DNA of 64,000 nucleotides from contig JAUICP010000003.1 in assembly GCA_030427805.1 (NCBI GenBank), forward strand, positions 131,758-195,757. Reading direction: 5' to 3'. Below the pieces are notes generated by a model, which worked only from the letters and a program-made list of their open reading frames with translations, had not been told where the DNA came from and searched no databases. The stretch is from Bdellovibrionia bacterium (GTDB taxonomy: Bacteria; Bdellovibrionota; Bdellovibrionia; Bdellovibrionales; JAGQZY01). Made by a program: the position numbers and the translations under genes. Positions 1 through 64,000 of this stretch are shown here, one piece after another; position 1 is the stretch's first letter, and each line of letters opens with the position of its first letter.

Positions 1-834
1 GTAAAGACCACCATCATCACCCTTAAACAATGTCCCATAGCTCGTCAGTGAACCGGCATCAGAACCCGCTGTCGGCTCAGTTAAAGCAAAACATGGAATC
101 TCTTCACCCGTGGCGAGGCGAGGTAAATACTTCTTCTTTTGCTCTTCAGTTCCATAATGAGCGAGAAGTTCCGCTGGTCCCAACGAGTTGGGAACCATCA
201 CGTTAATCCCAAGTGGCGTTGATCGACCGGTTAGTTTTTGAATAACCGCCGAGTGACCCAGAGCTGAAAAGCCCAGGCCTCCATATTCTTTAGGGATAAT
301 CATCCCCAAAAACTTTTCCTTTTTAATATAATCCCAAACTTCTTGGGGAAGACTTCGATTTTCGTAGATCTCCCAATCGTCGGCCATGGCACAAAGCTTT
401 TCACATTGGTTATCGATAAAAGCTTGTTCATCTGCGGATAGGTCGGGATAGTTTGTTCTTTTGTTAATATCTTTGAAATTTGGTTTACCTGAAAAAAGAT
501 CTTTCTCTACCCAAACAACACCGGCGTCAAGTGCCGTTCTTTCTGTTTCTGAAATCTTAGGTATGATCCCCAAAGCTTTCATAACTTTCATAACGATCGT
601 CGAAATAAGTATCGTTCGCAAAGGTTTGATAATGAAAATTAAAGATATGGCAACAAAAGCAATGGTCAATGGCATCGGAGCGCCTAATCCCAGTAATATT
701 CCTGTTACTACAGCCGTCCACAAAAAATATGGAGCTCCTAAAAAACCAAGTGCCAAAATAGCGATCGCGGAACCAATGAGCCAGTACACAGAAAAGTCTG
801 ACCAAAAGAATCCATTTATTGCTGAAAAGTCCAC
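1..834 (-). CDS. fadE: Acyl-CoA dehydrogenase, FadE-type, N-terminal part (3' end runs off the window start)
   Basis: Absent from the ORF track because it is open at the window edge. My minus-strand translation starts at GTG 834; an in-frame TAA at 844-846 bounds the start. It gives two TM-like segments (LIGSAIAILALGFLGAPYFLWTAVVTGILLGLGAPMPLTIAFVAISLIFII), then PKISETERTALDAGVVWVEKDLFSGKP...MIIPKEYGGLGFSA...NSLGPAELLAHYGTEEQKKKYLPRLATGEEIPCFALTEPTAGSDAGS. From memory this is collinear with E. coli FadE. Confidence 0.85.
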   Translation of the reverse strand, partial: MDFSAINGFFWSDFSVYWLIGSAIAILALGFLGAPYFLWTAVVTGILLGLGAPMPLTIAFVAISLIFIIKPLRTILISTIVMKVMKALGIIPKISETERTALDAGVVWVEKDLFSGKPNFKDINKRTNYPDLSADEQAFIDNQCEKLCAMADDWEIYENRSLPQEVWDYIKKEKFLGMIIPKEYGGLGFSALGHSAVIQKLTGRSTPLGINVMVPNSLGPAELLAHYGTEEQKKKYLPRLATGEEIPCFALTEPTAGSDAGSLTSYGTLFKGDDGGLY

Positions 835-1004
835 GTTCCCTCCTTATAACTGTCGGGCTTTCAAACACAACTCTAAGGATAAGTTTAATTCCATCTGAAC
901 CTCTATCCTTCTAAATTCATTGTCATTTTTCCGCAAATAGTGACAAAATGTAAGCCAAAAAATATTAAAACTGTGTGTATTTAAGGATTTGGGGGATCTG
1001 TCTC

Positions 1005-1391
1005 ATGGCAACTATCGAAGTGGTTTGTGCTCTTTTGAAGCGACAGGATCTCTACCTTTTTGCCCTTCGGCCCCAAGGAAAACATCTTGCGGACCATTGG
1101 GAATTTCCTGGTGGCAAGGTCGAAGAAGGCGAAAGCCAAGAACAGGCCCTGGTTCGAGAGATCAAAGAAGAATTGGGGATTGAGATCAAGTCCCCACGTT
1201 TTTTAACATCGGTCGAACACAGTGACTCCAAAATTGCCATCAACCTCTCAGCCTACCTCTGTGAAGATTTTTTCGGCGAACCCGAAAATCGAGAACATAA
1301 AAGTTTGCGCTGGACTGACCTTAAGTCGGCCCAAGATCTTCATCTTGGGCCGGCTGACCGTAAAATCCTTAATTATATCAGCACCTTATAG
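1005..1391 (+). CDS. mutT: Nudix hydrolase, MutT/NudG-like (8-oxo-dGTP diphosphatase family)
   Basis: Nudix box [27 protein letters not shown] at 1005 (MATIEVV) sits 8 nt after GGGGGA. The ORF track starts earlier, at 975. Confidence 0.8.
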
Positions 1392-1595
1392 ATTAGGCTC
1401 TAGCTTAATTTTTAAGCACTGCGCCTTAGTTTTCGGTTTTTTGCGAGAGCGGAAGAATTTATGCGCTTTTGTGTCACCTATTAGTGAAACTAATGAGCCA
1501 CAATCCAAAAGAATAATTTTATTTTCTAGACCCCATAAGCTATTTCTATGGGTGTCCAAAACGTGAATAATTTTTTAATCACTAGGAAAGTTAAG

Positions 1596-1775
1596 ATGAA
1601 GAAGTTTTTGTTAATTCAAATTCTGATAATTGGACTCGGATCAAGCGCACTCGCTTTAACAGTCGTCCCCGAAGAACTGGAGCCAAGTGCACCTGAACCA
1701 ATTGAAGTTCCTGTTGTGGATCCCCTCCCATCAGGTCCTGAGAGCCCAATTATCCCACAGGATTGTGGAAACTAA
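1596..1775 (+). CDS. Small secreted Pro/Glu-rich hypothetical protein
   Basis: MKKFLLIQILIIGLGSSALA signal-like N-terminus. AGGAAAG lies upstream of ATG 1596. A strong terminator follows. Confidence 0.45.
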   Translation: MKKFLLIQILIIGLGSSALALTVVPEELEPSAPEPIEVPVVDPLPSGPESPIIPQDCGN

Positions 1776-1840
1776 ATCTTAGTTGATAGCGGACACCCCT
1801 CCGTACGTTATCAAGCACTAGTGTGAAAATTGTCCCAAAA

Positions 1841-1877
1841 AGCCTTCTAGGTCCCCTCCGAGAAGGCTTTTTTTTTG
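1841..1877. terminator. Bidirectional intrinsic terminator
   Basis: Hairpin AGCCTTCT-N12-AGAAGGCT (1841-1868). It is flanked by AAAA upstream and T9 downstream, so each strand gets a U-tract. It lies between convergent genes. Confidence 0.7.
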
Positions 1878-1883
1878 CCCTCA

Positions 1884-1964
1884 GGTAGAAGCTTCCTTTT
1901 GGTAGTGCACTCGCGTTAGTGTATTTCTTCGACGCATGAACGCTACCAAAAGGAAGCTTCTACC
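1884..1964. repeat. Perfect 22-bp inverted repeat with a 37-nt spacer
   Basis: GGTAGAAGCTTCCTTTTGGTAG (1884-1905) and its exact reverse complement CTACCAAAAGGAAGCTTCTACC (1943-1964). The right arm abuts the stop codon (1964-1966) of the minus-strand OMP gene. Confidence 0.85.
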
Positions 1965-3067
1965 TAAAGGTTGCCGACAGAGATTGAGAAGCCTTGGGCT
2001 GTGTTGTCGAAAGATTCGGCTTGATCGAAGGAAACACTTAAAATTGCCGGCCCTAAACGAACTTCAAGCCCCAATGTATAGTGAAAGCGCGATCGACCGC
2101 CGTAGAGCCGTGTGGGTTCTTGATAGGCCCCAACTCGACATAGAACTTCGGTCGATGATTTTTTCAAAAGCTGATATTCAAGGCCACCGTGATAGACCAC
2201 ACGCGATTCTTCGACGATGGGAATTTCTCCGGAATAAAGACTACTCCCTATGAGTACGGTATCATCAAGCTTCTCGACAAAATCGATATCAAAAGCCAGA
2301 AGCAACTTTTCTTTCGGTCGGTATGAGAACCCAAGATTCAATTGTGCCGGTCGCTTCATGTCCCTAAAAAAATCAAAACCCAAAGCTCCATTTTCGGATT
2401 CGTCGAAATCGTAATGCAGAGAAGGACGGTAAGAAAGACCAATAGAAATCTTCTTTCCTTGCAAGAAGAGTCCAGCAATCCAATTAAACTGTTGAACCTC
2501 TTCTTTTAAATCAATCGAAGCACCCGTATCTTTATAGGCGAGCTTTGCTTGGCTCATCTCACCAAGGAGACCAATAAAAAACTTATCCGTGACCTTAAAA
2601 CTCAAAGCCATTTGATAGGCTTCAATAAGAGTCTCGGTACTTTGAAAATCAAGCTCGAGATTCTGCGCGTAGGGAGCGGTATAAGCTAATCCCAAAGAGA
2701 ATTTTTTGAAGTTATAAACCCCTGCAAACAACATATACTCATAGGGGCGACTCAAATCGATTTGATCAATAAGTTCTGCTTCACGATTCACCACTCTATT
2801 TTGTGTTCCTCCGACAAGAAAGCGTTCATCCGATGAAGAGAGCCCAGCGGGATTTGAAGCGATTGCAAACACATCTCCGCCAACGCCGACACTGGCTCCA
2901 CCCATGGCCATAAATCGACTGGAGCCCTGGGGAAAAAGACTGTAAACACCATAGGCGCTACTCGATTGCGCCTGGCCACGAGAACTGAGTGTGAGTCCAA
3001 TTAATAAAACGACAAGCAACCACCCAGTGTTTAATGCACCTAGACAGCTGCCCTTTTGATTGCGCAA
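1964..3067 (-). CDS. Outer-membrane beta-barrel protein, FadL/OMPP1-like (tentative family)
   Basis: Signal peptide LLVVLLIGLTLSSRGQAQ. N-terminal RFMAMGGASVGVGGDVFAIASNPAGL motif typical of FadL/PorV-type barrels. Alternating amphipathic strands and an aromatic-rich C-terminus. Confidence 0.6.
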   Translation of the reverse strand: MRNQKGSCLGALNTGWLLVVLLIGLTLSSRGQAQSSSAYGVYSLFPQGSSRFMAMGGASVGVGGDVFAIASNPAGLSSSDERFLVGGTQNRVVNREAELIDQIDLSRPYEYMLFAGVYNFKKFSLGLAYTAPYAQNLELDFQSTETLIEAYQMALSFKVTDKFFIGLLGEMSQAKLAYKDTGASIDLKEEVQQFNWIAGLFLQGKKISIGLSYRPSLHYDFDESENGALGFDFFRDMKRPAQLNLGFSYRPKEKLLLAFDIDFVEKLDDTVLIGSSLYSGEIPIVEESRVVYHGGLEYQLLKKSSTEVLCRVGAYQEPTRLYGGRSRFHYTLGLEVRLGPAILSVSFDQAESFDNTAQGFSISVGNL

Positions 3068-3120
3068 GATTAAATCCCCCTCACCTTGACCTGGTCCCTA
3101 GAAAATGTAGCCTTATAGCC

Positions 3121-3651
3121 ATGAGAATTGCCTTCGTCCTACTCATTCTATTTGCTTCACCGGCCCAGGCCAACTCTCTTTTTGTAGAACCCTATGTAGG
3201 AATAGCCAAGCTCGAAGTCAGGCAAGATCTTTTAGTCGATGTTGCCGATGGTTTTTTCTTGGGAGCAAAAGCTGGCTATCGATTCAAACATTTCTTTTTT
3301 GGCGGCGATTACCAAACAGGGGGGCCCTTTAAATTTGGCGCTCCCCTTGAACAAGCTGAATGGGATCAGAAGATGCTCGGCTTTGGAATTGGCGCTGATT
3401 ATAAAGTGGCTCGATTTTGGTTTGGTTACTACCTCGATGGTGAGTTCTCGGACAGCATTAACAATTATAAAATCGAAACCCAATCCTATAAAATTGGCGT
3501 TGCTCTGTTTGTATCCAAGCATATTCGAGCGAGCCTCGATTTCATTTTTTACGATGTAAAAAAATACGAAAGCTTCGGTATTGAGCTGACGAATCCAGGA
3601 TTTTCTATGGAGTCGGCCCACGTATCACTTTCACTTCCTTTTGGGATTTAG
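3121..3651 (+). CDS. Small outer-membrane beta-barrel protein (OmpA-like barrel / porin family)
   Basis: MRIAFVLLILFASPAQA signal peptide from ATG 3121. Repeated G-x-aromatic strands (GYRFKHFFFGGDY, GIGADYKV, WFGYY). Terminal SLSLPFGI. Confidence 0.55.
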   Translation: MRIAFVLLILFASPAQANSLFVEPYVGIAKLEVRQDLLVDVADGFFLGAKAGYRFKHFFFGGDYQTGGPFKFGAPLEQAEWDQKMLGFGIGADYKVARFWFGYYLDGEFSDSINNYKIETQSYKIGVALFVSKHIRASLDFIFYDVKKYESFGIELTNPGFSMESAHVSLSLPFGI

Positions 3652-3653
3652 CA

Positions 3654-4745
3654 ATGGCCCACAAACTCTATCGAACAATCCTATTACCTCTTTGCCTTCT
3701 CACCCTTTGGCTTCCGATCGGCGAAGGAATTCCGAGTGATGCCAATGAGTCTTTGTCGCAAATCAAGGATCAAGCTTTTAAAACCTTTGTTGAGAAGTTC
3801 ACACAAGACTATGCCAGCATCGATTTTGTCGGTGCTCGGGACAAAAGAATTCACGGCCTTAGATATGGTGATGGTCAGGGACAAAAAGGGAGTTTAGTTA
3901 TCGCTCCCGGTCGAACTGAGTCCTCCATGAAATACGCAGAATTAGCTCGGGATCTGATGCAAAGAGGTTACTCTCCCATTTATGTTATCGATCATCGCGG
4001 CCAAGGGTTTTCGGACCACGATGGGCAACTACGGGAGCGCCAGTTTGTCTACGAGTTTAATGATTACGTTGAGGACTTTAAAAAATTTGTCGACTTGGCC
4101 GTGGCTGACCCTCAGGTCAACAAAGAGAAGCTGTTTTTAATCTCCCACTCAATGGGCGCAGCCATTGCCATGATTTATTTGCAAGCTCACACTTCGCCGT
4201 TTCAAAAAATCGTGTATTCAGCTCCCATGTTTAAAATCGCGGCAAAGGGACGCAACGAAACTCGAATTCTTTGGGAAACTTGGCTGGCCTGCAGTTTATC
4301 TTTTTTGAAATATATCGGCCTTCCCAATTGCAATTCCTATGTACCCGGTGGAGGCCCCTACAATCCTGAAACTGACTTGTTTAAGGACAATATCGTGACC
4401 CAAGATAAAAGTCGTTACCAGTGGCGGAAGCGCATTTGGAATGAGGTTCCCGGTCATTACCACGGCGGGCCGAGCGTTGCGTGGGTCCATCAGTCGGTTC
4501 GGGCCACTAAAGAAATGCGCGAACCGAAGAATATGGCTCGTCTCGAGAAAAAGCCGACCTTGGTCCTTGCCTCTGCTCTCGATCAATTTGTGGACTGGAA
4601 AGAAGCTATTAAAATTGCGGAGCAAAGAGATGAGTTTCAGTATGAAGTGTTTAAAGAGGCTAAACACGAACTCTTCATGGAGAAAAATGAGATTCGCGAA
4701 AAGGCTCTGAATCGCATCTATAGCTTTCTCGAATCGAGCCCTTAG
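3654..4745 (+). CDS. Alpha/beta hydrolase, lysophospholipase L2 (PldB)-like
   Basis: Signal-like N-terminus, HRGQGFS oxyanion region, nucleophile elbow SHSMGAA, C-terminal KHELF His region. Confidence 0.75.
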   Translation: MAHKLYRTILLPLCLLTLWLPIGEGIPSDANESLSQIKDQAFKTFVEKFTQDYASIDFVGARDKRIHGLRYGDGQGQKGSLVIAPGRTESSMKYAELARDLMQRGYSPIYVIDHRGQGFSDHDGQLRERQFVYEFNDYVEDFKKFVDLAVADPQVNKEKLFLISHSMGAAIAMIYLQAHTSPFQKIVYSAPMFKIAAKGRNETRILWETWLACSLSFLKYIGLPNCNSYVPGGGPYNPETDLFKDNIVTQDKSRYQWRKRIWNEVPGHYHGGPSVAWVHQSVRATKEMREPKNMARLEKKPTLVLASALDQFVDWKEAIKIAEQRDEFQYEVFKEAKHELFMEKNEIREKALNRIYSFLESSP

Positions 4746-4838
4746 AAGTCCTTGTAATTAATCGTTTACATTGGGGCTTTCAGCTAGAATCTCTGCAGCC
4801 AATGGTTAAAAATGCCGAAAACACTATGGGGGATTCCT

Positions 4839-5801
4839 ATGAGTGAAGCGGCAAAAAAACTGAAGTTATCGAATAAAAATACGGACCAAAATAAGGAATT
4901 AGTTCAGCTTTTTTTAAGGAAAGCGAGCGAAGTCATTCTCGATAAGGAGGAACAGATAAAGCAAGTTCTTTGCTGCCTCTTAGCCAATGGCCACATTCTG
5001 ATCGAAGACATGCCGGGCATGGGAAAAACGACTCTCGTAAAAACTTTTGCGGGCCTGCTCGGGCTTAACGAAACTCGAATCCAATTCACCAATGACCTTC
5101 TCCCCGCCGATTTACTGGGAAGCTCTATTTACGATCCCCAAGAAAAAGAATTTAACTTTCACGCTGGCCCCCTATTCTCCCAGCTCATCTTGGCCGACGA
5201 ACTCAACCGCGCAACACCGAAAACTCAGAGCGCCTGTCTCCAAGCCATGGAAGAACGACAGGTTAGCGTCGACGGAGTGACTCGTTCTTTGCCGAACCCA
5301 TTCTTTGTCATTGCGACCCAAAACCCAAGACAAACCATTGGAACTTATCCTCTCCCCGAATCTCAACTCGACCGGTTTTTAATGAAAATTCACTTGGGCT
5401 TTCCTGGACGTGATGCCGAAAAGAAACTTCTCCTTGGTGAAGACCGAAGTGAACTCATAAAAAATATAGAAGCCGTTCTTAATAGTGAACATCTCGAAGC
5501 CATTCAGAAAGAAATTGAACTCGTTCATACTTCGGACCCTATCATTGAATACATCCAAGACCTTCTTGTCCAGTCTCGTTCCGTGGCCGCAGGGCTTTCC
5601 CCCCGAGCAGCTCTCCAGTGGTTAAAGGCGGCAAAAGCCTGGGCCTATATCGAAGGCCGAAACTACGTCATCCCTGAAGATATTCAATCCGTGGGGGTTG
5701 CTGTTATGAACCATCGACTTTCGAACAATGACCACAGTTTCGGAAAAGACGGCGAGAGTCTTGCCCGGGAAATTATTGAGAGTGTTGCGGTTCGGATATG
5801 A
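4839..5801 (+). CDS. MoxR-family AAA+ ATPase
   Basis: Walker A DMPGMGKTTL, RIQFTNDLLPADLLG, Walker B LILADELNRATPKTQSACLQAMEE, FFVIATQNP. ATG 4839 is preceded by GGGGGA; the track start is 4812. Confidence 0.9.
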   Translation: MSEAAKKLKLSNKNTDQNKELVQLFLRKASEVILDKEEQIKQVLCCLLANGHILIEDMPGMGKTTLVKTFAGLLGLNETRIQFTNDLLPADLLGSSIYDPQEKEFNFHAGPLFSQLILADELNRATPKTQSACLQAMEERQVSVDGVTRSLPNPFFVIATQNPRQTIGTYPLPESQLDRFLMKIHLGFPGRDAEKKLLLGEDRSELIKNIEAVLNSEHLEAIQKEIELVHTSDPIIEYIQDLLVQSRSVAAGLSPRAALQWLKAAKAWAYIEGRNYVIPEDIQSVGVAVMNHRLSNNDHSFGKDGESLAREIIESVAVRI

Positions 5802-6727
5802 GATCCCTGATCAAAGACTTGCCCCTTGCGCGCAAAAAGATTTATATCATTCCAACTCGCTTTGGTATTGTCTTTATAGCCGGCCTCTTTACGATGCTTT
5901 TAACAGCCGCGGCCTACGCCAATAACCTCGTCTATCTTCTCACGTTTTTACTGACAGCTATCTTACTCATCGGCATGGCAGAAACCCACAATAACATTAG
6001 AGCAGTCTCAATCCATCGAGTTGAAGTCGAGCCAGCCGAAGAAGATGACTTTGTCACTTTAAAGGTATGGCTTAAGAATCATGGTGACCAACCCAAGTTT
6101 TCAGTTTTTGTCGGGCTCCAAGGAAAAGCTTTTAAAAAATACAACGGCATGACTCAACTCATTTCACAAAAAAGTTTATCCAGCGTTTGTTTTAAATTTC
6201 CGGCGAATAAACCCGGAGTTTATACTCTCCCTAAATTGAAAATATTTACGATTTTTCCACTGGGCCTTTTTTACGCCTGGCGATTACAACATCAAGAACA
6301 ATCCTACTTTGTTTACCCCAAACCACAAGGGCAACAACGTCTTCCAGAGAAGTCCATGGGACTCGGAGAAGACCAAGGCATGCAAAATCGCGGTGGCGAT
6401 GATTTTAGAGGCCACGAAAAGTACATTCCCGGTGAGAACCAAAGGCACATCGACTGGAAGGCCTATGCCAGGGGACGTCCCCTGCTCTTAAAAAAGTTTG
6501 ATTTTGGTGACCCCAGAGTCTTTGAATTAGGCCTCGAAAAAATTCAAGCTCTCAAAACAGAGGACCGCCTTCGTCAGTTAAGTCAGTGGGTTTGGGAATG
6601 CCACAAAAACCAAGATATCTATTCTCTCGACTTAGCAGGATCGAGTTGCGATGCCGGCAACGGAGGTCATCACCTGAGAAATTGCCTGAAACTTTTGGCC
6701 GAACACGATGTTTGGAAGGCCTCATGA
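5798..6727 (+). CDS. DUF58-domain protein (MoxR-associated)
   Basis: Two N-terminal TM helices. DUF58 signature GGDDFRGHEKYIPGENQRHIDWKAYARG. 4-nt overlap with the moxR stop. Confidence 0.85.
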   Translation: MRSLIKDLPLARKKIYIIPTRFGIVFIAGLFTMLLTAAAYANNLVYLLTFLLTAILLIGMAETHNNIRAVSIHRVEVEPAEEDDFVTLKVWLKNHGDQPKFSVFVGLQGKAFKKYNGMTQLISQKSLSSVCFKFPANKPGVYTLPKLKIFTIFPLGLFYAWRLQHQEQSYFVYPKPQGQQRLPEKSMGLGEDQGMQNRGGDDFRGHEKYIPGENQRHIDWKAYARGRPLLLKKFDFGDPRVFELGLEKIQALKTEDRLRQLSQWVWECHKNQDIYSLDLAGSSCDAGNGGHHLRNCLKLLAEHDVWKAS

Positions 6728-8760
6728 CAGAAGGACGCGTCAACGAAAACATTAGATATTGGACACTGGCCCTCATTGCCTTCCACTTTCTTCTTTACAT
6801 ATTGGATATCCCAGTTTGGGTGGCCGTGGCCAGTTTCTCAGCACTCTTTTATCGAGTCCTCGTCGAAAAACAGATCCTAAAACTTCCAGGACTCAGTATT
6901 AAACTTCCACTCGTCATTTTCTCAGTGGTTGGGGTTGTCATTGAATACAGAACGATACTTGGTCAAGAACCGGCCACAAGCTTACTCATTCTCGCAGTCA
7001 GCTTAAAAGTTCTTGAGTCGGTACGCTACAGAGATGTTCTCATCAGTCTTCTCCTTTGTTATTACTTACTTGTCGGAAAGCTTCTTCTCGTACAAAGCTT
7101 CGTCATGACCCTCCTCTTGCTCGTTGATGTTATGCTCGTGAGTTTTGTTATACTTCAACTTCATCAATTTAAGAGTTCCGACCGCTCACTTATAGACATG
7201 ATTAAACCGATTAGTATTATGGTCTTAAAGGCCCTTCCCTTTTTGCTATTTCTCTTTTTCTTCTTTCCGCGTTTTTCTACGGGATTTTTTAAGCTCCAAG
7301 TTCCTCCTCCACCGGGATCGGGCTTTAGCAGTAAACTCGATCCCGGGGACCTATCGAGTCTTGCCCTCAGTGACCGCGTCGCCTTTCGAGTCAAATTTCT
7401 TCAGGGCAACCCGCCGCCAATAGGTTCACTTTACTGGCGCGGCGGAATCCTTTGGAAGAACTCTGAAATGGTCTGGGAGAGAGAGGATCAAAAAAGATAC
7501 CCCAACACTGGATTAAAAAACCTTCTCGAGGCAGAGCCCCTCATTACGGAGGTTTCCCTGGAGCCTCAGTACGGACAATTCCTCTTCGCCCTTGATCGCC
7601 CTTATAAAGTTCGTTTTAGTGATCCTAAAAAATCCTCTCGTCTTCACTATCGAAGGGGAAACAGTTTTCAATTTCCGGTGAATCTCAGTCAAAGGGTTCT
7701 TTTTAATGTTGAATCCCACTTCGCCACCCGAGACTACCCCCTGAGCGAAGAAGAGCGCGAACTCTTTTTGCAGGTCCCTGGACCACCAAGTCCTCGTATT
7801 CAAGAACTCCTCGACCGCTGGATGAAGCAAAGTGAGTTCCCTCTGCAACGATCACAATTTATTACTCGTTTTTTTAAAACCCAAGGGTTCCGCTACACAC
7901 TTCAGCCCGGAAAAATGACACAAAAAACGGTGGATGAATTTCTTTTTACAAAGAAAGTTGGTTTCTGCGAGCACTATGCTGCGGCCCACGCTAGCCTGCT
8001 ACGGTGGATGGGAATTCCATCTCGAGTCGTGATTGGCTTCCAAGGTGGACAATTTAACGCCATCGACAACTACTACGTGGTGTCCGATAAAGATGCCCAT
8101 GCTTGGACTGAATTCTGGGACGAAAAACAACAAACCTGGATTCGACAAGATCCTACAGCCGGTGTTGCGCCACTGCGCCTGGCCGTGGGCGGACGGGCCT
8201 TCTTTCAAGTTTCTGAAGACCAACGCAACCGACTGACATCAGCTGATGACTTTTTAAATCTACAAAACAGCGGTCTCATTGGATACTTGAGCCAAGCCAA
8301 GCTTTACTTCGATGCCGCTGCCCATCGCTGGAATCTCTTTCTTCTCAAGTATGACTTTAACTACCAAAAGAAGCTTCTCGCCTCAATCGGTATTGGCAAT
8401 ATGAACCGATGGATTCTCTTTCTTCTTTCAGTATTCCTTGCAGGACTCTTCTACTTTCTCTGGAAAAAGCGATTTTATCGCGAACTTTGGGGACGCTCTA
8501 AGGTCGAAAAAATATACGCTTCGACCTGTCAGTTTTTAGCTCGACAGAACTCCACTCGATTGGGATATGAGGGCCCCCAGTCCTATAAGAAGAGACTTCT
8601 GATGGATTTCCCAGGCGCAAAAAACGAAATTCAAACCTTCTTTGATACCTATACCGAGATCCGTTTTGCGAAATCAACCGCAAAAATTGACCTTCTTCAG
8701 GGAGCCGCCGTGAAACTCCGCAAGCAAATTCGGCGACATGGCAAATTACCGGCCTCCTAA
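6724..8760 (+). CDS. Transglutaminase-domain membrane protein (TgpA-like)
   Basis: Multi-TM N-terminus. Transglutaminase core GFCEHYAAAHASLLRWMGIPSRVV...DAHAWTEFW (Cys-His-Asp). ATG 6724 overlaps the DUF58 stop (ATGA). Confidence 0.85.
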   Translation: MTEGRVNENIRYWTLALIAFHFLLYILDIPVWVAVASFSALFYRVLVEKQILKLPGLSIKLPLVIFSVVGVVIEYRTILGQEPATSLLILAVSLKVLESVRYRDVLISLLLCYYLLVGKLLLVQSFVMTLLLLVDVMLVSFVILQLHQFKSSDRSLIDMIKPISIMVLKALPFLLFLFFFFPRFSTGFFKLQVPPPPGSGFSSKLDPGDLSSLALSDRVAFRVKFLQGNPPPIGSLYWRGGILWKNSEMVWEREDQKRYPNTGLKNLLEAEPLITEVSLEPQYGQFLFALDRPYKVRFSDPKKSSRLHYRRGNSFQFPVNLSQRVLFNVESHFATRDYPLSEEERELFLQVPGPPSPRIQELLDRWMKQSEFPLQRSQFITRFFKTQGFRYTLQPGKMTQKTVDEFLFTKKVGFCEHYAAAHASLLRWMGIPSRVVIGFQGGQFNAIDNYYVVSDKDAHAWTEFWDEKQQTWIRQDPTAGVAPLRLAVGGRAFFQVSEDQRNRLTSADDFLNLQNSGLIGYLSQAKLYFDAAAHRWNLFLLKYDFNYQKKLLASIGIGNMNRWILFLLSVFLAGLFYFLWKKRFYRELWGRSKVEKIYASTCQFLARQNSTRLGYEGPQSYKKRLLMDFPGAKNEIQTFFDTYTEIRFAKSTAKIDLLQGAAVKLRKQIRRHGKLPAS

Positions 8761-8916
8761 GAACCAAATACTAGTCATTCAAATTCATTCCACCCACAAC
8801 ACCAGTAATAAGAAGTGGCACTTCCTTCGCAATTAGAGCTACGAATCTACGAAAGAATACACTTGTAGAAGAACAAAATCATTGTTCGTTGGCCATCGCA
8901 GAAGAAGGGTGCACTC

Positions 8917-11900
8917 GTGCTTAAAAATCTGAAAATAGTTGCTATTTTACTACTCTTTACCATTACCGGATTGGCCCAATCGAACGACATCAGCACAATA
9001 GGACAAAACCTTCCAGCTGAGCAAAACGTCGCTATTTCGTCATCAAATATTGGCCTTGTTCGCTCTTGGCACCTTAGAAAAGCTCTCAGAGAGGGACTCC
9101 GTCTGAGCCAAGATGACTTTAACTTTCTATTTAAATCGAGAGGCCAACGGAATCGAAAGGCCCTTTTTGAGTTCCTTGCCAATCAAAGCACTTCTGATGA
9201 AGCTCAATTAGACCAATTCGGTTTTGCCCTAATGGCCTTTGCCGAATTCGGAATCACATCGACAAAAAGAGAGCGACTCACTACCGATGCACAAACAATA
9301 CTCAAAATCCTGAGTCAACTTCATAACAGTGATGAAAGTCTCAGAGAGAAGGCCAATTCAATTGTTACCGATTATTTACTGGCTGTGTTTAAAGGTCGAA
9401 GTCAAAATCACAAGTATCACCTTGCCGATCTCATAATTTACGGTCACGAACTCGGTCTCGAATTTAGAGAAAATGTTTGGCGACTCCTAGAAAAAAAGGG
9501 GCCCATAGCCTATGCCCAATGGTCCCTTGTTCATGAGACTCTTAAAGACCAACAGAGGGATCCTTCGATTCGCGAACAAGCTTCTATGGCTCTCCGTCAA
9601 TTCAGCTGGGCAAACCACCTCCGATTTAAAAGTGATCAGGTGAGCGAGTGGGCCTACAGTCTGAGCAAGGGTCAAGATTATGCTTCGAATTCGCTTCTCA
9701 GTCAGAGGATTCCCTTTACATCCGCCATACGCGGACTGATCGACCAGAACTCTGGAGCCTCAAGAACCTCTCTCATTCTCTGGTTTAGAGAGGCCAGTAC
9801 ACCGCAAATTCTTAGGCAAATTGCCGTTGCCTATCTTTTTAGTAAAACCACATCTGAAGATCGTAAGTTTCAAAGTGAATTTATTCGCAAAGCAATGACC
9901 GCAAAAGACATTCAGGATTTTAAAGGTCACTTTTACGACGTCAATAGCGGTGAATCCCCTTCTCTGTCTGAAGAGATGTTAAATGTTCTCGCTGAAAGTA
10001 TCCTGCAGATCCAAGCGACAAATAATTATGGTGGGAACCGAGACTCTCAAGACCGAAGAAATCGTGCAACTCAACTTCTAGAGATTTTTGTCCCCCAGGC
10101 GATAGATTATCCCAATACCCTAGGCCATGTCTTGCACTCATCAAATGAATTTGCGAGGAGTTACATTCAAAGAGAACTTCGCGACCGTCCGGCTTCGGTC
10201 GAACAACAACTTCCCCATTTTAAGGCTTTGACTTTTAAAAACCCCATTGGTTTTTTTCGGAAAGCCATTGAAAATATCCAATTTGGAATCAAAGCCGCCA
10301 TCATAGCCAGGCGTAATGGTGTGCTTAACCTAAACGCTGCCATCGACGCCTTAAAAGGACAAACGATCATCAGTGAACGAAGTGATCCACAAAATTTTTC
10401 AAGCTTTCAAATTCAATCCTACCTCCTCAAAAAACTGCTCTCCGTTAGTGATAAGGGTCCCGAAGTTCAAATGATGACCTTCGAAAAAACGATCGCCGAA
10501 ATCGAAGTCTTTTTATCGAGACCTACGGTAGTGAAGTACGCACGGACATCAGAAGATCTTCAGGGAATTTTTGAAAGCCTTGAATCTGAGTATCGGCATC
10601 TCGACTCTGAAATGACCTATGGCAAAGGTTTAGATCAACAAAACCCTATAATTTTAAAAATGCCCAAAGAACTCATCCCTGAGTTGGACGATTTTACCCA
10701 ATCCTTTAGAGACTTTGACATGTATCTCGATATGGGTGGAGCTGTTCAAGGGTTTGCCATGGATCTGTTATCTGCAAACACGAATGGCGGTCGCCTGGCC
10801 CGAGAGATGATTCTCGGCGATCAAGAGATGAAGCAAGACATCGTCTTAAGAAGTACAGGAAGTCTCACTCAAGCTTTTGATCAACTCAAAAGCCGAACTA
10901 AAACGAGTCTCGAATCGGCCACCGATGGGATCAATCCACTTTTTGCCAAGGTATTGATTCACTTTATCGAAAATTACTTTTTAGACTGGAGCTTTTCAGA
11001 GGCACAAGATATTCTCAAACGCATAATTGAAAGGCCCGACCAAAGAAGTCTCGGGCAAATTTTAAGTCTCATCGTTCAATACTCAGACCCCAATGTGATT
11101 AAATTCCTGCAAATCGTTAAGGGTTTCCCTCAGCTTCAAGAAAAGGAAATCCAAGATATCCTTGAGCCCCTTCTCGAAGACAACGTTGCTTCCGCCTACG
11201 AAGACGTACGCTCCCAATTTCACCCGCCCCTCAACTATCGCTTTCTTCTGGGAGGGATTCAAAGATATGGAAAAGTAGGATCCATTGCCGAAGCTCGCTT
11301 TAATTACGTTATTCCCAGCGACCTGAGCTTAGAAGAGGAACAAGAAATTGTTCGGCAAATGAATGACCATCCAGAAGATGTGTTTGAGTTTTTCTGGGGC
11401 GAAGTCGAACCCGGTGTTTTGCCCAACATCAAAAACCCCGACCTAAAAAGAATTGTTTCTCGAACAAAAAGACATGGTATCGAGGACAAAGTCGCTCTGG
11501 GTAAGCGTCGCCTACTCAACGCCGCGAAGGCTATCGATGAAGATCCGGTACTCAAAGAAGCCAACTTTCCAAAAGTCTACGCGGTACTTGAGAACCTCAT
11601 CCTTTTAACCGAACGAGAGACCGACTTTGAACTGACAGCTGAGTACTTAGAAAAGGGAAAAAGCTACAGAAAATCGGTAAGTATTCCAGTTCCAGAGGCG
11701 TTCGGAGATATTACAATCAATTTTTCAACCCCCGAAGCCCTCAGCTCACAAGAACCTAAAGAGGCACAAAACATGGAAGAAGTTCCCGGTCAGTCTTTAG
11801 ATAAATTCGCATCTTCTATTGGCGACAAAGCTGTGGCACAAAAAATCGTTGAAGAAGTCAGTCTACTCTGGCTCGAAGAAGTCCTAATTGGCTCGCGCTT

Positions 11901-12693
11901 TTTTCATGCGGATTTGCAACCTGCTAATATAAAGGTCCACAAAAAAAGTGACTTCGAATACGATGTTTACTTTATTGACTGGGGACTCAGTGGAGAACTG
12001 ACAGTTGAGCAAAAAGATCAGCTTATGCCTTTTGGGCTGAGCTCTTTTGCCGGGGATCTAAAAAAGATTACTGAAATAATTTTTGAACTCTCGGATGAGA
12101 GGCCTGAAGGAGCGAGTATAGAACATCTTCGTGGGGCCCTCCAAGAAAGCATCAATAATTTTCACAGACAAACGGAGTACGCAGGCCCTGGTGTTTCACC
12201 TGCGATTGGTCCCTTGGAGTTCATCGTAATGGCCTACTCCGCCGGTTACAAAATTCCTTTGGACTTCTTTGCTGCGGGCAGAGGACTGGGTACAATTATT
12301 TCGAATCTCTCTTTAGTTGGATCCGACCTCAATCCTAAGCAACTTTTTATAAAACTCTTCGAGAGAAATCCAATGGAAGGCATTCGCGCTGCTTTTTCAA
12401 ATCCGGCCGATGTCATGCGGGCCGCTCGCGATGTTGGCCCCCTTGCACTCTTAAGTCGATTCGCCGGTGGCTTATTTACTTCGGATTCCGAATCCGATTC
12501 GACCCGTCCGGTTCCGCAAATTGAAAACCCGCTCAGTCGGTCTCGGGGCGAACAGGATCAAAGGGAAATCGATCAAAGACAAAGAGAAGAGCTGATTGCC
12601 GAAGAAGAAAGCCAAGGTCTCATCAGGAGAGTGAGGAATCGGTGGAGAAGAGATAGTAGCCGTCCCCTGTGCGAGCACGCTTTTAATTTTTGA
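8917..12693 (+). CDS. Large (1258 aa) signal-peptide protein with a C-terminal ABC1/UbiB-type atypical kinase-like domain
   Basis: GTG start. MLKNLKIVAILLLFTITGLAQS signal-like N-terminus. Around nt 11270-12000: YGKVGSIAEARF, SRFFHADLQPANIKV and YFIDWGLSG, which resemble the ABC1 HADxHPGN and DFG motifs. Acidic/basic low-complexity tail. Confidence 0.6.
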   Translation: MLKNLKIVAILLLFTITGLAQSNDISTIGQNLPAEQNVAISSSNIGLVRSWHLRKALREGLRLSQDDFNFLFKSRGQRNRKALFEFLANQSTSDEAQLDQFGFALMAFAEFGITSTKRERLTTDAQTILKILSQLHNSDESLREKANSIVTDYLLAVFKGRSQNHKYHLADLIIYGHELGLEFRENVWRLLEKKGPIAYAQWSLVHETLKDQQRDPSIREQASMALRQFSWANHLRFKSDQVSEWAYSLSKGQDYASNSLLSQRIPFTSAIRGLIDQNSGASRTSLILWFREASTPQILRQIAVAYLFSKTTSEDRKFQSEFIRKAMTAKDIQDFKGHFYDVNSGESPSLSEEMLNVLAESILQIQATNNYGGNRDSQDRRNRATQLLEIFVPQAIDYPNTLGHVLHSSNEFARSYIQRELRDRPASVEQQLPHFKALTFKNPIGFFRKAIENIQFGIKAAIIARRNGVLNLNAAIDALKGQTIISERSDPQNFSSFQIQSYLLKKLLSVSDKGPEVQMMTFEKTIAEIEVFLSRPTVVKYARTSEDLQGIFESLESEYRHLDSEMTYGKGLDQQNPIILKMPKELIPELDDFTQSFRDFDMYLDMGGAVQGFAMDLLSANTNGGRLAREMILGDQEMKQDIVLRSTGSLTQAFDQLKSRTKTSLESATDGINPLFAKVLIHFIENYFLDWSFSEAQDILKRIIERPDQRSLGQILSLIVQYSDPNVIKFLQIVKGFPQLQEKEIQDILEPLLEDNVASAYEDVRSQFHPPLNYRFLLGGIQRYGKVGSIAEARFNYVIPSDLSLEEEQEIVRQMNDHPEDVFEFFWGEVEPGVLPNIKNPDLKRIVSRTKRHGIEDKVALGKRRLLNAAKAIDEDPVLKEANFPKVYAVLENLILLTERETDFELTAEYLEKGKSYRKSVSIPVPEAFGDITINFSTPEALSSQEPKEAQNMEEVPGQSLDKFASSIGDKAVAQKIVEEVSLLWLEEVLIGSRFFHADLQPANIKVHKKSDFEYDVYFIDWGLSGELTVEQKDQLMPFGLSSFAGDLKKITEIIFELSDERPEGASIEHLRGALQESINNFHRQTEYAGPGVSPAIGPLEFIVMAYSAGYKIPLDFFAAGRGLGTIISNLSLVGSDLNPKQLFIKLFERNPMEGIRAAFSNPADVMRAARDVGPLALLSRFAGGLFTSDSESDSTRPVPQIENPLSRSRGEQDQREIDQRQREELIAEEESQGLIRRVRNRWRRDSSRPLCEHAFNF

Positions 12694-12879
12694 AGACATT
12701 CGCCCATAAACAACTCCTGTCGAGATCCTAACAGAGTCATAATTGACAGATTCTTTTTGAAAAGAGTCTAATTAGGCCGTGGAGACCTAGGCCTCCAAAT
12801 TGCAACTTCCAAAGGTATCAAACAATGCTCTCGAAAAAGCAGGACTTTTAGAGAGACTGAATTGAGACCTGGGGGAAAC

Positions 12880-13080
12880 ATGGAAGTAGAAAATCTTAAC
12901 AACGAACAGTCTGAAAAAAGATATGACTCCTACATCGAAGCAATGAACCAATGCCCGCTTTGCACTACAGAACTGGAAATCGTCTATCGAGTGGAAAGCG
13001 ATCAAGGAAAGGTTCTTGAAGAAGCTCAATGTCCTTCGTGTAAAGTTAAAGCGTCTACTAAAGAGCATCATCTACAATAA
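12880..13080 (+). CDS. Small zinc-ribbon protein (66 aa)
   Basis: CPLC...CPSC pair. GGGGGA lies 5 nt upstream of ATG 12880. Confidence 0.5.
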   Translation: MEVENLNNEQSEKRYDSYIEAMNQCPLCTTELEIVYRVESDQGKVLEEAQCPSCKVKASTKEHHLQ

Positions 13081-13143
13081 ACAGGCGTCAAAGTTTTGAC
13101 CCTAGCCATTCTTTTGACGGGCTCTCACAACTTTTTGACAACA

Positions 13144-14817
13144 TCAAGGAGTGTCGAAAAGGAGAGCTCTCTGGTGGCGGATTTCATCGTCACCCAACAC
13201 CTTGAGATCGAGATTTCGCGCAAAATAAGCCAAAATATCTGACAACTTTCTATAGAAAACATCATCCATAGATTTCGAAATATGGGCGTAATCGATCCAA
13301 CTCGCTAAGGATGCTAATTGCCCCAGCCCCATAGCCAAACTCCGGGCCGAAGCTGTGAACGCCTCTTGCCCCTGCCCCATAGCAGTATTTAGGAAATTCA
13401 TTAATTGTTCCCCCTGGCTAAGCAGGTCACCTTTAAGTTGCGGCGCGCCCGTCAACTTATTGACGGACTCATTGTACCAACTCCAAAACGGATCCAAGCT
13501 CCCCTCTTTGTGGAGGACTCGAAGAACATCAAGACTGAGAATGTTGGTCGTTCCTTCCCAAATCGAAAAGACTTGGACATCTCTGTATAATCGGGGAATT
13601 TCGGTGTCTTCGATGTAACCAGCACCACCGAAGGATTCAACGAGCTCGCTGATACCCATAACACTTTCTTTCGCCGTCCAGAGTTTTAAGACCGGAGTCA
13701 GCAGTCTTAAAAGGTAATTTTCTTCGGCACTCGAGGTATTCACCTCGGTCTTACCCATGAGGTGCGCAACTCGCATCAAAAGGTGAAACTGAGCCTCATG
13801 GCGCAATTCAATATTGTAAAGAGTTCGTACATGTAAAGGGTGATCTTTGAGATACCGTCCAAATGCTTTGCGCTTGTGCCCGTAATCTCTGGCCAACATG
13901 AGACCGCGATTGAGGGTCCCCACAGCACAAGCCGAATTATAAATTCTAGTAATGTTCAAAATGCTCGAAATATTTTTCACACCCTTACCGACTTCGCCAA
14001 TCAACCGCGCTTGGCTCCCCTGAAGTTCCAATTCGGCCGTTGGCATGGCTTTAGTGCCAAGTTTATCTTTTAAACGATTCATCTGAATATGATTCAGTCG
14101 ATTTTCGGAATCGCGAATTTCAAGACAAAACAAACTGAGACCGAGATCTTTATCCCCGTCCCGTAAACGCCCGAGGGCCATTGCCAGTTGGGCCGTAATC
14201 GCCGAGGTAAACCACTTTGTCCCGTACAGTTTATAGAATTCCCCGTCCTTTTCAGCTAATGTTTCGGTTCCGGAAACATCGGAACCACCACTTCGCTCAG
14301 TCATCCACTGCCCAGCGGTCCACATCATTTTTGGGTCGCGACTGATCAGCTTTTTAAAGTAGTCTTCGGCAAAGGCTCCCGGTTTAAATAGTTCTAATAC
14401 CCGAGCTGCGCCATCGGTCATACTCAGAGGACAAATCACAAAAGCACTCGAAGGATGCAGGGCTGCGATCCGAATCATTTGATAGACTCGTGAGTATTCA
14501 GCAAACTCTCTTTCATAGGCACAAGCGACTATTCCATCTTCTGCAACCATGGATTGCATTTGATCCCAAGCCGGATGCATTTCAATATGATCAATTCGTT
14601 TTCCCCAAGCTTCATATCTTATTTGTTTGGGATGATTGGTTTCAGCCAGAACCGAAAGCGGATGATATTTGGAAACAATTCGATCGCCAAACTCGATAAG
14701 TTCAGCTTCGATTTTTGGAAAGGTGTCGGGCGCAGTATTCTGCAAAAAATCTTTATATAGAGCCCGTCCCGCGAAAGGATTTGTCAGTTGCGGACCCTCT
14801 TGAAAGAAACCACCCAT
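13144..14817 (-). CDS. Acyl-CoA dehydrogenase family protein, AidB-like
   Basis: 557 aa. MTERSGGSDVSGTETLAEKDGEFYKLYGTKWFTSA, GGAGYIEDTEIPRLYRDVQVFSIWEGTTN. Confidence 0.85.
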   Translation of the reverse strand: MGGFFQEGPQLTNPFAGRALYKDFLQNTAPDTFPKIEAELIEFGDRIVSKYHPLSVLAETNHPKQIRYEAWGKRIDHIEMHPAWDQMQSMVAEDGIVACAYEREFAEYSRVYQMIRIAALHPSSAFVICPLSMTDGAARVLELFKPGAFAEDYFKKLISRDPKMMWTAGQWMTERSGGSDVSGTETLAEKDGEFYKLYGTKWFTSAITAQLAMALGRLRDGDKDLGLSLFCLEIRDSENRLNHIQMNRLKDKLGTKAMPTAELELQGSQARLIGEVGKGVKNISSILNITRIYNSACAVGTLNRGLMLARDYGHKRKAFGRYLKDHPLHVRTLYNIELRHEAQFHLLMRVAHLMGKTEVNTSSAEENYLLRLLTPVLKLWTAKESVMGISELVESFGGAGYIEDTEIPRLYRDVQVFSIWEGTTNILSLDVLRVLHKEGSLDPFWSWYNESVNKLTGAPQLKGDLLSQGEQLMNFLNTAMGQGQEAFTASARSLAMGLGQLASLASWIDYAHISKSMDDVFYRKLSDILAYFARNLDLKVLGDDEIRHQRALLFDTP

Positions 14818-14955
14818 ATTTGCCTCCTAGTCAAGATCATATTAGCCCCGCCAGCTGAGACCTGTAAAGCCTCTGTGAGGAGCCCCTTTTAACTTGAAAT
14901 CGCGGCCGAGCATCATTAGGATGATCACCACTGAAAAATCCAAATAGGAGGCTTT

Positions 14956-15585
14956 ATGGCTTTGATCACAAAATGTCTCGTCGCCTTATTTTTGCTCGGC
15001 GGTGGCTTCAATTTCACCCAGGCCAATGCAAATGAGGCAAAAACGACAAAATCTGCTGCAAAGAAGGGAAAGAAAATGTCTGAAACCGTTACCGTTATAA
15101 TGGATACTTCAATGGGTGGACCCATCGAAATCGAACTCTACGCAAATAAAGCTCCAGAAACAGTTAAAAATTTCTTAGCCTACGTGGATGACAACTTCTA
15201 TAACGGCACTATATTTCACCGCGTTATTGATAATTTCATGATTCAGGGCGGTGGCTTTACAACAGATATGAAGCAAAAAGGCACAAAAGATCCCATTAAA
15301 AACGAAGCCGATAACGGTCTCACGAATGACAAATACACGGTGGCGATGGCGCGCACAAATGTCGTAGACAGTGCCACAGCTCAGTTCTTTATCAATGTTA
15401 AAGACAATGACTTCCTCAACCACAAAAGTAAAACACCCAATGGCTATGGATACGCCGTATTCGGAAAAGTAGTCGCCGGGACAGAGATCGTCGACAAAAT
15501 CAAGGCGGTTAAGGTGAAGGAATCCCAAGTGTCAGAGGCATTCCCTCTCGAAACGATCACAATCAAGTCGATTAAGAGAAAGTAA
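14956..15585 (+). CDS. ppiA: Periplasmic cyclophilin-type peptidyl-prolyl isomerase
   Basis: Signal peptide. FHRVIDNFMIQGGGF, YTVAMARTN...SATAQFFIN, GYAVFGKVV. Confidence 0.9.
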   Translation: MALITKCLVALFLLGGGFNFTQANANEAKTTKSAAKKGKKMSETVTVIMDTSMGGPIEIELYANKAPETVKNFLAYVDDNFYNGTIFHRVIDNFMIQGGGFTTDMKQKGTKDPIKNEADNGLTNDKYTVAMARTNVVDSATAQFFINVKDNDFLNHKSKTPNGYGYAVFGKVVAGTEIVDKIKAVKVKESQVSEAFPLETITIKSIKRK

Positions 15586-15595
15586 GGCTGGTACC

Positions 15596-16252
15596 TTGGG
15601 ATTTGAAGAGCAAATTAGTCTCTGGTTTTCAGACTATGCCTACCAACCCCTGTGGGTTTATTTTGGCGTTTGCTTTTTTATGTTCGCATCGAGCTTCGGT
15701 TTACCTCTTCCCGAAGAGGTCACCTTGGTAAGTGCAGGGCTCGTGGCTTATATGGCCATGCACCCCCATAAATACCCTCCACCGGATGAGGGCGTTCCCG
15801 TTAATGTTTACTTACTCGCTACGATTTGCTTTTTGGCTGTCATCAGTTCTGACTATTTAATTTACTGGCTCGGCCGTCATTTTGGGCGGCCCCTCGTCAA
15901 AAAGCCTCGCTTTAAAAAGTACTTCCCACCTTCGGTGATTACACGAATTGAGAACTGGGTTCAGGCCTATGGTGTCTGGGCTGCGGGCCTCTTTCGCTTT
16001 ACACCAGGTCTTCGTTTTCCGGGCCATATGATGTGCGGAATGATGCATCTTCCTCGCTGGAAATTTCTAGCTGTGGACGGTACTGCCGCCCTTCTCACGG
16101 TGCCGACACAAATTCTTTTGGTCGCCTTCTACGGCGAAACCATTCTAGAGAAGTTTGGACAGTTTAAACTCTACATCGGCGGAGCGCTCCTACTTATTCT
16201 TCTAACTGTGATCCTTCGCCGGGTCTATAAATGGCAAAGTTCACGAAGCTAG
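15596..16252 (+). CDS. DedA-family membrane protein
   Basis: TTG start. GLPLPEEVTLVSAG and FRFTPGLRFPG motifs, several TM helices. Its TAG stop is completed by the first base of the IS element. Confidence 0.8.
   Translation: MGFEEQISLWFSDYAYQPLWVYFGVCFFMFASSFGLPLPEEVTLVSAGLVAYMAMHPHKYPPPDEGVPVNVYLLATICFLAVISSDYLIYWLGRHFGRPLVKKPRFKKYFPPSVITRIENWVQAYGVWAAGLFRFTPGLRFPGHMMCGMMHLPRWKFLAVDGTAALLTVPTQILLVAFYGETILEKFGQFKLYIGGALLLILLTVILRRVYKWQSSRS
16243..16251. repeat. Left copy of the 9-bp target-site duplication ACGAAGCTA
   Basis: Identical 9-mer at 17430-17438, directly flanking the IS inverted repeats. Confidence 0.75.
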
Positions 16253-16306
16253 TAAACTGACCCAGTTTGATGTTGGGACCTAAATTCAATACGCGTGGTA
16301 TCTTAT

Positions 16307-17209
16307 ATGCAGTATCACCAATCAATGAAAAGGTACTGCCCGAAATGCCCCCAACGCCACTTAGAAATTCGAAAACACGGATTTTTCAAACGAAAATCCG
16401 ACTACAAAACTATCCAACGATTCAAATGTATTCGTTGTAATACCACTTTTTCTAAGGCTTCAACACAAATGTGCATCCACCAAAACAAAAGACATTTAAA
16501 TTCAATCATCCTCAAACTCATCGCCAGCAAGAACTCCCAGAGACGAATCGCACTTCTTCTTGGCATTAGTAAAAATACCGTCGCTACAAAAATTAAATTT
16601 CTAGCCCGGACCGCCCGAGAGAAAAATCGACATCAGTTGAAGCAAAGTTCGTCAATCCAAGAAATTATTTTCGATGACATGGAAACCTTCGAACACAGTA
16701 AGATGAAGCCTCTCAGCATTACGGTGGTCGTGGAAAAGTACACTCAAAGAATTTTGGGAGCCAGAGCTTCTATTATGCCCGCTAAAGGTCTACTTGCTAA
16801 AAGGTCGCGAAAAAAATATGGCAAAAGAAAAGATCAAAGACACAAAACGAGAGAACAACTTTTCCAGGACCTTAAAAACACAATTGGACCTCCTGTTACG
16901 ATCGAGTCCGATCAAAATCCCCATTACATTAAAAGTGTTACCCGATACTTCCCCAAGGCAGAATACATTCAGTATAGAGGACGAAGAGGATGTGTCGTTG
17001 GTCAAGGTGAACTCAAAGAAGGAGGCTTCGATCCTCTTTTTTATCTCAATCACACCTGTGCCATGATTCGAGATAACTTAGGCTGTCTGGTCAGAAGGAC
17101 CTGGTGCACATCTAAAACAATTCACCACCTTCAGGATCGTCTTGATATCTACACCTATTTTCACAACACCTTTCTATTGAAAAGCCGAAAGAAAGCAGCC
17201 TACACTTAG
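16307..17209 (+). CDS. IS1-like transposase (zinc ribbon + HTH + DDE-type catalytic region, no frameshift)
   Basis: CPKC...CIRC zinc ribbon. HTH SQRRIALLLGISKNTVATKIKF, as in IS1 InsA. FDDMETFEH and ESDQNPHY acidic motifs. C-terminal LNHTCAMIRDNLGCLVRRTWCTSKTIHHLQDRLDIYTYFHN parallels the IS1 InsB tail, and also resembles IS1595. The start (16295, 16307 or 16325) is uncertain. Confidence 0.7.
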   Translation: MQYHQSMKRYCPKCPQRHLEIRKHGFFKRKSDYKTIQRFKCIRCNTTFSKASTQMCIHQNKRHLNSIILKLIASKNSQRRIALLLGISKNTVATKIKFLARTAREKNRHQLKQSSSIQEIIFDDMETFEHSKMKPLSITVVVEKYTQRILGARASIMPAKGLLAKRSRKKYGKRKDQRHKTREQLFQDLKNTIGPPVTIESDQNPHYIKSVTRYFPKAEYIQYRGRRGCVVGQGELKEGGFDPLFYLNHTCAMIRDNLGCLVRRTWCTSKTIHHLQDRLDIYTYFHNTFLLKSRKKAAYT

Positions 17210-17235
17210 TTCACTTTATAAATTGAATCCTAATT

Positions 17236-17414
17236 CTTTGTTTGTGGGATGAGGAGAATCATTCTTTGTGGAAAGTGTTATGGGGGTTCATTTTTAGGGC
17301 TCTTGCCAGCCGGATGCGACCTGGGCAAGAAGGGCAGGAGCCCGGCCCTAAAAATGGACTCCCAGAATACTTGGAACAACTAGAACCTGATTCTCCTCGT
17401 ACCAAAAACACAGG
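17236..17414. repeat. ~180-nt imperfect long inverted repeat (extended hairpin) inside the IS 3' region
   Basis: Exact pairing blocks are GAGGAGAATCA (17251-17261) with TGATTCTCCTC (17388-17398), and CATTTTTAGGGC (17289-17300) with GCCCTAAAAATG (17345-17356). Also CTTGCC/GGCAAG near a GC-rich apex, and outer TTTGTTTGTGG with CCAAAAACACA. Confidence 0.65.
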
Positions 17415-17429
17415 AATATGGGTCAGTTT

Positions 17430-17438
17430 ACGAAGCTA
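17430..17438. repeat. Right copy of the 9-bp target-site duplication ACGAAGCTA
   Basis: See 16243-16251. Confidence 0.75.
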
Positions 17439-17442
17439 ATGA

Positions 17443-17470
17443 GTGTCTCATTATGAGACACGTGCGTTCT
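17443..17470 (+). terminator. Probable dedA intrinsic terminator, displaced by the IS insertion
   Basis: GTGTCTC-ATTAT-GAGACAC hairpin followed by GTGCGTTCTT, a weak U-tract. Confidence 0.45.
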
Positions 17471-17626
17471 TGACGCTTGTTCACTATTTGTTCGCACGTA
17501 TAAATATCTGTGAGAAGTCAGACTTCTAACCCTGATCTGCAAAATTTGCGCGCTAGAACTGGCGTAATTCTTGGAACTATTAGCAGGTAGAAGGGGAGAA
17601 TTGCTTACAAGGTTTTGGTTTCGAAA

Positions 17627-18508
17627 ATGAGGATACTAAAAAAATTCAATCTTATTCTTATCGTAGCCCTTGCGATGGCCACGGCAACATCATTCGCACA
17701 GTTTGATGAAGTGAATAAAGAGGAGCATGTGAAGCTTGAACAAGCGAGACACCTCTTTCATCGTGGGCATTTAAAATTAGCGCTCGAAAAAACAACTTCC
17801 AGTTGCAATAAATCCTATAGCCCGGCTTGCTATTTCACGGGAGTGATCAAAGAGAGTCTCGGACAAACCGAGAATGCCCTCTCCTTTTACGATTACTCCT
17901 GCCGCCTCAAGTACTTCCAATCGTGCTTTCGAATGGCTCAGATCTATAGCTCACAACGGCAGGTAAAGAAGGCTGAACGCTACTTTCACTATGTTTGTGA
18001 ATTAGCTCAACACAGTCGTTCTTGCTTCGAACAGGCGCGAATTCGTCTGGATCAACGCAAACGAATCTCTGCCCAGCTGTTATTTGATAAAGCCTGCAGC
18101 ATGAGTAATGCTTACTCGAGATCTTGCCTCTACTCATTTTATACGTCTTGGATCAACGGCGAGCGTTTTGGACAGATTCGACTCACCAATAAATGTGTTA
18201 AAGAGGGAAAGCTCGAAGCCTGTGTGCTCGCAGCCCAGGCCCATGAAATTTTCAAAAACGAAAAAGGAACTTACACCTTCTATCAACTGGCCGATCGAAA
18301 GTGTCGGGATCAGCCCCAGCACATTTGCCACAAGATCGCTAATTTTTACATGAAAAAGGGACACAAGAGACAAGCTCTCTTAACCTATGATCACCTTTGC
18401 CAGCGTAAGGATTCGATTTCTTGTGAATTTGCCAACTCTATCCGTAGTTTTCAAACTGCCGGAAAAAGCATGCTGAGAATCCCCGCATCTACTTCGATTC
18501 CACGTTAA
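17627..18508 (+). CDS. Sel1-like repeat, cysteine-rich secreted protein (Hcp-like)
   Basis: Signal peptide. Repeated ~36-aa units with paired Cys (SCNKSYSPACYF, YSCRLKYFQSCF, YVCELAQHSRSCF, KACSMSNAYSRSCL). Confidence 0.7.
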   Translation: MRILKKFNLILIVALAMATATSFAQFDEVNKEEHVKLEQARHLFHRGHLKLALEKTTSSCNKSYSPACYFTGVIKESLGQTENALSFYDYSCRLKYFQSCFRMAQIYSSQRQVKKAERYFHYVCELAQHSRSCFEQARIRLDQRKRISAQLLFDKACSMSNAYSRSCLYSFYTSWINGERFGQIRLTNKCVKEGKLEACVLAAQAHEIFKNEKGTYTFYQLADRKCRDQPQHICHKIANFYMKKGHKRQALLTYDHLCQRKDSISCEFANSIRSFQTAGKSMLRIPASTSIPR

Positions 18509-18833
18509 GCTTTTCAGACTTTGACTTCCGTTCCTGAAGCTTCCAGCGATGAACTTGGTTTTCAAAATCTCGCATCATCAACTGAACTTTTGGAACGAGC
18601 CAAAGACGGCTCTTTCCGACTCCGTCAGATTTTTTAATATAGATTTCTGACGAAAAGATCTTCTTATCGACTTGGGCCACAACAGAAAACATAAAGCCCG
18701 ACTGAAAACCAATTCCGAGAGCCCTCACCTTCCCGGTATTTCGCAATCGACGCGTGACCTGTCCTAGGGTCCGATTGACTTCCTCTTCAAAACCTTCCCT
18801 TGGCACAAAATTAGAGAATTGGAAATTTTGCAT
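18489..18833 (-). CDS. Hypothetical protein, possibly HPF/RaiA-fold ribosome-associated factor
   Basis: 114 aa. The overall pattern and basic C-terminal tail are reminiscent of YfiA/HPF. The similarity is weak and judged by eye. Confidence 0.35.
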   Translation of the reverse strand: MQNFQFSNFVPREGFEEEVNRTLGQVTRRLRNTGKVRALGIGFQSGFMFSVVAQVDKKIFSSEIYIKKSDGVGKSRLWLVPKVQLMMRDFENQVHRWKLQERKSKSEKLNVESK

Positions 18834-18869
18834 TTACACTCCAATTCCATTACCTCATCTCTCAAGTTA

Positions 18870-20030
18870 TTAGACTCTTGGCGCTACCAGGTCGGTTAAT
18901 ATATTTTCTCTGGCAAAGACATCAAAGCGGACAGGAATGCCCCCGTTTTCGAAATGGAGACTATTGAGAGTCATCCAGCCCCTGGGAAGTTGCCTTATTG
19001 GCGCTTGGTGTTTTTTTGACCAAAGCAAGCCAACTCTGACTGGGTCGTATTGATCAATAATTTGCGACAGGACCTTTTCAGGACGTAATCGGGAATCCCT
19101 ATTAAGACGGGCTCCATAGGGCAGGTTACTGACGACATAGCACTGACCTTTGTATTCTTTAAGGTCAGCCCCCTTGTTATCCCCGTGATAGAAATCAAAT
19201 ACTTCTGCATTGAAAACTTCAGAGTCGAAATTTTTCGACAAAAGCTTATAGGTCTCACCGTCCTTTTCACAGCCAAAAAAAGACTTGAAGGATGGCCAAG
19301 CCAAAGAAGTCTGATAAGCATCGACCTTTCCTGCAATGGGCCAAGTTTCAAAACTAAAAGTTCTTAAGGTTTGTGGCTGATTGAGTAAAGCCCCTTCAAA
19401 CAAAAAACTTCCGCTGCCCATAAAGGGGTCACAAAGTGCATACTTAGAATCATCCGACGAATTCATACCATCGGTTAAAAAGAGCAACAGACCACTGGCC
19501 AGGTTTTCTCGAATCGGCGCTTTGGGTGTGTACTGTCGCCAACCTCTCTTGTGAAGGGGCTCCCCAGTGGAGTCAATACTAAGACTCAATTCGTCCCTAA
19601 AAAAACGGAGATCTAAACGCATGGCTCCCGGTCGTTTCTTCATTTTTTTGAAATGCTTCAAACAAAACTTTTCTATTTCCCGTTGATGGTTTAAGCGACT
19701 CGACCGACTACTGATATTAAATTTTAATTGATCCTTGATTCCGTATTGCCCCCAATCGATTTGCGCAAAAATGTGGGAGAGCTCTTCAAAATCGCTACAT
19801 GGGAATGTTCCAAGGCGCATTAAAACTCGCGTTGCGGACTTTAGATGATAATTAAGACTCAATCCAAAGTTTAACTCCGCCTCGATCTCAATCCCGCCGG
19901 GAAAGAGTTCCCAATCTTCTGGTGGACTGACCTGATGACTTTCTAAACTTGGCAGGAGGTGCAAAAGCTCCCGATAACAAATATTTTCAAATCCGGGTGG
20001 AATCACCACGAAAAAACGGAACTTAGGCAA
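18870..20030 (-). CDS. THUMP-domain class I SAM-dependent RNA methyltransferase (RlmL/YpsC-like)
   Basis: PIRENLASGLLLF, CDPFMGSGSFLFEGAL (SAM motif I), VVSNLPYGARL (NPPY-like). TTG start overlapping the upstream stop. Confidence 0.8.
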   Translation of the reverse strand: MPKFRFFVVIPPGFENICYRELLHLLPSLESHQVSPPEDWELFPGGIEIEAELNFGLSLNYHLKSATRVLMRLGTFPCSDFEELSHIFAQIDWGQYGIKDQLKFNISSRSSRLNHQREIEKFCLKHFKKMKKRPGAMRLDLRFFRDELSLSIDSTGEPLHKRGWRQYTPKAPIRENLASGLLLFLTDGMNSSDDSKYALCDPFMGSGSFLFEGALLNQPQTLRTFSFETWPIAGKVDAYQTSLAWPSFKSFFGCEKDGETYKLLSKNFDSEVFNAEVFDFYHGDNKGADLKEYKGQCYVVSNLPYGARLNRDSRLRPEKVLSQIIDQYDPVRVGLLWSKKHQAPIRQLPRGWMTLNSLHFENGGIPVRFDVFARENILTDLVAPRV

Positions 20031-20700
20031 AATCTATTTCTCCAGCGATTAGAGACCGAATCTGTTCTAGGCAGTCCTCGTTAATTTCGTGGGCTAGACC
20101 CTCTATTGATATAAATTTCCCCTGATTGCCCAGGTCTTTCATTTTATTGAAACTGGATTTTGAATTTTCGTATTCTACAATGTGGTCCTCGGTTCCGTGG
20201 ATTGAATAGATCGGAAACTGAAAGGCCTTCTTAAAGTCTTCGAATCGGTAACGGGAGCCAATCCCGCAAATCCATTTTATGGATTTCAAAACTTTCGAGA
20301 TATGGGGGGCAAAATACCCACCCTGGGAAAAACCGAGTACCTTTGTCTCTTTATTCAACCAATTCAAACTCTCCAATTGTTTTTCAATCGTTCGCAAGGA
20401 CAGATCCATATCGCGAACAAACTCCCCGCTTCGTCCATCAAAAAAATACCAAGAGTAGGTCATTTTATAGTGGTCCTTTTGCCGGATGGGTACGGGATAG
20501 GGTCCGTTAGGAATAAAGAGATTCACATCCTCAGGCAAGGCTGGTCGAAGCCAATTATAAATATCTTCTCCCGTTTGTTTGTAGCCGTGCAAAAGAATGA
20601 GGAGCTGCTGACTTCCGGTTACCTTCCGATAAAAGAAACTGGTATCAATCTCAGCGGGGACCTTTATGTCTTTACTGAGCAGGTTCTTACTGTCCGTCAT
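20023..20700 (-). CDS. Alpha/beta hydrolase, phospholipase/carboxylesterase family
   Basis: LILLHGYKQTG, nucleophile elbow GFSQGG, HGTEDHIV, GLAHEI. Confidence 0.7.
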   Translation of the reverse strand: MTDSKNLLSKDIKVPAEIDTSFFYRKVTGSQQLLILLHGYKQTGEDIYNWLRPALPEDVNLFIPNGPYPVPIRQKDHYKMTYSWYFFDGRSGEFVRDMDLSLRTIEKQLESLNWLNKETKVLGFSQGGYFAPHISKVLKSIKWICGIGSRYRFEDFKKAFQFPIYSIHGTEDHIVEYENSKSSFNKMKDLGNQGKFISIEGLAHEINEDCLEQIRSLIAGEIDFA

Positions 20701-21268
20701 TTTTTAATAACCCAAGAAGAGTATCTGCTGGGATTTCTGGTGAAACCTGCCCCTGAATATTCCACCTCTGTAAAAAACTCTCTTCAAAATGATCCTTACT
20801 TAGAAAATAGATTTTCGAAAAGAAGGGTCCCGTCTTTTGTAAAACCTCTTCGAGCTCACCTTTTATAAAATTGGGTTCGATAAAGAAATAGGTCGGCCGG
20901 TAGGAATCTCTTAAACTCTTCCACTCTTCGATGCGAGGTATGTGAACAAAAAGTAAATCCCTATTGGGCAATTCAAAACCTGGTTCATTCGGGGAAAGCC
21001 ACCACAATGTTTCAAATTGGGGCTGATTTAAGTGAATCTGTTGTTCTATTTCTTTGAGGCAGTCCTCGGCAGAATTGCGGGCTTTTATCAGAAAGTCTCG
21101 ATGATACTCGCTCATTTCTGGCCCAATTTCATCCACAAGAATTTGCGCAAAGCCCTTCATGATTCCCACAGCGGACTTTAAATCGTGCTCACAGTAACTC
21201 TTGAGCTTTCTGAACTTCTGAATCTCGCGGGAAATGCTTTCGTTATTGGCATAAAACTTTGTTTTCAT
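20687..21268 (-). CDS. HisKA-like (H-box) domain protein with no recognisable ATPase domain
   Basis: CEHDLKSAVGIMKGFAQILVDE resembles the SHELRTPL H-box. I could not see N, G1 or G2 boxes in the 193 aa. Confidence 0.45.
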   Translation of the reverse strand: MKTKFYANNESISREIQKFRKLKSYCEHDLKSAVGIMKGFAQILVDEIGPEMSEYHRDFLIKARNSAEDCLKEIEQQIHLNQPQFETLWWLSPNEPGFELPNRDLLFVHIPRIEEWKSLRDSYRPTYFFIEPNFIKGELEEVLQKTGPFFSKIYFLSKDHFEESFLQRWNIQGQVSPEIPADTLLGLLKNDGQ

Positions 21269-21404
21269 AATGGGTTCCTGAACTGATTATGCCATCCTGG
21301 ACCAGTAATCGTTATTCTAAATGGCTTTTCAACGCGTCTCAGCTAAAAGAAATTATGACCTTGGTCTGCCTAATTTTTTCTCTAGAGAAGACCGATAAAC
21401 AAAC

Positions 21405-22121
21405 ATGGCAGAAGAATCAAATTACAAAATATTTGTGGTCGAAGATTCAATGGATCACCAGATCCAAATTCGCAAGGCACTATCGCACTACGATTTGCGT
21501 ATTGAGCCCAATATGAAAGAGGCCATGGATCGCATTAATAGCGAAGACTTTGACCTCTACATCCTCGATATCATGCTCCCCGATGGAGATGGTTATCAAA
21601 TCTGCCATTGGTTGCAAAATAACGAGAAGACCAAGGACCGCCCCATCATATTTCTATCTTCAAAATCTGAAGAGGGCGATCGCGTTCACGGTCTGCGCCT
21701 AGGGGCGGAAGATTACATCTGTAAACCCTTTGCCCCCGAAGAACTTCTGGCTCGTGTGGAAGTGAAACTACGCAAGAAGAAACAGCCCGACACCGAACTC
21801 GATCTCGGTTATCTCAAGTTTGATTTTATTGCCCAGAAAATTTTCTTGCGAGAAAACGGTGAAGAAAAGCAACTGGATCTAACCCCTCGAGAGTTCAAAA
21901 TTCTTTCTTTGATGGGTCGACACCTTAACTCGAGTCTCGAACGCCAAATTATTCTGGAAGAGGTTTCGGGCAAGGACGTACACGTCTCAGATCGATCAAT
22001 CGATACCCATGTCGCGGCCATTCGCAAAAAACTGGGAAGCCATTCCAATCAATTAAAGTCCGTCCACGGTAAAGGCTATATGCTTCTTTCTGATTCGGAT
22101 TCTCAAAGCCAGTCCGCTTAA
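21405..22121 (+). CDS. OmpR-family response regulator
   Basis: Receiver KIFVVEDS...DLYILDIMLPDGDG...KPF. Winged-helix LTPREFKILSLM...VHGKGY. Confidence 0.9.
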   Translation: MAEESNYKIFVVEDSMDHQIQIRKALSHYDLRIEPNMKEAMDRINSEDFDLYILDIMLPDGDGYQICHWLQNNEKTKDRPIIFLSSKSEEGDRVHGLRLGAEDYICKPFAPEELLARVEVKLRKKKQPDTELDLGYLKFDFIAQKIFLRENGEEKQLDLTPREFKILSLMGRHLNSSLERQIILEEVSGKDVHVSDRSIDTHVAAIRKKLGSHSNQLKSVHGKGYMLLSDSDSQSQSA

Positions 22122-22218
22122 TTTGATTAAAAGTTAGGCAAAAAACAAAAAGTTCCGTAAAATTAACGCCTTAGCTCACAAGATCAAGGTCCAATCCCGA
22201 TATATATCTGGGATCCAA

Positions 22219-23304
22219 ATGAATATTAAGAGAGAGTTTCGTTTACTTATACTGATGGCATTAATGCCCCTACTCGGACTAGCCTGTGCTGGCCCGGTGA
22301 CTCCTTTTGGCGCTATTCATCTCCCTCCACAGAAAAAGGCAAAACCCAAAGAAATCGAATCCAGTTACGATAAACTCATTTCGATCCAGTTCAATCCGCA
22401 AAAACAAGTCCTTCACGGGAGTGAAGACTTTGAGATCATTATTAAAGATTCGGCCGGCTTAGAAACCAATGATTCAATCAAGGTTTACTTTAACGGTGTG
22501 GACATTACTTCGAGCTTTTTCTACCGAGCCGAAGTGTTTACTGACCCCTCCCAAACTGAACTTAAAGTTCGATTTAAGAACCTTCAACTGCGCCCCGATC
22601 AACGAAATGACATAATGGTGCGCTATAAAAATCAACTGGGTATTGTTCGAACTCAACGCTTCGAAAGCCCCTACTGTCCTTTGACCAATTTGTGGAATAT
22701 CGAAAACGTTCGCCCTTTTCAACCGAGGGACAAAATCATTCAGTTGGTTCAAGATCGCTCGAGCGAAGAGGGACTCAATCCAAGTTTAATCGTTGCTCTC
22801 ATCGCCCAAGAGTCCGGCTTTTACAGCAAAGCTCTTTCCTGGGCACGGGCCTTGGGACTGACACAAATCACTCCCCTTGCCGAAAGGGACATAGCCTCTA
22901 GTCATCCCGAATTTAAACGCTATCCCGACATTAACGATATGTCCTTTTTAGAACTCAAAGCTAAAATTCTTTCTGGAAAAATCAATAGTAAGAACGAGTG
23001 GCGACTCGATCCAAAATCTTCAATTATTGGTGGTATCAGCTTTCTCAAAAGATTGGATGAGTATTGGCGTCGAAAAGAAACCGACGAATTGCTCAGAAAG
23101 AACTTTGCAAATCCAGAAAAGGCCCGCCTTGATGCCATATTGGCCAGTTACAATTCGGGTGCAAGTCGCGTGCGCAGAGCGATCAAAAAACATGGAAAAG
23201 ACTATCTGTTTGCCTCTAAAGAATTGAATGCCGCCAGAGAGTACGTTCATAAAATTCAGAGCTATTGCTTTCACTTTAGTGATATTTCAAAGACAAAGGA
23301 TTAA
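22219..23304 (+). CDS. Lytic transglycosylase (SLT domain) lipoprotein
   Basis: Lipobox LLGLAC. SLT catalytic region LIVALIAQESGFYSKALSWARALGLTQITP and ASYNSGASRV. Confidence 0.8.
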   Translation: MNIKREFRLLILMALMPLLGLACAGPVTPFGAIHLPPQKKAKPKEIESSYDKLISIQFNPQKQVLHGSEDFEIIIKDSAGLETNDSIKVYFNGVDITSSFFYRAEVFTDPSQTELKVRFKNLQLRPDQRNDIMVRYKNQLGIVRTQRFESPYCPLTNLWNIENVRPFQPRDKIIQLVQDRSSEEGLNPSLIVALIAQESGFYSKALSWARALGLTQITPLAERDIASSHPEFKRYPDINDMSFLELKAKILSGKINSKNEWRLDPKSSIIGGISFLKRLDEYWRRKETDELLRKNFANPEKARLDAILASYNSGASRVRRAIKKHGKDYLFASKELNAAREYVHKIQSYCFHFSDISKTKD

Positions 23305-23309
23305 TCACT

Positions 23310-24089
23310 ATGAAAAAACGTCCCGTTAGTTTGATTATACTCGCTTCATTCTTACTGGGATGTGCCGTCGCAATTCCCCTCCAGATTTCGTACCTCTATG
23401 GCATATCCTTTATCAATCCTCTGGCGATGTTCCACTACATTTCTCTGCCCAATTGGCTCTTCATCGGCTTTTGTTTACTCAACGCCTACCTACTTTTTGA
23501 AGCCTCTGATTGGGTGAAGTGGACTCTTCCCGTTCTGCTTGTGATTACTCTTTGGAATAATTGGTTTGTTAGTCAGTTTGGCCAAGACTACGACGAGGCA
23601 ACGACACTCGTTGCAAGCGCTCTATTTATCTTCGTCCACGGTCTTATTTTTCATCGGTCAGCGCTGAAGGTTCTTCGCGACCCCAGTAACCGATGGTGGC
23701 GAATTCCCCAGAGAAAGCAAATTCCAATCGAAGTCGTGCTCACTAAAATGGGTGGGCAAAAAGTCAGTCTCGAATGTTATGATATCTCAGAGGGTGGAAC
23801 TTTCCTCCCCCATGAGAATCTGATGAAAGCCAATTCTAATAAGTCGGAAAAACGCAAGAAAGTGAAACTGGATGTGGGCGATCACGTTCAAGTAAAGTTA
23901 AAGCTGAGTCAGCTCCATCGGGTCACTTGCTATGCTCGAGTGGTTCGGGAAGCACCTGCCAAAGGAAACTATCCGGGAGGCTATGGCCTGTCTTTTGACG
24001 CTATGGAAAAGGACAAGCAGAAAATCTTGCGCTCTTTCATTCAAAAAACCCCAGAGATGGGTAATATTTGGAGTACAGCCTTAGTATAA
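23310..24089 (+). CDS. Membrane protein with a C-terminal PilZ (c-di-GMP-binding) domain
   Basis: Four predicted TM helices. PilZ motifs RWWRIPQRKQIPIE (RxxxR) and YDISEGGTF (DxSxxG). Confidence 0.7.
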   Translation: MKKRPVSLIILASFLLGCAVAIPLQISYLYGISFINPLAMFHYISLPNWLFIGFCLLNAYLLFEASDWVKWTLPVLLVITLWNNWFVSQFGQDYDEATTLVASALFIFVHGLIFHRSALKVLRDPSNRWWRIPQRKQIPIEVVLTKMGGQKVSLECYDISEGGTFLPHENLMKANSNKSEKRKKVKLDVGDHVQVKLKLSQLHRVTCYARVVREAPAKGNYPGGYGLSFDAMEKDKQKILRSFIQKTPEMGNIWSTALV

Positions 24090-24181
24090 CGCGTGGCGAA
24101 TTAGAAATAATTGCTACGGAATTCTTATTATCTCGACAGTTTCTGGCAGTGAATCTAGGACTATTCCCAATCGAGGTATTT

Positions 24182-24631
24182 ATGAAAATTTCATCAGGCA
24201 TTCTTTCTTGTATTGTTCTCTCTTTTCTTGGCAGTGCGCTTCTATTTTCACCAAGCATTCAAGCCCAGGAGGGATCACCGCTCCGACTTAAGATGGCCAA
24301 AGAGTTGCCGCAAAGTGTTGTGATTCGCTATAACCACACCTCAGGCGAAGTCGCACTTCTGAGCAGTTCCCAGGATTTACAGCAGGGAGAAGGCACAGAA
24401 ACTCTTCTAAAAGCACAAATGCAGGAATTTAAATCCTTGGGACAAAAAGAATCCCTAGTCGGTCGAAGCGCAAAGGCCTCTCACGGTGAAAATTGGTTTC
24501 TCTATTTTTATGGAAACAACCCCAACTACCCTAGCTTCTTTTACGGAGGCTTCCTCTATCGCCTTGAAATGTATCACGTGTTTCACTGGTATAATTACGA
24601 GTTTCGACTTTTCAAAATGACCAGGAATTAG
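24182..24631 (+). CDS. Secreted hypothetical protein
   Basis: MKISSGILSCIVLSFLGSALLFSPSIQAQ signal peptide from ATG 24182. Aromatic-rich C-terminus. Confidence 0.5.
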   Translation: MKISSGILSCIVLSFLGSALLFSPSIQAQEGSPLRLKMAKELPQSVVIRYNHTSGEVALLSSSQDLQQGEGTETLLKAQMQEFKSLGQKESLVGRSAKASHGENWFLYFYGNNPNYPSFFYGGFLYRLEMYHVFHWYNYEFRLFKMTRN

Positions 24632-24685
24632 ACCTCCGCTGAGTTAATCATTGTCAAATCAAAGCCTATGAAGGAAAACTGAACT

Positions 24686-25615
24686 ATGTCTCAGTTGATC
24701 GATTTTCATAGTCTTTGTCTTCCGAATCCTCCCTTTGATCGCGAAATTGACGAGATCAAAGAGCGAATCAAACCCTACTATGATAAAACCAGCCCTTGGC
24801 TGCACTTTGCACAAAAACAAATTCGAGACCTACCTTCCATAGCCTCAAGAGTTTCAGAGGAGGTGGGCTACCCGCTCTTACTGAGCCGTCTCCTAATGGA
24901 ATCAAGCCTTAGGGATCTGCAGAGGCAGCTCGATGAAAACTCAATTTCCTACGCCATGGTCGTTGCTAAACATGGACTTTTAAATAATGAACAGCTCATG
25001 GAAATCTGCGAATCAGACTCTCGACTTATTCCCTGCATGCGGATCCCCAGAGAAAACAATGAACCCGACCAGCTCATACAGGACTACTACGACCGAGGGG
25101 TTCGCTTTATTAAGCTGACACCTCCGCTCGAAGCCTTTCAGCCCATGAGTCCCCATTATCTTTCAGTTTTAAAGAAGGCCAATGAACTGCAAATGAGTAT
25201 TATTTTGCATACTGGGGTTATTCAAAGTCGCCTCTTCTTTAAGCGCCCCGAATTAGGTGACGTAGAGCATTTTAATCGCTGGTTCGAGATGTATCCGCGC
25301 CTTAGGTTTTTTCTCGCCCATATGAATCTCAACGAGCCCGAAAAAGCCATTGTCGCAGCCGAGACTTTCGAAAACCTGAGTCTACTAACAAGTCATCAAT
25401 CTTTACGAGATATCACCGAAGCCGTTGATCGCATTGGTGCTGAGCGCGTTTTATTTGCCAGCGATTGGCCTTTTATCGGCGATAATATTCGACTCTCTCT
25501 GAAAAAAATAAAACGTGGAAAAAGAGAGGGCCATATTTCATCGGGTGAGGCTGCACAGATTTTGGGTGATAATGCCGAAAAGCTCTTCAAGTCCTACGGA
25601 ATTATCGACTCATAA
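24686..25615 (+). CDS. Amidohydrolase-2 (TIM-barrel metal-dependent hydrolase) family protein
   Basis: IILHTG, FFLAHMN and RVLFASDWPF motifs. Confidence 0.65.
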   Translation: MSQLIDFHSLCLPNPPFDREIDEIKERIKPYYDKTSPWLHFAQKQIRDLPSIASRVSEEVGYPLLLSRLLMESSLRDLQRQLDENSISYAMVVAKHGLLNNEQLMEICESDSRLIPCMRIPRENNEPDQLIQDYYDRGVRFIKLTPPLEAFQPMSPHYLSVLKKANELQMSIILHTGVIQSRLFFKRPELGDVEHFNRWFEMYPRLRFFLAHMNLNEPEKAIVAAETFENLSLLTSHQSLRDITEAVDRIGAERVLFASDWPFIGDNIRLSLKKIKRGKREGHISSGEAAQILGDNAEKLFKSYGIIDS

Positions 25616-25633
25616 CTTTGATTTCAAAAGCAA

Positions 25634-26638
25634 TTAGAAGCGAGAGAGTTCGCTGTGAATGAATTCCATTTCGCGAATTTGATTCTCTAAATCTTCAGAG
25701 AGTGGCAATAGAGTGTATTCTAGACCCATTCGATAGGCCTTTTGCCTGCGATCGACACCGAGTTTTTGTCGTTCGATTTCTCGAGTACACGTTCGAACCT
25801 CTTGGGCAAACTCTTCAACGGCCATGTTAAATTCGGACGTTCGCGGTGTACCCATTGCCGAACGAAGGTGTTCTAGTTTTGCGTGCGAGTATAAGGCGAT
25901 CATCTGACTAATAATCTGTACACTCATCAGCTCTTGAACCATACGATCCTCAGGCGAGTCATCGCACTGACTCTCGCTTGGAGTTGGTCGAAGATAAAGA
26001 GCATCGTCCGTTTCGAAGTTATAACCTCTGATATCATTGATCACCTGCTGCGGAGACCACGAAGTCATAATCGGAAGATCAAGGTTATTCTCAGGTCCTA
26101 TGCTTCGAAAATTGAGTACATATTGCGGCCCGCCTAAACCGTTTCCGAGGAAACTACCTAGGGCTAAAATCCGTTGAATACCAAAACCAGTCGTATCGAT
26201 TTCTATGTTGAAATTGGCTCTGGGTACTTTCACACACTGATGTTGCTCTCCTGCCACGTATACAAATCGATAAAAATCTTCATTGATATTGCTACGTCCG
26301 TGGAGATAGGAGAGAACACTCGGACTCGTCATCGGATCTAAACTAAAATTCTCATGCAGAACTGCTTCATTAACCAGCATGGTAAAAATCTGTTCGGGTC
26401 CCGTGAAAAAATCAGCTTCTTTGGCTCGATGTTGGCGTTTATGAGATTGATCCAAGTAACTCAGACAAGACATTAACCTGGAGAAATCAAGGGACGGCTC
26501 CGGCAAGTTAGAAACTTGCGAATAGACTCTGGCCGTTTCAGTTTGAAAGTCATGGGGACTTGCCCCTGCTTTTTGACCTATTCCCGAAAAACCAAAAAAT
26601 ATGAAAATAAATAAAAATTTCTCTAACTTAACTCGCAT
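25634..26638 (-). CDS. Secreted hypothetical protein
   Basis: 334-aa ORF with a signal-like N-terminus FLFIFIFFGFSGIGQKAGA. No family recognised. Confidence 0.55.
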   Translation of the reverse strand: MRVKLEKFLFIFIFFGFSGIGQKAGASPHDFQTETARVYSQVSNLPEPSLDFSRLMSCLSYLDQSHKRQHRAKEADFFTGPEQIFTMLVNEAVLHENFSLDPMTSPSVLSYLHGRSNINEDFYRFVYVAGEQHQCVKVPRANFNIEIDTTGFGIQRILALGSFLGNGLGGPQYVLNFRSIGPENNLDLPIMTSWSPQQVINDIRGYNFETDDALYLRPTPSESQCDDSPEDRMVQELMSVQIISQMIALYSHAKLEHLRSAMGTPRTSEFNMAVEEFAQEVRTCTREIERQKLGVDRRQKAYRMGLEYTLLPLSEDLENQIREMEFIHSELSRF

Positions 26639-26865
26639 TTAAATATCGCTTTCACCATCACTTGGAATAGGCAAATCCAATACCAGTATCTCGGGCTCTA
26701 AAACCCCTCTCATTTGCCTGATTCCTTTACAGAAAGCGCAAAATGGCATAATTCGCGGCTGAAAGGGCTCTAAAAGGAGGCTCAAATACAATGAATCCCA
26801 AATGAAGGAACGCTTCACTAAAAATTCTGGCACTAATATTGGATTTAAGGAGATTGAGGTTTGAT

Positions 26866-27630
26866 ATGAAAAAGTATTTTTTTATTACATTAATTGCATT
26901 TTTTAGCTCCCAGGCACTGGCTGGAAAATGCCCGGTTTATCAACATAACTCGGAAGAGCACGTTGCCTATCTAGAGACTCTTCCCGACTGTACTGTGAGT
27001 CAGTACAATTCTAAGTCCATGGTGGGCTGTAGTGTTCGCGGCTTTATTATTAATGTCGCTTCAAGAAGTTCAGAGCTCTCCAATGCCGACCTCTTAACAT
27101 TCTTTAGAGGAAGAGATCTTCGCGGCTTTGACTTTAGAAGAGCCGATCTCAGAGGAGTGAATTTTCGCGGATCCAATCTCCGAAATGTTGACTTTACCAA
27201 TGCCACAATTATGACAGCTGACTTTCGAGATGCTAATCTCAGAAGGGCTGACTTTCGAGGAACTCAAGCTGTTCAAGCTAAGTTTCAAGGAGCTGATGCC
27301 CAAAGAGCTGATTTTTCGATTGCGAACTTATCAGAAGCCGAGTTTAACAATGCCGACCTCACTCGAGCTAAATTTAATGGTTCCGAAATTGGAAGTGCGG
27401 ACTTTGGCGGTTCTGATTTAACTCGAGCCCAATTTAAATATCAAATGAATCCCGGCCAAACCAATGCCGGCTGGTCTCAAGGTAATAATGTCAGTTTCGC
27501 AGGTGCTCAACTCAACCATGCCGATATGAGTGGTTTTTGGGGCTGTTATGCCAACCAAAGTGCTGCTCTGAGTGCTTGGACCATTCGTGGTCGCACGGGT
27601 ATGCGACTCCCGACTCGCGGAATGCGGTAA
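26866..27630 (+). CDS. Secreted pentapeptide-repeat protein
   Basis: Signal peptide from ATG 26866. Long run of A(D/N)LXX repeats (ADLRGVNFRGSNLRNVDFTNATIMTADFRDANLRRADFRG...). Confidence 0.85.
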   Translation: MKKYFFITLIAFFSSQALAGKCPVYQHNSEEHVAYLETLPDCTVSQYNSKSMVGCSVRGFIINVASRSSELSNADLLTFFRGRDLRGFDFRRADLRGVNFRGSNLRNVDFTNATIMTADFRDANLRRADFRGTQAVQAKFQGADAQRADFSIANLSEAEFNNADLTRAKFNGSEIGSADFGGSDLTRAQFKYQMNPGQTNAGWSQGNNVSFAGAQLNHADMSGFWGCYANQSAALSAWTIRGRTGMRLPTRGMR

Positions 27631-27632
27631 AC

Positions 27633-28505
27633 CTACAGAGCTTCAGTCGATACGAAAATGCCGTGACCACGAGGTCCATAGTGAACATGGGGCTCGATCA
27701 TGGCTCTTTGACTCTTTTCATCCTGCCCCCGTAAATTCACTTGCGTAAATACAAGAACGTCCTTCATTCCTCGGGCTTCTAAACGGTCGGGCAAGCCTCC
27801 ACCAAAAGCCGCGTGAAAATCACCGACGATAATCACGAGCACGTGATCAGGATTTTGCTTCATGTACTCGCTAGCAACATAGGCCATGGTATCGTCCCAA
27901 AGGCTTTGGGCGGCAAAATAGCGATCAATTGATTCTTTAGGAACATGCCCACCCATAAAGTTTGAAAACCGCTCATAGTAAGCCTTATTCCCAAGTTCAA
28001 ATTGAGGGGGTAAAAGTTTTTCTTGTTCGGGAGAAAGTCCGTCCATCCCCTTTTTAGAGATCGTACCACTCACCGATCGAGGTGCATTTAAAGCCAGCGT
28101 CTTGGCCTGGGTCCCTCGAGTCGAAAGAACCTGTTCTTTGTAATTGTCATAGGGAGTTTTACCCCACTTCACCTGCTTTAAAAAATCAGCTTCTTCGATA
28201 TCTCCGGCCAAATACTGATCCACCAATGTTTGCTGGGTAAAATTAAAAAATTCCATTCCCACGGCGACGGTATAGCCCTGGTCCTTTAACTTCTGAATGA
28301 TCAATCTCTGGTTTTGGTGGTGGGGTTTGTGACCGTGAAGCTCACTGACGATGACAACACTGCCGCGATCCACGGCCCCTAGGAGCTGATCCAAATCAGT
28401 TAATTGCGTATTCGAAGCATTGAGCCACGTACCGTGCGGAAAAATAGATGCCGAAGCACAATTGGTAAGTAGCACGAGAAGTAAAACATAAAAGCTGGTT
28501 TTCAT
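27633..28505 (-). CDS. ChaN-like (haem-binding uptake / Tiki superfamily) lipoprotein
   Basis: LLTNCASA lipobox from ATG 28505. VIVSELHGHKPHHQNQ, VAVGMEFF, VIIVGDFHA. Confidence 0.6.
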   Translation of the reverse strand: MKTSFYVLLLVLLTNCASASIFPHGTWLNASNTQLTDLDQLLGAVDRGSVVIVSELHGHKPHHQNQRLIIQKLKDQGYTVAVGMEFFNFTQQTLVDQYLAGDIEEADFLKQVKWGKTPYDNYKEQVLSTRGTQAKTLALNAPRSVSGTISKKGMDGLSPEQEKLLPPQFELGNKAYYERFSNFMGGHVPKESIDRYFAAQSLWDDTMAYVASEYMKQNPDHVLVIIVGDFHAAFGGGLPDRLEARGMKDVLVFTQVNLRGQDEKSQRAMIEPHVHYGPRGHGIFVSTEAL

Positions 28506-28565
28506 TGAATCCCCCATAACCGAGCCCATAAAGGCCCTCTGAGGCTAGCAAATTTAGGGATTCAA

Positions 28566-29369
28566 TCAAGGTCTTTTTGCCTTAGAATCCCCTTTGAGGA
28601 GCTCTAACCAGTGTTCCATCTCCTTGAGCGTCCATTCCGGCGCATCGAGGGTCAGATCATGGCCTGCCGTGGGGTGGCGGCGGATATCGTAGCCCCAAAA
28701 CTCGCCAATATTGAGACTACTTTTCGGATTCACCAATTGATCTCCCGCCGAATTGAGAATCAACAAAGGTTGAATGGGAGGCTTCGGATTGGGCCGGTAT
28801 CGACTGGCAGCGATCAGCTGACGAATAAAATTTTTCGGATTGAGGGGGCGCTTTTTAGCAATCTCAGCCCACTCGAGAGCGATCTCACCGTGGAGTTCGG
28901 CCGACTGGCTCGTTACGCCCAAAACAATTCGCTCTCTCTCAAAAAGGGAGTTCGCCTTACCCGCCTGAATAAAAGCCTTGATCGCCTTTGGCGTCAGCCG
29001 ATCCCAAATTCTTGAAACCCTTGAAAAGCTCGTATTAATCAGAACCGCTCCCTGAAAATCGCTGGAATAGCGATAGAGCCATTCGGTCGCAACCATCCCC
29101 CCGAGTGAAAGAGAAAAGAGGTAGTAGTCGTAAACATCTTTTGGATAGTCCGTTTGCAACTTTAAAAAATCCGGGCGCAAGAAATCAACGGTTTCACCAA
29201 TACTCAGTGGTGACTGATCTTGGTAATGAACACCCGCTCCCGGTAAATCCAGGCAAAGGCAACGGTCTTTTTTAAAATGAGCTTCGATTTTCTGATCAAA
29301 GCCCTGCCAGTGGGCTTTCTCTCGCCCTAACCCCCGCAAAAGAATCCACAATCTCTTTTTAGCGCGCAT
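28566..29369 (-). CDS. Alpha/beta hydrolase
   Basis: LLRGLGREKAHW, FSLSLGGMVA nucleophile elbow, AGHDL. Confidence 0.7.
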   Translation of the reverse strand: MRAKKRLWILLRGLGREKAHWQGFDQKIEAHFKKDRCLCLDLPGAGVHYQDQSPLSIGETVDFLRPDFLKLQTDYPKDVYDYYLFSLSLGGMVATEWLYRYSSDFQGAVLINTSFSRVSRIWDRLTPKAIKAFIQAGKANSLFERERIVLGVTSQSAELHGEIALEWAEIAKKRPLNPKNFIRQLIAASRYRPNPKPPIQPLLILNSAGDQLVNPKSSLNIGEFWGYDIRRHPTAGHDLTLDAPEWTLKEMEHWLELLKGDSKAKRP

Positions 29370-30399
29370 ACCAGTACTCCAAGGCTTCTTGCTCCAAAGC
29401 TTTCTTGTGTTCGAAGCTCATCTTCAACCATGACTCCGGCGAGTGAACGGCCCGGTGAACAAAATCAAAGAGCGTAATATGCCGCCTAAGAATCCTCTGT
29501 CTCCGATGGGGGAGAATCGGATTAAAGGGCCCAAGAACATTGAATATTTGTCTGGGATTCTTTTTAATCCACATCCAACTCCCCATTTCTAGGGTCAGCG
29601 GTAAGAAGTAATTCCCCACATCATTTTTCTTCTCAAAGTAACTGTCATAAATGTAATCCCAGAGATCACCATGGGTCGTATATTGTCGCGCTTGGGGCTC
29701 AATTCGATAGAAGTGATTGGCATAGCTGCGATCAAAAAGAGTTTTTAGGGAATACATTTCTGGGTATTCTGGAAATGGCTCTACGGTTTTTGCATAGGGA
29801 AACCAAAGTCGGTCAATCGCACCAAAGCCCGAGTGGACATCGATGGTTATGGATTGCTGAGACTGGGCATGAAACTTTTGAAAGGCATTGAGAAGGGCTT
29901 TTGACTCCAGCTCAATTTCATTTTTTAAGAAGCCACGAAACCAAGGAAGCTTCGGCGACAAACGATGGCCCCCCATCGGAAAAAGTGGAACCCCTTTTGC
30001 CAAAATAGGTGCGTTTCGCATAAGATCGACACCGTTACCATTGGCTCTTCTTTTAAGAAACGTTCCCACCGGGTTTAAGAGCGGAACAAAGACCATTCTC
30101 GTTTCTTTAAGGCGGTCGTGAAGTGTGTCGTCCCAGGTCAGAAGTTGGCTGATCGTTTCTAGGTAAGCGATAACGACCTTAGAACCGATGCGCTCCAAAC
30201 CGTGAACTCCCCCGTAATATCCAACGCTGGGGGCTTCGGGGTCTTGGGTCCCGAGTACGATTGCATGGATGGGAAATTCAAGATCCTTGTAGCGAATGGT
30301 TTCGAGAATCTCTACATGGGCCTGATCGCCGAGGCTATCAATGACCCGTTCAATATTGGCTAGTTCTGGAAGTTTTTTCTCGATTTCGATGGGAATCAA
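29359..30399 (-). CDS. M14-like zinc carboxypeptidase-fold protein (DUF2817-like)
   Basis: TTG start. YYGGVHGLERIG, VPLLNPVG, DLMRN and IDVHSGFG motifs. Confidence 0.5.
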   Translation of the reverse strand: MIPIEIEKKLPELANIERVIDSLGDQAHVEILETIRYKDLEFPIHAIVLGTQDPEAPSVGYYGGVHGLERIGSKVVIAYLETISQLLTWDDTLHDRLKETRMVFVPLLNPVGTFLKRRANGNGVDLMRNAPILAKGVPLFPMGGHRLSPKLPWFRGFLKNEIELESKALLNAFQKFHAQSQQSITIDVHSGFGAIDRLWFPYAKTVEPFPEYPEMYSLKTLFDRSYANHFYRIEPQARQYTTHGDLWDYIYDSYFEKKNDVGNYFLPLTLEMGSWMWIKKNPRQIFNVLGPFNPILPHRRQRILRRHITLFDFVHRAVHSPESWLKMSFEHKKALEQEALEYWYAR

Positions 30400-30492
30400 A
30401 GCGCACCTCTAATCCTTAGGATAAGAAAACTTGGGCCGTTTAGCAATTAAGGATTAGATCTAGCCTCTATTAAAGTTCTGATTAAGCTTTGA

Positions 30493-31362
30493 TTAAAGTC
30501 TCTGAAGACGCTTCTTGATTTGGCCATATTTTGAGACACGAAAGCTGGCCGGCTTGCGCGGAGTCTTTATCTTACTCGAAATCCCGCGAAGCTTGCTCAC
30601 CCGCTCACTCCCACTGGGGTGCTTAGACAAAAATCCACCATCACTGGGTAGTGCCTTTAGCTTTGCGAGAATTTTAAACATCTCCTTTGGTGCATAGCCC
30701 GCTTTATAGGCCACTTCGAAGCCGTAGCGATCGGCTGCGATTTCTTCGTCCTGGGAGAAACTACTATCAACAATGGCGCCCACACTCGAACCTAAGACTT
30801 CGGCAAGGGCCCCTAGATCGACATCGGTCTGCGCATAGGATTTTGCCACAAAAACACCGAGGTTTTTCATAGCATCACTGGTGGCTTTTCGTTCGATGGC
30901 AAGAAGACCGTGCTCCCACATTATGTGACCCATCTCGTGGGCTAAAACCAATGCCAGCTGATCTTCGTTGTCGAGCATCTCCATCATTCCTGTCGAAAGT
31001 AAAATAAAACCCCCAGGCGAACTCATGGCCATTGGAGTTTTATTTTTAAAAACGCCGAAGAAGTATCCTTTGTAAGGGCCCGACCCTTTTTCGGGTATAG
31101 GGTCAGTATGCAGGGATAGGTAGTAACCGACATTATTAATGTACTTATTAACTTCTTTGTCTTCGATCAGCTCATAACGTGAAAGAATATTGGCGCAGAA
31201 GGCTCGACCTAAATAGTACTGCTCTGATGGCCCCAGTTCTGACTTAGCTTTTTGCATATCCTCATCACCGGTGATAACTCCGACCGTGTGAACAACACTG
31301 GCACAAGACAAGAGAAAGACCATATTGATAAGAGTGATTACTAGGGCAAATATACGTAACAT
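30493..31362 (-). CDS. M48-family zinc metalloprotease lipoprotein
   Basis: FLLSCAS lipobox. HEMGH (HExxH) in VLAHEMGHIMWEH, and a downstream EIAADRYG. Confidence 0.85.
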   Translation of the reverse strand: MLRIFALVITLINMVFLLSCASVVHTVGVITGDEDMQKAKSELGPSEQYYLGRAFCANILSRYELIEDKEVNKYINNVGYYLSLHTDPIPEKGSGPYKGYFFGVFKNKTPMAMSSPGGFILLSTGMMEMLDNEDQLALVLAHEMGHIMWEHGLLAIERKATSDAMKNLGVFVAKSYAQTDVDLGALAEVLGSSVGAIVDSSFSQDEEIAADRYGFEVAYKAGYAPKEMFKILAKLKALPSDGGFLSKHPSGSERVSKLRGISSKIKTPRKPASFRVSKYGQIKKRLQRL

Positions 31363-31364
31363 GA

Positions 31365-31910
31365 CTAATTCCTCGCTTGTCGTCCACTCACTAAACTACT
31401 GCGCAACTTTCTTCGATTCGTAAATTGCACGAAATCTGGTTCGGTAAATTCAGAAAAACTCACAGAATTTCTCTCGACTTTTTCAAGACGTTTATAGCCC
31501 AGTTCAATTTTCGGGTTTTTCCCTCGGTACTCAGATTCAATATCTGGATTAAAACCCTTACCCGCCGTAGCAGCGTCTTTATCACCGTAAGAAGAAGAGA
31601 TTGATTCTCCTTTACCGATTTCGGCAACCCGTTGCGGACGTTTTTCGATACTCGTTTTTCGCAACCACCCTTTTTGCCAGCGGGTTTTCACATAGGCCGA
31701 AACAAAGTACCAAGATTTTCGCGACTTAAGTATTTTTACCCGATCATTGTATTTCAGGTTACTGACTGTCTTAGAAAAGATTCGAGGCTTTTGATAGAGC
31801 TTTGCTTTTTCACTGGCGATAACCGCCGTGTTCTCCTCTTGGGCTTCTACATATTCAAGGGGCAAAAAAGCGAAAATAATCAGAATAAGAACGAATTTAT
31901 TTCGAATCAT
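31365..31910 (-). CDS. Secreted hypothetical protein with a possible SH3b-like domain
   Basis: Signal peptide. AKLYQKPRIFSKTVSNLKYNDRVKILKSRKSWYFVSA is reminiscent of bacterial SH3 domains. Confidence 0.45.
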   Translation of the reverse strand: MIRNKFVLILIIFAFLPLEYVEAQEENTAVIASEKAKLYQKPRIFSKTVSNLKYNDRVKILKSRKSWYFVSAYVKTRWQKGWLRKTSIEKRPQRVAEIGKGESISSSYGDKDAATAGKGFNPDIESEYRGKNPKIELGYKRLEKVERNSVSFSEFTEPDFVQFTNRRKLRSSLVSGRQARN

Positions 31911-33882
31911 GAGACCACACTCCCTTGTTAAATTGTGCCGGTTTATCCCCAGTCAGGGCAAGCTCACAACGGGAAATGATGACACGCGACGGACCGAAGC
32001 GATCCAAGCTGCGAAGGGCCTCTATAGCCTCGCTCCACTCTTCTTTGCAATAGTGCGAAAAACCCTGTGAAAATGACTGAACCTCTTCAGGACTTAAATC
32101 TAGCTTTTCAGTGTAAATCTTCGTGGGTTCGTTCTTACCCTTCACCATGACTTCGTCGATAAATATAAGATCCGGATGCTCACTCAGCCCCATGGCTTTG
32201 AGAACTTCTTCACTCACAAGGGTGAGAACATCGTATTTCTTACCCATGGATTCGAGGCGAGCCGCTAAGTTCACAGAGTCTCCAATGGCCGTGTAGTTAT
32301 AGCGGTTTTGTGAGCCAATATTACCGACAATGGCTTCTCCCGTGTGTAAGCCCACTCGCGCAATAAACTTCGGGCAGTCTTCACCGAGCCGCTTACGGGC
32401 TTTTTCGTTAAATCGACCAACGGCCTTTTCAAAATCCAGAAGAGTTTGCAAGCCCAGCTTTGCGTGATCGTTCTGCCCTTCGATGGGAGCCCCCCACAAG
32501 GCCATCACTGCATCTCCAATAAATTTATCGACATAGCCATTGTGTTTAAATATCACGTCGACGACTTCATCTAAGTATTCATTGAGAAGTTCTACCAATT
32601 CTTGTGGAGGCATGCTTTCGGCAATGGTTGTAAAGCCCGATAGGTCTGAAAAGCAAATTGTAATGTCTCGTCTTTCACCAAAACGTGTGACCTGCATTTC
32701 TCCCGATTGAACCAACTCTAACATTTCTTGGGACATGGAGTTGGCAAGAAGCTTTGCGTACTTGCCGCGCTCTTTAAACTCCCGTTGGTAGCGAATACTA
32801 AAAAAAGCTCCCAAAAAAGCCGAGACCTGAATCCCCATGGCAAAGGGGTTGAACCAAACTTTTTGCGTCCAAAGAATGATACAGAGAACCAGGGGAACGC
32901 CCAGAGAAAAAGACAGAGTCAATCCCAAAGAGGATACCGGGGTTTGTACATAGGCTAAGACAATAAGGCCGATCAGCAAAAGAGAGACAAATAGTATTAA
33001 CTCTTTATTGGGATTAATCACTTGGAGGTAATCTTTATTGAGCAAGTTGGCCGCGCCGTGAACATGGAGGTCAACACCACTGGCTTTGCGGCTAAAGGGC
33101 ATGGGCTTAATATCGTAAAGGGCTGCCGCCGTATAGCCGACAAACCACAATTTATTTTCGAGTTCTTTTATCTCGGGTGGAAGTGTGCCGTCTTCTTGAT
33201 ACTGATAATAGGCCCGCATTAAATTGTAATAAGGAACACGAGTCAGATCCTGAGGCCGATAAAAGTGAACTGGAATGGCCGATGCCTCTTCTGGAAATTC
33301 AACATCGGGGAAAGCGGCTTGAATGGAAGCATAACCAAGGCTATTAAACTCTTCATCGCCTTCTTTTAACTTTTGCGGGAGAACTCGATACACTCCATCC
33401 ACTTCAGGTGGAGGTGTCACAGCTCCGTATTTTAAGCCGTCGAAGTTTTCAACTAGCGTCTCACTGGGAGGTAAAATTCGACCCATGGGAGCAGGAAAAA
33501 TCACGGGTATATCAATCTTGCGTAGTGCCTCATTAAAAATCTGATCGTCCTCGAGACCGTAGGTGGATGGTCGATCAAAAAGAATATCAAAAGAAATCGC
33601 TTTGGCCTTTAGAAGCTGACTGACTTCAAAAAGCCCCGCGTAGACTTCCCGTGGCCACGGAAAGCCGATTCCAGAGTCTTCATAGATTTGTTCGAGGGTT
33701 CCGTCATCAATTTCGATGAGTGCTACGCCCTCGGGCTTTTCCGCCGGTAAATTTCTTTGTAAAAAATCGTAGACCCACCAACCTGGCCGCTCAAAAAGAA
33801 TACTGACGGGGTGATAGGCAAAGGTATAAAGGCCACCGGCAAGTAAAAATAACAATACGAGAAAAACGGTTTTTGATTTCAA
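31897..33882 (-). CDS. CHASE2-sensor class III adenylate/guanylate cyclase
   Basis: N-terminal TM plus a ~300-aa periplasmic region and three TM helices (CHASE2 layout). Cyclase core ITICFSDLSGFTTIAE, KFIGDAVMALWGAP, GLHTGEAIVGNIGS, YTAIGDSVNLAARLE. Confidence 0.85.
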   Translation of the reverse strand: MKSKTVFLVLLFLLAGGLYTFAYHPVSILFERPGWWVYDFLQRNLPAEKPEGVALIEIDDGTLEQIYEDSGIGFPWPREVYAGLFEVSQLLKAKAISFDILFDRPSTYGLEDDQIFNEALRKIDIPVIFPAPMGRILPPSETLVENFDGLKYGAVTPPPEVDGVYRVLPQKLKEGDEEFNSLGYASIQAAFPDVEFPEEASAIPVHFYRPQDLTRVPYYNLMRAYYQYQEDGTLPPEIKELENKLWFVGYTAAALYDIKPMPFSRKASGVDLHVHGAANLLNKDYLQVINPNKELILFVSLLLIGLIVLAYVQTPVSSLGLTLSFSLGVPLVLCIILWTQKVWFNPFAMGIQVSAFLGAFFSIRYQREFKERGKYAKLLANSMSQEMLELVQSGEMQVTRFGERRDITICFSDLSGFTTIAESMPPQELVELLNEYLDEVVDVIFKHNGYVDKFIGDAVMALWGAPIEGQNDHAKLGLQTLLDFEKAVGRFNEKARKRLGEDCPKFIARVGLHTGEAIVGNIGSQNRYNYTAIGDSVNLAARLESMGKKYDVLTLVSEEVLKAMGLSEHPDLIFIDEVMVKGKNEPTKIYTEKLDLSPEEVQSFSQGFSHYCKEEWSEAIEALRSLDRFGPSRVIISRCELALTGDKPAQFNKGVWSHDSK

Positions 33883-33928
33883 TGAAGGCCCCTATAGTAG
33901 TATAAATAAATCCGAACAAATTTGTACT

Positions 33929-34663
33929 ATGAAAAAAAACTCCAAGGGACCGGCCCAAAGTCCCACAAGCCACAACGAGACTATTAAAACCATCTACGAA
34001 GATGAGTTCCTTATTATCGTGGACAAACCCAGTGGTTTACCCAGTCAACAAACTCTCGACCCCAAACGCCCTCACCTGTACAAACTACTCGGTGAACAGC
34101 TTAAATCGAAAGGTCACGACTATCTAGCGCTTCACCATCGACTCGATGTAGGTACGAGTGGCCTCATTCTACTCAGTAAATCCAAGAACCATAACAAGGT
34201 CATTGCCGAACTTTTTACGGAACGAAAAATTCAGAAGACCTACGTTTTTATAGGAAGATTTCAATCTAAGAAAGCCATGAGCGAAACACTTTTATGTTCC
34301 GAAGAGCAATGGAAGGTCGACAATCACCTCAAAAAACTTTCTAAACCAAAGTCCCACATGCAAATTGTTCGATCCGGTGGTGACCGTGCCATTACTGAGT
34401 TTACAAAGCTCAACGAGCAAGATGGATTTTTACAGGTGTTGGCAAAACCGCTGACGGGTCGAATGCACCAAATACGAGTTCATGCCCTGGCCTCCGGATG
34501 CCCAATCCTTGGTGATCGATTGTACAATAAAGCAAAACCCCATTTCGATAGACTCCTTCTTCATGCCGAAAGTTTAAAATTCAAACACCCCGTTTCTAAG
34601 AAAGAAATGGAGGTCACCTCCGAGCGACCTTGGGATTTTAAAGAAGTTTTAGCAAATCTCTAG
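33929..34663 (+). CDS. RluA-family pseudouridine synthase
   Basis: IIVDKPSGLPSQ, catalytic HRLDVGTSGLILLSK, GRMHQIRVH. Confidence 0.85.
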   Translation: MKKNSKGPAQSPTSHNETIKTIYEDEFLIIVDKPSGLPSQQTLDPKRPHLYKLLGEQLKSKGHDYLALHHRLDVGTSGLILLSKSKNHNKVIAELFTERKIQKTYVFIGRFQSKKAMSETLLCSEEQWKVDNHLKKLSKPKSHMQIVRSGGDRAITEFTKLNEQDGFLQVLAKPLTGRMHQIRVHALASGCPILGDRLYNKAKPHFDRLLLHAESLKFKHPVSKKEMEVTSERPWDFKEVLANL

Positions 34664-34670
34664 ATACTAG

Positions 34671-35495
34671 TCACTTTTGGCAGTGAGAACAGTAAAAGCT
34701 GCTGCGACCACCGATGGTTTTTAGGCGAATGGGCTTTCTGCACTGAATACAAGGTTCGTCTTTTCGCCCGTAAACCTTAAATGAATTTTGAAAGTACCCT
34801 TGGGATCCTCCCGCTTGTTTGAAGTCAGAGATTGTGGAGCCTCCGGCTTCGATCGCTTCGCTAAGAACTTCACGAATCTTTTCTAGTAGAAGCGTCCACT
34901 TAGGAAGCGAGATTTGAGAAACATTCTTGCTCGGGCGAATGCCCGCTCGAAATAGGGCCTCGCTCGCATAGATATTCCCAACTCCCGTGAGAATTTTCTG
35001 GTCCATAATAAAATTTTTGACGACGACAATGCGCTTTTTGGCCTTCATTCGCAAGGATTCCGCCGTAAGTGCCTCGATATTGAAAGGATCTGGACCCATG
35101 TTTTTAATAAGCTTGTGATCAAGTTCTTCACCGAGAGGACAAAGATCGAGAACTCCGAAACGCCTGGGGTCGTTGTAAACAAGCTTGATCTTCTTTGAAA
35201 ACTCTAAGAGCACGTGATCGTGCCTTTTCAGATCTTTCGAGGCTTTAAACTCGCGCCAGGTTCCGGTCATACCCAGGTGATTGATCAAACAGTGCTTTTC
35301 GGTTTTAAAAAGAAGATACTTGCCGATGCGATCTATGGAGCGAAGCTTTTCTCCAGATACGGCCTGAAGTTTTTTAACGGGCATGGGAAAACGTAGTTCT
35401 TTGCGCTTTAACTCTATCTTCTGAATCTTAATTGGTGGCTCAAGTATTCGTTCCAATCCTCTTCGGACCGTCTCCACCTCGGGTAATTCTGGCAT
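34671..35495 (-). CDS. mutM: Formamidopyrimidine-DNA glycosylase
   Basis: MPELPEVETVRRGL N-terminus. H2TH region. C-terminal zinc finger CIQCRKPI...FYCSHCQ. Confidence 0.95.
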   Translation of the reverse strand: MPELPEVETVRRGLERILEPPIKIQKIELKRKELRFPMPVKKLQAVSGEKLRSIDRIGKYLLFKTEKHCLINHLGMTGTWREFKASKDLKRHDHVLLEFSKKIKLVYNDPRRFGVLDLCPLGEELDHKLIKNMGPDPFNIEALTAESLRMKAKKRIVVVKNFIMDQKILTGVGNIYASEALFRAGIRPSKNVSQISLPKWTLLLEKIREVLSEAIEAGGSTISDFKQAGGSQGYFQNSFKVYGRKDEPCIQCRKPIRLKTIGGRSSFYCSHCQK

Positions 35496-35761
35496 ATCGC
35501 GAGTATACTCATAATTCCTTAATAATTAGAACCCTTAGTCTCTGCAAAACGCAAATTTGCGGCCCACAGTGAAAATTAGTCATAAACTGTGAAACAATAA
35601 TATTAAGCTACCAAAGCTTAGAAGCCCGCAAAAAGCCCCTTTCCCCCTTCTACAGGGGTACTAAGGATTTCGGAAAGAATAATTCAAAGAAATTATATGT
35701 TACGCAAATCCTGGTATAAGTTTCGCTACTCTAGATTTTCGGTGAGTCAAAGTAAGAAGGA

Positions 35762-37447
35762 ATGAACATGAAAACGTCAGTTTTAACGAAGGTCTTTGCC
35801 CTGGTATTTGGCTTTCTCCTTTTGCATCCACTCGCCCATGGCCAAACGAGCTGCCCTACTGAACGCTTGAGAAAGTCCCAATTCACGCCCGAGGGAATTG
35901 AGCGTTGGATTCAGGACAATAAAGATGTGATTCATTCGCCAAAAGACTTTATCTGCTGCTTGCCCCGAGAATCCCAAGATAAATATGTCATCGCCCATAG
36001 TAGCTTAGCCGCCCAGTCAGGAGATGCCAATAATCCCCGCCTCATCTACTTCGAGAAAGCCCATCACGGGATTGAGTCCCCAAGCTTTGAGCTACAATAT
36101 GCCTTTTCAGTGAATTCTGGAGCGGAACATCTTAGTAACGGCGATAGCGTCGAATTTGTTTTTGCCGATCAAAATTCTGGAGAGCTCGCCTATTTTGACC
36201 TCAATATCTCTGAAGAGTTCAAAGGTTTTGAGGGGGGTAAAAACCCAGACACCTGCATGGCGTGCCACGGGACTAATAGTCGCTATGGCGCCAAACCCAT
36301 TTTCACTGAAAGACCTTGGCATAACTTTGTCGGTGGAACTCTTTTTGACCCTAAGTTTTTGCCAAACGGAGTTCGCTGTGAAGTGATGCCTCTGCCACTG
36401 GTGAAGGCTATTGATCTTCATGCCATCGACAAACTCCTCGTAGAAATGAAGAATCCGGATAGCAACTACAACTGTGTGAATCAAAGCACGCTACAAGACG
36501 CGCGGGTTAAAATTGAAACTGAGCAAGATAGTCTTCTCGATATTCGATTTAAAATTGTGGGACTCGACGAATCACTCAGAGTGAGTCACCGCCATCGAAT
36601 TTGGAGGGACTTAAGAAATAGCGAACAGTGGGATCAGTTCAAATATCTCCTCGTCGGACAACAGGTTTGCGATCCCATTCGCCTCATCGAATGGATTCCT
36701 CGAAGTCAGCTAAAAGCCTTTCTCGAGAGAATGGATTTCTACGACGGCAGCTACGCAGAACTATTAAAGTACTTCGGAAACTCAAATCAACTGATCGAAG
36801 AGCTTGATCACTTTACCAACCAAGCCATGCTCGAGGAACAGGAAGATTATCGAAAGCGCATGTCAGATTATAGCGAAGTTCTTGAGTCCGAAGAACGATT
36901 TCAAGAGTTTTTGGCCTACTCCAACGGAGAAATCTATTTCGGAAACAACCCCAACGCCTGTAGTGCCCATGAGCACCCGAGTATTAAGGTTCAAAAACTG
37001 AATGAGCACTATAGTGCTCGTCAATACCTACAGCGATTGATTGCCCACGACAACCTCCTGGCCCAAGAAGCCCAAAACGAGGGCAATGATCCCATCCTGC
37101 GCCTTATTTTTGAAGGAATTCTCGGAAACACGTCTCACGATATGAATATGAGTCTTTATCCTGGCGTGAGTAGCAATAGTCTTAATGGTAAGTACTTTCC
37201 TGTTTTATGGAATGAGCCCGCTAGTTCTAAACTCTTTGATGTCTTTGAAGAAGTTCCCTTGAGATGGGGCGGTTTTTCTAATGATATGGTCACTCAGATG
37301 GGTGAATTGAGAAAGTCAGGAATTCCATTTAGCGAAGAACGACTGACTTGGGGAACCCATAACAAAAATCCAAAGCTCTTTAAATCGAAGTTTCAGCAAA
37401 ACGTAACTTGTCAGAAGCTAAAAAACCTCTCACGAAGAGCTTTTTAA
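35762..37447 (+). CDS. Secreted CxxCH-motif protein (putative c-type haem protein), paralog 1
   Basis: Signal peptide. Single CMACH at nt 36254-36268, followed by FTERPW. Shares this core with the next gene. Confidence 0.5.
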   Translation: MNMKTSVLTKVFALVFGFLLLHPLAHGQTSCPTERLRKSQFTPEGIERWIQDNKDVIHSPKDFICCLPRESQDKYVIAHSSLAAQSGDANNPRLIYFEKAHHGIESPSFELQYAFSVNSGAEHLSNGDSVEFVFADQNSGELAYFDLNISEEFKGFEGGKNPDTCMACHGTNSRYGAKPIFTERPWHNFVGGTLFDPKFLPNGVRCEVMPLPLVKAIDLHAIDKLLVEMKNPDSNYNCVNQSTLQDARVKIETEQDSLLDIRFKIVGLDESLRVSHRHRIWRDLRNSEQWDQFKYLLVGQQVCDPIRLIEWIPRSQLKAFLERMDFYDGSYAELLKYFGNSNQLIEELDHFTNQAMLEEQEDYRKRMSDYSEVLESEERFQEFLAYSNGEIYFGNNPNACSAHEHPSIKVQKLNEHYSARQYLQRLIAHDNLLAQEAQNEGNDPILRLIFEGILGNTSHDMNMSLYPGVSSNSLNGKYFPVLWNEPASSKLFDVFEEVPLRWGGFSNDMVTQMGELRKSGIPFSEERLTWGTHNKNPKLFKSKFQQNVTCQKLKNLSRRAF

Positions 37448-37458
37448 GGACATCGATT

Positions 37459-39447
37459 ATGAATAGAGTTCTCGAAAACACTAGAACTATGCTGAACTTT
37501 TTCTGCTTACTTATACTCGCTCTACCATTTGCACGAGCAGACGTGGCCCCGTCGGATCCCCAAGAATTAGTTATGATTTATGGAGATCCACTCGGCACCT
37601 CTCTTTTTGCTGACTATGTTAGAAAAGTGGAATTCCAAATCGAGAAGTCAGACCAAAACCTTCTGAATGATCTCGCTTTTCGCGTCAAAACCACGGGCTC
37701 CGAATTAGGTGTTGCGACCTTTGATCAAGGTAGCCCTGTTGACCTGGCTTACAGTAGAGCTCCAGAGAAATTCTATGTCGATCCACAAAATCTCCGTAGA
37801 CTCCTTTCGGTTCCGACGAGTGAAGTTCGCTTCACCGGAATTCAAGAACTGGGTTCATTCATACCTCCATTATTTTTTGGCTATACAAAGGCCATCGATG
37901 AACTTCAGGTGATTTCATTTAACAAACACACCAAAGAGTATGAATTCTTAGTGATCAATAACTACGGCATCGACAAAAAAGCAGAGATGTTTCGACCCAA
38001 AAGAAAGTTTTGTATTTCATGTCACCAATCGGGAACTCCTCACTTTAGTCGTCGTCCGTGGAAAACAACAGTTTTTGGCAATGAAACTTTACTGGCTGAG
38101 GCCGAAGACGAAGGCGTCAAGCTGGCAGCCGCAGCCGCCTCTTTCGATAGCTCGATTCAAGAAAGTGCCGAGGCCCTACAGGCCCTGAATGTTTGCGACA
38201 CAGCCTGCCCGCCAGAAGATCTTGCCTGTAAAAAAAGACTCCTCTCTTACGTTTTTCTCGGCCCCAAAATAAAAAGAGAAAATCACCAAGATCAATCGCG
38301 CTACTATCGATTTTTTAATAATGATTTCAAGGTGAATTTTTCTGGAACATGGCCCGACGACGACTATTCCTACCCTTCCAACGTGATCACTCAATACGAC
38401 CCTACAAAAACTGAAACGGACTACTATCTCTTTAGTCAGACACTGGATCCCACGCATATCGCAGAAACATTTTATAACTTCAACGGGAGCCGTCCGGGAA
38501 AAGACCACTCTCTTTTCTATGCCCAGTTAGGTAAGCTCAATTCTGAAGTCGCTTTTACCTACTTAACAGAGTTTAGGGGGACGCTCGATTTTGAAGAAGT
38601 CGCAAAGCGCGTAGATGGTTTGAGTCGTCACACCATTGACGACAACATTCACGGTACGGGGCTCGAAAACCCTGTCAGTTTAAGACCTCACGTGGGCCAT
38701 ATCCCACTCGATTTTGCTCCTGAGGCCCTTATGAAAGCGGGCAACCTCGGCGCTTGTCATTTTATGCATGAGGAGCAAATTTACAGGTTCAATCGCAAAA
38801 AAAGTATTGGGCAAATCTATAACTACTTTATGAATGACCCACAGGTAAATGACTTGATATCAAATCAGTGGCCGCTCAGTTATGAGCAAATTAATCAACT
38901 GATTCGATCGACGAGAAAGTTGGAAATCGCAGAGATTCCGATCAATTTAAATATTCCAGATAGAGAGACCGAATTGCGACAAAGGGCCCAAGAAAAAATA
39001 AAAACCCTCGCCCAAGCCCCCCCTGCCGTGGATCTCGGTCAAGACTTAAAAGACATCAATTGTGATTCAACCACCAAGTACCTTATCAAAGGTGTCATCA
39101 AAAACGATTTTGACCTTTTTAAAACTGAACTGCGAGCTCTCGAGTCAGCAGAAAAGCCCCCATGGACGCGGGAGAAAACAAAAGAAACAATTCAACGGTC
39201 CTGCGGCCACTGTCACGACCCCGCCCATGAAAAAACGATACTCCCAGTGAGTCTCGACTTCTATGGTTTAAAACTCTGGGGAACTCAATACGACCGCGAA
39301 AACTTAACTCTTGAAAAAGTAGCCTGCATGAATATGCCTCCCGCTATTTTCAAGACAAAGCCCCATCTTGACAACGGCACTCCGGTGATGCTGACCCCCG
39401 AAGAACGGGCTAATATCGTTTATTGGTTAAAAAGAGAAGTTGATTGA
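37459..39447 (+). CDS. Secreted CxxCH-motif protein (putative dihaem c-type protein), paralog 2
   Basis: Signal peptide from ATG 37459. CISCH (38021-38035) followed by FSRRPW. Second CGHCH at 39202-39216. Confidence 0.5.
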   Translation: MNRVLENTRTMLNFFCLLILALPFARADVAPSDPQELVMIYGDPLGTSLFADYVRKVEFQIEKSDQNLLNDLAFRVKTTGSELGVATFDQGSPVDLAYSRAPEKFYVDPQNLRRLLSVPTSEVRFTGIQELGSFIPPLFFGYTKAIDELQVISFNKHTKEYEFLVINNYGIDKKAEMFRPKRKFCISCHQSGTPHFSRRPWKTTVFGNETLLAEAEDEGVKLAAAAASFDSSIQESAEALQALNVCDTACPPEDLACKKRLLSYVFLGPKIKRENHQDQSRYYRFFNNDFKVNFSGTWPDDDYSYPSNVITQYDPTKTETDYYLFSQTLDPTHIAETFYNFNGSRPGKDHSLFYAQLGKLNSEVAFTYLTEFRGTLDFEEVAKRVDGLSRHTIDDNIHGTGLENPVSLRPHVGHIPLDFAPEALMKAGNLGACHFMHEEQIYRFNRKKSIGQIYNYFMNDPQVNDLISNQWPLSYEQINQLIRSTRKLEIAEIPINLNIPDRETELRQRAQEKIKTLAQAPPAVDLGQDLKDINCDSTTKYLIKGVIKNDFDLFKTELRALESAEKPPWTREKTKETIQRSCGHCHDPAHEKTILPVSLDFYGLKLWGTQYDRENLTLEKVACMNMPPAIFKTKPHLDNGTPVMLTPEERANIVYWLKREVD

Positions 39448-39477
39448 CGAGTAACCTGTAAGACAAACCTTAAACGG

Positions 39478-40329
39478 TTAAACCGAGGCCCCTAAATAGA
39501 TACCGATACTCTTATTATTGATGGGGTCCGCCACAAGAGCCTTGCCTGTAATTTCATGGGATTTCGTAACATAGAGACTGAGATCCTCCGAGTAGCGACA
39601 AATTTCTTTGGATAGGAGTTTCTCTTTAGCCAAAAATGAGTGATTCATTCCCTTTTCATCGATAAGAGAAATTTCATCACCGGGCTCCCCCCAGAAAAGA
39701 AGAGATGAGAGGTCTTTGCTGAAAATTCGATTCTTGCCGGGGCTCTTCTCTACCATGACTGAAAAAAGGAGGTCGTAAAAATCTCGACCCTGCACTCCCT
39801 CGGAAAAGCTACTTTTAGATAAATCCTCTGCATATAAATCGACGGCGACGGCCAACGAAAATATCGACCAAAACTCTGACAACACTTTTTGGACGCGTCC
39901 AAAGGCCATTGACGGCCTCAGTCCGCTTCGACAGTTTAAAATGAGTATGATTCTTTTTGTGCCCAACGATTGTAGAACTGAAAGATGAAAGCGAATTAAC
40001 TTGGGATCCATGTTTTCAGGGTCAATCACAAAAAAAACGACGTCTGAATATAAAACCCCACTGAGGGTCACATCAAAGCGACTCAAGTGCCCCGGGTCAT
40101 CATGAAAATGCAGTCGATACCCCGAAACTTCACAAAAATTATGACTCACGTTCCAAGTGATATTTTTTTCTCGTTCAAAACTAAGACTATCGGTAATTTG
40201 GCTCCACTCTTCAAAGGCTTCAAGCCGATCCGACCAATGGGAGAGTAAGCGCCCTAACAAAGTCGACTTGCCACTATTGACCGCTCCTAAGCTGGCAATT
40301 TTAATATATCGCTCACTCCTTGATTTCAA
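39478..40329 (-). CDS. CysN-like GTPase-fold protein, truncated and divergent (283 aa)
   Basis: P-loop GAVNSGKSTLLGRLL and DDPGH (G3) match sulfate adenylyltransferase subunit 1. The NKxD position reads NCRS. TTG start overlaps the cysD stop (TTGA). Confidence 0.55.
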   Translation of the reverse strand: MKSRSERYIKIASLGAVNSGKSTLLGRLLSHWSDRLEAFEEWSQITDSLSFEREKNITWNVSHNFCEVSGYRLHFHDDPGHLSRFDVTLSGVLYSDVVFFVIDPENMDPKLIRFHLSVLQSLGTKRIILILNCRSGLRPSMAFGRVQKVLSEFWSIFSLAVAVDLYAEDLSKSSFSEGVQGRDFYDLLFSVMVEKSPGKNRIFSKDLSSLLFWGEPGDEISLIDEKGMNHSFLAKEKLLSKEICRYSEDLSLYVTKSHEITGKALVADPINNKSIGIYLGASV

Positions 40330-41234
40330 AAGTACCCCTCGCGTTTTCTTACCTCCATAGAGTACTCAGAAAAAGAGTCGTCTTCCCGCGAAGCCCGCTC
40401 CCTAGTTTTCAACCTATGATTTTCCGAAATGATCTCTGGTAAAATTTGGGCCTCCGACCGGATCGGTCTGGAATTGGTCATATCGCCAATGGTTCGAAAG
40501 CGGACAAGGGTTTCGATGCCTTCGCCCTCGTAATCACCGAAGGAAGCCAGTTTTAAACTCCCATCAGCTCGTTCAATAGTTCTACGCCGATGGGAATAGT
40601 AGAGTGAGCATAACTCAATTTTTCTAAAATGGGCGTAGCTGAGCACATCCTTTTCAAGCCAATTGTTGAGGGGAAAAGTTCTATAGTGAAAACCCGCCTC
40701 AGAGCCGAGCCCAATCCATGGCCAAATCTCAGCACTCTCATCTTCGGGTCGCCACGAGGAGTCCCGGTTAGAACGCTTTGAAAAAAACACTTCTTTTTGC
40801 CGGGCCTTATCTTCATCCCGCCGTCCGCCCCCGAGTAAAATATCATAGCCTTTTTCTTTTAGGACTTTCTTTAACGAGTGACTCTGGGAACGGTTTAAGC
40901 CAATTTTTGCATCGTTGACCACTTTTTCGATGACACAGGTTCTACCGGACCCTTGGAATATTTGATCGCGAAAGTTAATAACTTCTGAAAAATTCTTACC
41001 CGTGTCGATGTGAATTAGGTCATAGGATTTACCGCAGCTTTGGGCTGACATCTCAGCCAGAGCATGAAGAATCGTGGAGTCCTTACCGCCCGAAAAAAGG
41101 AGTCCTATCTTTGAGAAGTTTTGAAAAACACGGTCCAAAACAAATCGAGCTTCACTTTCAAGAAAATCAAGAACACTTTGATCTGTCAGAAACTTCTCCT
41201 CACGCCCGGACGTTCCCAATTCTAATCGATCCAC
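40326..41234 (-). CDS. cysD: Sulfate adenylyltransferase subunit 2 (PAPS-reductase fold)
   Basis: LFSGGKDSTILHAL PP-motif and a CysD-like length. GTG 41234 overlaps the cysC stop (GTGGATCGATTAG) and is preferred over the track ATG at 41273. Confidence 0.75.
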   Translation of the reverse strand: MDRLELGTSGREEKFLTDQSVLDFLESEARFVLDRVFQNFSKIGLLFSGGKDSTILHALAEMSAQSCGKSYDLIHIDTGKNFSEVINFRDQIFQGSGRTCVIEKVVNDAKIGLNRSQSHSLKKVLKEKGYDILLGGGRRDEDKARQKEVFFSKRSNRDSSWRPEDESAEIWPWIGLGSEAGFHYRTFPLNNWLEKDVLSYAHFRKIELCSLYYSHRRRTIERADGSLKLASFGDYEGEGIETLVRFRTIGDMTNSRPIRSEAQILPEIISENHRLKTRERASREDDSFSEYSMEVRKREGYF

Positions 41235-41746
41235 TTTTTCGCCTGGAGTTGCTTTTGAATTTCTGCAATACATGACTCGGGCGAAACACCTTCTGTACTC
41301 AAAGAAAGATCTGGGTTCAAAGGGACTTCAAATGGATCGTCAATTCCAGTAAAATTCTTCAAGGCCCCGCTTCGGGCCTGCTTGTATAGACCCTTCGGGT
41401 CCCTCTCTTCGCAAATTTCAAGGGGCGTCGATAGATAGACTTCAAAATAGTGATTCAAGCGTTCTCGAGCCGCTTTTCGCGCTTCTTCGTAGGGAGATAT
41501 TGTCGATACAATGACGAAATCAACATCTTTCAATTCCTTGATTTCATCGGTTATTTCCAAGTTGTTGTTGATTCGTCCCACTTTTGAAAAATCAGAATTT
41601 TTCTTGGTTTTTCGTCGAAGATCACCGTCGATTCTTTCGACCTTAAATGCTTTGACTTTGAGAGCTTGGGCTAAGAGGTCAGATAGGTGAGATTTGCCCG
41701 CTCCAGAAAGTCCAATAAACCATATTACCTTGGGAGTATTATTCAT
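41222..41746 (-). CDS. cysC: Adenylylsulfate (APS) kinase
   Basis: IWFIGLSGAGKSHL P-loop, IDGDLRR, ISPYEEARKAARE, ERDPKGLYKQARSGALKNFTGIDDPFE. Confidence 0.9.
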   Translation of the reverse strand: MNNTPKVIWFIGLSGAGKSHLSDLLAQALKVKAFKVERIDGDLRRKTKKNSDFSKVGRINNNLEITDEIKELKDVDFVIVSTISPYEEARKAARERLNHYFEVYLSTPLEICEERDPKGLYKQARSGALKNFTGIDDPFEVPLNPDLSLSTEGVSPESCIAEIQKQLQAKKWID

Positions 41747-41852
41747 TGCGTCCTTGGATTCACACCTTTACTATCAATTAGTTATATTTAGGAGTAATCT
41801 ACCCAAGAATCAATCTTATTTGAAAAATAAGAGATTACCGAGGGAGGTCAAA

Positions 41853-42479
41853 TTGGAGCCCGAGGAACTGATAGAGTCATTGACTCCTGATAATAGGACT
41901 AAAGTAGGTATCAAAATGAGTGGAGGCACCGATAGCTCCCTTGCCGCTTACCTACTCGCAAAAAAATTTTCTAGAGACTCAAAAAAACGCCAAATAATTC
42001 CAATCATAATTACCGAACCAAAAGCTCCATTTCAATTACAGTTTGCCTCTCAAGTCATTGCCTTTATAGAGTCTCAATTTGCCTTTCGGTTTCAGACTCC
42101 AGAAACCTTTCTCCTCCAACAAGAAGACAAAATTGACTTTATGAGAACCATAGAAAATCAACTTTTTACCAACGATACCGTCGACCTTGTGATTTCAGCT
42201 GTTACCCACGAACCCAAAGATCCGACGTTTGATTACAAACACGGGCCAGATGATGATCGAACCCAAGAAAACCAAAAAAACCTTTGGGACGACCGCATTC
42301 TTACTCCCTTTATCAACATCGACAAAAAAGAAATTGCTGATTACTATGTCAAAAATGATCTCATTGAAAGTTTATTTAATCTCACAAGAAGCTGTGTGAG
42401 TACCACAAAAGACTTTTCCTTCCATTGCGGGAAGTGCTGGTGGTGTAAGGAGCGGCTTTGGGCATTTGGAAGGCTCTAA
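41853..42479 (+). CDS. QueC/ExsB-like PP-loop ATPase
   Basis: GIKMSGGTDSSLAAYLL (SGGxDS). C-terminal Cys cluster SCVS...HCGKCWWCKER, like the QueC zinc site. TTG 41853 is preceded by GGGAGG; the track ORF opens at 41694. Confidence 0.6.
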   Translation: MEPEELIESLTPDNRTKVGIKMSGGTDSSLAAYLLAKKFSRDSKKRQIIPIIITEPKAPFQLQFASQVIAFIESQFAFRFQTPETFLLQQEDKIDFMRTIENQLFTNDTVDLVISAVTHEPKDPTFDYKHGPDDDRTQENQKNLWDDRILTPFINIDKKEIADYYVKNDLIESLFNLTRSCVSTTKDFSFHCGKCWWCKERLWAFGRL

Positions 42480-42482
42480 AAA

Positions 42483-43181
42483 GTGATTAATAATAAAGAA
42501 GTAGAAAATATCGTCGTGATCAGTGCTGACCGAAATGGCAGCACGGCCTTTATGCACGAAGTACAAAGAGTTAAATCTGACAATTGCGATCACGAAATTT
42601 TCTTGGGCGAGTGTTTTTCTCAGGACGAAACAAAAAACCAACCTCCCAAATGGTGGACCCCTGAGAAGTACAGTCCTTCTCAGGTTGTCGATACAATAAA
42701 TTATGGCACTGGAAAACCCGTCATCCTAAAGGTTCAAATGACTTGGCCCAATTTCAATTCGAGTTATTTTGAAATCAATGCCTTTGAAAGGATATTTTTT
42801 CACAGAAACCTTGTCGAAAGCACCTTATCTCGCTGTATCGCCCAACTAACGGGCGTCTGGCATCGGAAGAAAGGTGAAACGCCTGCAAATAGCTCTCAGC
42901 CAATTTACGTCGATCCTGGGTATTTTCTCGAGCGATTTAACTATCGACTCGAAAGATATGAAAAGTACCTCGACGATATTTTTACGTGGAGCAGTAAGGT
43001 GGTTAACTATTCCAACTTTCAGTATTCTACCGAAAATCCTATTCTCAAAAACGCCAGTCAATCTGATCGAGTCGAAAACTACCATGAAATTTTGAGCTTG
43101 AAGACACCTCAACTTAAGTCCACAATCATTGACGATAGAGTCAATAACCATAGCAAACGCGTAGATAAGCTCTCATATTAG
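42483..43181 (+). CDS. Putative sulfotransferase (NodH/Stf0-like)
   Basis: GTG start. N-terminal VVISADRNGSTAF resembles the RSGST 5'-PSB loop. FFHRNLVESTLSRCIAQLTGVWH resembles the R-x-N/D...S...A...TG-x-W region of NodH/Stf0. Lies next to the PAPS genes. Confidence 0.5.
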   Translation: MINNKEVENIVVISADRNGSTAFMHEVQRVKSDNCDHEIFLGECFSQDETKNQPPKWWTPEKYSPSQVVDTINYGTGKPVILKVQMTWPNFNSSYFEINAFERIFFHRNLVESTLSRCIAQLTGVWHRKKGETPANSSQPIYVDPGYFLERFNYRLERYEKYLDDIFTWSSKVVNYSNFQYSTENPILKNASQSDRVENYHEILSLKTPQLKSTIIDDRVNNHSKRVDKLSY

Positions 43182-43219
43182 TATTTGAAGTCAGGACTCG
43201 ACTTCTATAAAATGAGAAT

Positions 43220-44407
43220 ATGTCTACTTTTTTGCGACGTTTTAGTGTTCAAATCCCATTTCTCATAATTTTCTTGTACAGCCAAATCGGTATGGGTAAC
43301 GATCAAGCTTTTTACGAGTTCTATCAAGGAAAACCAGTTTCAGACACAAAGGCGTGTGCCGATTTTCTATCTAAAAACGACAATCTTCAGAGAATTGCAT
43401 ACACGGTGAGCCATGAAGGAAAATCACTCGATCAAAAATGCTTGATAGAAGCCATTGAAAAAGTACCCTACACCTATTTTTATAACGTAAAAAGCTTCCA
43501 GGAATCCTACGACCTCATTTCGTACTACGACGCCCTTGTGCTAAGAGTGGGGCTCGCAAATGCTGATGCCTTAGTAAAACTCATTAAGCTTCTAAAAAAT
43601 GCAAGTCGTTTTGAACGTGTAACAAGCTATTCGAAGATTTGCCTCGATCGTTTTAAAGAAAAAACCTATAAAACCTGTGCCGCTGATTTATTGTATTCAT
43701 TAGCTTACATCAATTCAGACGAGAAAAGCTTTCAGAAGTATTTCCAAGAAGGCCTAGAAAAAGCTCGTAAATCCTCACCGACAAGTGAATTCTACTTCAT
43801 GTTTAATGAACTTAGGTTCTACGCCTTCAGGAATAATTTTCCAAAGGTCAGGGACATCCTTCGAAAAATGAGCTCTTCCGCTGTAATGAAGACCTGCTAC
43901 GACTGCCGAGCCAATATAATAATGGCGAGATCCTACTATTTGGCTCTTCAGGGCAAATTTCGATTAGCGAAAAAACTTTTAGATACCATTGATCAGTCAA
44001 AACTTTCTAATTCCGATAAGGAGTTCCTACGTAATAGTTATCTTGAAGTTTATCCATACCTATACGACTTTGATTCCGTTAAAAAGATTAAAGACCAATC
44101 TGGTAAAATCCTCAATCCTCCGGACTCCTATTCTAATCCACGATTATTTAACCAGCTCGGCATTATTATGATAATTAGTGAATACATCGAAACTGGCAAA
44201 ACCCCTGAAAGGCTTACGGCCGATTATCTCAATAGCATTAAAAGCTCGAGCCAAAGAGAGTACTTAAAGTACGAAATCGACACCTACAATGGCGTCGCCA
44301 AAGATAAACCAGTTTTTCCGGATTTCGTTAAATACATTGAATCTAGAATTAATTATGTGACTAAAGCCCGAAAAGACTACGCTGATAAGAGTAAGACCTC
44401 GAAGTGA
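43220..44407 (+). CDS. Hypothetical helical-repeat (TPR-like?) protein
   Basis: 395-aa ORF with a hydrophobic N-terminus and predicted all-helical composition. No catalytic motif seen. Confidence 0.4.
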   Translation: MSTFLRRFSVQIPFLIIFLYSQIGMGNDQAFYEFYQGKPVSDTKACADFLSKNDNLQRIAYTVSHEGKSLDQKCLIEAIEKVPYTYFYNVKSFQESYDLISYYDALVLRVGLANADALVKLIKLLKNASRFERVTSYSKICLDRFKEKTYKTCAADLLYSLAYINSDEKSFQKYFQEGLEKARKSSPTSEFYFMFNELRFYAFRNNFPKVRDILRKMSSSAVMKTCYDCRANIIMARSYYLALQGKFRLAKKLLDTIDQSKLSNSDKEFLRNSYLEVYPYLYDFDSVKKIKDQSGKILNPPDSYSNPRLFNQLGIIMIISEYIETGKTPERLTADYLNSIKSSSQREYLKYEIDTYNGVAKDKPVFPDFVKYIESRINYVTKARKDYADKSKTSK

Positions 44408-45576
44408 AAAAGCTAAAGTGCTACTATCCGGATCATTACACCTACATCGATGCCGTAGGTGACACCTACTATTGTTGCTACTCCCGGGGGCACTCAAGAG
44501 GGTCCATCCTCAAAGAAAACCTTGAAGATATTTTCAGGGGTCACACCTATGCTGAAATTCGTGAAAAACTAAAGGGCGGAGAATTTCCTGCTGGGTGCTT
44601 TACCTGTTCCAATTTAGAAAAGTCAGGACTCAGCTCTCCTCGGACCAAAAAAGAAATAGTACGAGATGGCCCCCCTCGATTACAAGAAATCGAAATGAAG
44701 TTGAGCAATAAGTGTAATTTTCGCTGTCGCATGTGCTACATAGGAAGCAGTTCGAGATGGGCAGAACTCCCTGAAATTCAAAGAAAGTATCGCAAGTCCG
44801 AAAGTCAAACCGAAGAATTTGACCAATCTATTGAAAAACACCTTCAACTTAAGCCCTATGCTAGCTGGCTTTCTAAAGAAAATCACTCTTTACAAAACAT
44901 ATTAGATTCTATGGGGGCCGTTGAACGAATTTCGTTTTCGGGAGGAGAGCCACTTTACCAAAACGAACACTACGACTTTCTAGACGCGATTCCGAAAGAT
45001 CAGAAGAGAAAAATTGAACTCTTTTATACGACAAACCTTTCAATGCTTAAGTTTGAGGGAAAAGCCATTGATCACTACTGGAACGACTTCAAGAGTGTCG
45101 AGCTGCAAGTGAGTGCTGATGGTGTTTACGACGTTTATGACTATATTCGAGAGGGTGGAAAATTCTCAACTCTTGAAAAAAATTTAAAGACAATTTCAAG
45201 TTGGGATTCGATCATTCGTACGAGTATCAACTGTACGATCCAAGCCTATAATATCTTTCAGATTCCAGAGATTACCCAATATTATCATTCAGAATTTCCA
45301 GATTTTGAGTTAAGACTCGCACACCTGGTGAACCCCCAATTCTTGTCTTCTCGAGTCTTCCCCAAAGTAACCACTGAGCAAATTCTTAAAAGAATTGAGA
45401 GTGCTAGCTACTCAGACACGACAAGTCCACAGGAAAACATCGACTTTATCAAGTCCGAGGACCTCAGCCACCTCTATGAAAAGTTTATGGCCTATACAGG
45501 TGAACTCGACAAGGAGTCTCATACAAGCTTTCGTGACTTAGCCAAGAAGTACGATATCATTTTGGAAGAAAAATAG
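44404..45576 (+). CDS. Radical SAM enzyme with an N-terminal Cys-rich (twitch/SPASM-like) module
   Basis: GTG start overlapping the upstream stop. CNFRCRMC (CX3CX2C) after an N-terminal C-x17-CC (with GDTYYC) and CFTC. Confidence 0.75.
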   Translation: MKKLKCYYPDHYTYIDAVGDTYYCCYSRGHSRGSILKENLEDIFRGHTYAEIREKLKGGEFPAGCFTCSNLEKSGLSSPRTKKEIVRDGPPRLQEIEMKLSNKCNFRCRMCYIGSSSRWAELPEIQRKYRKSESQTEEFDQSIEKHLQLKPYASWLSKENHSLQNILDSMGAVERISFSGGEPLYQNEHYDFLDAIPKDQKRKIELFYTTNLSMLKFEGKAIDHYWNDFKSVELQVSADGVYDVYDYIREGGKFSTLEKNLKTISSWDSIIRTSINCTIQAYNIFQIPEITQYYHSEFPDFELRLAHLVNPQFLSSRVFPKVTTEQILKRIESASYSDTTSPQENIDFIKSEDLSHLYEKFMAYTGELDKESHTSFRDLAKKYDIILEEK

Positions 45577-45586
45577 GTCAGACGAC

Positions 45587-46033
45587 TTAAACAAATCGAT
45601 CAGTGACTTGAAGTACCGATGAAAGTTGACAAACAATACGATCACCCCTGCGCTTCGAAGGCAGTGCGAACATACTGTTCATCAAATTGAGATGCTGTAA
45701 GTAGTGCTGCTTAGAATTATATGCGGTTTCAAAAACCAAACTGTTGTCAGCACTATCAAAATACCGGTTCACCCGGCGCCCTGACACACCTAAAGACTTC
45801 AATAGATTTGTAAATGAAACTTGCTCCTCTGGGAGGTCGTGATCGAGCCAAAAATCTTCAAAAGACTCATAGACTTTTCCAGGGTGAAGACTGGACCGGA
45901 ACCGAGACTCTACGATAAATTGTCCATTGTTCTGCTCACCTACTTCACGGCCAGGCAGAAAACTCCCGAAAATTGGCTTACCAACTATAGGGGCGCAGAA
46001 GCCTAAAACTTGTAACAATTTACGTCTATTCAT
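45587..46033 (-). CDS. Hypothetical protein with an RR-containing N-terminus
   Basis: MNRRKLLQVLGFCAPIVG N-terminus. 148 aa. No family recognised. Confidence 0.45.
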   Translation of the reverse strand: MNRRKLLQVLGFCAPIVGKPIFGSFLPGREVGEQNNGQFIVESRFRSSLHPGKVYESFEDFWLDHDLPEEQVSFTNLLKSLGVSGRRVNRYFDSADNSLVFETAYNSKQHYLQHLNLMNSMFALPSKRRGDRIVCQLSSVLQVTDRFV

Positions 46034-46131
46034 AAATCAATCCTCGTCTGAACCCAGATCTCTTAAGTATAGAATATAATGAGATTATATGCTTTAATTT
46101 TAACATGAAAAATCTCATTTTGAACAATTCA

Positions 46132-46160
46132 CTGACCTTTTGACCATAATTGCATAGAAT
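46132..46160 (+). promoter_or_regulatory. Candidate sigma70-type promoter for the 46187 operon
   Basis: CTGACC-N17-TAGAAT, ending 27 nt upstream of ATG 46187. The -35 element is weak. Confidence 0.25.
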
Positions 46161-46186
46161 GGGCTAAATCACTAAGAATGTGAGAA

Positions 46187-48007
46187 ATGATGAATAGAGT
46201 CTACGCTCTTCAATTATCCAACTTCCATCCTTCAGCGACGCTTCCACAGGCGATTGGTAGCCTTTGGTCTTATATGTTTCAATTTGAGGCAATACGCGAT
46301 TCCTATAAGCTCGAGCGGGTTTTTTGGGAAAATGAGGATGCTGATCTCGTTTTGAAAGATATTAAAGATCCCCAAGTCCTGCTTTGCTCGTGCTATGTGT
46401 GGAACTGGAGTCGAACCCTCGAAGTGATGACCGAAGTAAAAAGGAAATACCCGAACTGCCTCATCATAGCCGGTGGACCTGAACCCGAGTATTCAGTGGA
46501 GTTCATGCAAGCTCATCCCATGATCGACATTCTTATACCCTACTACGGAGAAGAAAGCCTTAAACAAGTCTTAGTCAAGAATCTCTCCGAAAGAGATTTC
46601 AGTGAAATCGGTGGAATTATCACAAAGGACTTTTACAATCGCGAGCGGCTCGGCTTCGATCTCTCTGACATCGAAAGTCCCTACCTCAATGGATTTTACG
46701 ATAAACTCTTAGCACAAAAACGACCCGAGACTAAAAGTGTCAGAGTGGTCTACGAAAGTAATCGAGGCTGCCCCTTCAGTTGTACATTTTGTGACATTGG
46801 AGACTCGGCCTATACCAAGATACGAACTTTTGATCTCGACCGCTGTAAAAATGAACTTGAATGGATCGTGACTAATAATATTTCAACAATCGATGTTGCC
46901 GATGCTAACTTTGGAATGTTTCAACGGGACGAAGAACTCGTGGACTACCTCATCGAACTTAAGTGGAAGCACAACTGGAAGGGGCGATTTTTACCCACGT
47001 GGAGTAAAAAGAAAGGACAGAGAGTTCTTTCTATTGCTAAGAAAATTATAAAAAACGGATTGGATAGCGTCTTTGGATTGAGCTTGCAATCGATTCACCA
47101 AGATACGCTAAAAAATGTCAAAAGAACAAACGCCTTCGATCTAGAAGAACTCAGCACAATTGTTCAAGAAATGAACAAAGACAAGGTTAACGTATACACT
47201 GAGTTTATCTTTCCAATGCCGGGTGATACCTTAGAAATTTTTAAGAACAGTATTTACCAAGTTCTAGATATGGAACACCCTTTTAATAAGTTTCAAATTA
47301 ATCACTTAAGTCGATTTAACAACACTCAGATTGCCAGCCAAAATAGTCAAAGTGAATTTGAAATTGAATGGGTCGATATCAAAGGATTTACCAGACATTA
47401 TTACGGAAAGAACCTTAAAGATACCATAGCCGTATCAATGAAGGGAATGAGCCGAGAGGACGTCTTTGAAGGCCTGTTCTTTGCGAAGTGCTTTGTAATT
47501 CCTATTTACTTTTACGGCACCCTTCGCAAAATGATTGATGAGCTACTCGCCAAAGAAGGTATTGAACGAAGTGAATTTGTAAAGAAGCTCTACCAAAATA
47601 TTCACTCCCTTGAGAGTTTTAAAACGTTTAAGCAGCAGCAAAAAGATCACTATTTTGCTGCTATCGATAAAGGCGCGCAATTTGGACAGGTCCTCTCTGA
47701 AGATGCCAACGAGTTCTTTCCCGAGTTTGCCATTGCCCACCAGTATTATTTGAACAGCGACTTCTATGACTTCTTAAGGGCCGAATACACAGACTACCGC
47801 GAGCTGATCGACTTCTCTGAAAAGACTATATGGAGAAAAAACAGATTCTCTCTGACTTTTAAAATGTCTAAATACCTGAAGGGAACCTGGTCAATTAGCG
47901 ACGAACGCCAGGTCGATTTGAATAACTATTTACAGGAGGTTTATGTCAGTGGTCGTTTCGATGATCGTTGGCAAAGCCAATCGATAAGGAAAATAGAAGC
48001 ATGTTGA
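46187..48007 (+). CDS. B12-binding-domain radical SAM enzyme (class B), paralog A
   Basis: N-terminal Rossmann-like B12-domain pattern (VLLCSCYVWNW...LIIAGGPEP). NRGCPFSCTFCD (CX3CX2C). Confidence 0.8.
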   Translation: MMNRVYALQLSNFHPSATLPQAIGSLWSYMFQFEAIRDSYKLERVFWENEDADLVLKDIKDPQVLLCSCYVWNWSRTLEVMTEVKRKYPNCLIIAGGPEPEYSVEFMQAHPMIDILIPYYGEESLKQVLVKNLSERDFSEIGGIITKDFYNRERLGFDLSDIESPYLNGFYDKLLAQKRPETKSVRVVYESNRGCPFSCTFCDIGDSAYTKIRTFDLDRCKNELEWIVTNNISTIDVADANFGMFQRDEELVDYLIELKWKHNWKGRFLPTWSKKKGQRVLSIAKKIIKNGLDSVFGLSLQSIHQDTLKNVKRTNAFDLEELSTIVQEMNKDKVNVYTEFIFPMPGDTLEIFKNSIYQVLDMEHPFNKFQINHLSRFNNTQIASQNSQSEFEIEWVDIKGFTRHYYGKNLKDTIAVSMKGMSREDVFEGLFFAKCFVIPIYFYGTLRKMIDELLAKEGIERSEFVKKLYQNIHSLESFKTFKQQQKDHYFAAIDKGAQFGQVLSEDANEFFPEFAIAHQYYLNSDFYDFLRAEYTDYRELIDFSEKTIWRKNRFSLTFKMSKYLKGTWSISDERQVDLNNYLQEVYVSGRFDDRWQSQSIRKIEAC

Positions 48008-48741
48008 AAATTTTAGATCAAGCCTATTTAAACATGGATCCTTACCTCGACCTTGAAACCCTACCTGAGATTAGCCAGGCCGTTGCCGAAAGTTATGACT
48101 TAATTCAACAAAACTCCTGGCAGCGAGTCATCGATTTAACAGGAGAAACAGTGAATTGCACATGGAACTCAGAAAAAAGAGGGGCCCTCCCGGCTGATTC
48201 TACATTCGCACTCGAAGTCCAAGATCAACTTCTCGCACCCATGTGGATTTTAAATCTCACTGAAGACCGTAATGATCCAAAGATCAATTGTTACGATAGT
48301 CTAAAAACTCCCTCTCAAGAATGGGAAAACATTGTCTTCCGCAAGGATCTTAGCCCCTCGTGGAGGCCTTTTATTGAATGGGTGCAAAACATCAAAGTTT
48401 TTTCAACATTGGGCCGAGTGAGCATTATTATTGGCCGTCCGGGAGTTCCCGTTTTTTATCACCGTGACAGTGGCGAATACGATGAAAGCTTTAGCAGTCA
48501 CCCCCATCGGCAAGAATTTGTCTGGGTTCGCCTGAGTGAAGATAAGAGAATATTTATCCTCGATTCCGATTTCGAGCCCCATCAAATTGCATCGAAAACT
48601 GCATTTTTTAATCACCATAATTGGCACGGAAGCCACGAATCTTACCCGAAATGGACATTTAGCTGTAAAATTGAAGGAATTTTTACGGATGCTTTTAGAA
48701 GACAATCAGGACTCGATAGGAATCAATACTATGGAGAGTAA
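48001..48741 (+). CDS. HxD...H protein (cupin/Fe(II)-oxygenase-like), C1
   Basis: ATG 48001 overlaps the upstream stop (ATGTTGA). RPGVPVFYHRDSG...HNWHGS. Confidence 0.45.
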   Translation: MLKILDQAYLNMDPYLDLETLPEISQAVAESYDLIQQNSWQRVIDLTGETVNCTWNSEKRGALPADSTFALEVQDQLLAPMWILNLTEDRNDPKINCYDSLKTPSQEWENIVFRKDLSPSWRPFIEWVQNIKVFSTLGRVSIIIGRPGVPVFYHRDSGEYDESFSSHPHRQEFVWVRLSEDKRIFILDSDFEPHQIASKTAFFNHHNWHGSHESYPKWTFSCKIEGIFTDAFRRQSGLDRNQYYGE

Positions 48742-48747
48742 ATAAGA

Positions 48748-49749
48748 GTGATTCAACGAAATCAAGATCTGGAAAGAATCATTGGCTGGCACCTGGAGAT
48801 CACCAGACGCTGTGCTCTCGAATGTCCCGCCTGTCCAAGAACTTTTGAGCGCGAAGGCATCCCTGACCTTAATCAGGACTTGTCCTACGAAGATATTCTC
48901 AATTTCTTTAGAAAAGACCAACTCAAGTACTTAAAATATATTTTTCTTCAGGGAAACCTTGGAGACCCAATTTACCATCCAAAATTTCACGAAATTGCCG
49001 AGCACTTTTTTGGGGCACAACATCTTGCCATTTCAACAAATGGCATGAAAACAAAAAAGTTTTGGGAGAGAGTTATTCAAACTTGGCCAGAAAATTCGTT
49101 GGTCATGCTGAGTATTGATGGCTTAGAAGATACCAATCATCTTTATAGAGTTAAGTCGCGATGGAACCTCATTGAGGAGCTCTTCGATGTCATCGCGACC
49201 ACTAAGAGAAAATGTAAAATTGAGTGGAAATACATTCTATTCGAACACAATCATCAAGACGTAGAAAAGGCCCATGAACTCAGTAAAAAACTGGGCATTG
49301 ATTCTTTCCGTCTACAGAAAACCCGCCCTTTAACTGAACTCACGAATAAGGGTGGATTCTTAAAAGAGTTCGATGGTAACTATTTCAATTCCGATGAAAA
49401 GAAAAAGCCTCTAGACGAACTCGCTCCCTTTTGCAAAACCCTTGATATGCACTATGTTGATGCCACGGGAGCCTACTTCCCCTGCTGCTGGTGGCCCAGT
49501 CACTACAAGGACGAAGGGAACGAGGCCTGGGAAGAAAAGAGAATCCAAAGTTTCAATCTCGAAGAGGCCTATTCACATTTTAAAAAATTTACTCAATGCC
49601 TTAGTGACTATGAGAAGGCTCCAGAGGTTTGCAGAACCTTCTGCTCTAAATTTGCTGAAAACACAGAAGAACTACTAACTCCTAATTCCCAATTGAATCG
49701 AAAATACCTTGGGAATTCGAAAAAAGAATGGGAAATCAAGAAGGACTAA
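48748..49749 (+). CDS. Radical SAM enzyme with a C-terminal twitch/SPASM-like Cys module
   Basis: GTG start. RRCALECPAC (CX3CX2C). C-terminal C-x16-CC (with GAYFPC), then C-x10-C-x3-C. Confidence 0.75.
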   Translation: MIQRNQDLERIIGWHLEITRRCALECPACPRTFEREGIPDLNQDLSYEDILNFFRKDQLKYLKYIFLQGNLGDPIYHPKFHEIAEHFFGAQHLAISTNGMKTKKFWERVIQTWPENSLVMLSIDGLEDTNHLYRVKSRWNLIEELFDVIATTKRKCKIEWKYILFEHNHQDVEKAHELSKKLGIDSFRLQKTRPLTELTNKGGFLKEFDGNYFNSDEKKKPLDELAPFCKTLDMHYVDATGAYFPCCWWPSHYKDEGNEAWEEKRIQSFNLEEAYSHFKKFTQCLSDYEKAPEVCRTFCSKFAENTEELLTPNSQLNRKYLGNSKKEWEIKKD

Positions 49750-50998
49750 TATAGCCCTTGATCGCACTCTTTGCGGCAACAAAAGGAGAACTGAGGTAAA
49801 CCGAAGATTTTGGATTTCCCATTCGCCCTAGAAAGTTTCTATTAATTGTAGCAAGGCAGTTCTCTCCGCTACCAGTGACTCCCCCATGTACGCCATAACA
49901 CGCCTTACATCCCGGTGATTCAACCGCGATGCCCTTTTCTAAAAGTCCACTGATGTAACCCTTCTCGAGCATTTTCTTGTAAATAGACATGGTCGCTGGC
50001 ACGAGGATAACCCGAGTTCCATCTGCAGGTCGCTCATCACCGAGAGCGAGTACAAACTCTTCAATATCCTCAAATTTTCCACCCGTGCAGCTTCCGACAT
50101 AAACTTGATGAATAGGTATCTTTTCAATTTGTCCAACGGCCTTAACATTGTCAGGACGATGGGGCAAAGCGAGCATCGGCTCCAGTTGGTCCAACTGAAT
50201 CGTCATTTCTTTTGCGTACTGATAGTCCGGATCCGTCTTATACTCTTCATAGGACCCAACGCCTTGACCGTTCAAAAAGTCACGCGTGATTTGATTTAAC
50301 TCCATTATACTATTGGTTGCACCTGCCTCGACTGACATATTACACAAAGTCGATCGATCCGAAATCGACATATTCTCAAGGACGTCGCCCGTCCATTCAA
50401 TGGTACAACCCCGAGCTCCATCCAGCCCCAGCTTACCAACAACATTTAAAATAAGGTCTTTGACCCCGACCCCTTTTTTAAACTGGCCCTTTAGGTCAAT
50501 ACGAATGGTATCAGGCACGGTGAGCCAAGCTTGCCCCGAACCCAAGGCCACAGAGATATCAAAAACTCCTAGCCCTGATGCAAAACAGTTAAAGGCTCCA
50601 CAGGTTACTGTATGGGAGTCGCAGGCGACAAGAATTTCACCGGGGCGAGCCAATGCTTCTTCCATCATAATGATGTGACAAACCCCATAGTTTTTCCCGT
50701 AGGGATAATAATGGGTGATTTCTTGATCTCTAACAAATTGATCCATCAGCTGAACCATGTCCATGGCATCTACACTTTTTGCGGGCATCAAATGATCTTG
50801 AAAAAATGCAATTTTATTAGGATTAAAGACCTTCGCCCCTTCACCAAAACTTTCAATAAACTTATCGAGCAAGACTTTCATAACTGGCTCGTGGGCGTAA
50901 ACAAAATCCACATCGACTACGATATGCTCCCCGGCTTCGACATATTTGTTACCACTTTTTTTCGCCAAAATCTTTTGGCTCATACTCATCGGCTTCAT
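49736..50998 (-). CDS. Aconitase-family dehydratase large subunit (archaeal-type LeuC/HacA-like)
   Basis: 420 aa. [24 protein letters not shown] Fe-S ligand regions. Confidence 0.85.
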
Positions 50999-51513
50999 GG
51001 TCTTAGCGCCCCTTTCTGCCTAACATAGGAGCTGAGTCCCCCAGCAGAAAAAATCTCTTGTAAGGGGCCAAAGGACGGAACACTAAACTCCTGTCCGTTA
51101 ATGGTAATCTTAGAATCCGTCATTTCAAGCTTCGCATAATGTCTATGAATCGTTTCGTCAAAGTTATGATCCAATTGAATGGGAATAATACTACCCAGGT
51201 TTATGCAATTGCGAAAAAATATGCGGGCAAATGATCGCGCAACCACAACCTTAAGGCCTGCTGCTGCTAAAGCCATGGGAGCGGTCTCTCGACTTGAGCC
51301 ACAGCCAAAATCTCTTCCCGCGACAATAAAAGTAAAATCGCTACCCTTGCCATCACTTCGAACGAAGGGCTCAATCCCCTGATAATCTATTAAAGCGATT
51401 TGCGCCAAATCTTCGTCTCGATATATGGGGTCGTAGCGACCGGGGGCCATAACATCTGTGTTTACATAATCTCCACAGGAGTATACCAATCCCTCTACAT
51501 TAAATTCTTTCAT
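50995..51513 (-). CDS. Aconitase-family dehydratase small subunit (LeuD/HacB-like)
   Basis: 172 aa. [29 protein letters not shown]. Confidence 0.85.
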
Positions 51514-52672
51514 GGGAATTCCTCAAATCCTCGAGCCAGTTTATCAATTTCGCCTCAGTCGTGACTCGCTTCTCATTTTTAACTCGTTCTGCAAGCTTCG
51601 ATAAAAGAAGATCATCAAACTCTATTTGATTTCTCTCTAAAATACTTGCGATTTGTTTTTTGCCAGAGTTCGGGCCAATCTCAATCGTCTCTACTCTTCC
51701 GAGAAGTTCGGGCTCGTAGGGTAAAAACACTTTCTTATCTTCACCGTAATTTAATTCTTTAGCCTTCAGCAGGGCCGCTGCATGGGTTCCCGCCTGGGTG
51801 GCAAAACTATGTTCACCAATAACTGGAGTCCACGGTGTCATTTGAATCCCGAAAGCATCAATTAGAAACTCGCAATATCGACGGACTTCATGCAAGTCAA
51901 AGTTATGACCTGAGAACAGGTTAAGGTGGAGCATGATTTGCTCTAGGGGCAAATTTCCCGATCGTTCTCCAACACCAGTAAAAGTTCCGCTGACAATATT
52001 AACCCCAGACTCGATGGCTTGTAGGGTATTGGCTAAAGCTAAACCCAAATCATTATGTCCGTGCCACAGCAAAGGGTAATTCCCACCCAATTCACTTCTA
52101 AACTTACCGACCAGTGTTTGTACGTCAATGGGCCTGGCCACACCGAGAGTATCACAGAGGGCAACACTACTAAATTCATGGGCCCCTATAAGATTTAAGA
52201 GAAAATCGATTCGACTCCCACTGGCGCGGGTGATGTCTTCAAGGTTCAATGAAATATCAAATCCCGATGGATGAACCATTTCACAAAACCGCTTTAGATC
52301 CTCTGCGAAGAGTTTCTCCGTCCAGCCCTCAACCTTCCAGCGAACTTCACTTACCCCCCTAAAGGCAGCAATGCCGATGGAGGCCTTCGGAAATTGCTCT
52401 CTGACTTTTAAACAAAGGGAGGCATCTTCAGTATTAATTCTCGACAGCAACCAGGGTTTTATTTGGAGTTTTTCAGACTCTAAAAATCCAAGTAAAGAGA
52501 GAACTCTCTGATACTCACTAGTAGAAGCCGATGGAAATCCTAAAATAAAGTGGCCGACTCCACAGCGATCAGCGGCCAGAATCATCTTTTCGGCCTGTTT
52601 GGGACTCAACTGACGACTTGATATGGCTTGAAGCCCCTCCCTCAGGCTATCATCTTCGATTTCTATATTCAT
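51500..52672 (-). CDS. HMGL-like 2-oxoacid:acetyl-CoA condensing enzyme (homocitrate / isopropylmalate / citramalate synthase family)
   Basis: [12 protein letters not shown] (DTTLRDGEQ-like). [31 protein letters not shown] 52672 overlaps the aminotransferase stop (ATGA). Confidence 0.8.
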
Positions 52673-53655
52673 GGGGAGTTCTCCCAACCTCTATTTTTCG
52701 CCTTCTCCTCATTAAACAGTCGCGCCAATTTAAGAAGAGCTTCATTTTCTGACGGGCCTCCGGTTCCGATGCGAACCAGGTTAAAATAGCTAAAGTCCCC
52801 TAGGGTCACACCCTGAGAGGCACAAAAGCCTAAGAACGAGCGCGCCTCGGTCGGCGACTGAAACTTCAAACAAAAGAAATAGGTCGCAGAATCACAAACT
52901 TCAAATCCCAACTCAGACAATTGACTTTGCAAACGAATCTTCTCAACAAGCAGCTCATCTAAGAGCTTCATAACCCTAGACCGATTATTTATTAGAATTC
53001 GCGCACTTTCTAGGGCCGGAGTGCTCACCGGAAAGGGTCTGAAGTAGGGCTTTATCGTTTTCAAATTATGCTCATGGGTCAGTAAATAACCCACTCTCAT
53101 TCCCGACAAACCATAGGCTTTACTAAAGCTACGAATAATATAAGTGTTCTTTCGAGTTCGCAAAAGGCTGACTAAACTTTTATCGGGGCAGCATTCTATA
53201 TATGCCTCATCAACAATCAAAACTTTTTCGCCGCTTAACAACGTCGAATCCAGTGTCTGGCAGTGGCCCAATGGATTACTCGGACGACAAATTAACAGGG
53301 CATCCCCTTCTCCCCACCCGAGGACTTCAATGGCCTCATTTAAGTCGGAGTAGGCCTGAGTCTGTAAACCGTGTTTACGAGCAAAATATGAGAATCCGCT
53401 GTAAGACGGCTCTGGGATCAAAAGCCGCAATCCCTGTGCCCGAAGAAAACAAAAAAGAGTGTCGATGGCACCGTCGGCACCAGAACTTAAAAAAACACCT
53501 TCTGCCACTAAGCCATTCTGTTCTCTGATCAACTCTATCAAGCCTTGTCCTTGCCCCCTTTCATAGGAGGTCAGTCCGCCTAAGGAGCTCAGAAACTCGG
53601 TATAGAGTGTTTCTCGGTAAGGTACTTCATTGAGACTTAAATCAATCAGTTGCAA
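52669..53655 (-). CDS. Class I/II PLP aminotransferase (HisC/CobD-like)
   Basis: IVDEAY, IIRSFSKAYGLSGMRVGYL (PLP lysine), RIGTG. Confidence 0.8.
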   Translation of the reverse strand: MQLIDLSLNEVPYRETLYTEFLSSLGGLTSYERGQGQGLIELIREQNGLVAEGVFLSSGADGAIDTLFCFLRAQGLRLLIPEPSYSGFSYFARKHGLQTQAYSDLNEAIEVLGWGEGDALLICRPSNPLGHCQTLDSTLLSGEKVLIVDEAYIECCPDKSLVSLLRTRKNTYIIRSFSKAYGLSGMRVGYLLTHEHNLKTIKPYFRPFPVSTPALESARILINNRSRVMKLLDELLVEKIRLQSQLSELGFEVCDSATYFFCLKFQSPTEARSFLGFCASQGVTLGDFSYFNLVRIGTGGPSENEALLKLARLFNEEKAKNRGWENSP

Positions 53656-54545
53656 GATGAGTCCTTCAATTGTCTGAGCTCACAAAAAAGACGCCACATG
53701 GGAGGGCGATACAAGCCACAATCATCATACTGCATGTCTCCGGTTTGCAACCCAACTAGCTGACAGAGGCTCTCCAAAGCTTCTTCGGTCCAGTTAAAAT
53801 ATTGGTTATATTGCCAAATACGGTCGTAAAAATAAAAAGCATTATTTTTAAAGGCATCTTCCAAAGAGCCAGCGATCCAGCGGTGGGCCCGCCCCGCATC
53901 CTCTTGAAAAATCTTAAAGTAATTGTGAACGTGACTCCAAAAGCAGATCCCGTCATCGGCAAGGCATTCTTTGAGCTTACTCATATTTCGATATTGCTCG
54001 TCATAGGTATACCAATTCATGGGGCCAAAACAGATAATGACATCATATTTTTGCGGTGGCTCAAAATCTTGAATTCGACAAACGAAATCGGCTTTATCAA
54101 TATAGGGATCCACCCCTGTCACATTATTGAGATGCTCCTTATAGCCATTATAGCCACAACCCAAATCGAGAATACTCAAGTCGGGCTTTTCATTTTGCAT
54201 TTTCTTAATTCTTTCAATCAAATTCTTTCCACGCAATTGCCACTTGTGGTCGATGCTTTCTATTTTTTGACCTTGGTAGTCCTCTACGTCAATAAGACCT
54301 TTGTAAGTTCCGCTTTCACTCGTAAAATAATTTCGCGTGTACTGCCCATCAATTTCGTGGACCAAGTCTTCAATGGTTTCATGGGACCGTGAAAGTTTTA
54401 TGTCGTAAACATGGCCCCGAACTTCTACTTTAAAAGCCTCTTCCAAGGCTTTGTAAAAAGCCTCAGTAATGGGCAGCTGATTCATAGGACTTCGCGGCTC
54501 AACCGGCCAGGTTAAGATCTCTTCGACTTTATTGAAAATTTTCAT
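53646..54545 (-). CDS. Class I SAM-dependent methyltransferase
   Basis: ILDLGCGYNGY motif I, DVIICFGP. ATG 54545 avoids a 107-nt overlap with the upstream gene; the track start is 54665. Confidence 0.7.
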   Translation of the reverse strand: MKIFNKVEEILTWPVEPRSPMNQLPITEAFYKALEEAFKVEVRGHVYDIKLSRSHETIEDLVHEIDGQYTRNYFTSESGTYKGLIDVEDYQGQKIESIDHKWQLRGKNLIERIKKMQNEKPDLSILDLGCGYNGYKEHLNNVTGVDPYIDKADFVCRIQDFEPPQKYDVIICFGPMNWYTYDEQYRNMSKLKECLADDGICFWSHVHNYFKIFQEDAGRAHRWIAGSLEDAFKNNAFYFYDRIWQYNQYFNWTEEALESLCQLVGLQTGDMQYDDCGLYRPPMWRLFCELRQLKDSSCN

Positions 54546-54558
54546 ATTCAGGGGATTT

Positions 54559-56469
54559 CTATAGGTTTTCACTGCGAATTTCCTTAACGAAGCAACGGCG
54601 ACTCTTGCGACCATACCAGTAAATATTAAGAGCATGATCTCGATAGTCTTTAAATTTCTTACCAATAAATAAATAATGAGATGGACTCTGAACTAATTGG
54701 CTTTCTTTTGAAAAGTAGTCGTGCCAATTGTAATCATATCGATCTTTAATGATCTCTGTATCAGTCGGCTTTTCGAGAGAATTATAATTAAACCTCATCA
54801 AATCTTGCAGAAGCGAGCTTTTATTGTAAGCGAACTCATTGGATACAAACTCTATAAGATCTTGAGAGAACTCTTTGTAGTTTTTTATTGCAGCCATGGC
54901 CGAGGCTGCCTGGTCAGACCAATACATGTCGGTCTCACCAAAGACTTTTCTTCCCCAGGGTCGCAAGTTAAAGAGCGACTCTTTTAGGAGACGTGTCGAC
55001 TCTTCGTACTCACGTGCTAGAAAGCCTTGACTTGATTTCACGTAATCGAGAAGTGAAACAAAGAAATCACTACGACTGACGACTCCTTCTTTTCGCAGAT
55101 ACTCGACTAAGTAATAACTAAGGCCGTGGTAATAGTAGGCCCCGACAAGGGACTTTCCGTAATAGTAGGAATCGACCCAGTCCTCCGCAGGCATGGTGCT
55201 ACTTTCATAACAGATCTGTTCACGCTCTTCAGGAGACTCCGTGCCGAAACAAAATCCCTGGGCGGGACTTCGTGTGGTCGTATACTTTAAACCATGGGCT
55301 TTAATATAATCTTTATTTGAGAACGGTGTATTTGGAACTACGGAGAGAGGGTGAATGAGTAAACTACCTTTATAGCCTAATTCTAGAATACTGTTAATCC
55401 CGTCGATCCAGCTTTTCTTGGTTTCTTGAGGAAGTCCAAGAATCAATTCAATGTAGCTCTCATAGCCTTCATCAGAGTAGCGATCAATTTTATTCTGTAA
55501 TCCATCGTAATCGTTCCACCGACTAATGGCTTTTAACACGTCGGGATTGAAGCTTTGAAGTGAAATTGAAATCCCTCGTTTTAAGTCGTTGGCCACTAAA
55601 AGCTTTTGAATTTTTTCAACGTGCTTGGGTTGATTCTTCGCCGAAGTAAAATTAAAGCTTCTCGGGTAGGACGTCTCCCTACGCAAATGGCAAACATATT
55701 CAATAATTTCGATATCTCGTTCGAAGATACCAAAATTTGAATCAGCACATTCGATGTATTCGATTTGATGTTTCGAGGCCCAATCAAGCTCTGCCTTAAC
55801 ACGGTCCATGGCAAATTGTCGCAACTTTTGATAAAAGGAGTCCTGCATGTCACAAAAACTACAGGTGTAGGGACAACCACGATTTGTTTCTATGATAATA
55901 TTAAAACCCTTGTCTGGATTTTCTTTAATGATTGAATCAAAAAATCCAGAAAGGTAGGGACTGGGTATATCATCAATTTGCTTCTGGCTCTTCCGCTTAT
56001 TAAAGCTCTCTGAGTTTTTATGAATCAAACCTTCAATCTCAGGATCTTTGTCGTTCACATCTGAGTTTAAATGAATGAGGAGTTCGGCGAACTGCTCTTC
56101 TCCCTCAAAGCTTACTATATAATCCAGCCACGAATTTTCTTTTATAAAACTCGGCTCGTAAGGGACATGGGGGCCTCCCATAACCAAAATTGTATCTGGC
56201 CACCTCTTTTTGACCTCTATGGCAAAAGCTTTTGAAACCTCCCAGTTCCACACATAGGTACTGATACCCACAACCTTGGGGTCGTTCATTTGTTCTAAAT
56301 AAGAATCGACTTGCTCTCGAAAAATAAACAGTCCATCGAGATGATAGTTTTCGCTAATCTCAGGAAACTTTTCGGCATACCCCCAAATAAAACCAAGTGG
56401 CAGCGGCAGGAAGTATTTACCCGAAATCAGATTTTGAATTTGCATCAAATAGACGTTCTTCTTTGACAA
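54559..56469 (-). CDS. B12-binding-domain radical SAM enzyme (class B), paralog B
   Basis: TTG start after AAGGGG. VVGISTYVWNW...ILVMGGPHV. NRGCPYTCSFCD. Alignable by eye along its length with the 46187 protein. Confidence 0.8.
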   Translation of the reverse strand: MSKKNVYLMQIQNLISGKYFLPLPLGFIWGYAEKFPEISENYHLDGLFIFREQVDSYLEQMNDPKVVGISTYVWNWEVSKAFAIEVKKRWPDTILVMGGPHVPYEPSFIKENSWLDYIVSFEGEEQFAELLIHLNSDVNDKDPEIEGLIHKNSESFNKRKSQKQIDDIPSPYLSGFFDSIIKENPDKGFNIIIETNRGCPYTCSFCDMQDSFYQKLRQFAMDRVKAELDWASKHQIEYIECADSNFGIFERDIEIIEYVCHLRRETSYPRSFNFTSAKNQPKHVEKIQKLLVANDLKRGISISLQSFNPDVLKAISRWNDYDGLQNKIDRYSDEGYESYIELILGLPQETKKSWIDGINSILELGYKGSLLIHPLSVVPNTPFSNKDYIKAHGLKYTTTRSPAQGFCFGTESPEEREQICYESSTMPAEDWVDSYYYGKSLVGAYYYHGLSYYLVEYLRKEGVVSRSDFFVSLLDYVKSSQGFLAREYEESTRLLKESLFNLRPWGRKVFGETDMYWSDQAASAMAAIKNYKEFSQDLIEFVSNEFAYNKSSLLQDLMRFNYNSLEKPTDTEIIKDRYDYNWHDYFSKESQLVQSPSHYLFIGKKFKDYRDHALNIYWYGRKSRRCFVKEIRSENL

Positions 56470-56478
56470 ATCAGCCCC

Positions 56479-57096
56479 TTAAACTTTGCTTACTTTAATG
56501 TACTTGTTTTTTTCGTTTTGCTCCCAATCAATTAAAGAGCCATCAAGCCAACGAGTCTTTAAGTCGGCGTAGGAAATATCGCGCCACCAAATTGACAATA
56601 AACAACGGGAGCGATCGTCTTCGTTAATAACTCCGTGAATTTTTTGCGGGTTAAACATGACGGCCAAGTTTTCGCCTGTTTGCGGATTCATATCCGAATG
56701 ATAAAAACGAGAAACTTCTGATCCTCTATCAAAATTATCGTAGAATAAAATAGGTGAATCTTTAAAAGCCCCTATTACCGGAAAGTTAATTGCTACGGGT
56801 CGGTTTCGGTCAATATGGGGTGGCACTCCCGGAGGAGGTGTCCGAGTAAAAAGAACGTCGCCAAAATTAATCGGCTCTTTAAACAATTGATAAAGTTCCT
56901 GAAACCATTCCGTCCGTTTGAACGAGGTACATTCCGAACGAATCGTGTCATAGGACTCTTGAACTGTCCAACGCAATTTCCCGCAATCAAAGACGTACCA
57001 ATCTTCGGGAGCGATCTCATTGCGGACAAATTCCTGCAAATAGGCTTGATCAAATTTAATATTAGGAAGCGGAAAAAAGTAGTCTTCAGAGCTCAT
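56479..57096 (-). CDS. HxD...H protein (cupin/Fe(II)-oxygenase-like), C2
   Basis: PPPGVPPHIDRNRPVAINFPV...MFNPQKIHGVIN...RSRCLLSI. Confidence 0.45.
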   Translation of the reverse strand: MSSEDYFFPLPNIKFDQAYLQEFVRNEIAPEDWYVFDCGKLRWTVQESYDTIRSECTSFKRTEWFQELYQLFKEPINFGDVLFTRTPPPGVPPHIDRNRPVAINFPVIGAFKDSPILFYDNFDRGSEVSRFYHSDMNPQTGENLAVMFNPQKIHGVINEDDRSRCLLSIWWRDISYADLKTRWLDGSLIDWEQNEKNKYIKVSKV

Positions 57097-57099
57097 AGG

Positions 57100-57642
57100 T
57101 TACTTCTTCCTGAATTGCATCCAAGATTCTTGATTCTTCTCGAGAAAACCGAGAACCGACTCTGCATTAGTTTCTGTAAAACAGGTGTGAGGGTCATGGC
57201 TAAAGTCTTCGTAGAAAAGCTTTTTAAGTTTTCCATTCTCGATAATCATAGCGTAGCGGTGGCTCCGAAAGCCATAACCCTCACTCGTAAAATCAACGAG
57301 CATGCCAATACTCTTAGCCCAATCTCCATTGCCATCCGGTAGAAATTTTAAAGAAGAAAGTCCCTGATCCTTTGCCCACGCATTGAGAACATGACTGTCA
57401 TTCACTGCTGTCACATAGATTTCCGAAAACCCAAAGTCTTTGAATTTCTCTAGATTAAACTGATAGCCACCGAGCATCGATGATGGGTAATCAGACCAAA
57501 AGGCTCCCGGTATGCCCAGAACGAGGCACAAGCCCTCACCTAAAACCTCTCGACTCGAACGAGAAATATAATTCACACCTTCCTTGAAAAAAAATGAAGT
57601 CTCGGGAATATCTTCACCCAATCGAAGCATTCTATGGGCCAT
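57100..57642 (-). CDS. Peroxiredoxin-5/redoxin-fold protein lacking the peroxidatic cysteine
   Basis: LVLGIPGAFWSDYPSS where Prx5-type enzymes have PGAFTPTCS. VNDSHVLNAWAK, FLPDGNGDWAKSIG, RSHRYAMIIENG. ATG 57642 is preceded by GGGAGGG. Confidence 0.6.
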   Translation of the reverse strand: MAHRMLRLGEDIPETSFFFKEGVNYISRSSREVLGEGLCLVLGIPGAFWSDYPSSMLGGYQFNLEKFKDFGFSEIYVTAVNDSHVLNAWAKDQGLSSLKFLPDGNGDWAKSIGMLVDFTSEGYGFRSHRYAMIIENGKLKKLFYEDFSHDPHTCFTETNAESVLGFLEKNQESWMQFRKK

Positions 57643-58918
57643 GGGCCCTCCCTTCATTTAAAATTTTTCGATCCACTTTAAAACCCAGGGAGTGAGCGGC
57701 CATGGGCATATGGTCGATGATTGAAATGCCTCGTTTGTTATCGAGGGCTTCAATAAAGCGACGCAGATCATCTTTAAGATGACTCTTGTCTTCTTGCTTT
57801 TCGATAAAATTGATAATGCCTTGTATTTCAGAAATCAGCTTTTCATCTCTTTCACAACTGATTTGACTTTTGAATTCTGAAATCAGGCTTGATAGGTCGC
57901 TTACAATCCATTCTTTTTCGTGAGGTTCTAAAAGGTCTGGCTGTTGGAACTCGGGGTGATAAACGCGAAACAAGTGAAAACCAAAACTCTTATAGGGCCA
58001 CATCCAACGAAAATAATCGCGCAATCCAAATAAACTGTAAGCACTGATACTGTGTTGAAAATTAAGACCGACATGGTCATCCACTCGGTCCATCACTCGA
58101 TGCACGTTTTTAAGCCAGGAATTCCATTTTGTCGGGTAACGAATATATTCATTTTGTTTTTCATAACCATCGACACTGAAATTAATTTCGACTTCGTTAA
58201 AATTACCCGTTAGCTCGATAAAACGTCTTGGCACGACAATACCGTTGGTCGTAACTTGCAAGCGCATACCCTGGCTCTGCCCTGACTCAACGAGGATTTC
58301 GAGAAACTTCATCATGTAGGGGTTAATGAGTGGTTCCCCGCCAGTGAATTTCAAATTGGTGAGATCTTGAGAAATATTTAATAGGTCCGACCAAAACTTT
58401 GGGTCTTCAGCCCATTGATAGTCAATATCGAACAGCTGACTATTCACATCTCCAGTAAGACCCGTTTTAAAGGGAGGTTGTTCATCCCAACCCATTTCAC
58501 GCCATTCTTTCAAAATGCGGCTCGAAGAACTGGGGTCGCAAAATAGGCAACTGGCATTGCACTTGTTCCCCAATTTAAGGTCCAAGCTTTTTGGTTTTTC
58601 CAGAGCTTCTGCAAAAACACCCAATTCTCTTATGGCTCTTTGTCGATAACTTTCGGCCCCATTGCTTTCGTATTCAAAACAAGCTTCACATTCTTTGATC
58701 GGCTCCCCGGCCAAATGCTTCTCTCTCACCCAGTTCATGTAATCACTTTGCCAAAACTCACTGAGTGAATGGCTCTTAACATCGAATTGAAAGGTCCCGG
58801 GAAACTCTGATACAAAACCGTGGGCCTCTGCCGAAGAACAACAGAGCTTATACTGCCCCGTTGGCGTCGTCGTGATTTGGGAAAATGGATAGGCGCAATA
58901 ATGGCGTTTTTTCGACAA
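57632..58918 (-). CDS. Radical SAM enzyme with an N-terminal Cys-rich (twitch/SPASM-like) module
   Basis: TTG start. N-terminal C-x17-CC (with GQYKLC) and CEAC, then CNASCLFC (CX3CX2C). Same layout as the 44404 protein. Confidence 0.75.
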   Translation of the reverse strand: MSKKRHYCAYPFSQITTTPTGQYKLCCSSAEAHGFVSEFPGTFQFDVKSHSLSEFWQSDYMNWVREKHLAGEPIKECEACFEYESNGAESYRQRAIRELGVFAEALEKPKSLDLKLGNKCNASCLFCDPSSSSRILKEWREMGWDEQPPFKTGLTGDVNSQLFDIDYQWAEDPKFWSDLLNISQDLTNLKFTGGEPLINPYMMKFLEILVESGQSQGMRLQVTTNGIVVPRRFIELTGNFNEVEINFSVDGYEKQNEYIRYPTKWNSWLKNVHRVMDRVDDHVGLNFQHSISAYSLFGLRDYFRWMWPYKSFGFHLFRVYHPEFQQPDLLEPHEKEWIVSDLSSLISEFKSQISCERDEKLISEIQGIINFIEKQEDKSHLKDDLRRFIEALDNKRGISIIDHMPMAAHSLGFKVDRKILNEGRAHGP

Positions 58919-59020
58919 TCGAATCTCCCTGGATACTGGTAACTATTATGGGGAATGTTGAAATGAGGAGCAATACATTAATTGCTTGAGAATCAGATTG
59001 TAAGGGCCTAACCTCAAGAT

Positions 59021-59590
59021 ATGCTCTATCATCGCTTTATACCTCAGCTGAAATACAAAGCCCATATTTTCGAATCTATTTTATCATTCGCTCGGGAAAA
59101 TCCAAAACTATGGAAGAACGGCTATGATTCAAATGGTCAATTATGGAACATCAGAGAAATGCCTCTCGATTACAAATCCTTCCCCATCCTCGAAGAGATC
59201 TACGAAAGCCTCAAAGCGGAGTTCAAAAGGCCGTCCTTCTTTCTGAGCCATGTGCCTCCCGGAGGACTTGTTAACCACGTGGATCATAGGAAGTGGGGAA
59301 ACCTTGCTTTCCCCTTGGATGGCCCCTTTGACAACACACCCATTTCATTTCACGACCCCTTCAATCAAGTTATTGAACAATTTCACTTTAAAAAAACCGA
59401 GGACAATTCATATATTCCCGCTGTATTCAACACGAGAATGCTTCATTCGGTTCAAGTTCCTCTCGACAACAAAGGGGAGCGAATTGTTTTGATGATGGAT
59501 CTCTTTGAGTGGCCCGGTCATATTTTTGACAAAATCGATCAGGGCGAATTCTGGAAGTCCGGGCCTACCCTTAAGTGGCAGACCCCTTAG
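59021..59590 (+). CDS. HxD...H protein (cupin/Fe(II)-oxygenase-like), C3
   Basis: VPPGGLVNHVDHRKWGNLAFPL...VFNTRMLHSVQV...GERIVLMMDL. A clear paralog of C2. Confidence 0.45.
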   Translation: MLYHRFIPQLKYKAHIFESILSFARENPKLWKNGYDSNGQLWNIREMPLDYKSFPILEEIYESLKAEFKRPSFFLSHVPPGGLVNHVDHRKWGNLAFPLDGPFDNTPISFHDPFNQVIEQFHFKKTEDNSYIPAVFNTRMLHSVQVPLDNKGERIVLMMDLFEWPGHIFDKIDQGEFWKSGPTLKWQTP

Positions 59591-60885
59591 ATTTTCATAT
59601 CGAAGCTCAAATTGACTAATTGCCGCAATCGACGCAAAGAGCCAGTTTGTTTCTCGCCATCTAAGACAGCAGTGAGCTCATTAAATGCCTTCTTATCACA
59701 TAGAGCGAACTCGGTGAGCGCTTTAAACTTACTCGACAAGTCAGGACGATTTCCTGATACAAATCCGCGATTAAAAGAAAAATCTTTTTTGATAACTCCT
59801 GAAACCGTTTCAATTTCGATTTGATGATCCATAAACTCCAGATTCGGATTTATCTGCACATGAATCTCATTTTTCTGGGAATGAAAAGTAGAAATCAATT
59901 CTTCGCAAATTAAGAAACTCGAAAAATCCACATCCTGCTTCTGTAAACACAGCCAAAGACAAAATTCGGGGCTAAAGCCAACTTCATAGTTATTTTGAGG
60001 TTGATCGTAATGCAGTATTTTTCGCGAGTAGGAAGAAAGCTTAAGGGAAACAGATTTTATATCCCGACGACCCAATGATTCTGAATTCATTAAGGCTAAA
60101 AAATTTTCCACCACGGGAACCAGGCAGTGACAGAGTGGATAGGTTTTCGAGTGGATGAAATTAAGGTTAGACTCTAAATATGGAGAGTGGGGCTCAGGGT
60201 TTCCTGAATACAATTCAACCAGGCGTTTAAAATCATCATCCGTCATTGGCTCAGCCCGTGGCATTGATCGAACGATCTGACAGGCGACAATGGCATTCTG
60301 GGAGGCACGAGCCGAATTGAGAAACTTCGATGGACTCGCAAAAACTAAATGGTTCCCAGAAAGAAGAGTACTCACTGACTTAAGGGCACTGAGCTTTTCT
60401 TCGTCGGAAAATTCCAGAAAGTGGCAACAGGCTAATGTTGCGGCGATACTGCCAAGAGTGCCCGTTCCATGCCAGCCACTTCCGTAGTGGTGAGGATTGA
60501 AATAGGGGCCAAAAAACAGAAGTGACGACATTCCATAGTAAGCGGATTCGAGCAAGTGATCGACTGATTTTTCATCGTCCGGAAGCGATAAAAGGGCCGA
60601 AAACACGACCGCCGAGGGATGGGTTTCGCCAAAGAATTCCGAGTCATCAAATTCGTGGTAATGGCTGAGGTAACCGAGCAAAAAGGATCGATCTACAGCC
60701 CGCATGGTATCCGATTTGCGCCAGTTTTTAGATTCGAAGTAAGTAGAAAAGAATTCATCTGCGCTGCGTTTTGCATAGGCGTAAATCAAACAGGAGAGCC
60801 AGTCCTTTAAAAGTCTTTTTGCCTCTAGGCAGCCCTTGGTATTTTTACTGGTATGTCCATTGAGACGATTCACTATTTCAAGCAA
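59587..60885 (-). CDS. MmgE/PrpD-family protein
   Basis: TTG start. HYHEFDDSEFFGETHPSAVVFSALL and GWHGTGTLGSIAATLACCHFL match the two hallmark PrpD-family regions. Confidence 0.75.
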   Translation of the reverse strand: MLEIVNRLNGHTSKNTKGCLEAKRLLKDWLSCLIYAYAKRSADEFFSTYFESKNWRKSDTMRAVDRSFLLGYLSHYHEFDDSEFFGETHPSAVVFSALLSLPDDEKSVDHLLESAYYGMSSLLFFGPYFNPHHYGSGWHGTGTLGSIAATLACCHFLEFSDEEKLSALKSVSTLLSGNHLVFASPSKFLNSARASQNAIVACQIVRSMPRAEPMTDDDFKRLVELYSGNPEPHSPYLESNLNFIHSKTYPLCHCLVPVVENFLALMNSESLGRRDIKSVSLKLSSYSRKILHYDQPQNNYEVGFSPEFCLWLCLQKQDVDFSSFLICEELISTFHSQKNEIHVQINPNLEFMDHQIEIETVSGVIKKDFSFNRGFVSGNRPDLSSKFKALTEFALCDKKAFNELTAVLDGEKQTGSLRRLRQLVNLSFDMKI

Positions 60886-60976
60886 AATAAAAACCTTTCT
60901 CGGTTGCCAGCTAAAACCCCTTCAGCAATACTTATAGCTGAGTGGTTCAACTATAGCTTCTTACAAAAGAGGGTCA

Positions 60977-61630
60977 ATGGAAACTGATCTCAAGCAACTG
61001 AAAGCCCTACAAAGACTTTACTCAATGGGTGATTGGCTTAAACTACCCAATTTCGATTGCAAAAAGTTGACTGAGGAAATTCAAAGTTTCGAAAATCAGT
61101 GGCCCATATACAATCCTCGAAAACTAAAAAATAGATATGGCTTGAGCGTGACCAGTCTCGACGGTGGGATCTCAGGAGTTCCCGACCTGGACAGCCTCTT
61201 CGAATACAATAATGAAAACGGCACACAATACAATAATCAGTCCTTCAAGAGCTTGACGCCCGTTTATCACGCCTCTCCAGAATTACAGAAAATCTTAGAG
61301 CCCTATTTGCCTTGGCTCGGACGGTGCCACTTTATACGCCTCGAACCGGGGGGCTACTTTCCTGAACACTATGACATCGGTAAATTTAATTACGACGAGG
61401 ATGAAATCAGGTTGATCGGAATGGTCCAGAACACTGATTACTATAGTTTTAAGTTTTGCTATGAAAAACAAATCTTAACTCATCTTTACGACGGAGAGCT
61501 ATATTATTTTAATGCCAATAAAACTCACTCAGTTTTTGCCATGGATGCTCCCGTCACTTTTCTAGTGATTACTTTGAAATTTACGACTGAAACCTATGAG
61601 ACACTCGTAAAAAATTATGTCTGCTCCTAA
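60977..61630 (+). CDS. HxD...H protein (cupin/Fe(II)-oxygenase-like), C4
   Basis: LEPGGYFPEHYDIG...YYFNANKTHSVFA. Confidence 0.45.
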   Translation: METDLKQLKALQRLYSMGDWLKLPNFDCKKLTEEIQSFENQWPIYNPRKLKNRYGLSVTSLDGGISGVPDLDSLFEYNNENGTQYNNQSFKSLTPVYHASPELQKILEPYLPWLGRCHFIRLEPGGYFPEHYDIGKFNYDEDEIRLIGMVQNTDYYSFKFCYEKQILTHLYDGELYYFNANKTHSVFAMDAPVTFLVITLKFTTETYETLVKNYVCS

Positions 61631-62936
61631 GAAAAAACTTTTACTTTTATCTCACGAGCGCTCCCTCAATAAATCTCAATCCCTTATTAGATACTATAGG
61701 AGTCAATTCGATATAACCCTCGTGGTTAATCAAGAGGTCAGTCCCCATAAATCCTATACCCAGCTTTGTTATGAAATTCTTATCAGTCCTAGCTTTCAGG
61801 CCGATGAGATCACGGCCAAAATTAAAAGTTGCGATAAAATTCTCTGTGTCAGCGAAAACCTTCTCCCAGTACAATCTCAGCTCGAAACTTACTACGGTAT
61901 AGATAACTTAAACTTTGAGACAGCAAAGATTTTATCTGACAAATTTCTATTGGCAGATTATCTCAAAAGAAATCATGCTCCCGTCAAACATCCCACGACA
62001 ACGATTGCGAGAAATAAAGAGGATCTTTCGAGTCTGGAAGGCAGCTTTATTATTAAGCCAAGCATCGGCACAGGGTCCAATTACTTTCTCGATAATCAAT
62101 TAGATGGTCTCGATTATTCGTTCTGGGGCTCCCATGGGGCCCTCAGCGAGGAACTCAAAAAAAGGCAAGCCTTGGAGCTGTTCTTTAAGCTCAATCGCGA
62201 GGGAATTCAAAAAAAACGCTTTAACAACAAAAAGAATTTCATGCTTTTTCAAAAGTATATCCCGGCAGATGGCCCGGTTTACAGCCCCATTGGCTATTTT
62301 GGCGAACACGGTCTCGTCATCCCATTTTATTTAAAGCTTATACGCTTTAACTCAAAATTCGAAAATGCCGATTTTCATTCGCCTGATCTCCACTTAAATG
62401 AGCTTTGCCATTCCGAAGAGAGACCATCAATTCTTGGGGACCTATTGGTAATGAGTGTTGCAAAAGAAGAAGTTCCCATGGAATTTCAGCACCAAGCTGA
62501 GTCCTATCTCAGTTTTTTATTTGAATCTCTAAAAATTAAAGAGTTGTTCTTTGCCGGCCCAGATCTACATAAAAGAGGAAATGAGTTTTTTGCAATCGAT
62601 TTCAATCCGCGAATGGGGCACTTCTTCAATCTCATCGATCACGTGAATAATAATAATTTAATCGAGTCCTTGGTCAATGGACACCCCCTTAATAGCCTCA
62701 ACCACTGCCTGTGGGGAGCGATTCCTACGAATCACTCAGAAATCGCCAACGAAGGGAGCCTTTCGGCAATTCGAGACTATATACCGCAAGAGGCTTTACC
62801 CCAGAGCTACCCCCATCCCCTTCCTTCAAAAGCCTACCTGCAAAGTAAACCTCGTTCACTCCAGGTTTTACTCCAAGGGAGAAATGAGGCCGAACTCACG
62901 CGAAATTATTTTGAAATCATTCAAAAATTTAACTAG
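61617..62936 (+). CDS. ATP-grasp-like ligase
   Basis: FIIKPSIGTGS, FMLFQKYI, FFAIDFNPRMG. The layout is compatible with ATP-grasp. Overlaps the C4 stop by 14 nt. Confidence 0.55.
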   Translation: MSAPKKKLLLLSHERSLNKSQSLIRYYRSQFDITLVVNQEVSPHKSYTQLCYEILISPSFQADEITAKIKSCDKILCVSENLLPVQSQLETYYGIDNLNFETAKILSDKFLLADYLKRNHAPVKHPTTTIARNKEDLSSLEGSFIIKPSIGTGSNYFLDNQLDGLDYSFWGSHGALSEELKKRQALELFFKLNREGIQKKRFNNKKNFMLFQKYIPADGPVYSPIGYFGEHGLVIPFYLKLIRFNSKFENADFHSPDLHLNELCHSEERPSILGDLLVMSVAKEEVPMEFQHQAESYLSFLFESLKIKELFFAGPDLHKRGNEFFAIDFNPRMGHFFNLIDHVNNNNLIESLVNGHPLNSLNHCLWGAIPTNHSEIANEGSLSAIRDYIPQEALPQSYPHPLPSKAYLQSKPRSLQVLLQGRNEAELTRNYFEIIQKFN

Positions 62937-63709
62937 AGATCATTGAGAATCTGATTGAGAATGGCCCGTCTGGCTGGTTCGTCTGACTTCAATAGCACAT
63001 CTATATGTTCGAACTGACTCGATTGACTCTTAAATGATTCATAATCGAAAAATAGATTTTCTAGAACGTCTTTTTCGACGAAGAGATTTTCAAAATCAAA
63101 AGAAATGACTCTGGCTATTTTGTTCTTTTCGTGGGCCATAAAGCTATGGTGAGCCTGCTTGATTCGACTTATTTGTGAGTCCTTGAACTCTTTTTTGAGA
63201 GCGGCTGGTAATTTTGACCAGGAGTCGAGTTCTGCTTGAAAAATGTGAACACGACTTAGATTTTTAAAAAAAGAATCCCTATGAAGGGGTAAGACTCCTG
63301 GGTAAACAGCGAAAATCCTCTCGAAACTATGGGGACTTGATAGTCCAAAATAACCACCGATACTTAATCCCAAGTGAACCTGCGCCTGACTCGCCCCTTC
63401 AGGGATCGATTGCAGAAAGTCCCAAAGGCTCACCGAAAACTGATCTTTATACTCCTCAGAATAGCCCCAGTTCAGCTTTTCAATTTTTAAAGACGAAAAG
63501 TGATCGAAAAGCTCGACCTCAACACCCTGGGATAAAAAGAAATCTGCAATATTGATTTCACTTTGACTAATACCATTGCTACCATGACTAATAGCGATTG
63601 TTTTGGTTTTCTCTCTTATACGCGGAGTCAAACGCCAAACAGATTGATTAAAATCTATGGATACATTTGAAGTACTAAAATTAGAACCATTGAGTGAGTC
63701 AAAAGGCAT
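62933..63709 (-). CDS. Alpha/beta (dienelactone-type) hydrolase-like protein
   Basis: IAISHGSNG, GLSIGG nucleophile elbow, QAHHSF. Confidence 0.5.
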   Translation of the reverse strand: MPFDSLNGSNFSTSNVSIDFNQSVWRLTPRIREKTKTIAISHGSNGISQSEINIADFFLSQGVEVELFDHFSSLKIEKLNWGYSEEYKDQFSVSLWDFLQSIPEGASQAQVHLGLSIGGYFGLSSPHSFERIFAVYPGVLPLHRDSFFKNLSRVHIFQAELDSWSKLPAALKKEFKDSQISRIKQAHHSFMAHEKNKIARVISFDFENLFVEKDVLENLFFDYESFKSQSSQFEHIDVLLKSDEPARRAILNQILNDL

Positions 63710-64000
63710 ATTAGAGCAATTTTATCAAAACTGCTCTAATGATGGAATTAAAAATAATTCCTCCGAAAAACAAATGAAGATCAATCGCTTTGATGGTGAT
63801 CAGTGGTGGGGAGTCCTTTTCGCGGATCAACTTATCGCAGTTAGCGGAGCCTACCCCTGTGACGATTTTGAGAAGAATGGTTGGCGCCTTCTTTTTCGAT
63901 CCGCCACTCTCAAGAAATTTCGCTCAAAGGCAGGACATTTTTCGAGAAATCTAAATCATGATTTTTGCTATGGCCATATTCTCCCTCTACAACTGGAGTT
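63657..64000 (+). CDS. Hypothetical protein, 5' part (runs off the window end)
   Basis: My translation from ATG 63657 is MDTFEVLKLEPLSESKGILEQFY...WWGVLFADQLIAVSGAYP...WRLLFRSATLKKF, open to nt 64000. It would overlap the divergent gene start by 53 nt, so the true start may be ATG 63774 (MKINRFDG). Confidence 0.3.
   Translation, partial: MDTFEVLKLEPLSESKGILEQFYQNCSNDGIKNNSSEKQMKINRFDGDQWWGVLFADQLIAVSGAYPCDDFEKNGWRLLFRSATLKKFRSKAGHFSRNLNHDFCYGHILPLQLE

Follow-up and report, generated by a model that had tools for sequence, protein, structure and literature searches.

A composite Bdellovibrionota gene cluster, proposed to make a heavily tailored small molecule, shares its tailoring genes with marine phages

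Peptide modification is a frequent role of Twitch/SPASM and B12 radical SAM enzymes. Sugars are classically decorated by sulfation and carbamoylation, as exemplified by NodH/NodPQ and NodU, and homocitrate-synthase-like, aconitase and B12-radical SAM enzymes occur together in the pathways to phosphinothricin/FR-900098-type phosphonates or in 2-oxoacid elongation of the coenzyme-B/leucine type. Cpz10 and the proline 3- and 4-hydroxylases are small-molecule amino-acid hydroxylases (PMC9814697), and 'radical SAM cassettes' have been noted in the host-recognition cluster of pelagimyophages (PMC7029224). Here we describe a biosynthetic gene cluster, real, conserved and uncharacterised, that is carried by predatory bacteria of the Bdellovibrio type and lies in a window of 64,000 nucleotides from a Bdellovibrionia bacterium. 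As the first-pass annotation of this DNA had held, no match to a characterised pathway was found.

The tight co-directional gene blocks with start/stop overlaps described earlier are reproduced: positions 39478-64000 hold 25 complete ORFs and one cut ORF, each where it was first placed (Table 1), with a coding fraction of about 0.98. Genes join through TTGA, GTGA, ATGTTGA and, three times, ATGA, along with convergent overlaps of 4–14 nt, and the strand switches seven times within 24 kb. Pfam and NCBIfam profile searches confirmed most enzyme families, individual corrections aside. In line with the first-pass annotation, Pfam searches of the cluster returned no NRPS, PKS, glycosyltransferase, transporter or regulator, and no RiPP precursor was found. 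The region had been read as a single cluster of more than 24 kb; co-conservation holds, but not as one unit. It consists of three layers: the core spans 49.7–63.7 kb, the accessory block, which recurs in a subset of related loci, 41.9–49.7 kb, and the cysN-like, cysD and cysC genes 39.5–41.7 kb; these last were seen here only. Nor does the cluster reach the window edge. A longer identical contig sets the right border at about 63.7 kb and continues with the full 139-aa gene, which probably lies outside the cluster, followed by patatin, DUF3307, SohB, GDPD and GreA genes. The left flank, upstream of 35.5 kb, consists of housekeeping genes unrelated to the cluster. Within the region, p395, whose stop overlaps the start of the next gene via GTGA, has no homologue in any locus compared, Bdellovibrionota or phage/marine; p148 has none among related loci, and its membership of the cluster is doubtful.

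Table 1. Genes of the region, with supporting matches (bit scores, family cut-offs in brackets) and occurrence
Feature	Position	Strand	Evidence and occurrence
CysN-like GTPase remnant, 283 aa	39478..40329	-	GTP_EFTU 51 bits; PAPS block
CysD, ATP sulfurylase catalytic subunit	40326..41273	-	NF003587 232 bits (195); PAPS_reduct 82 bits
CysC, APS kinase	41222..41746	-	TIGR00455 153 bits (138.7); APS_kinase 145 bits
QueC-like PP-loop ATPase, 187 aa as called	41916..42479	+	QueC Pfam 31 bits, C-terminal part only
Sulfotransferase-like protein (p232), 232 aa	42483..43181	+	Fold matches and invariant residues; no family match
p395, 395 aa, hydrophobic N-terminus	43220..44407	+	No match in family searches; this window only
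N-terminal-twitch radical SAM A	44404..45576	+	NF033640 259 bits (170); SPASM and Radical_SAM; CNFRCRMC
p148, 148-aa orphan	45587..46033	-	No match in family searches
B12-binding radical SAM A, 606 aa	46187..48007	+	B12-binding and Radical_SAM domains
HxD..H protein 1 (HxD1), 246 aa	48001..48741	+	H154, D156, H209/H212 invariant; accessory block
Radical SAM rSAM_333, 333 aa	48748..49749	+	Radical_SAM 36 bits; CALECPAC
IPMI/homoaconitase-type hydro-lyase large subunit (AcnL)	49736..50998	-	NF001614 469 bits (385)
LeuD/DmdB-type small subunit (AcnS)	50995..51513	-	TIGR02087 112 bits (109); 8/8 loci
HMGL-like 2-oxoacid:acetyl-CoA condensing enzyme, homocitrate/isopropylmalate synthase type	51500..52672	-	HMGL-like 110 bits
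HisC/CobD-like PLP enzyme, aminotransferase or decarboxylase	52669..53655	-	Aminotran_1_2 98 bits; 7/8 loci
SAM methyltransferase	53646..54614	-	Methyltransf_23 30 bits; core and phages
B12-binding radical SAM B	54559..56445	-	B12-binding 39 bits; Radical_SAM 49 bits
HxD..H protein 2 (HxD2), 205 aa	56479..57096	-	H94, D96, H154 invariant; core and phages
Prx5-like protein without peroxidatic Cys	57100..57657	-	Redoxin 54 bits; phrog_2281 133 bits; 8/8 loci; phages
N-terminal-twitch radical SAM B, 428 aa from TTG start	57632..58918	-	NF033640 297 bits (170), residues 6–407
HxD..H protein 3 (HxD3), 189 aa	59021..59590	+	BLAST E 1e-9 to HxD2; core and phages
MmgE/PrpD-family protein, dehydratase or decarboxylase type	59587..60873	-	MmgE_PrpD_N 68 bits
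HxD..H protein 4 (HxD4), Asp/Asn/Pro-hydroxylase-like	60977..61630	+	H131, D133, H184 invariant; core and phages
Putative ATP-grasp-type ligase (p439), 439 aa	61617..62936	+	Motifs and weak PDB matches
Alpha/beta hydrolase, dienelactone-hydrolase-like, 258 aa	62933..63709	-	GLSIGG elbow; core and phages
139-aa ORF, 5' part	63774..64000	+	Cut at window end; completed on longer contig

The DNA stems from a Bdellovibrionota MAG, in keeping with matches in four Bdellovibrionota MAG loci, one of them 95% identical, and we compared the window with eight other independent Bdellovibrionota loci that differ in gene order. Despite the shuffling, a core of about 14 genes is co-inherited across Bdellovibrionota: AcnL, AcnS, the HMGL-like synthase, B12-radical SAM B, HxD2, the Prx5-like protein, N-terminal-twitch radical SAM B, the PrpD-family protein, HxD4 and p439 are carried by all eight. 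Epimerase or GT2 genes stand near some loci, outside the conserved core and in single loci only. The core combines a precursor module (HMGL-like synthase, PrpD-family protein, IPMI/homoaconitase-type pair and PLP enzyme) with a tailoring module (B12- and N-terminal-twitch radical SAM enzymes, methyltransferase, HxD2–4, Prx5-like protein, p439 and dienelactone-hydrolase-like hydrolase).

The families first assigned to the precursor module, namely the aconitase-type subunits, HMGL-like synthase, aminotransferase and MmgE/PrpD, were borne out by Pfam and NCBIfam. AcnL is 52–62% identical in 8/8 loci, the synthase 31–42% and the PrpD-family protein 28–36%. The HMGL-like, PLP and PrpD proteins fall below every equivalog cut-off, so that their families but not their substrates are assigned; the PLP enzyme scores 163 bits against HisC (cut-off 277) and 140 against CobD (291), and the best equivalog of the synthase, NifV, lies far below cut-off (163 versus 463 bits). 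Chain elongation with transamination had been proposed, and the condensing, hydro-lyase and PLP enzymes are in place, but the enzyme for oxidative decarboxylation is missing at every locus: no Iso_dh-type beta-decarboxylating dehydrogenase was found in the window or the eight others, and 2-oxoacid elongation is therefore incomplete as encoded.

Five radical SAM enzymes, two of them B12-type, are confirmed by their domains and by CxxxCxxC in each. B12-radical SAM B shares 45–64% identity with its counterparts in 8/8 Bdellovibrionota loci and about 40% with those of phage cassettes. It scores 205 bits against the KedN5 family (cut-off 700), while the RiPP C-methyltransferase model TIGR03975 gives 77 bits and the one for the MCR glutamine C-methyltransferase 41 bits. 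Identity reaches 52–64% for N-terminal-twitch radical SAM B in 8/8 loci, and for the SAM methyltransferase 59–70% in Bdellovibrionota and 50–53% in phage cassettes. The "Cys-less" Prx fold keeps its Redoxin fold (PDB 1nm3, E 1e-28) but is not cysteine-free: the missing residue is the peroxidatic one, with PGAFTPTC aligned to PGAFWSDY. The earlier ATP-grasp assignment of p439 is reduced to a putative one, drawn from motifs and two weak PDB matches, L-amino-acid ligase 4wd3 (E 0.13) and CPS-like 2pn1. A deep profile found no PDB relative, and none of 101 homologue clusters has a Pfam domain. Residues K147, G151, G153, D328, N330 and R332 are invariant and P148, Q212 and P331 at least 90% conserved; homologues of p439 on phage and marine contigs share 26–34% identity with it. 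Orthologues of the 258-aa hydrolase give weak to clear matches to PF01738 (DLH) and occur in 6/8 Bdellovibrionota loci and, at 30–33% identity, in phage cassettes.

Four Fe(II) oxygenases had been suggested, and an invariant H-x-D with a distal H runs through the orthologues of all four HxD..H proteins; for HxD4 the fold supports this too. The HxD4 model (AF2, pLDDT 94.7) has the predicted fold of Fe(II)/2OG oxygenases, with Cpz10 (7v4o, E 5e-10), proline hydroxylases and AspH as best Foldseek matches. Protein-acting AspH and prolyl-4-hydroxylases are thus also among its fold matches; the viral ones are Asp/Asn/Pro hydroxylases, and metagenome matches number at least 557. In profile comparisons with HxD4, HxD2 aligns by its motifs at E 8e-5, and HxD1 weakly (E 0.01, probability 4%) with the motifs in the same register. 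HxD2 is found in 8/8 Bdellovibrionota loci and HxD3 in 6/8, with phage counterparts 42–46% and 48–55% identical, respectively.

The accessory block adds the QueC-like ATPase, p232, a second B12-radical SAM enzyme paired with an HxD..H protein of its own, and two more radical SAM enzymes; four shared genes recur in 3/8 other Bdellovibrionota loci. B12-radical SAM A (179 bits against the KedN5 family, cut-off 700) is 49–52% identical in L004, L011 and L117 and 39–54% in phage cassettes, and HxD1 always follows it, phages included. For rSAM_333, which lies next to TctA in the phage cassettes, the values are 47–53% and 48–51%. The QueC-like protein, whose longest ORF starts at 41694, carries SGGTDS and a C-terminal CGKCWWC and scores 24 bits against TIGR00364 (cut-off 150); its homologues are 38–40% identical in L004 and L011 and 27–48% in phage cassettes. 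No Pfam or NCBIfam family matches p232, which has 10 representatives among 1.84 billion proteins and invariant R17, G19, S20, T21, R108, N109 and S116. On a low-confidence AF2 model (pLDDT 57.7), about 44 of its best 50 PDB fold matches are PAPS sulfotransferases, Stf0 among them (best E 0.015, none at 0.001 or better). Motifs and fold matches fit the sulfotransferase first proposed, which p232 appears to resemble.

CysC and CysD exceed their NCBIfam cut-offs, as expected from the first reading. The cysN-like gene retains a GTPase domain but is no intact CysN: the remnant scores 31 bits against TIGR02034 (cut-off 336), has G1 and G3 motifs with NCRS in place of the G4 NKxD, and lacks a homologue in any related locus. 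The PAPS-supply block occurs in 0/8 other Bdellovibrionota loci, and sulfation would be a strain-specific tailoring: where the window has cysD/cysC and p232, three relatives have a carbamoyltransferase (by Pfam in L004 and L117; inferred from a read-through ORF in L011).

Tailoring and accessory genes, QueC-like and p232 included, are syntenic with a cassette in uncultured marine phage contigs of about 165 kb, and phage operons hold genes of the region's two halves contiguously. In locus L033 the order is QueC-like (48%), p232 (48%), rSAM_333 (51%) and TctA, a carboxylate permease (Pfam 200 bits) whose ORF start overlaps the rSAM_333 stop. TctA adjoins HxD4 in 22 of 25 long marine loci, with p439 alongside in 14 of the 25. 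Phage origin is indicated by phrog_1314 (388 bits), phrog_1297 (336 bits) and Mtd_N domains, and a flanking gene is common to 801 phage records. The cassette adjoins Mtd_N tail-fibre-type genes, a setting also compatible with protein modification. Precursor-module genes, AcnL among them, are absent from the phage cassettes.

The same gene order in abundant marine phages points to a small-molecule pathway that both use. We favour, with a probability of roughly 0.6, a composite Bdellovibrionota cluster for an orphan, heavily tailored small molecule on a carboxylic or amino acid, most likely C-methylated and hydroxylated. The synthase would join acetyl-CoA and a 2-oxoacid to an alkylmalate or tricarboxylate, which the PrpD-family protein and hydro-lyase pair would dehydrate and rehydrate, and the PLP enzyme could add or remove an amino group. 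Radical SAM and B12 enzymes may then C-methylate or rearrange unactivated carbons and the oxygenases hydroxylate them, the hydroxyls being O-sulfated in the window strain and O-carbamoylated in relatives, and p439 might couple the acid to an amine. Phages would obtain the same acid by TctA import, a role taken from the family name alone, or from host metabolism.

A system that modifies proteins or peptides, either RiPP-like or aimed at an adhesin or tail fibre, appears unlikely; in it the Asp/Asn-hydroxylase-like oxygenases, the methyltransferase, the B12 C-methyltransferases and the radical SAM enzymes would decorate a ribosomal product for prey or host recognition, with the oxoacid module as an add-on. 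Such a system would account for the twitch/SPASM domains, the B12-radical SAM B scores against peptide-acting models, the AspH and prolyl-4-hydroxylase matches of HxD4, and the Mtd_N neighbours, which recall the pelagimyophage host-recognition cluster (PMC7029224). However, no conserved small ORF outside known genes was found in 15 loci. The best structural neighbours of HxD4 use free amino-acid-type substrates, five enzymes of metabolite type are retained in 7–8 of the 8 Bdellovibrionota loci, the phage operon embeds a carboxylate permease, and sulfo- and carbamoyl-transfer alternate as tailoring steps, a pattern typical for sugars or small molecules. An island decorating a surface glycan or lipid (LPS, capsule, lipid A) by methylation, hydroxylation, sulfation or carbamoylation is a distinctly improbable reading: the last two are classic on sugars, LPS-related genes are listed among phage accessory genes (PMC7029224) and the epimerase and GT2 genes would suit it, but they lie outside the conserved set, which has no glycosyltransferase, sugar-nucleotide enzyme, flippase or polymerase, and an oxoacid/PLP/ligase module is unexpected for glycan decoration. 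A variant of the phosphonate or 2-oxoacid elongation pathways is very improbable and largely refuted: PhpK-family models give 42–52 bits, far under the cut-off of 600, PEP mutase is in neither the cluster nor related loci, there is no isopropylmalate, homoisocitrate or other Iso_dh-type dehydrogenase, and every synthase equivalog cut-off is missed. Chance juxtaposition of unrelated operons, suggested by the strand switches and by the cys block, p395 and p148 lacking counterparts, has hardly any likelihood and is refuted for core and accessory block by the core content in 8/8 loci and the phage synteny of both halves; it is conceivable only for p148 and p395.

The Bdellovibrionota clusters carry an oxoacid module, and the phage cassettes an in-operon TctA permease instead. 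The link to this cassette with its permease is the most informative fact about the locus, and one beyond the reach of a reading of the sequence by itself.

In the gene calls of the identical public contig, 39.4-64 kb of the window comprises 25 genes in full and a further one truncated at the window edge, and the coding share of the cluster region is ~98%. Same-strand neighbours mostly overlap or abut (TTGA, GTGA, ATGTTGA and three instances of ATGA), and convergent gene pairs overlap by 4-14 nt; this ORF map agrees with the gene list of the first-pass annotation and reproduces the start/stop overlaps that it quoted. Identical sequence is present on a 67-kb Logan contig extending ~20.8 kb beyond the right edge of the window. 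There, the gene for p258 (proteins named by p and a number are called after their length in residues) is followed by a 139-aa ORF and then by patatin, DUF3307, SohB peptidase, GDPD and GreA genes, which places the end of the cluster near 63.7 kb. The genes upstream of 35.5 kb are unrelated (Fpg, pseudouridine synthase, adenylate cyclase, peptidases); that region further encodes two proteins with Pfam matches, one of the pentapeptide-repeat type (90 bits) and one of the ChaN/Tiki haem-binding type (165 bits). The gene immediately to the left of the cluster encodes a 679-aa protein that has two CxxCH haem-binding motifs and matches no Pfam family. A 44% identical homologue adjoins the cluster in the Bdellovibrionota locus L004 too, and the protein could be conserved genome context or an additional cluster member. 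No RNA element turned up in the window with Rfam or in a tRNA scan.

Features of the window and of compared loci, with the number of the eight further Bdellovibrionota loci that contain each gene
Feature	Sequence	Position	Strand	Further loci
Pentapeptide-repeat and ChaN/Tiki-type proteins	window	26839-27630	+	
679-aa CxxCH protein	window	37408-39447	+	
PAPS block, strain-specific	window	39.5-41.7 kb		
Accessory tailoring block	window	41.9-49.7 kb		
Core	window	49.7-63.7 kb		
Lowered GC	window	42000-48000; 54000-56000		
CysN-like protein, 283 aa	window	39478-40329	-	
p232	window	42483-43181		
p395	window	43220-44407		
N-twitch radical SAM A	window	44404-45576		
p148	window	45587-46033		
B12-radical SAM A	window	46187-48007		
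HxD1	window	48001-48741	+	
rSAM_333	window	48748-49749		
B12-radical SAM B	window	54559-56445		8/8
HxD2	window	56479-57096	-	8/8
N-twitch radical SAM B	window	57632-58918	-	8/8
HxD3	window	59021-59590	+	6/8
HxD4	window	60977-61630	+	8/8
p439	window	61617-62936		8/8
p258	window	62933-63709		6/8
Hydro-lyase, large subunit	window			8/8
Hydro-lyase, small subunit	window			8/8
HMGL-like synthase	window			8/8
PrpD	window			8/8
Prx-like protein	window			8/8
PLP enzyme	window			7/8
Homologue of 679-aa CxxCH protein	L004	1-1376		
IS-type transposase	L004	5895-6854		
Second MmgE/PrpD gene	L116	20493-21890		
Unrelated radical SAM cluster	L035	10001-21004		

A scan of species-representative genomes with a B12-radical SAM alignment found relatives only in Bdellovibrionota MAGs, which carry the labels Bdellovibrionia (95% identical), Pseudobdellovibrionaceae, Bacteriovoracaceae (a 2.9-Mb chromosome) and Bdellovibrionales. 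Comparison of all window proteins with eight further independent Bdellovibrionota loci showed that the core genes are co-conserved (see table). The methyltransferase is 59-70% identical in six of six Bdellovibrionota loci of one comparison, and a Methyltransf_23 gene adjoins the B12-radical SAM in further Pfam-annotated neighbourhoods. Gene content is kept while gene order and orientation vary between loci, which is a signature of functional coupling. A compact version of the cluster, with 14 genes, lies for example at 370-385 kb of OZ242254.1. B12-radical SAM A, the HxD..H protein HxD1 and a further radical SAM, rSAM_333, occur in three loci, two of which also contain the QueC-like gene. Each of these three has a NodU/CmcH-type carbamoyltransferase, assigned by Pfam in L004 and L117 and putatively read from a read-through ORF in L011. 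The cysN-like, cysD and cysC genes, p395, p148 and the second N-twitch radical SAM are found in this window only among the compared loci, the 95%-identical contig ending before that region. The distribution thus resolves into three layers: a core, an accessory tailoring block and a strain-specific PAPS block. GC content falls to 0.40-0.41 in two stretches, compared with 0.43-0.47 in most of the window, a pattern that would fit an accessory block acquired from a source of lower GC, e.g. phages of 33% GC. In L004, an IS-type transposase (rve and HTH domains) is located inside the cluster, with the PrpD gene on one side and a 197-aa ORF equivalent to HxD3 on the other; in L116, a second MmgE/PrpD gene (502 aa) lies a few kilobases from the cluster, besides the cluster's own PrpD.

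Pfam and NCBIfam searches bore out most of the family calls made at first pass, with corrections for the cysN-like gene and the Prx-like protein, and left nine cluster proteins without any Pfam match. The families assigned include an HMGL-like enzyme of homocitrate/isopropylmalate-synthase type, IPMI/homoaconitase-type large and small subunits, a PLP enzyme that is HisC/CobD-like, a Methyltransf_23 methyltransferase, a Redoxin fold for the Prx-like protein and an MmgE/PrpD protein. Nine unannotated window proteins had no match in PHROGs, where the Prx-like protein was the sole window protein matched. All five proposed radical SAMs pass the Radical_SAM Pfam cut-off (36-49 bits against 29.5) and carry CxxxCxxC. 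Two of them match the NF033640 family of N-terminal-twitch radical SAMs (259 and 297 bits against 170, model positions 3-394 of 398). The public gene call of N-twitch radical SAM B begins at 58738 (368 aa), losing the N-terminal twitch domain; NF033640 aligns over residues 6-407 of the 428-aa ORF that starts from TTG at 58918. Both B12-radical SAMs have B12-binding and radical SAM domains and miss the cut-off of the KedN5 family (179 and 205 bits against 700, over the N-terminal 60% of the model only); we infer that they are C-methyltransferases.

Four HxD..H proteins had been proposed as Fe(II) oxygenases. The HxD/E...H iron triad is invariant in the alignments of HxD2/3, HxD4 and HxD1, and for HxD4 the AlphaFold model (pLDDT 94.7) shows the predicted double-stranded beta-helix fold of Fe(II)/2-oxoglutarate (2OG) oxygenases. 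Foldseek returned 406 PDB fold matches for HxD4 at E <= 0.001, and nearly all of the best 50 of the 406 are 2OG oxygenases. The best match is Cpz10 (E 5e-10), which acts in caprazamycin biosynthesis as a 2OG-dependent beta-hydroxylase (PMC9814697). L-proline cis-4- and 3-hydroxylases and AspH rank next; viral fold matches are annotated as Asp/Asn/Pro hydroxylases. In the HxD4 alignment, R116 and R145 are invariant and K182 nearly so, making them candidate 2OG-binding basic residues. The HxD4 family comprises 45 clusters in a word-indexed search, one with PF05118 and otherwise with no Pfam assignment. Against PDB sequences, the HxD4 profile retrieved Cpz10 alone (E 0.01) and the HxD2/3 profile nothing. 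HxD2 and HxD3 are paralogous (E 1e-9), and their joint profile aligns to HxD4 (E 8e-5) with HxD and the distal His in register. The match of HxD1 to HxD4 is weak (E 0.01, probability 4%).

The first-pass annotation also read a 2-oxoacid elongation pathway from the cluster, and its condensing enzyme and two-subunit hydro-lyase are borne out (HMGL-like synthase 110 bits; large subunit 469 bits against 385, small subunit 112 against 109). The pathway is nevertheless incomplete: no Iso_dh-family beta-decarboxylating dehydrogenase is encoded in the window cluster or in the Pfam-annotated related neighbourhoods, L009 having been searched by tblastn only. The Prx-like protein, first described as a "Cys-less Prx fold", matches PDB 1nm3 (E 1e-28) as well as 26 other chains of Prx type or with a thioredoxin domain, in keeping with a Prx5-type fold, and PGAFTPTC of the Haemophilus Prx5 hybrid is aligned to PGAFWSDY, so that the peroxidatic Cys of the PxxxTxxC motif is missing; other cysteines are present. 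Tyr replaces the peroxidatic Cys in all orthologues listed, and the protein is not to be classed as a peroxidase. The QueC-like protein (24 bits against the TIGR00364 cut-off of 150, C-terminal part only) has a PP-loop SGGTDS and a Cys-rich C-terminus, by which we judge it QueC-like in predicted mechanism and not a QueC member. No Pfam domain is found in the 101 homologue clusters of the p439 family. A five-sequence p439 profile weakly matches the ATP-grasp structures 4wd3 (E 0.13) and 2pn1, and a 36-sequence profile matches none in the PDB. A putative ATP-grasp ligase would agree with the conserved residues of the family, K-P-x-x-G-x-G, Q212 and D-x-N-P-R. Orthologues of p258 give weak to clear dienelactone-hydrolase matches.

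A sulfated product with a dedicated PAPS supply had been suggested, and CysD (232 bits against 195) and CysC (153 against 138.7) indeed exceed their curated cut-offs. The CysN-like protein scores 31 bits against 336 and reads NCRS at the G4 motif NKxD; judged by its sequence, this remnant is probably not a working GTPase partner of CysD, and the predicted sulfation is strain-specific. For the sulfotransferase itself, the candidate is p232, which has 10 representatives among 1.84 billion proteins and no Pfam, NCBIfam or PDB sequence match. Its profile retrieved nothing relevant from the PDB, and a single-sequence PDB match was discarded as a spurious RecA-repeat alignment. Five family members share invariant R17, G19, S20, T21 and R108, N109, S116; we take RxGST to be the 5'-PSB loop and R...S the 3'-PB motif of PAPS sulfotransferases. 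The p232 model has low confidence (pLDDT 57.7), and PAPS sulfotransferases, Stf0 among them, make up ~44 of its best 50 PDB fold matches (best E 0.015). Together with cysD and cysC ~0.7 kb away, the motifs and fold matches make a sulfotransferase of Stf0/NodH type likely, with moderate confidence, though unproven.

A protein search with B12-radical SAM B returned ~16 close relatives (45-95% identity) and then a large group at ~40%, abundant in marine metagenomes and with members on IMG/VR contigs of 87-256 kb and ~33% GC. Searches of marine loci with all window proteins by tblastn revealed a tightly packed, single-strand operon, in which several N-twitch and other radical SAMs, the QueC-like gene, B12-radical SAM B, the Prx-like gene and HxD2 are followed by HxD4, HxD3, B12-radical SAM A, HxD1, the methyltransferase and rSAM_333. 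Homologues of p439 and p258 come next, on the opposite strand. The encoded homologues are 30-55% identical to the window proteins, and in one locus, L033, the QueC-like gene and p232 (each 48% identical) are neighbours as they are in the window. The same searches found in these operons none of the five precursor-module genes (HMGL-like synthase, PrpD, both hydro-lyase subunits and PLP enzyme) and no cys genes. A TctA-family permease (Pfam 200 bits) is encoded within the operon, its ORF start overlapping the rSAM_333 stop. HxD4 alone has at least 557 alignment matches in marine metagenome contigs, by which the proposed pathway would be environmentally common. Among 80 loci retrieved from these matches, 25 are >=15 kb, and here TctA adjoins HxD4 in 22, with p439 in 14. 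Some marine loci (L060, L072, L075) match only the HxD4-TctA-p439 trio with at most a few other window families, and are without B12-radical SAM B, the Prx-like protein, HxD2 and the methyltransferase; in this trio one may have the smallest set of genes with which the phage system can work. B12-radical SAM homologues of 30-34% identity were not counted in the family, the single example examined being in an unrelated cluster. This cluster (L035; GCA_045589815.1, JAZNPT010000015.1), found via a 31%-identity match, encodes two B12-binding radical SAMs, two other radical SAMs of ~610 aa, an amine-oxidase/phytoene-desaturase-like flavoprotein, a Fer2 protein and a GT2.

Several features mark the cassette-bearing marine contigs as phage-like. 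Matches to phrog_1314 (388 bits) and phrog_1297 (336 bits) lie in the flanks, Mtd_N domains of tail-fibre type are encoded, and one gene flanking the cassette is common to 801 GenBank phage records. The 305-kb contig Ga0208150_1000001 contains the cassette twice, 165,363 bp apart, which indicates a phage genome of ~165 kb; the contig looks like an assembled concatemer of such a genome. The spacing agrees with a 164,766-bp IMG/VR contig behind another cassette locus. Radical-SAM cassettes have been described in the host-recognition cluster of pelagimyophages, uncultured marine T4-like phages (PMC7029224), and the auxiliary genes of SUP05 viruses named in a review include tctA and a 2OG-Fe(II) oxygenase (PMC6359870); neither paper gives a function for these genes. 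As the B12-radical SAM and cassette are absent from cultured phages, we use the name pelagimyophage, and with it the putative host, by inference from the ~33% GC, the ~165-kb genome and the published description (PMC7029224).

The cluster is conserved and modular, and its enzymes are of metabolite type. In the chemistry that we propose, the HMGL-like enzyme would condense acetyl-CoA with a 2-oxoacid to an alkylmalate or tricarboxylate, from which the PrpD-family protein and hydro-lyase pair would remove water and to which they would add it back, after the manner of methylcitrate or homocitrate chemistry. Because no dehydrogenase is encoded, the hydroxy- or unsaturated polycarboxylate itself is probably used, rather than a chain-extended 2-oxoacid. 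The PLP enzyme may add or remove an amino group or decarboxylate. B12 and twitch radical SAMs would methylate or rearrange unactivated carbons, the HxD..H oxygenases would hydroxylate, and the QueC-like ATPase may activate a carboxylate to an amide or nitrile. Hydroxyls would be sulfated in this strain and carbamoylated in relatives, p439 may join the acid to an amine, and p258 may cleave an ester or amide. Our main argument that the shared tailoring enzymes act on such a carboxylic acid is the confinement of the precursor module to the bacteria and of the carboxylate permease to the phages. Predatory Bdellovibrionota and abundant marine T4-like phages might share an unrecognised pathway of up to ~20 genes and up to ~11 radical SAMs, in which a carboxylic or amino acid becomes a metabolite of a new class, densely C-methylated and hydroxylated, optionally sulfated or carbamoylated, and used in invading Gram-negative cells, the predator making the precursor and the phage importing it via TctA. 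We give this full reading a probability of roughly 30%.

The serious alternative is a protein- or peptide-modifying system, as suggested by the twitch/SPASM domains, the RiPP-like scores of the B12 methyltransferases, the AspH and P4H structural matches of HxD4 and the position of the cassette beside phage tail-fibre genes. Such a system leaves the fixed metabolite enzymes and the permease unexplained, and lacks a conserved small ORF. An all-against-all comparison of 15 loci found every conserved small ORF to be an alternate-frame shadow within a larger conserved gene, in accordance with the earlier failure to see a RiPP precursor; a divergent or distant precursor peptide remains conceivable. 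An 88-aa family conserved in phage contigs was rejected as a precursor, being located outside the cassette near VWA/AAA genes. Against a surface-glycan island, the conserved set includes no glycosyltransferase or sugar-nucleotide gene. Phosphonate and leucine/coenzyme-B type pathways are rejected for want of their defining features, PEP mutase (none in cluster proteins or related Pfam-annotated loci) and the beta-decarboxylating dehydrogenase, respectively. Chance juxtaposition of unrelated genes is excluded, save for p148 and p395.

The metabolite pathway that we favour matched no characterised pathway, full-text searches of the literature returned no description of the cluster, and five of its conserved proteins matched no named family. 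It is an orphan biosynthetic cluster assembled from known enzyme superfamilies, real and orphan as first annotated; the first interpretation is supported in part, sulfation being strain-specific, the elongation pathway incomplete and the product class a prediction. Its interest lies in the unusual enzyme mix, the abundance of the phage cassette in marine metagenomes and the unexpected sharing between predator and phage. If the proposal is true, this would be a natural-product or cofactor pathway without a characterised member, made up of enzyme families with a record in difficult C-H chemistry (B12-radical SAMs, twitch radical SAMs, small Fe/2OG hydroxylases) and including a peroxiredoxin fold repurposed without its catalytic cysteine. 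The phage genes have so far been listed merely as unexplained radical SAM cassettes or tctA/2OG oxygenase auxiliary genes, and the Bdellovibrionota precursor module would offer a chemical lead to the cassette substrate, namely an alkylmalate or tricarboxylate derived from a 2-oxoacid. The same metabolite may serve both the bacterial predator and the phages.

Several known systems resemble parts of the cluster. The LeuA/LeuCD/LeuB, AksA/AksDE/AksF and HphA/HphCD/HphB pathways likewise combine a homocitrate/isopropylmalate-synthase-like condensing enzyme, a two-subunit IPMI/homoaconitase-type hydro-lyase and an aminotransferase, which lie side by side in the window, but the dehydrogenase is missing from all nine loci, a PrpD-family protein comes in addition and the synthase scores below all equivalog cut-offs. 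A possible parallel is methylcitrate/alkylcitrate logic (synthase, PrpD dehydratase, aconitase), together with the route to itaconate by the PrpD-family cis-aconitate decarboxylase, since the window too joins a condensing enzyme to an MmgE/PrpD protein and a hydro-lyase of the aconitase family; in the window, the synthase is HMGL-like, not citrate-synthase-like, and no lyase is present. Proteusin (polytheonamide-type) operons contain several B12-radical SAM C-methyltransferases, other radical SAMs, an Fe/2OG hydroxylase and a SAM methyltransferase. The window differs from proteusin maturation in having no precursor peptide, leader-binding domain, dehydratase or protease, with metabolite enzymes and, in phages, a permease instead. 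NodPQ/NodH/NodU and saxitoxin SxtO/SxtN/SxtI pair PAPS supply and a sulfotransferase in alternation with carbamoylation, as here, where cysD/cysC adjoin the Stf0/NodH-type sulfotransferase-like gene and relatives have a NodU/CmcH-family carbamoyltransferase instead; the scaffold genes of the window are entirely different and the cysN partner is degenerate. Cpz10 and the free-proline 3-/4-hydroxylases, the best structural neighbours of HxD4, are small double-stranded beta-helix proteins with an HxD..H iron site (PMC9814697), at merely 12-16% sequence identity to HxD4. The phage cassette explains the relatives of the cluster, not its chemistry: orthologous families stand in the same order in both (B12-radical SAM B, Prx-like, HxD2, HxD4, HxD3, B12-radical SAM A, HxD1, methyltransferase, QueC-like, p232, rSAM_333, p439 and p258), whereas the phage cassette has more radical SAMs (up to ~11) and TctA, and is without the HMGL/PrpD/hydro-lyase/PLP module and the cys genes.
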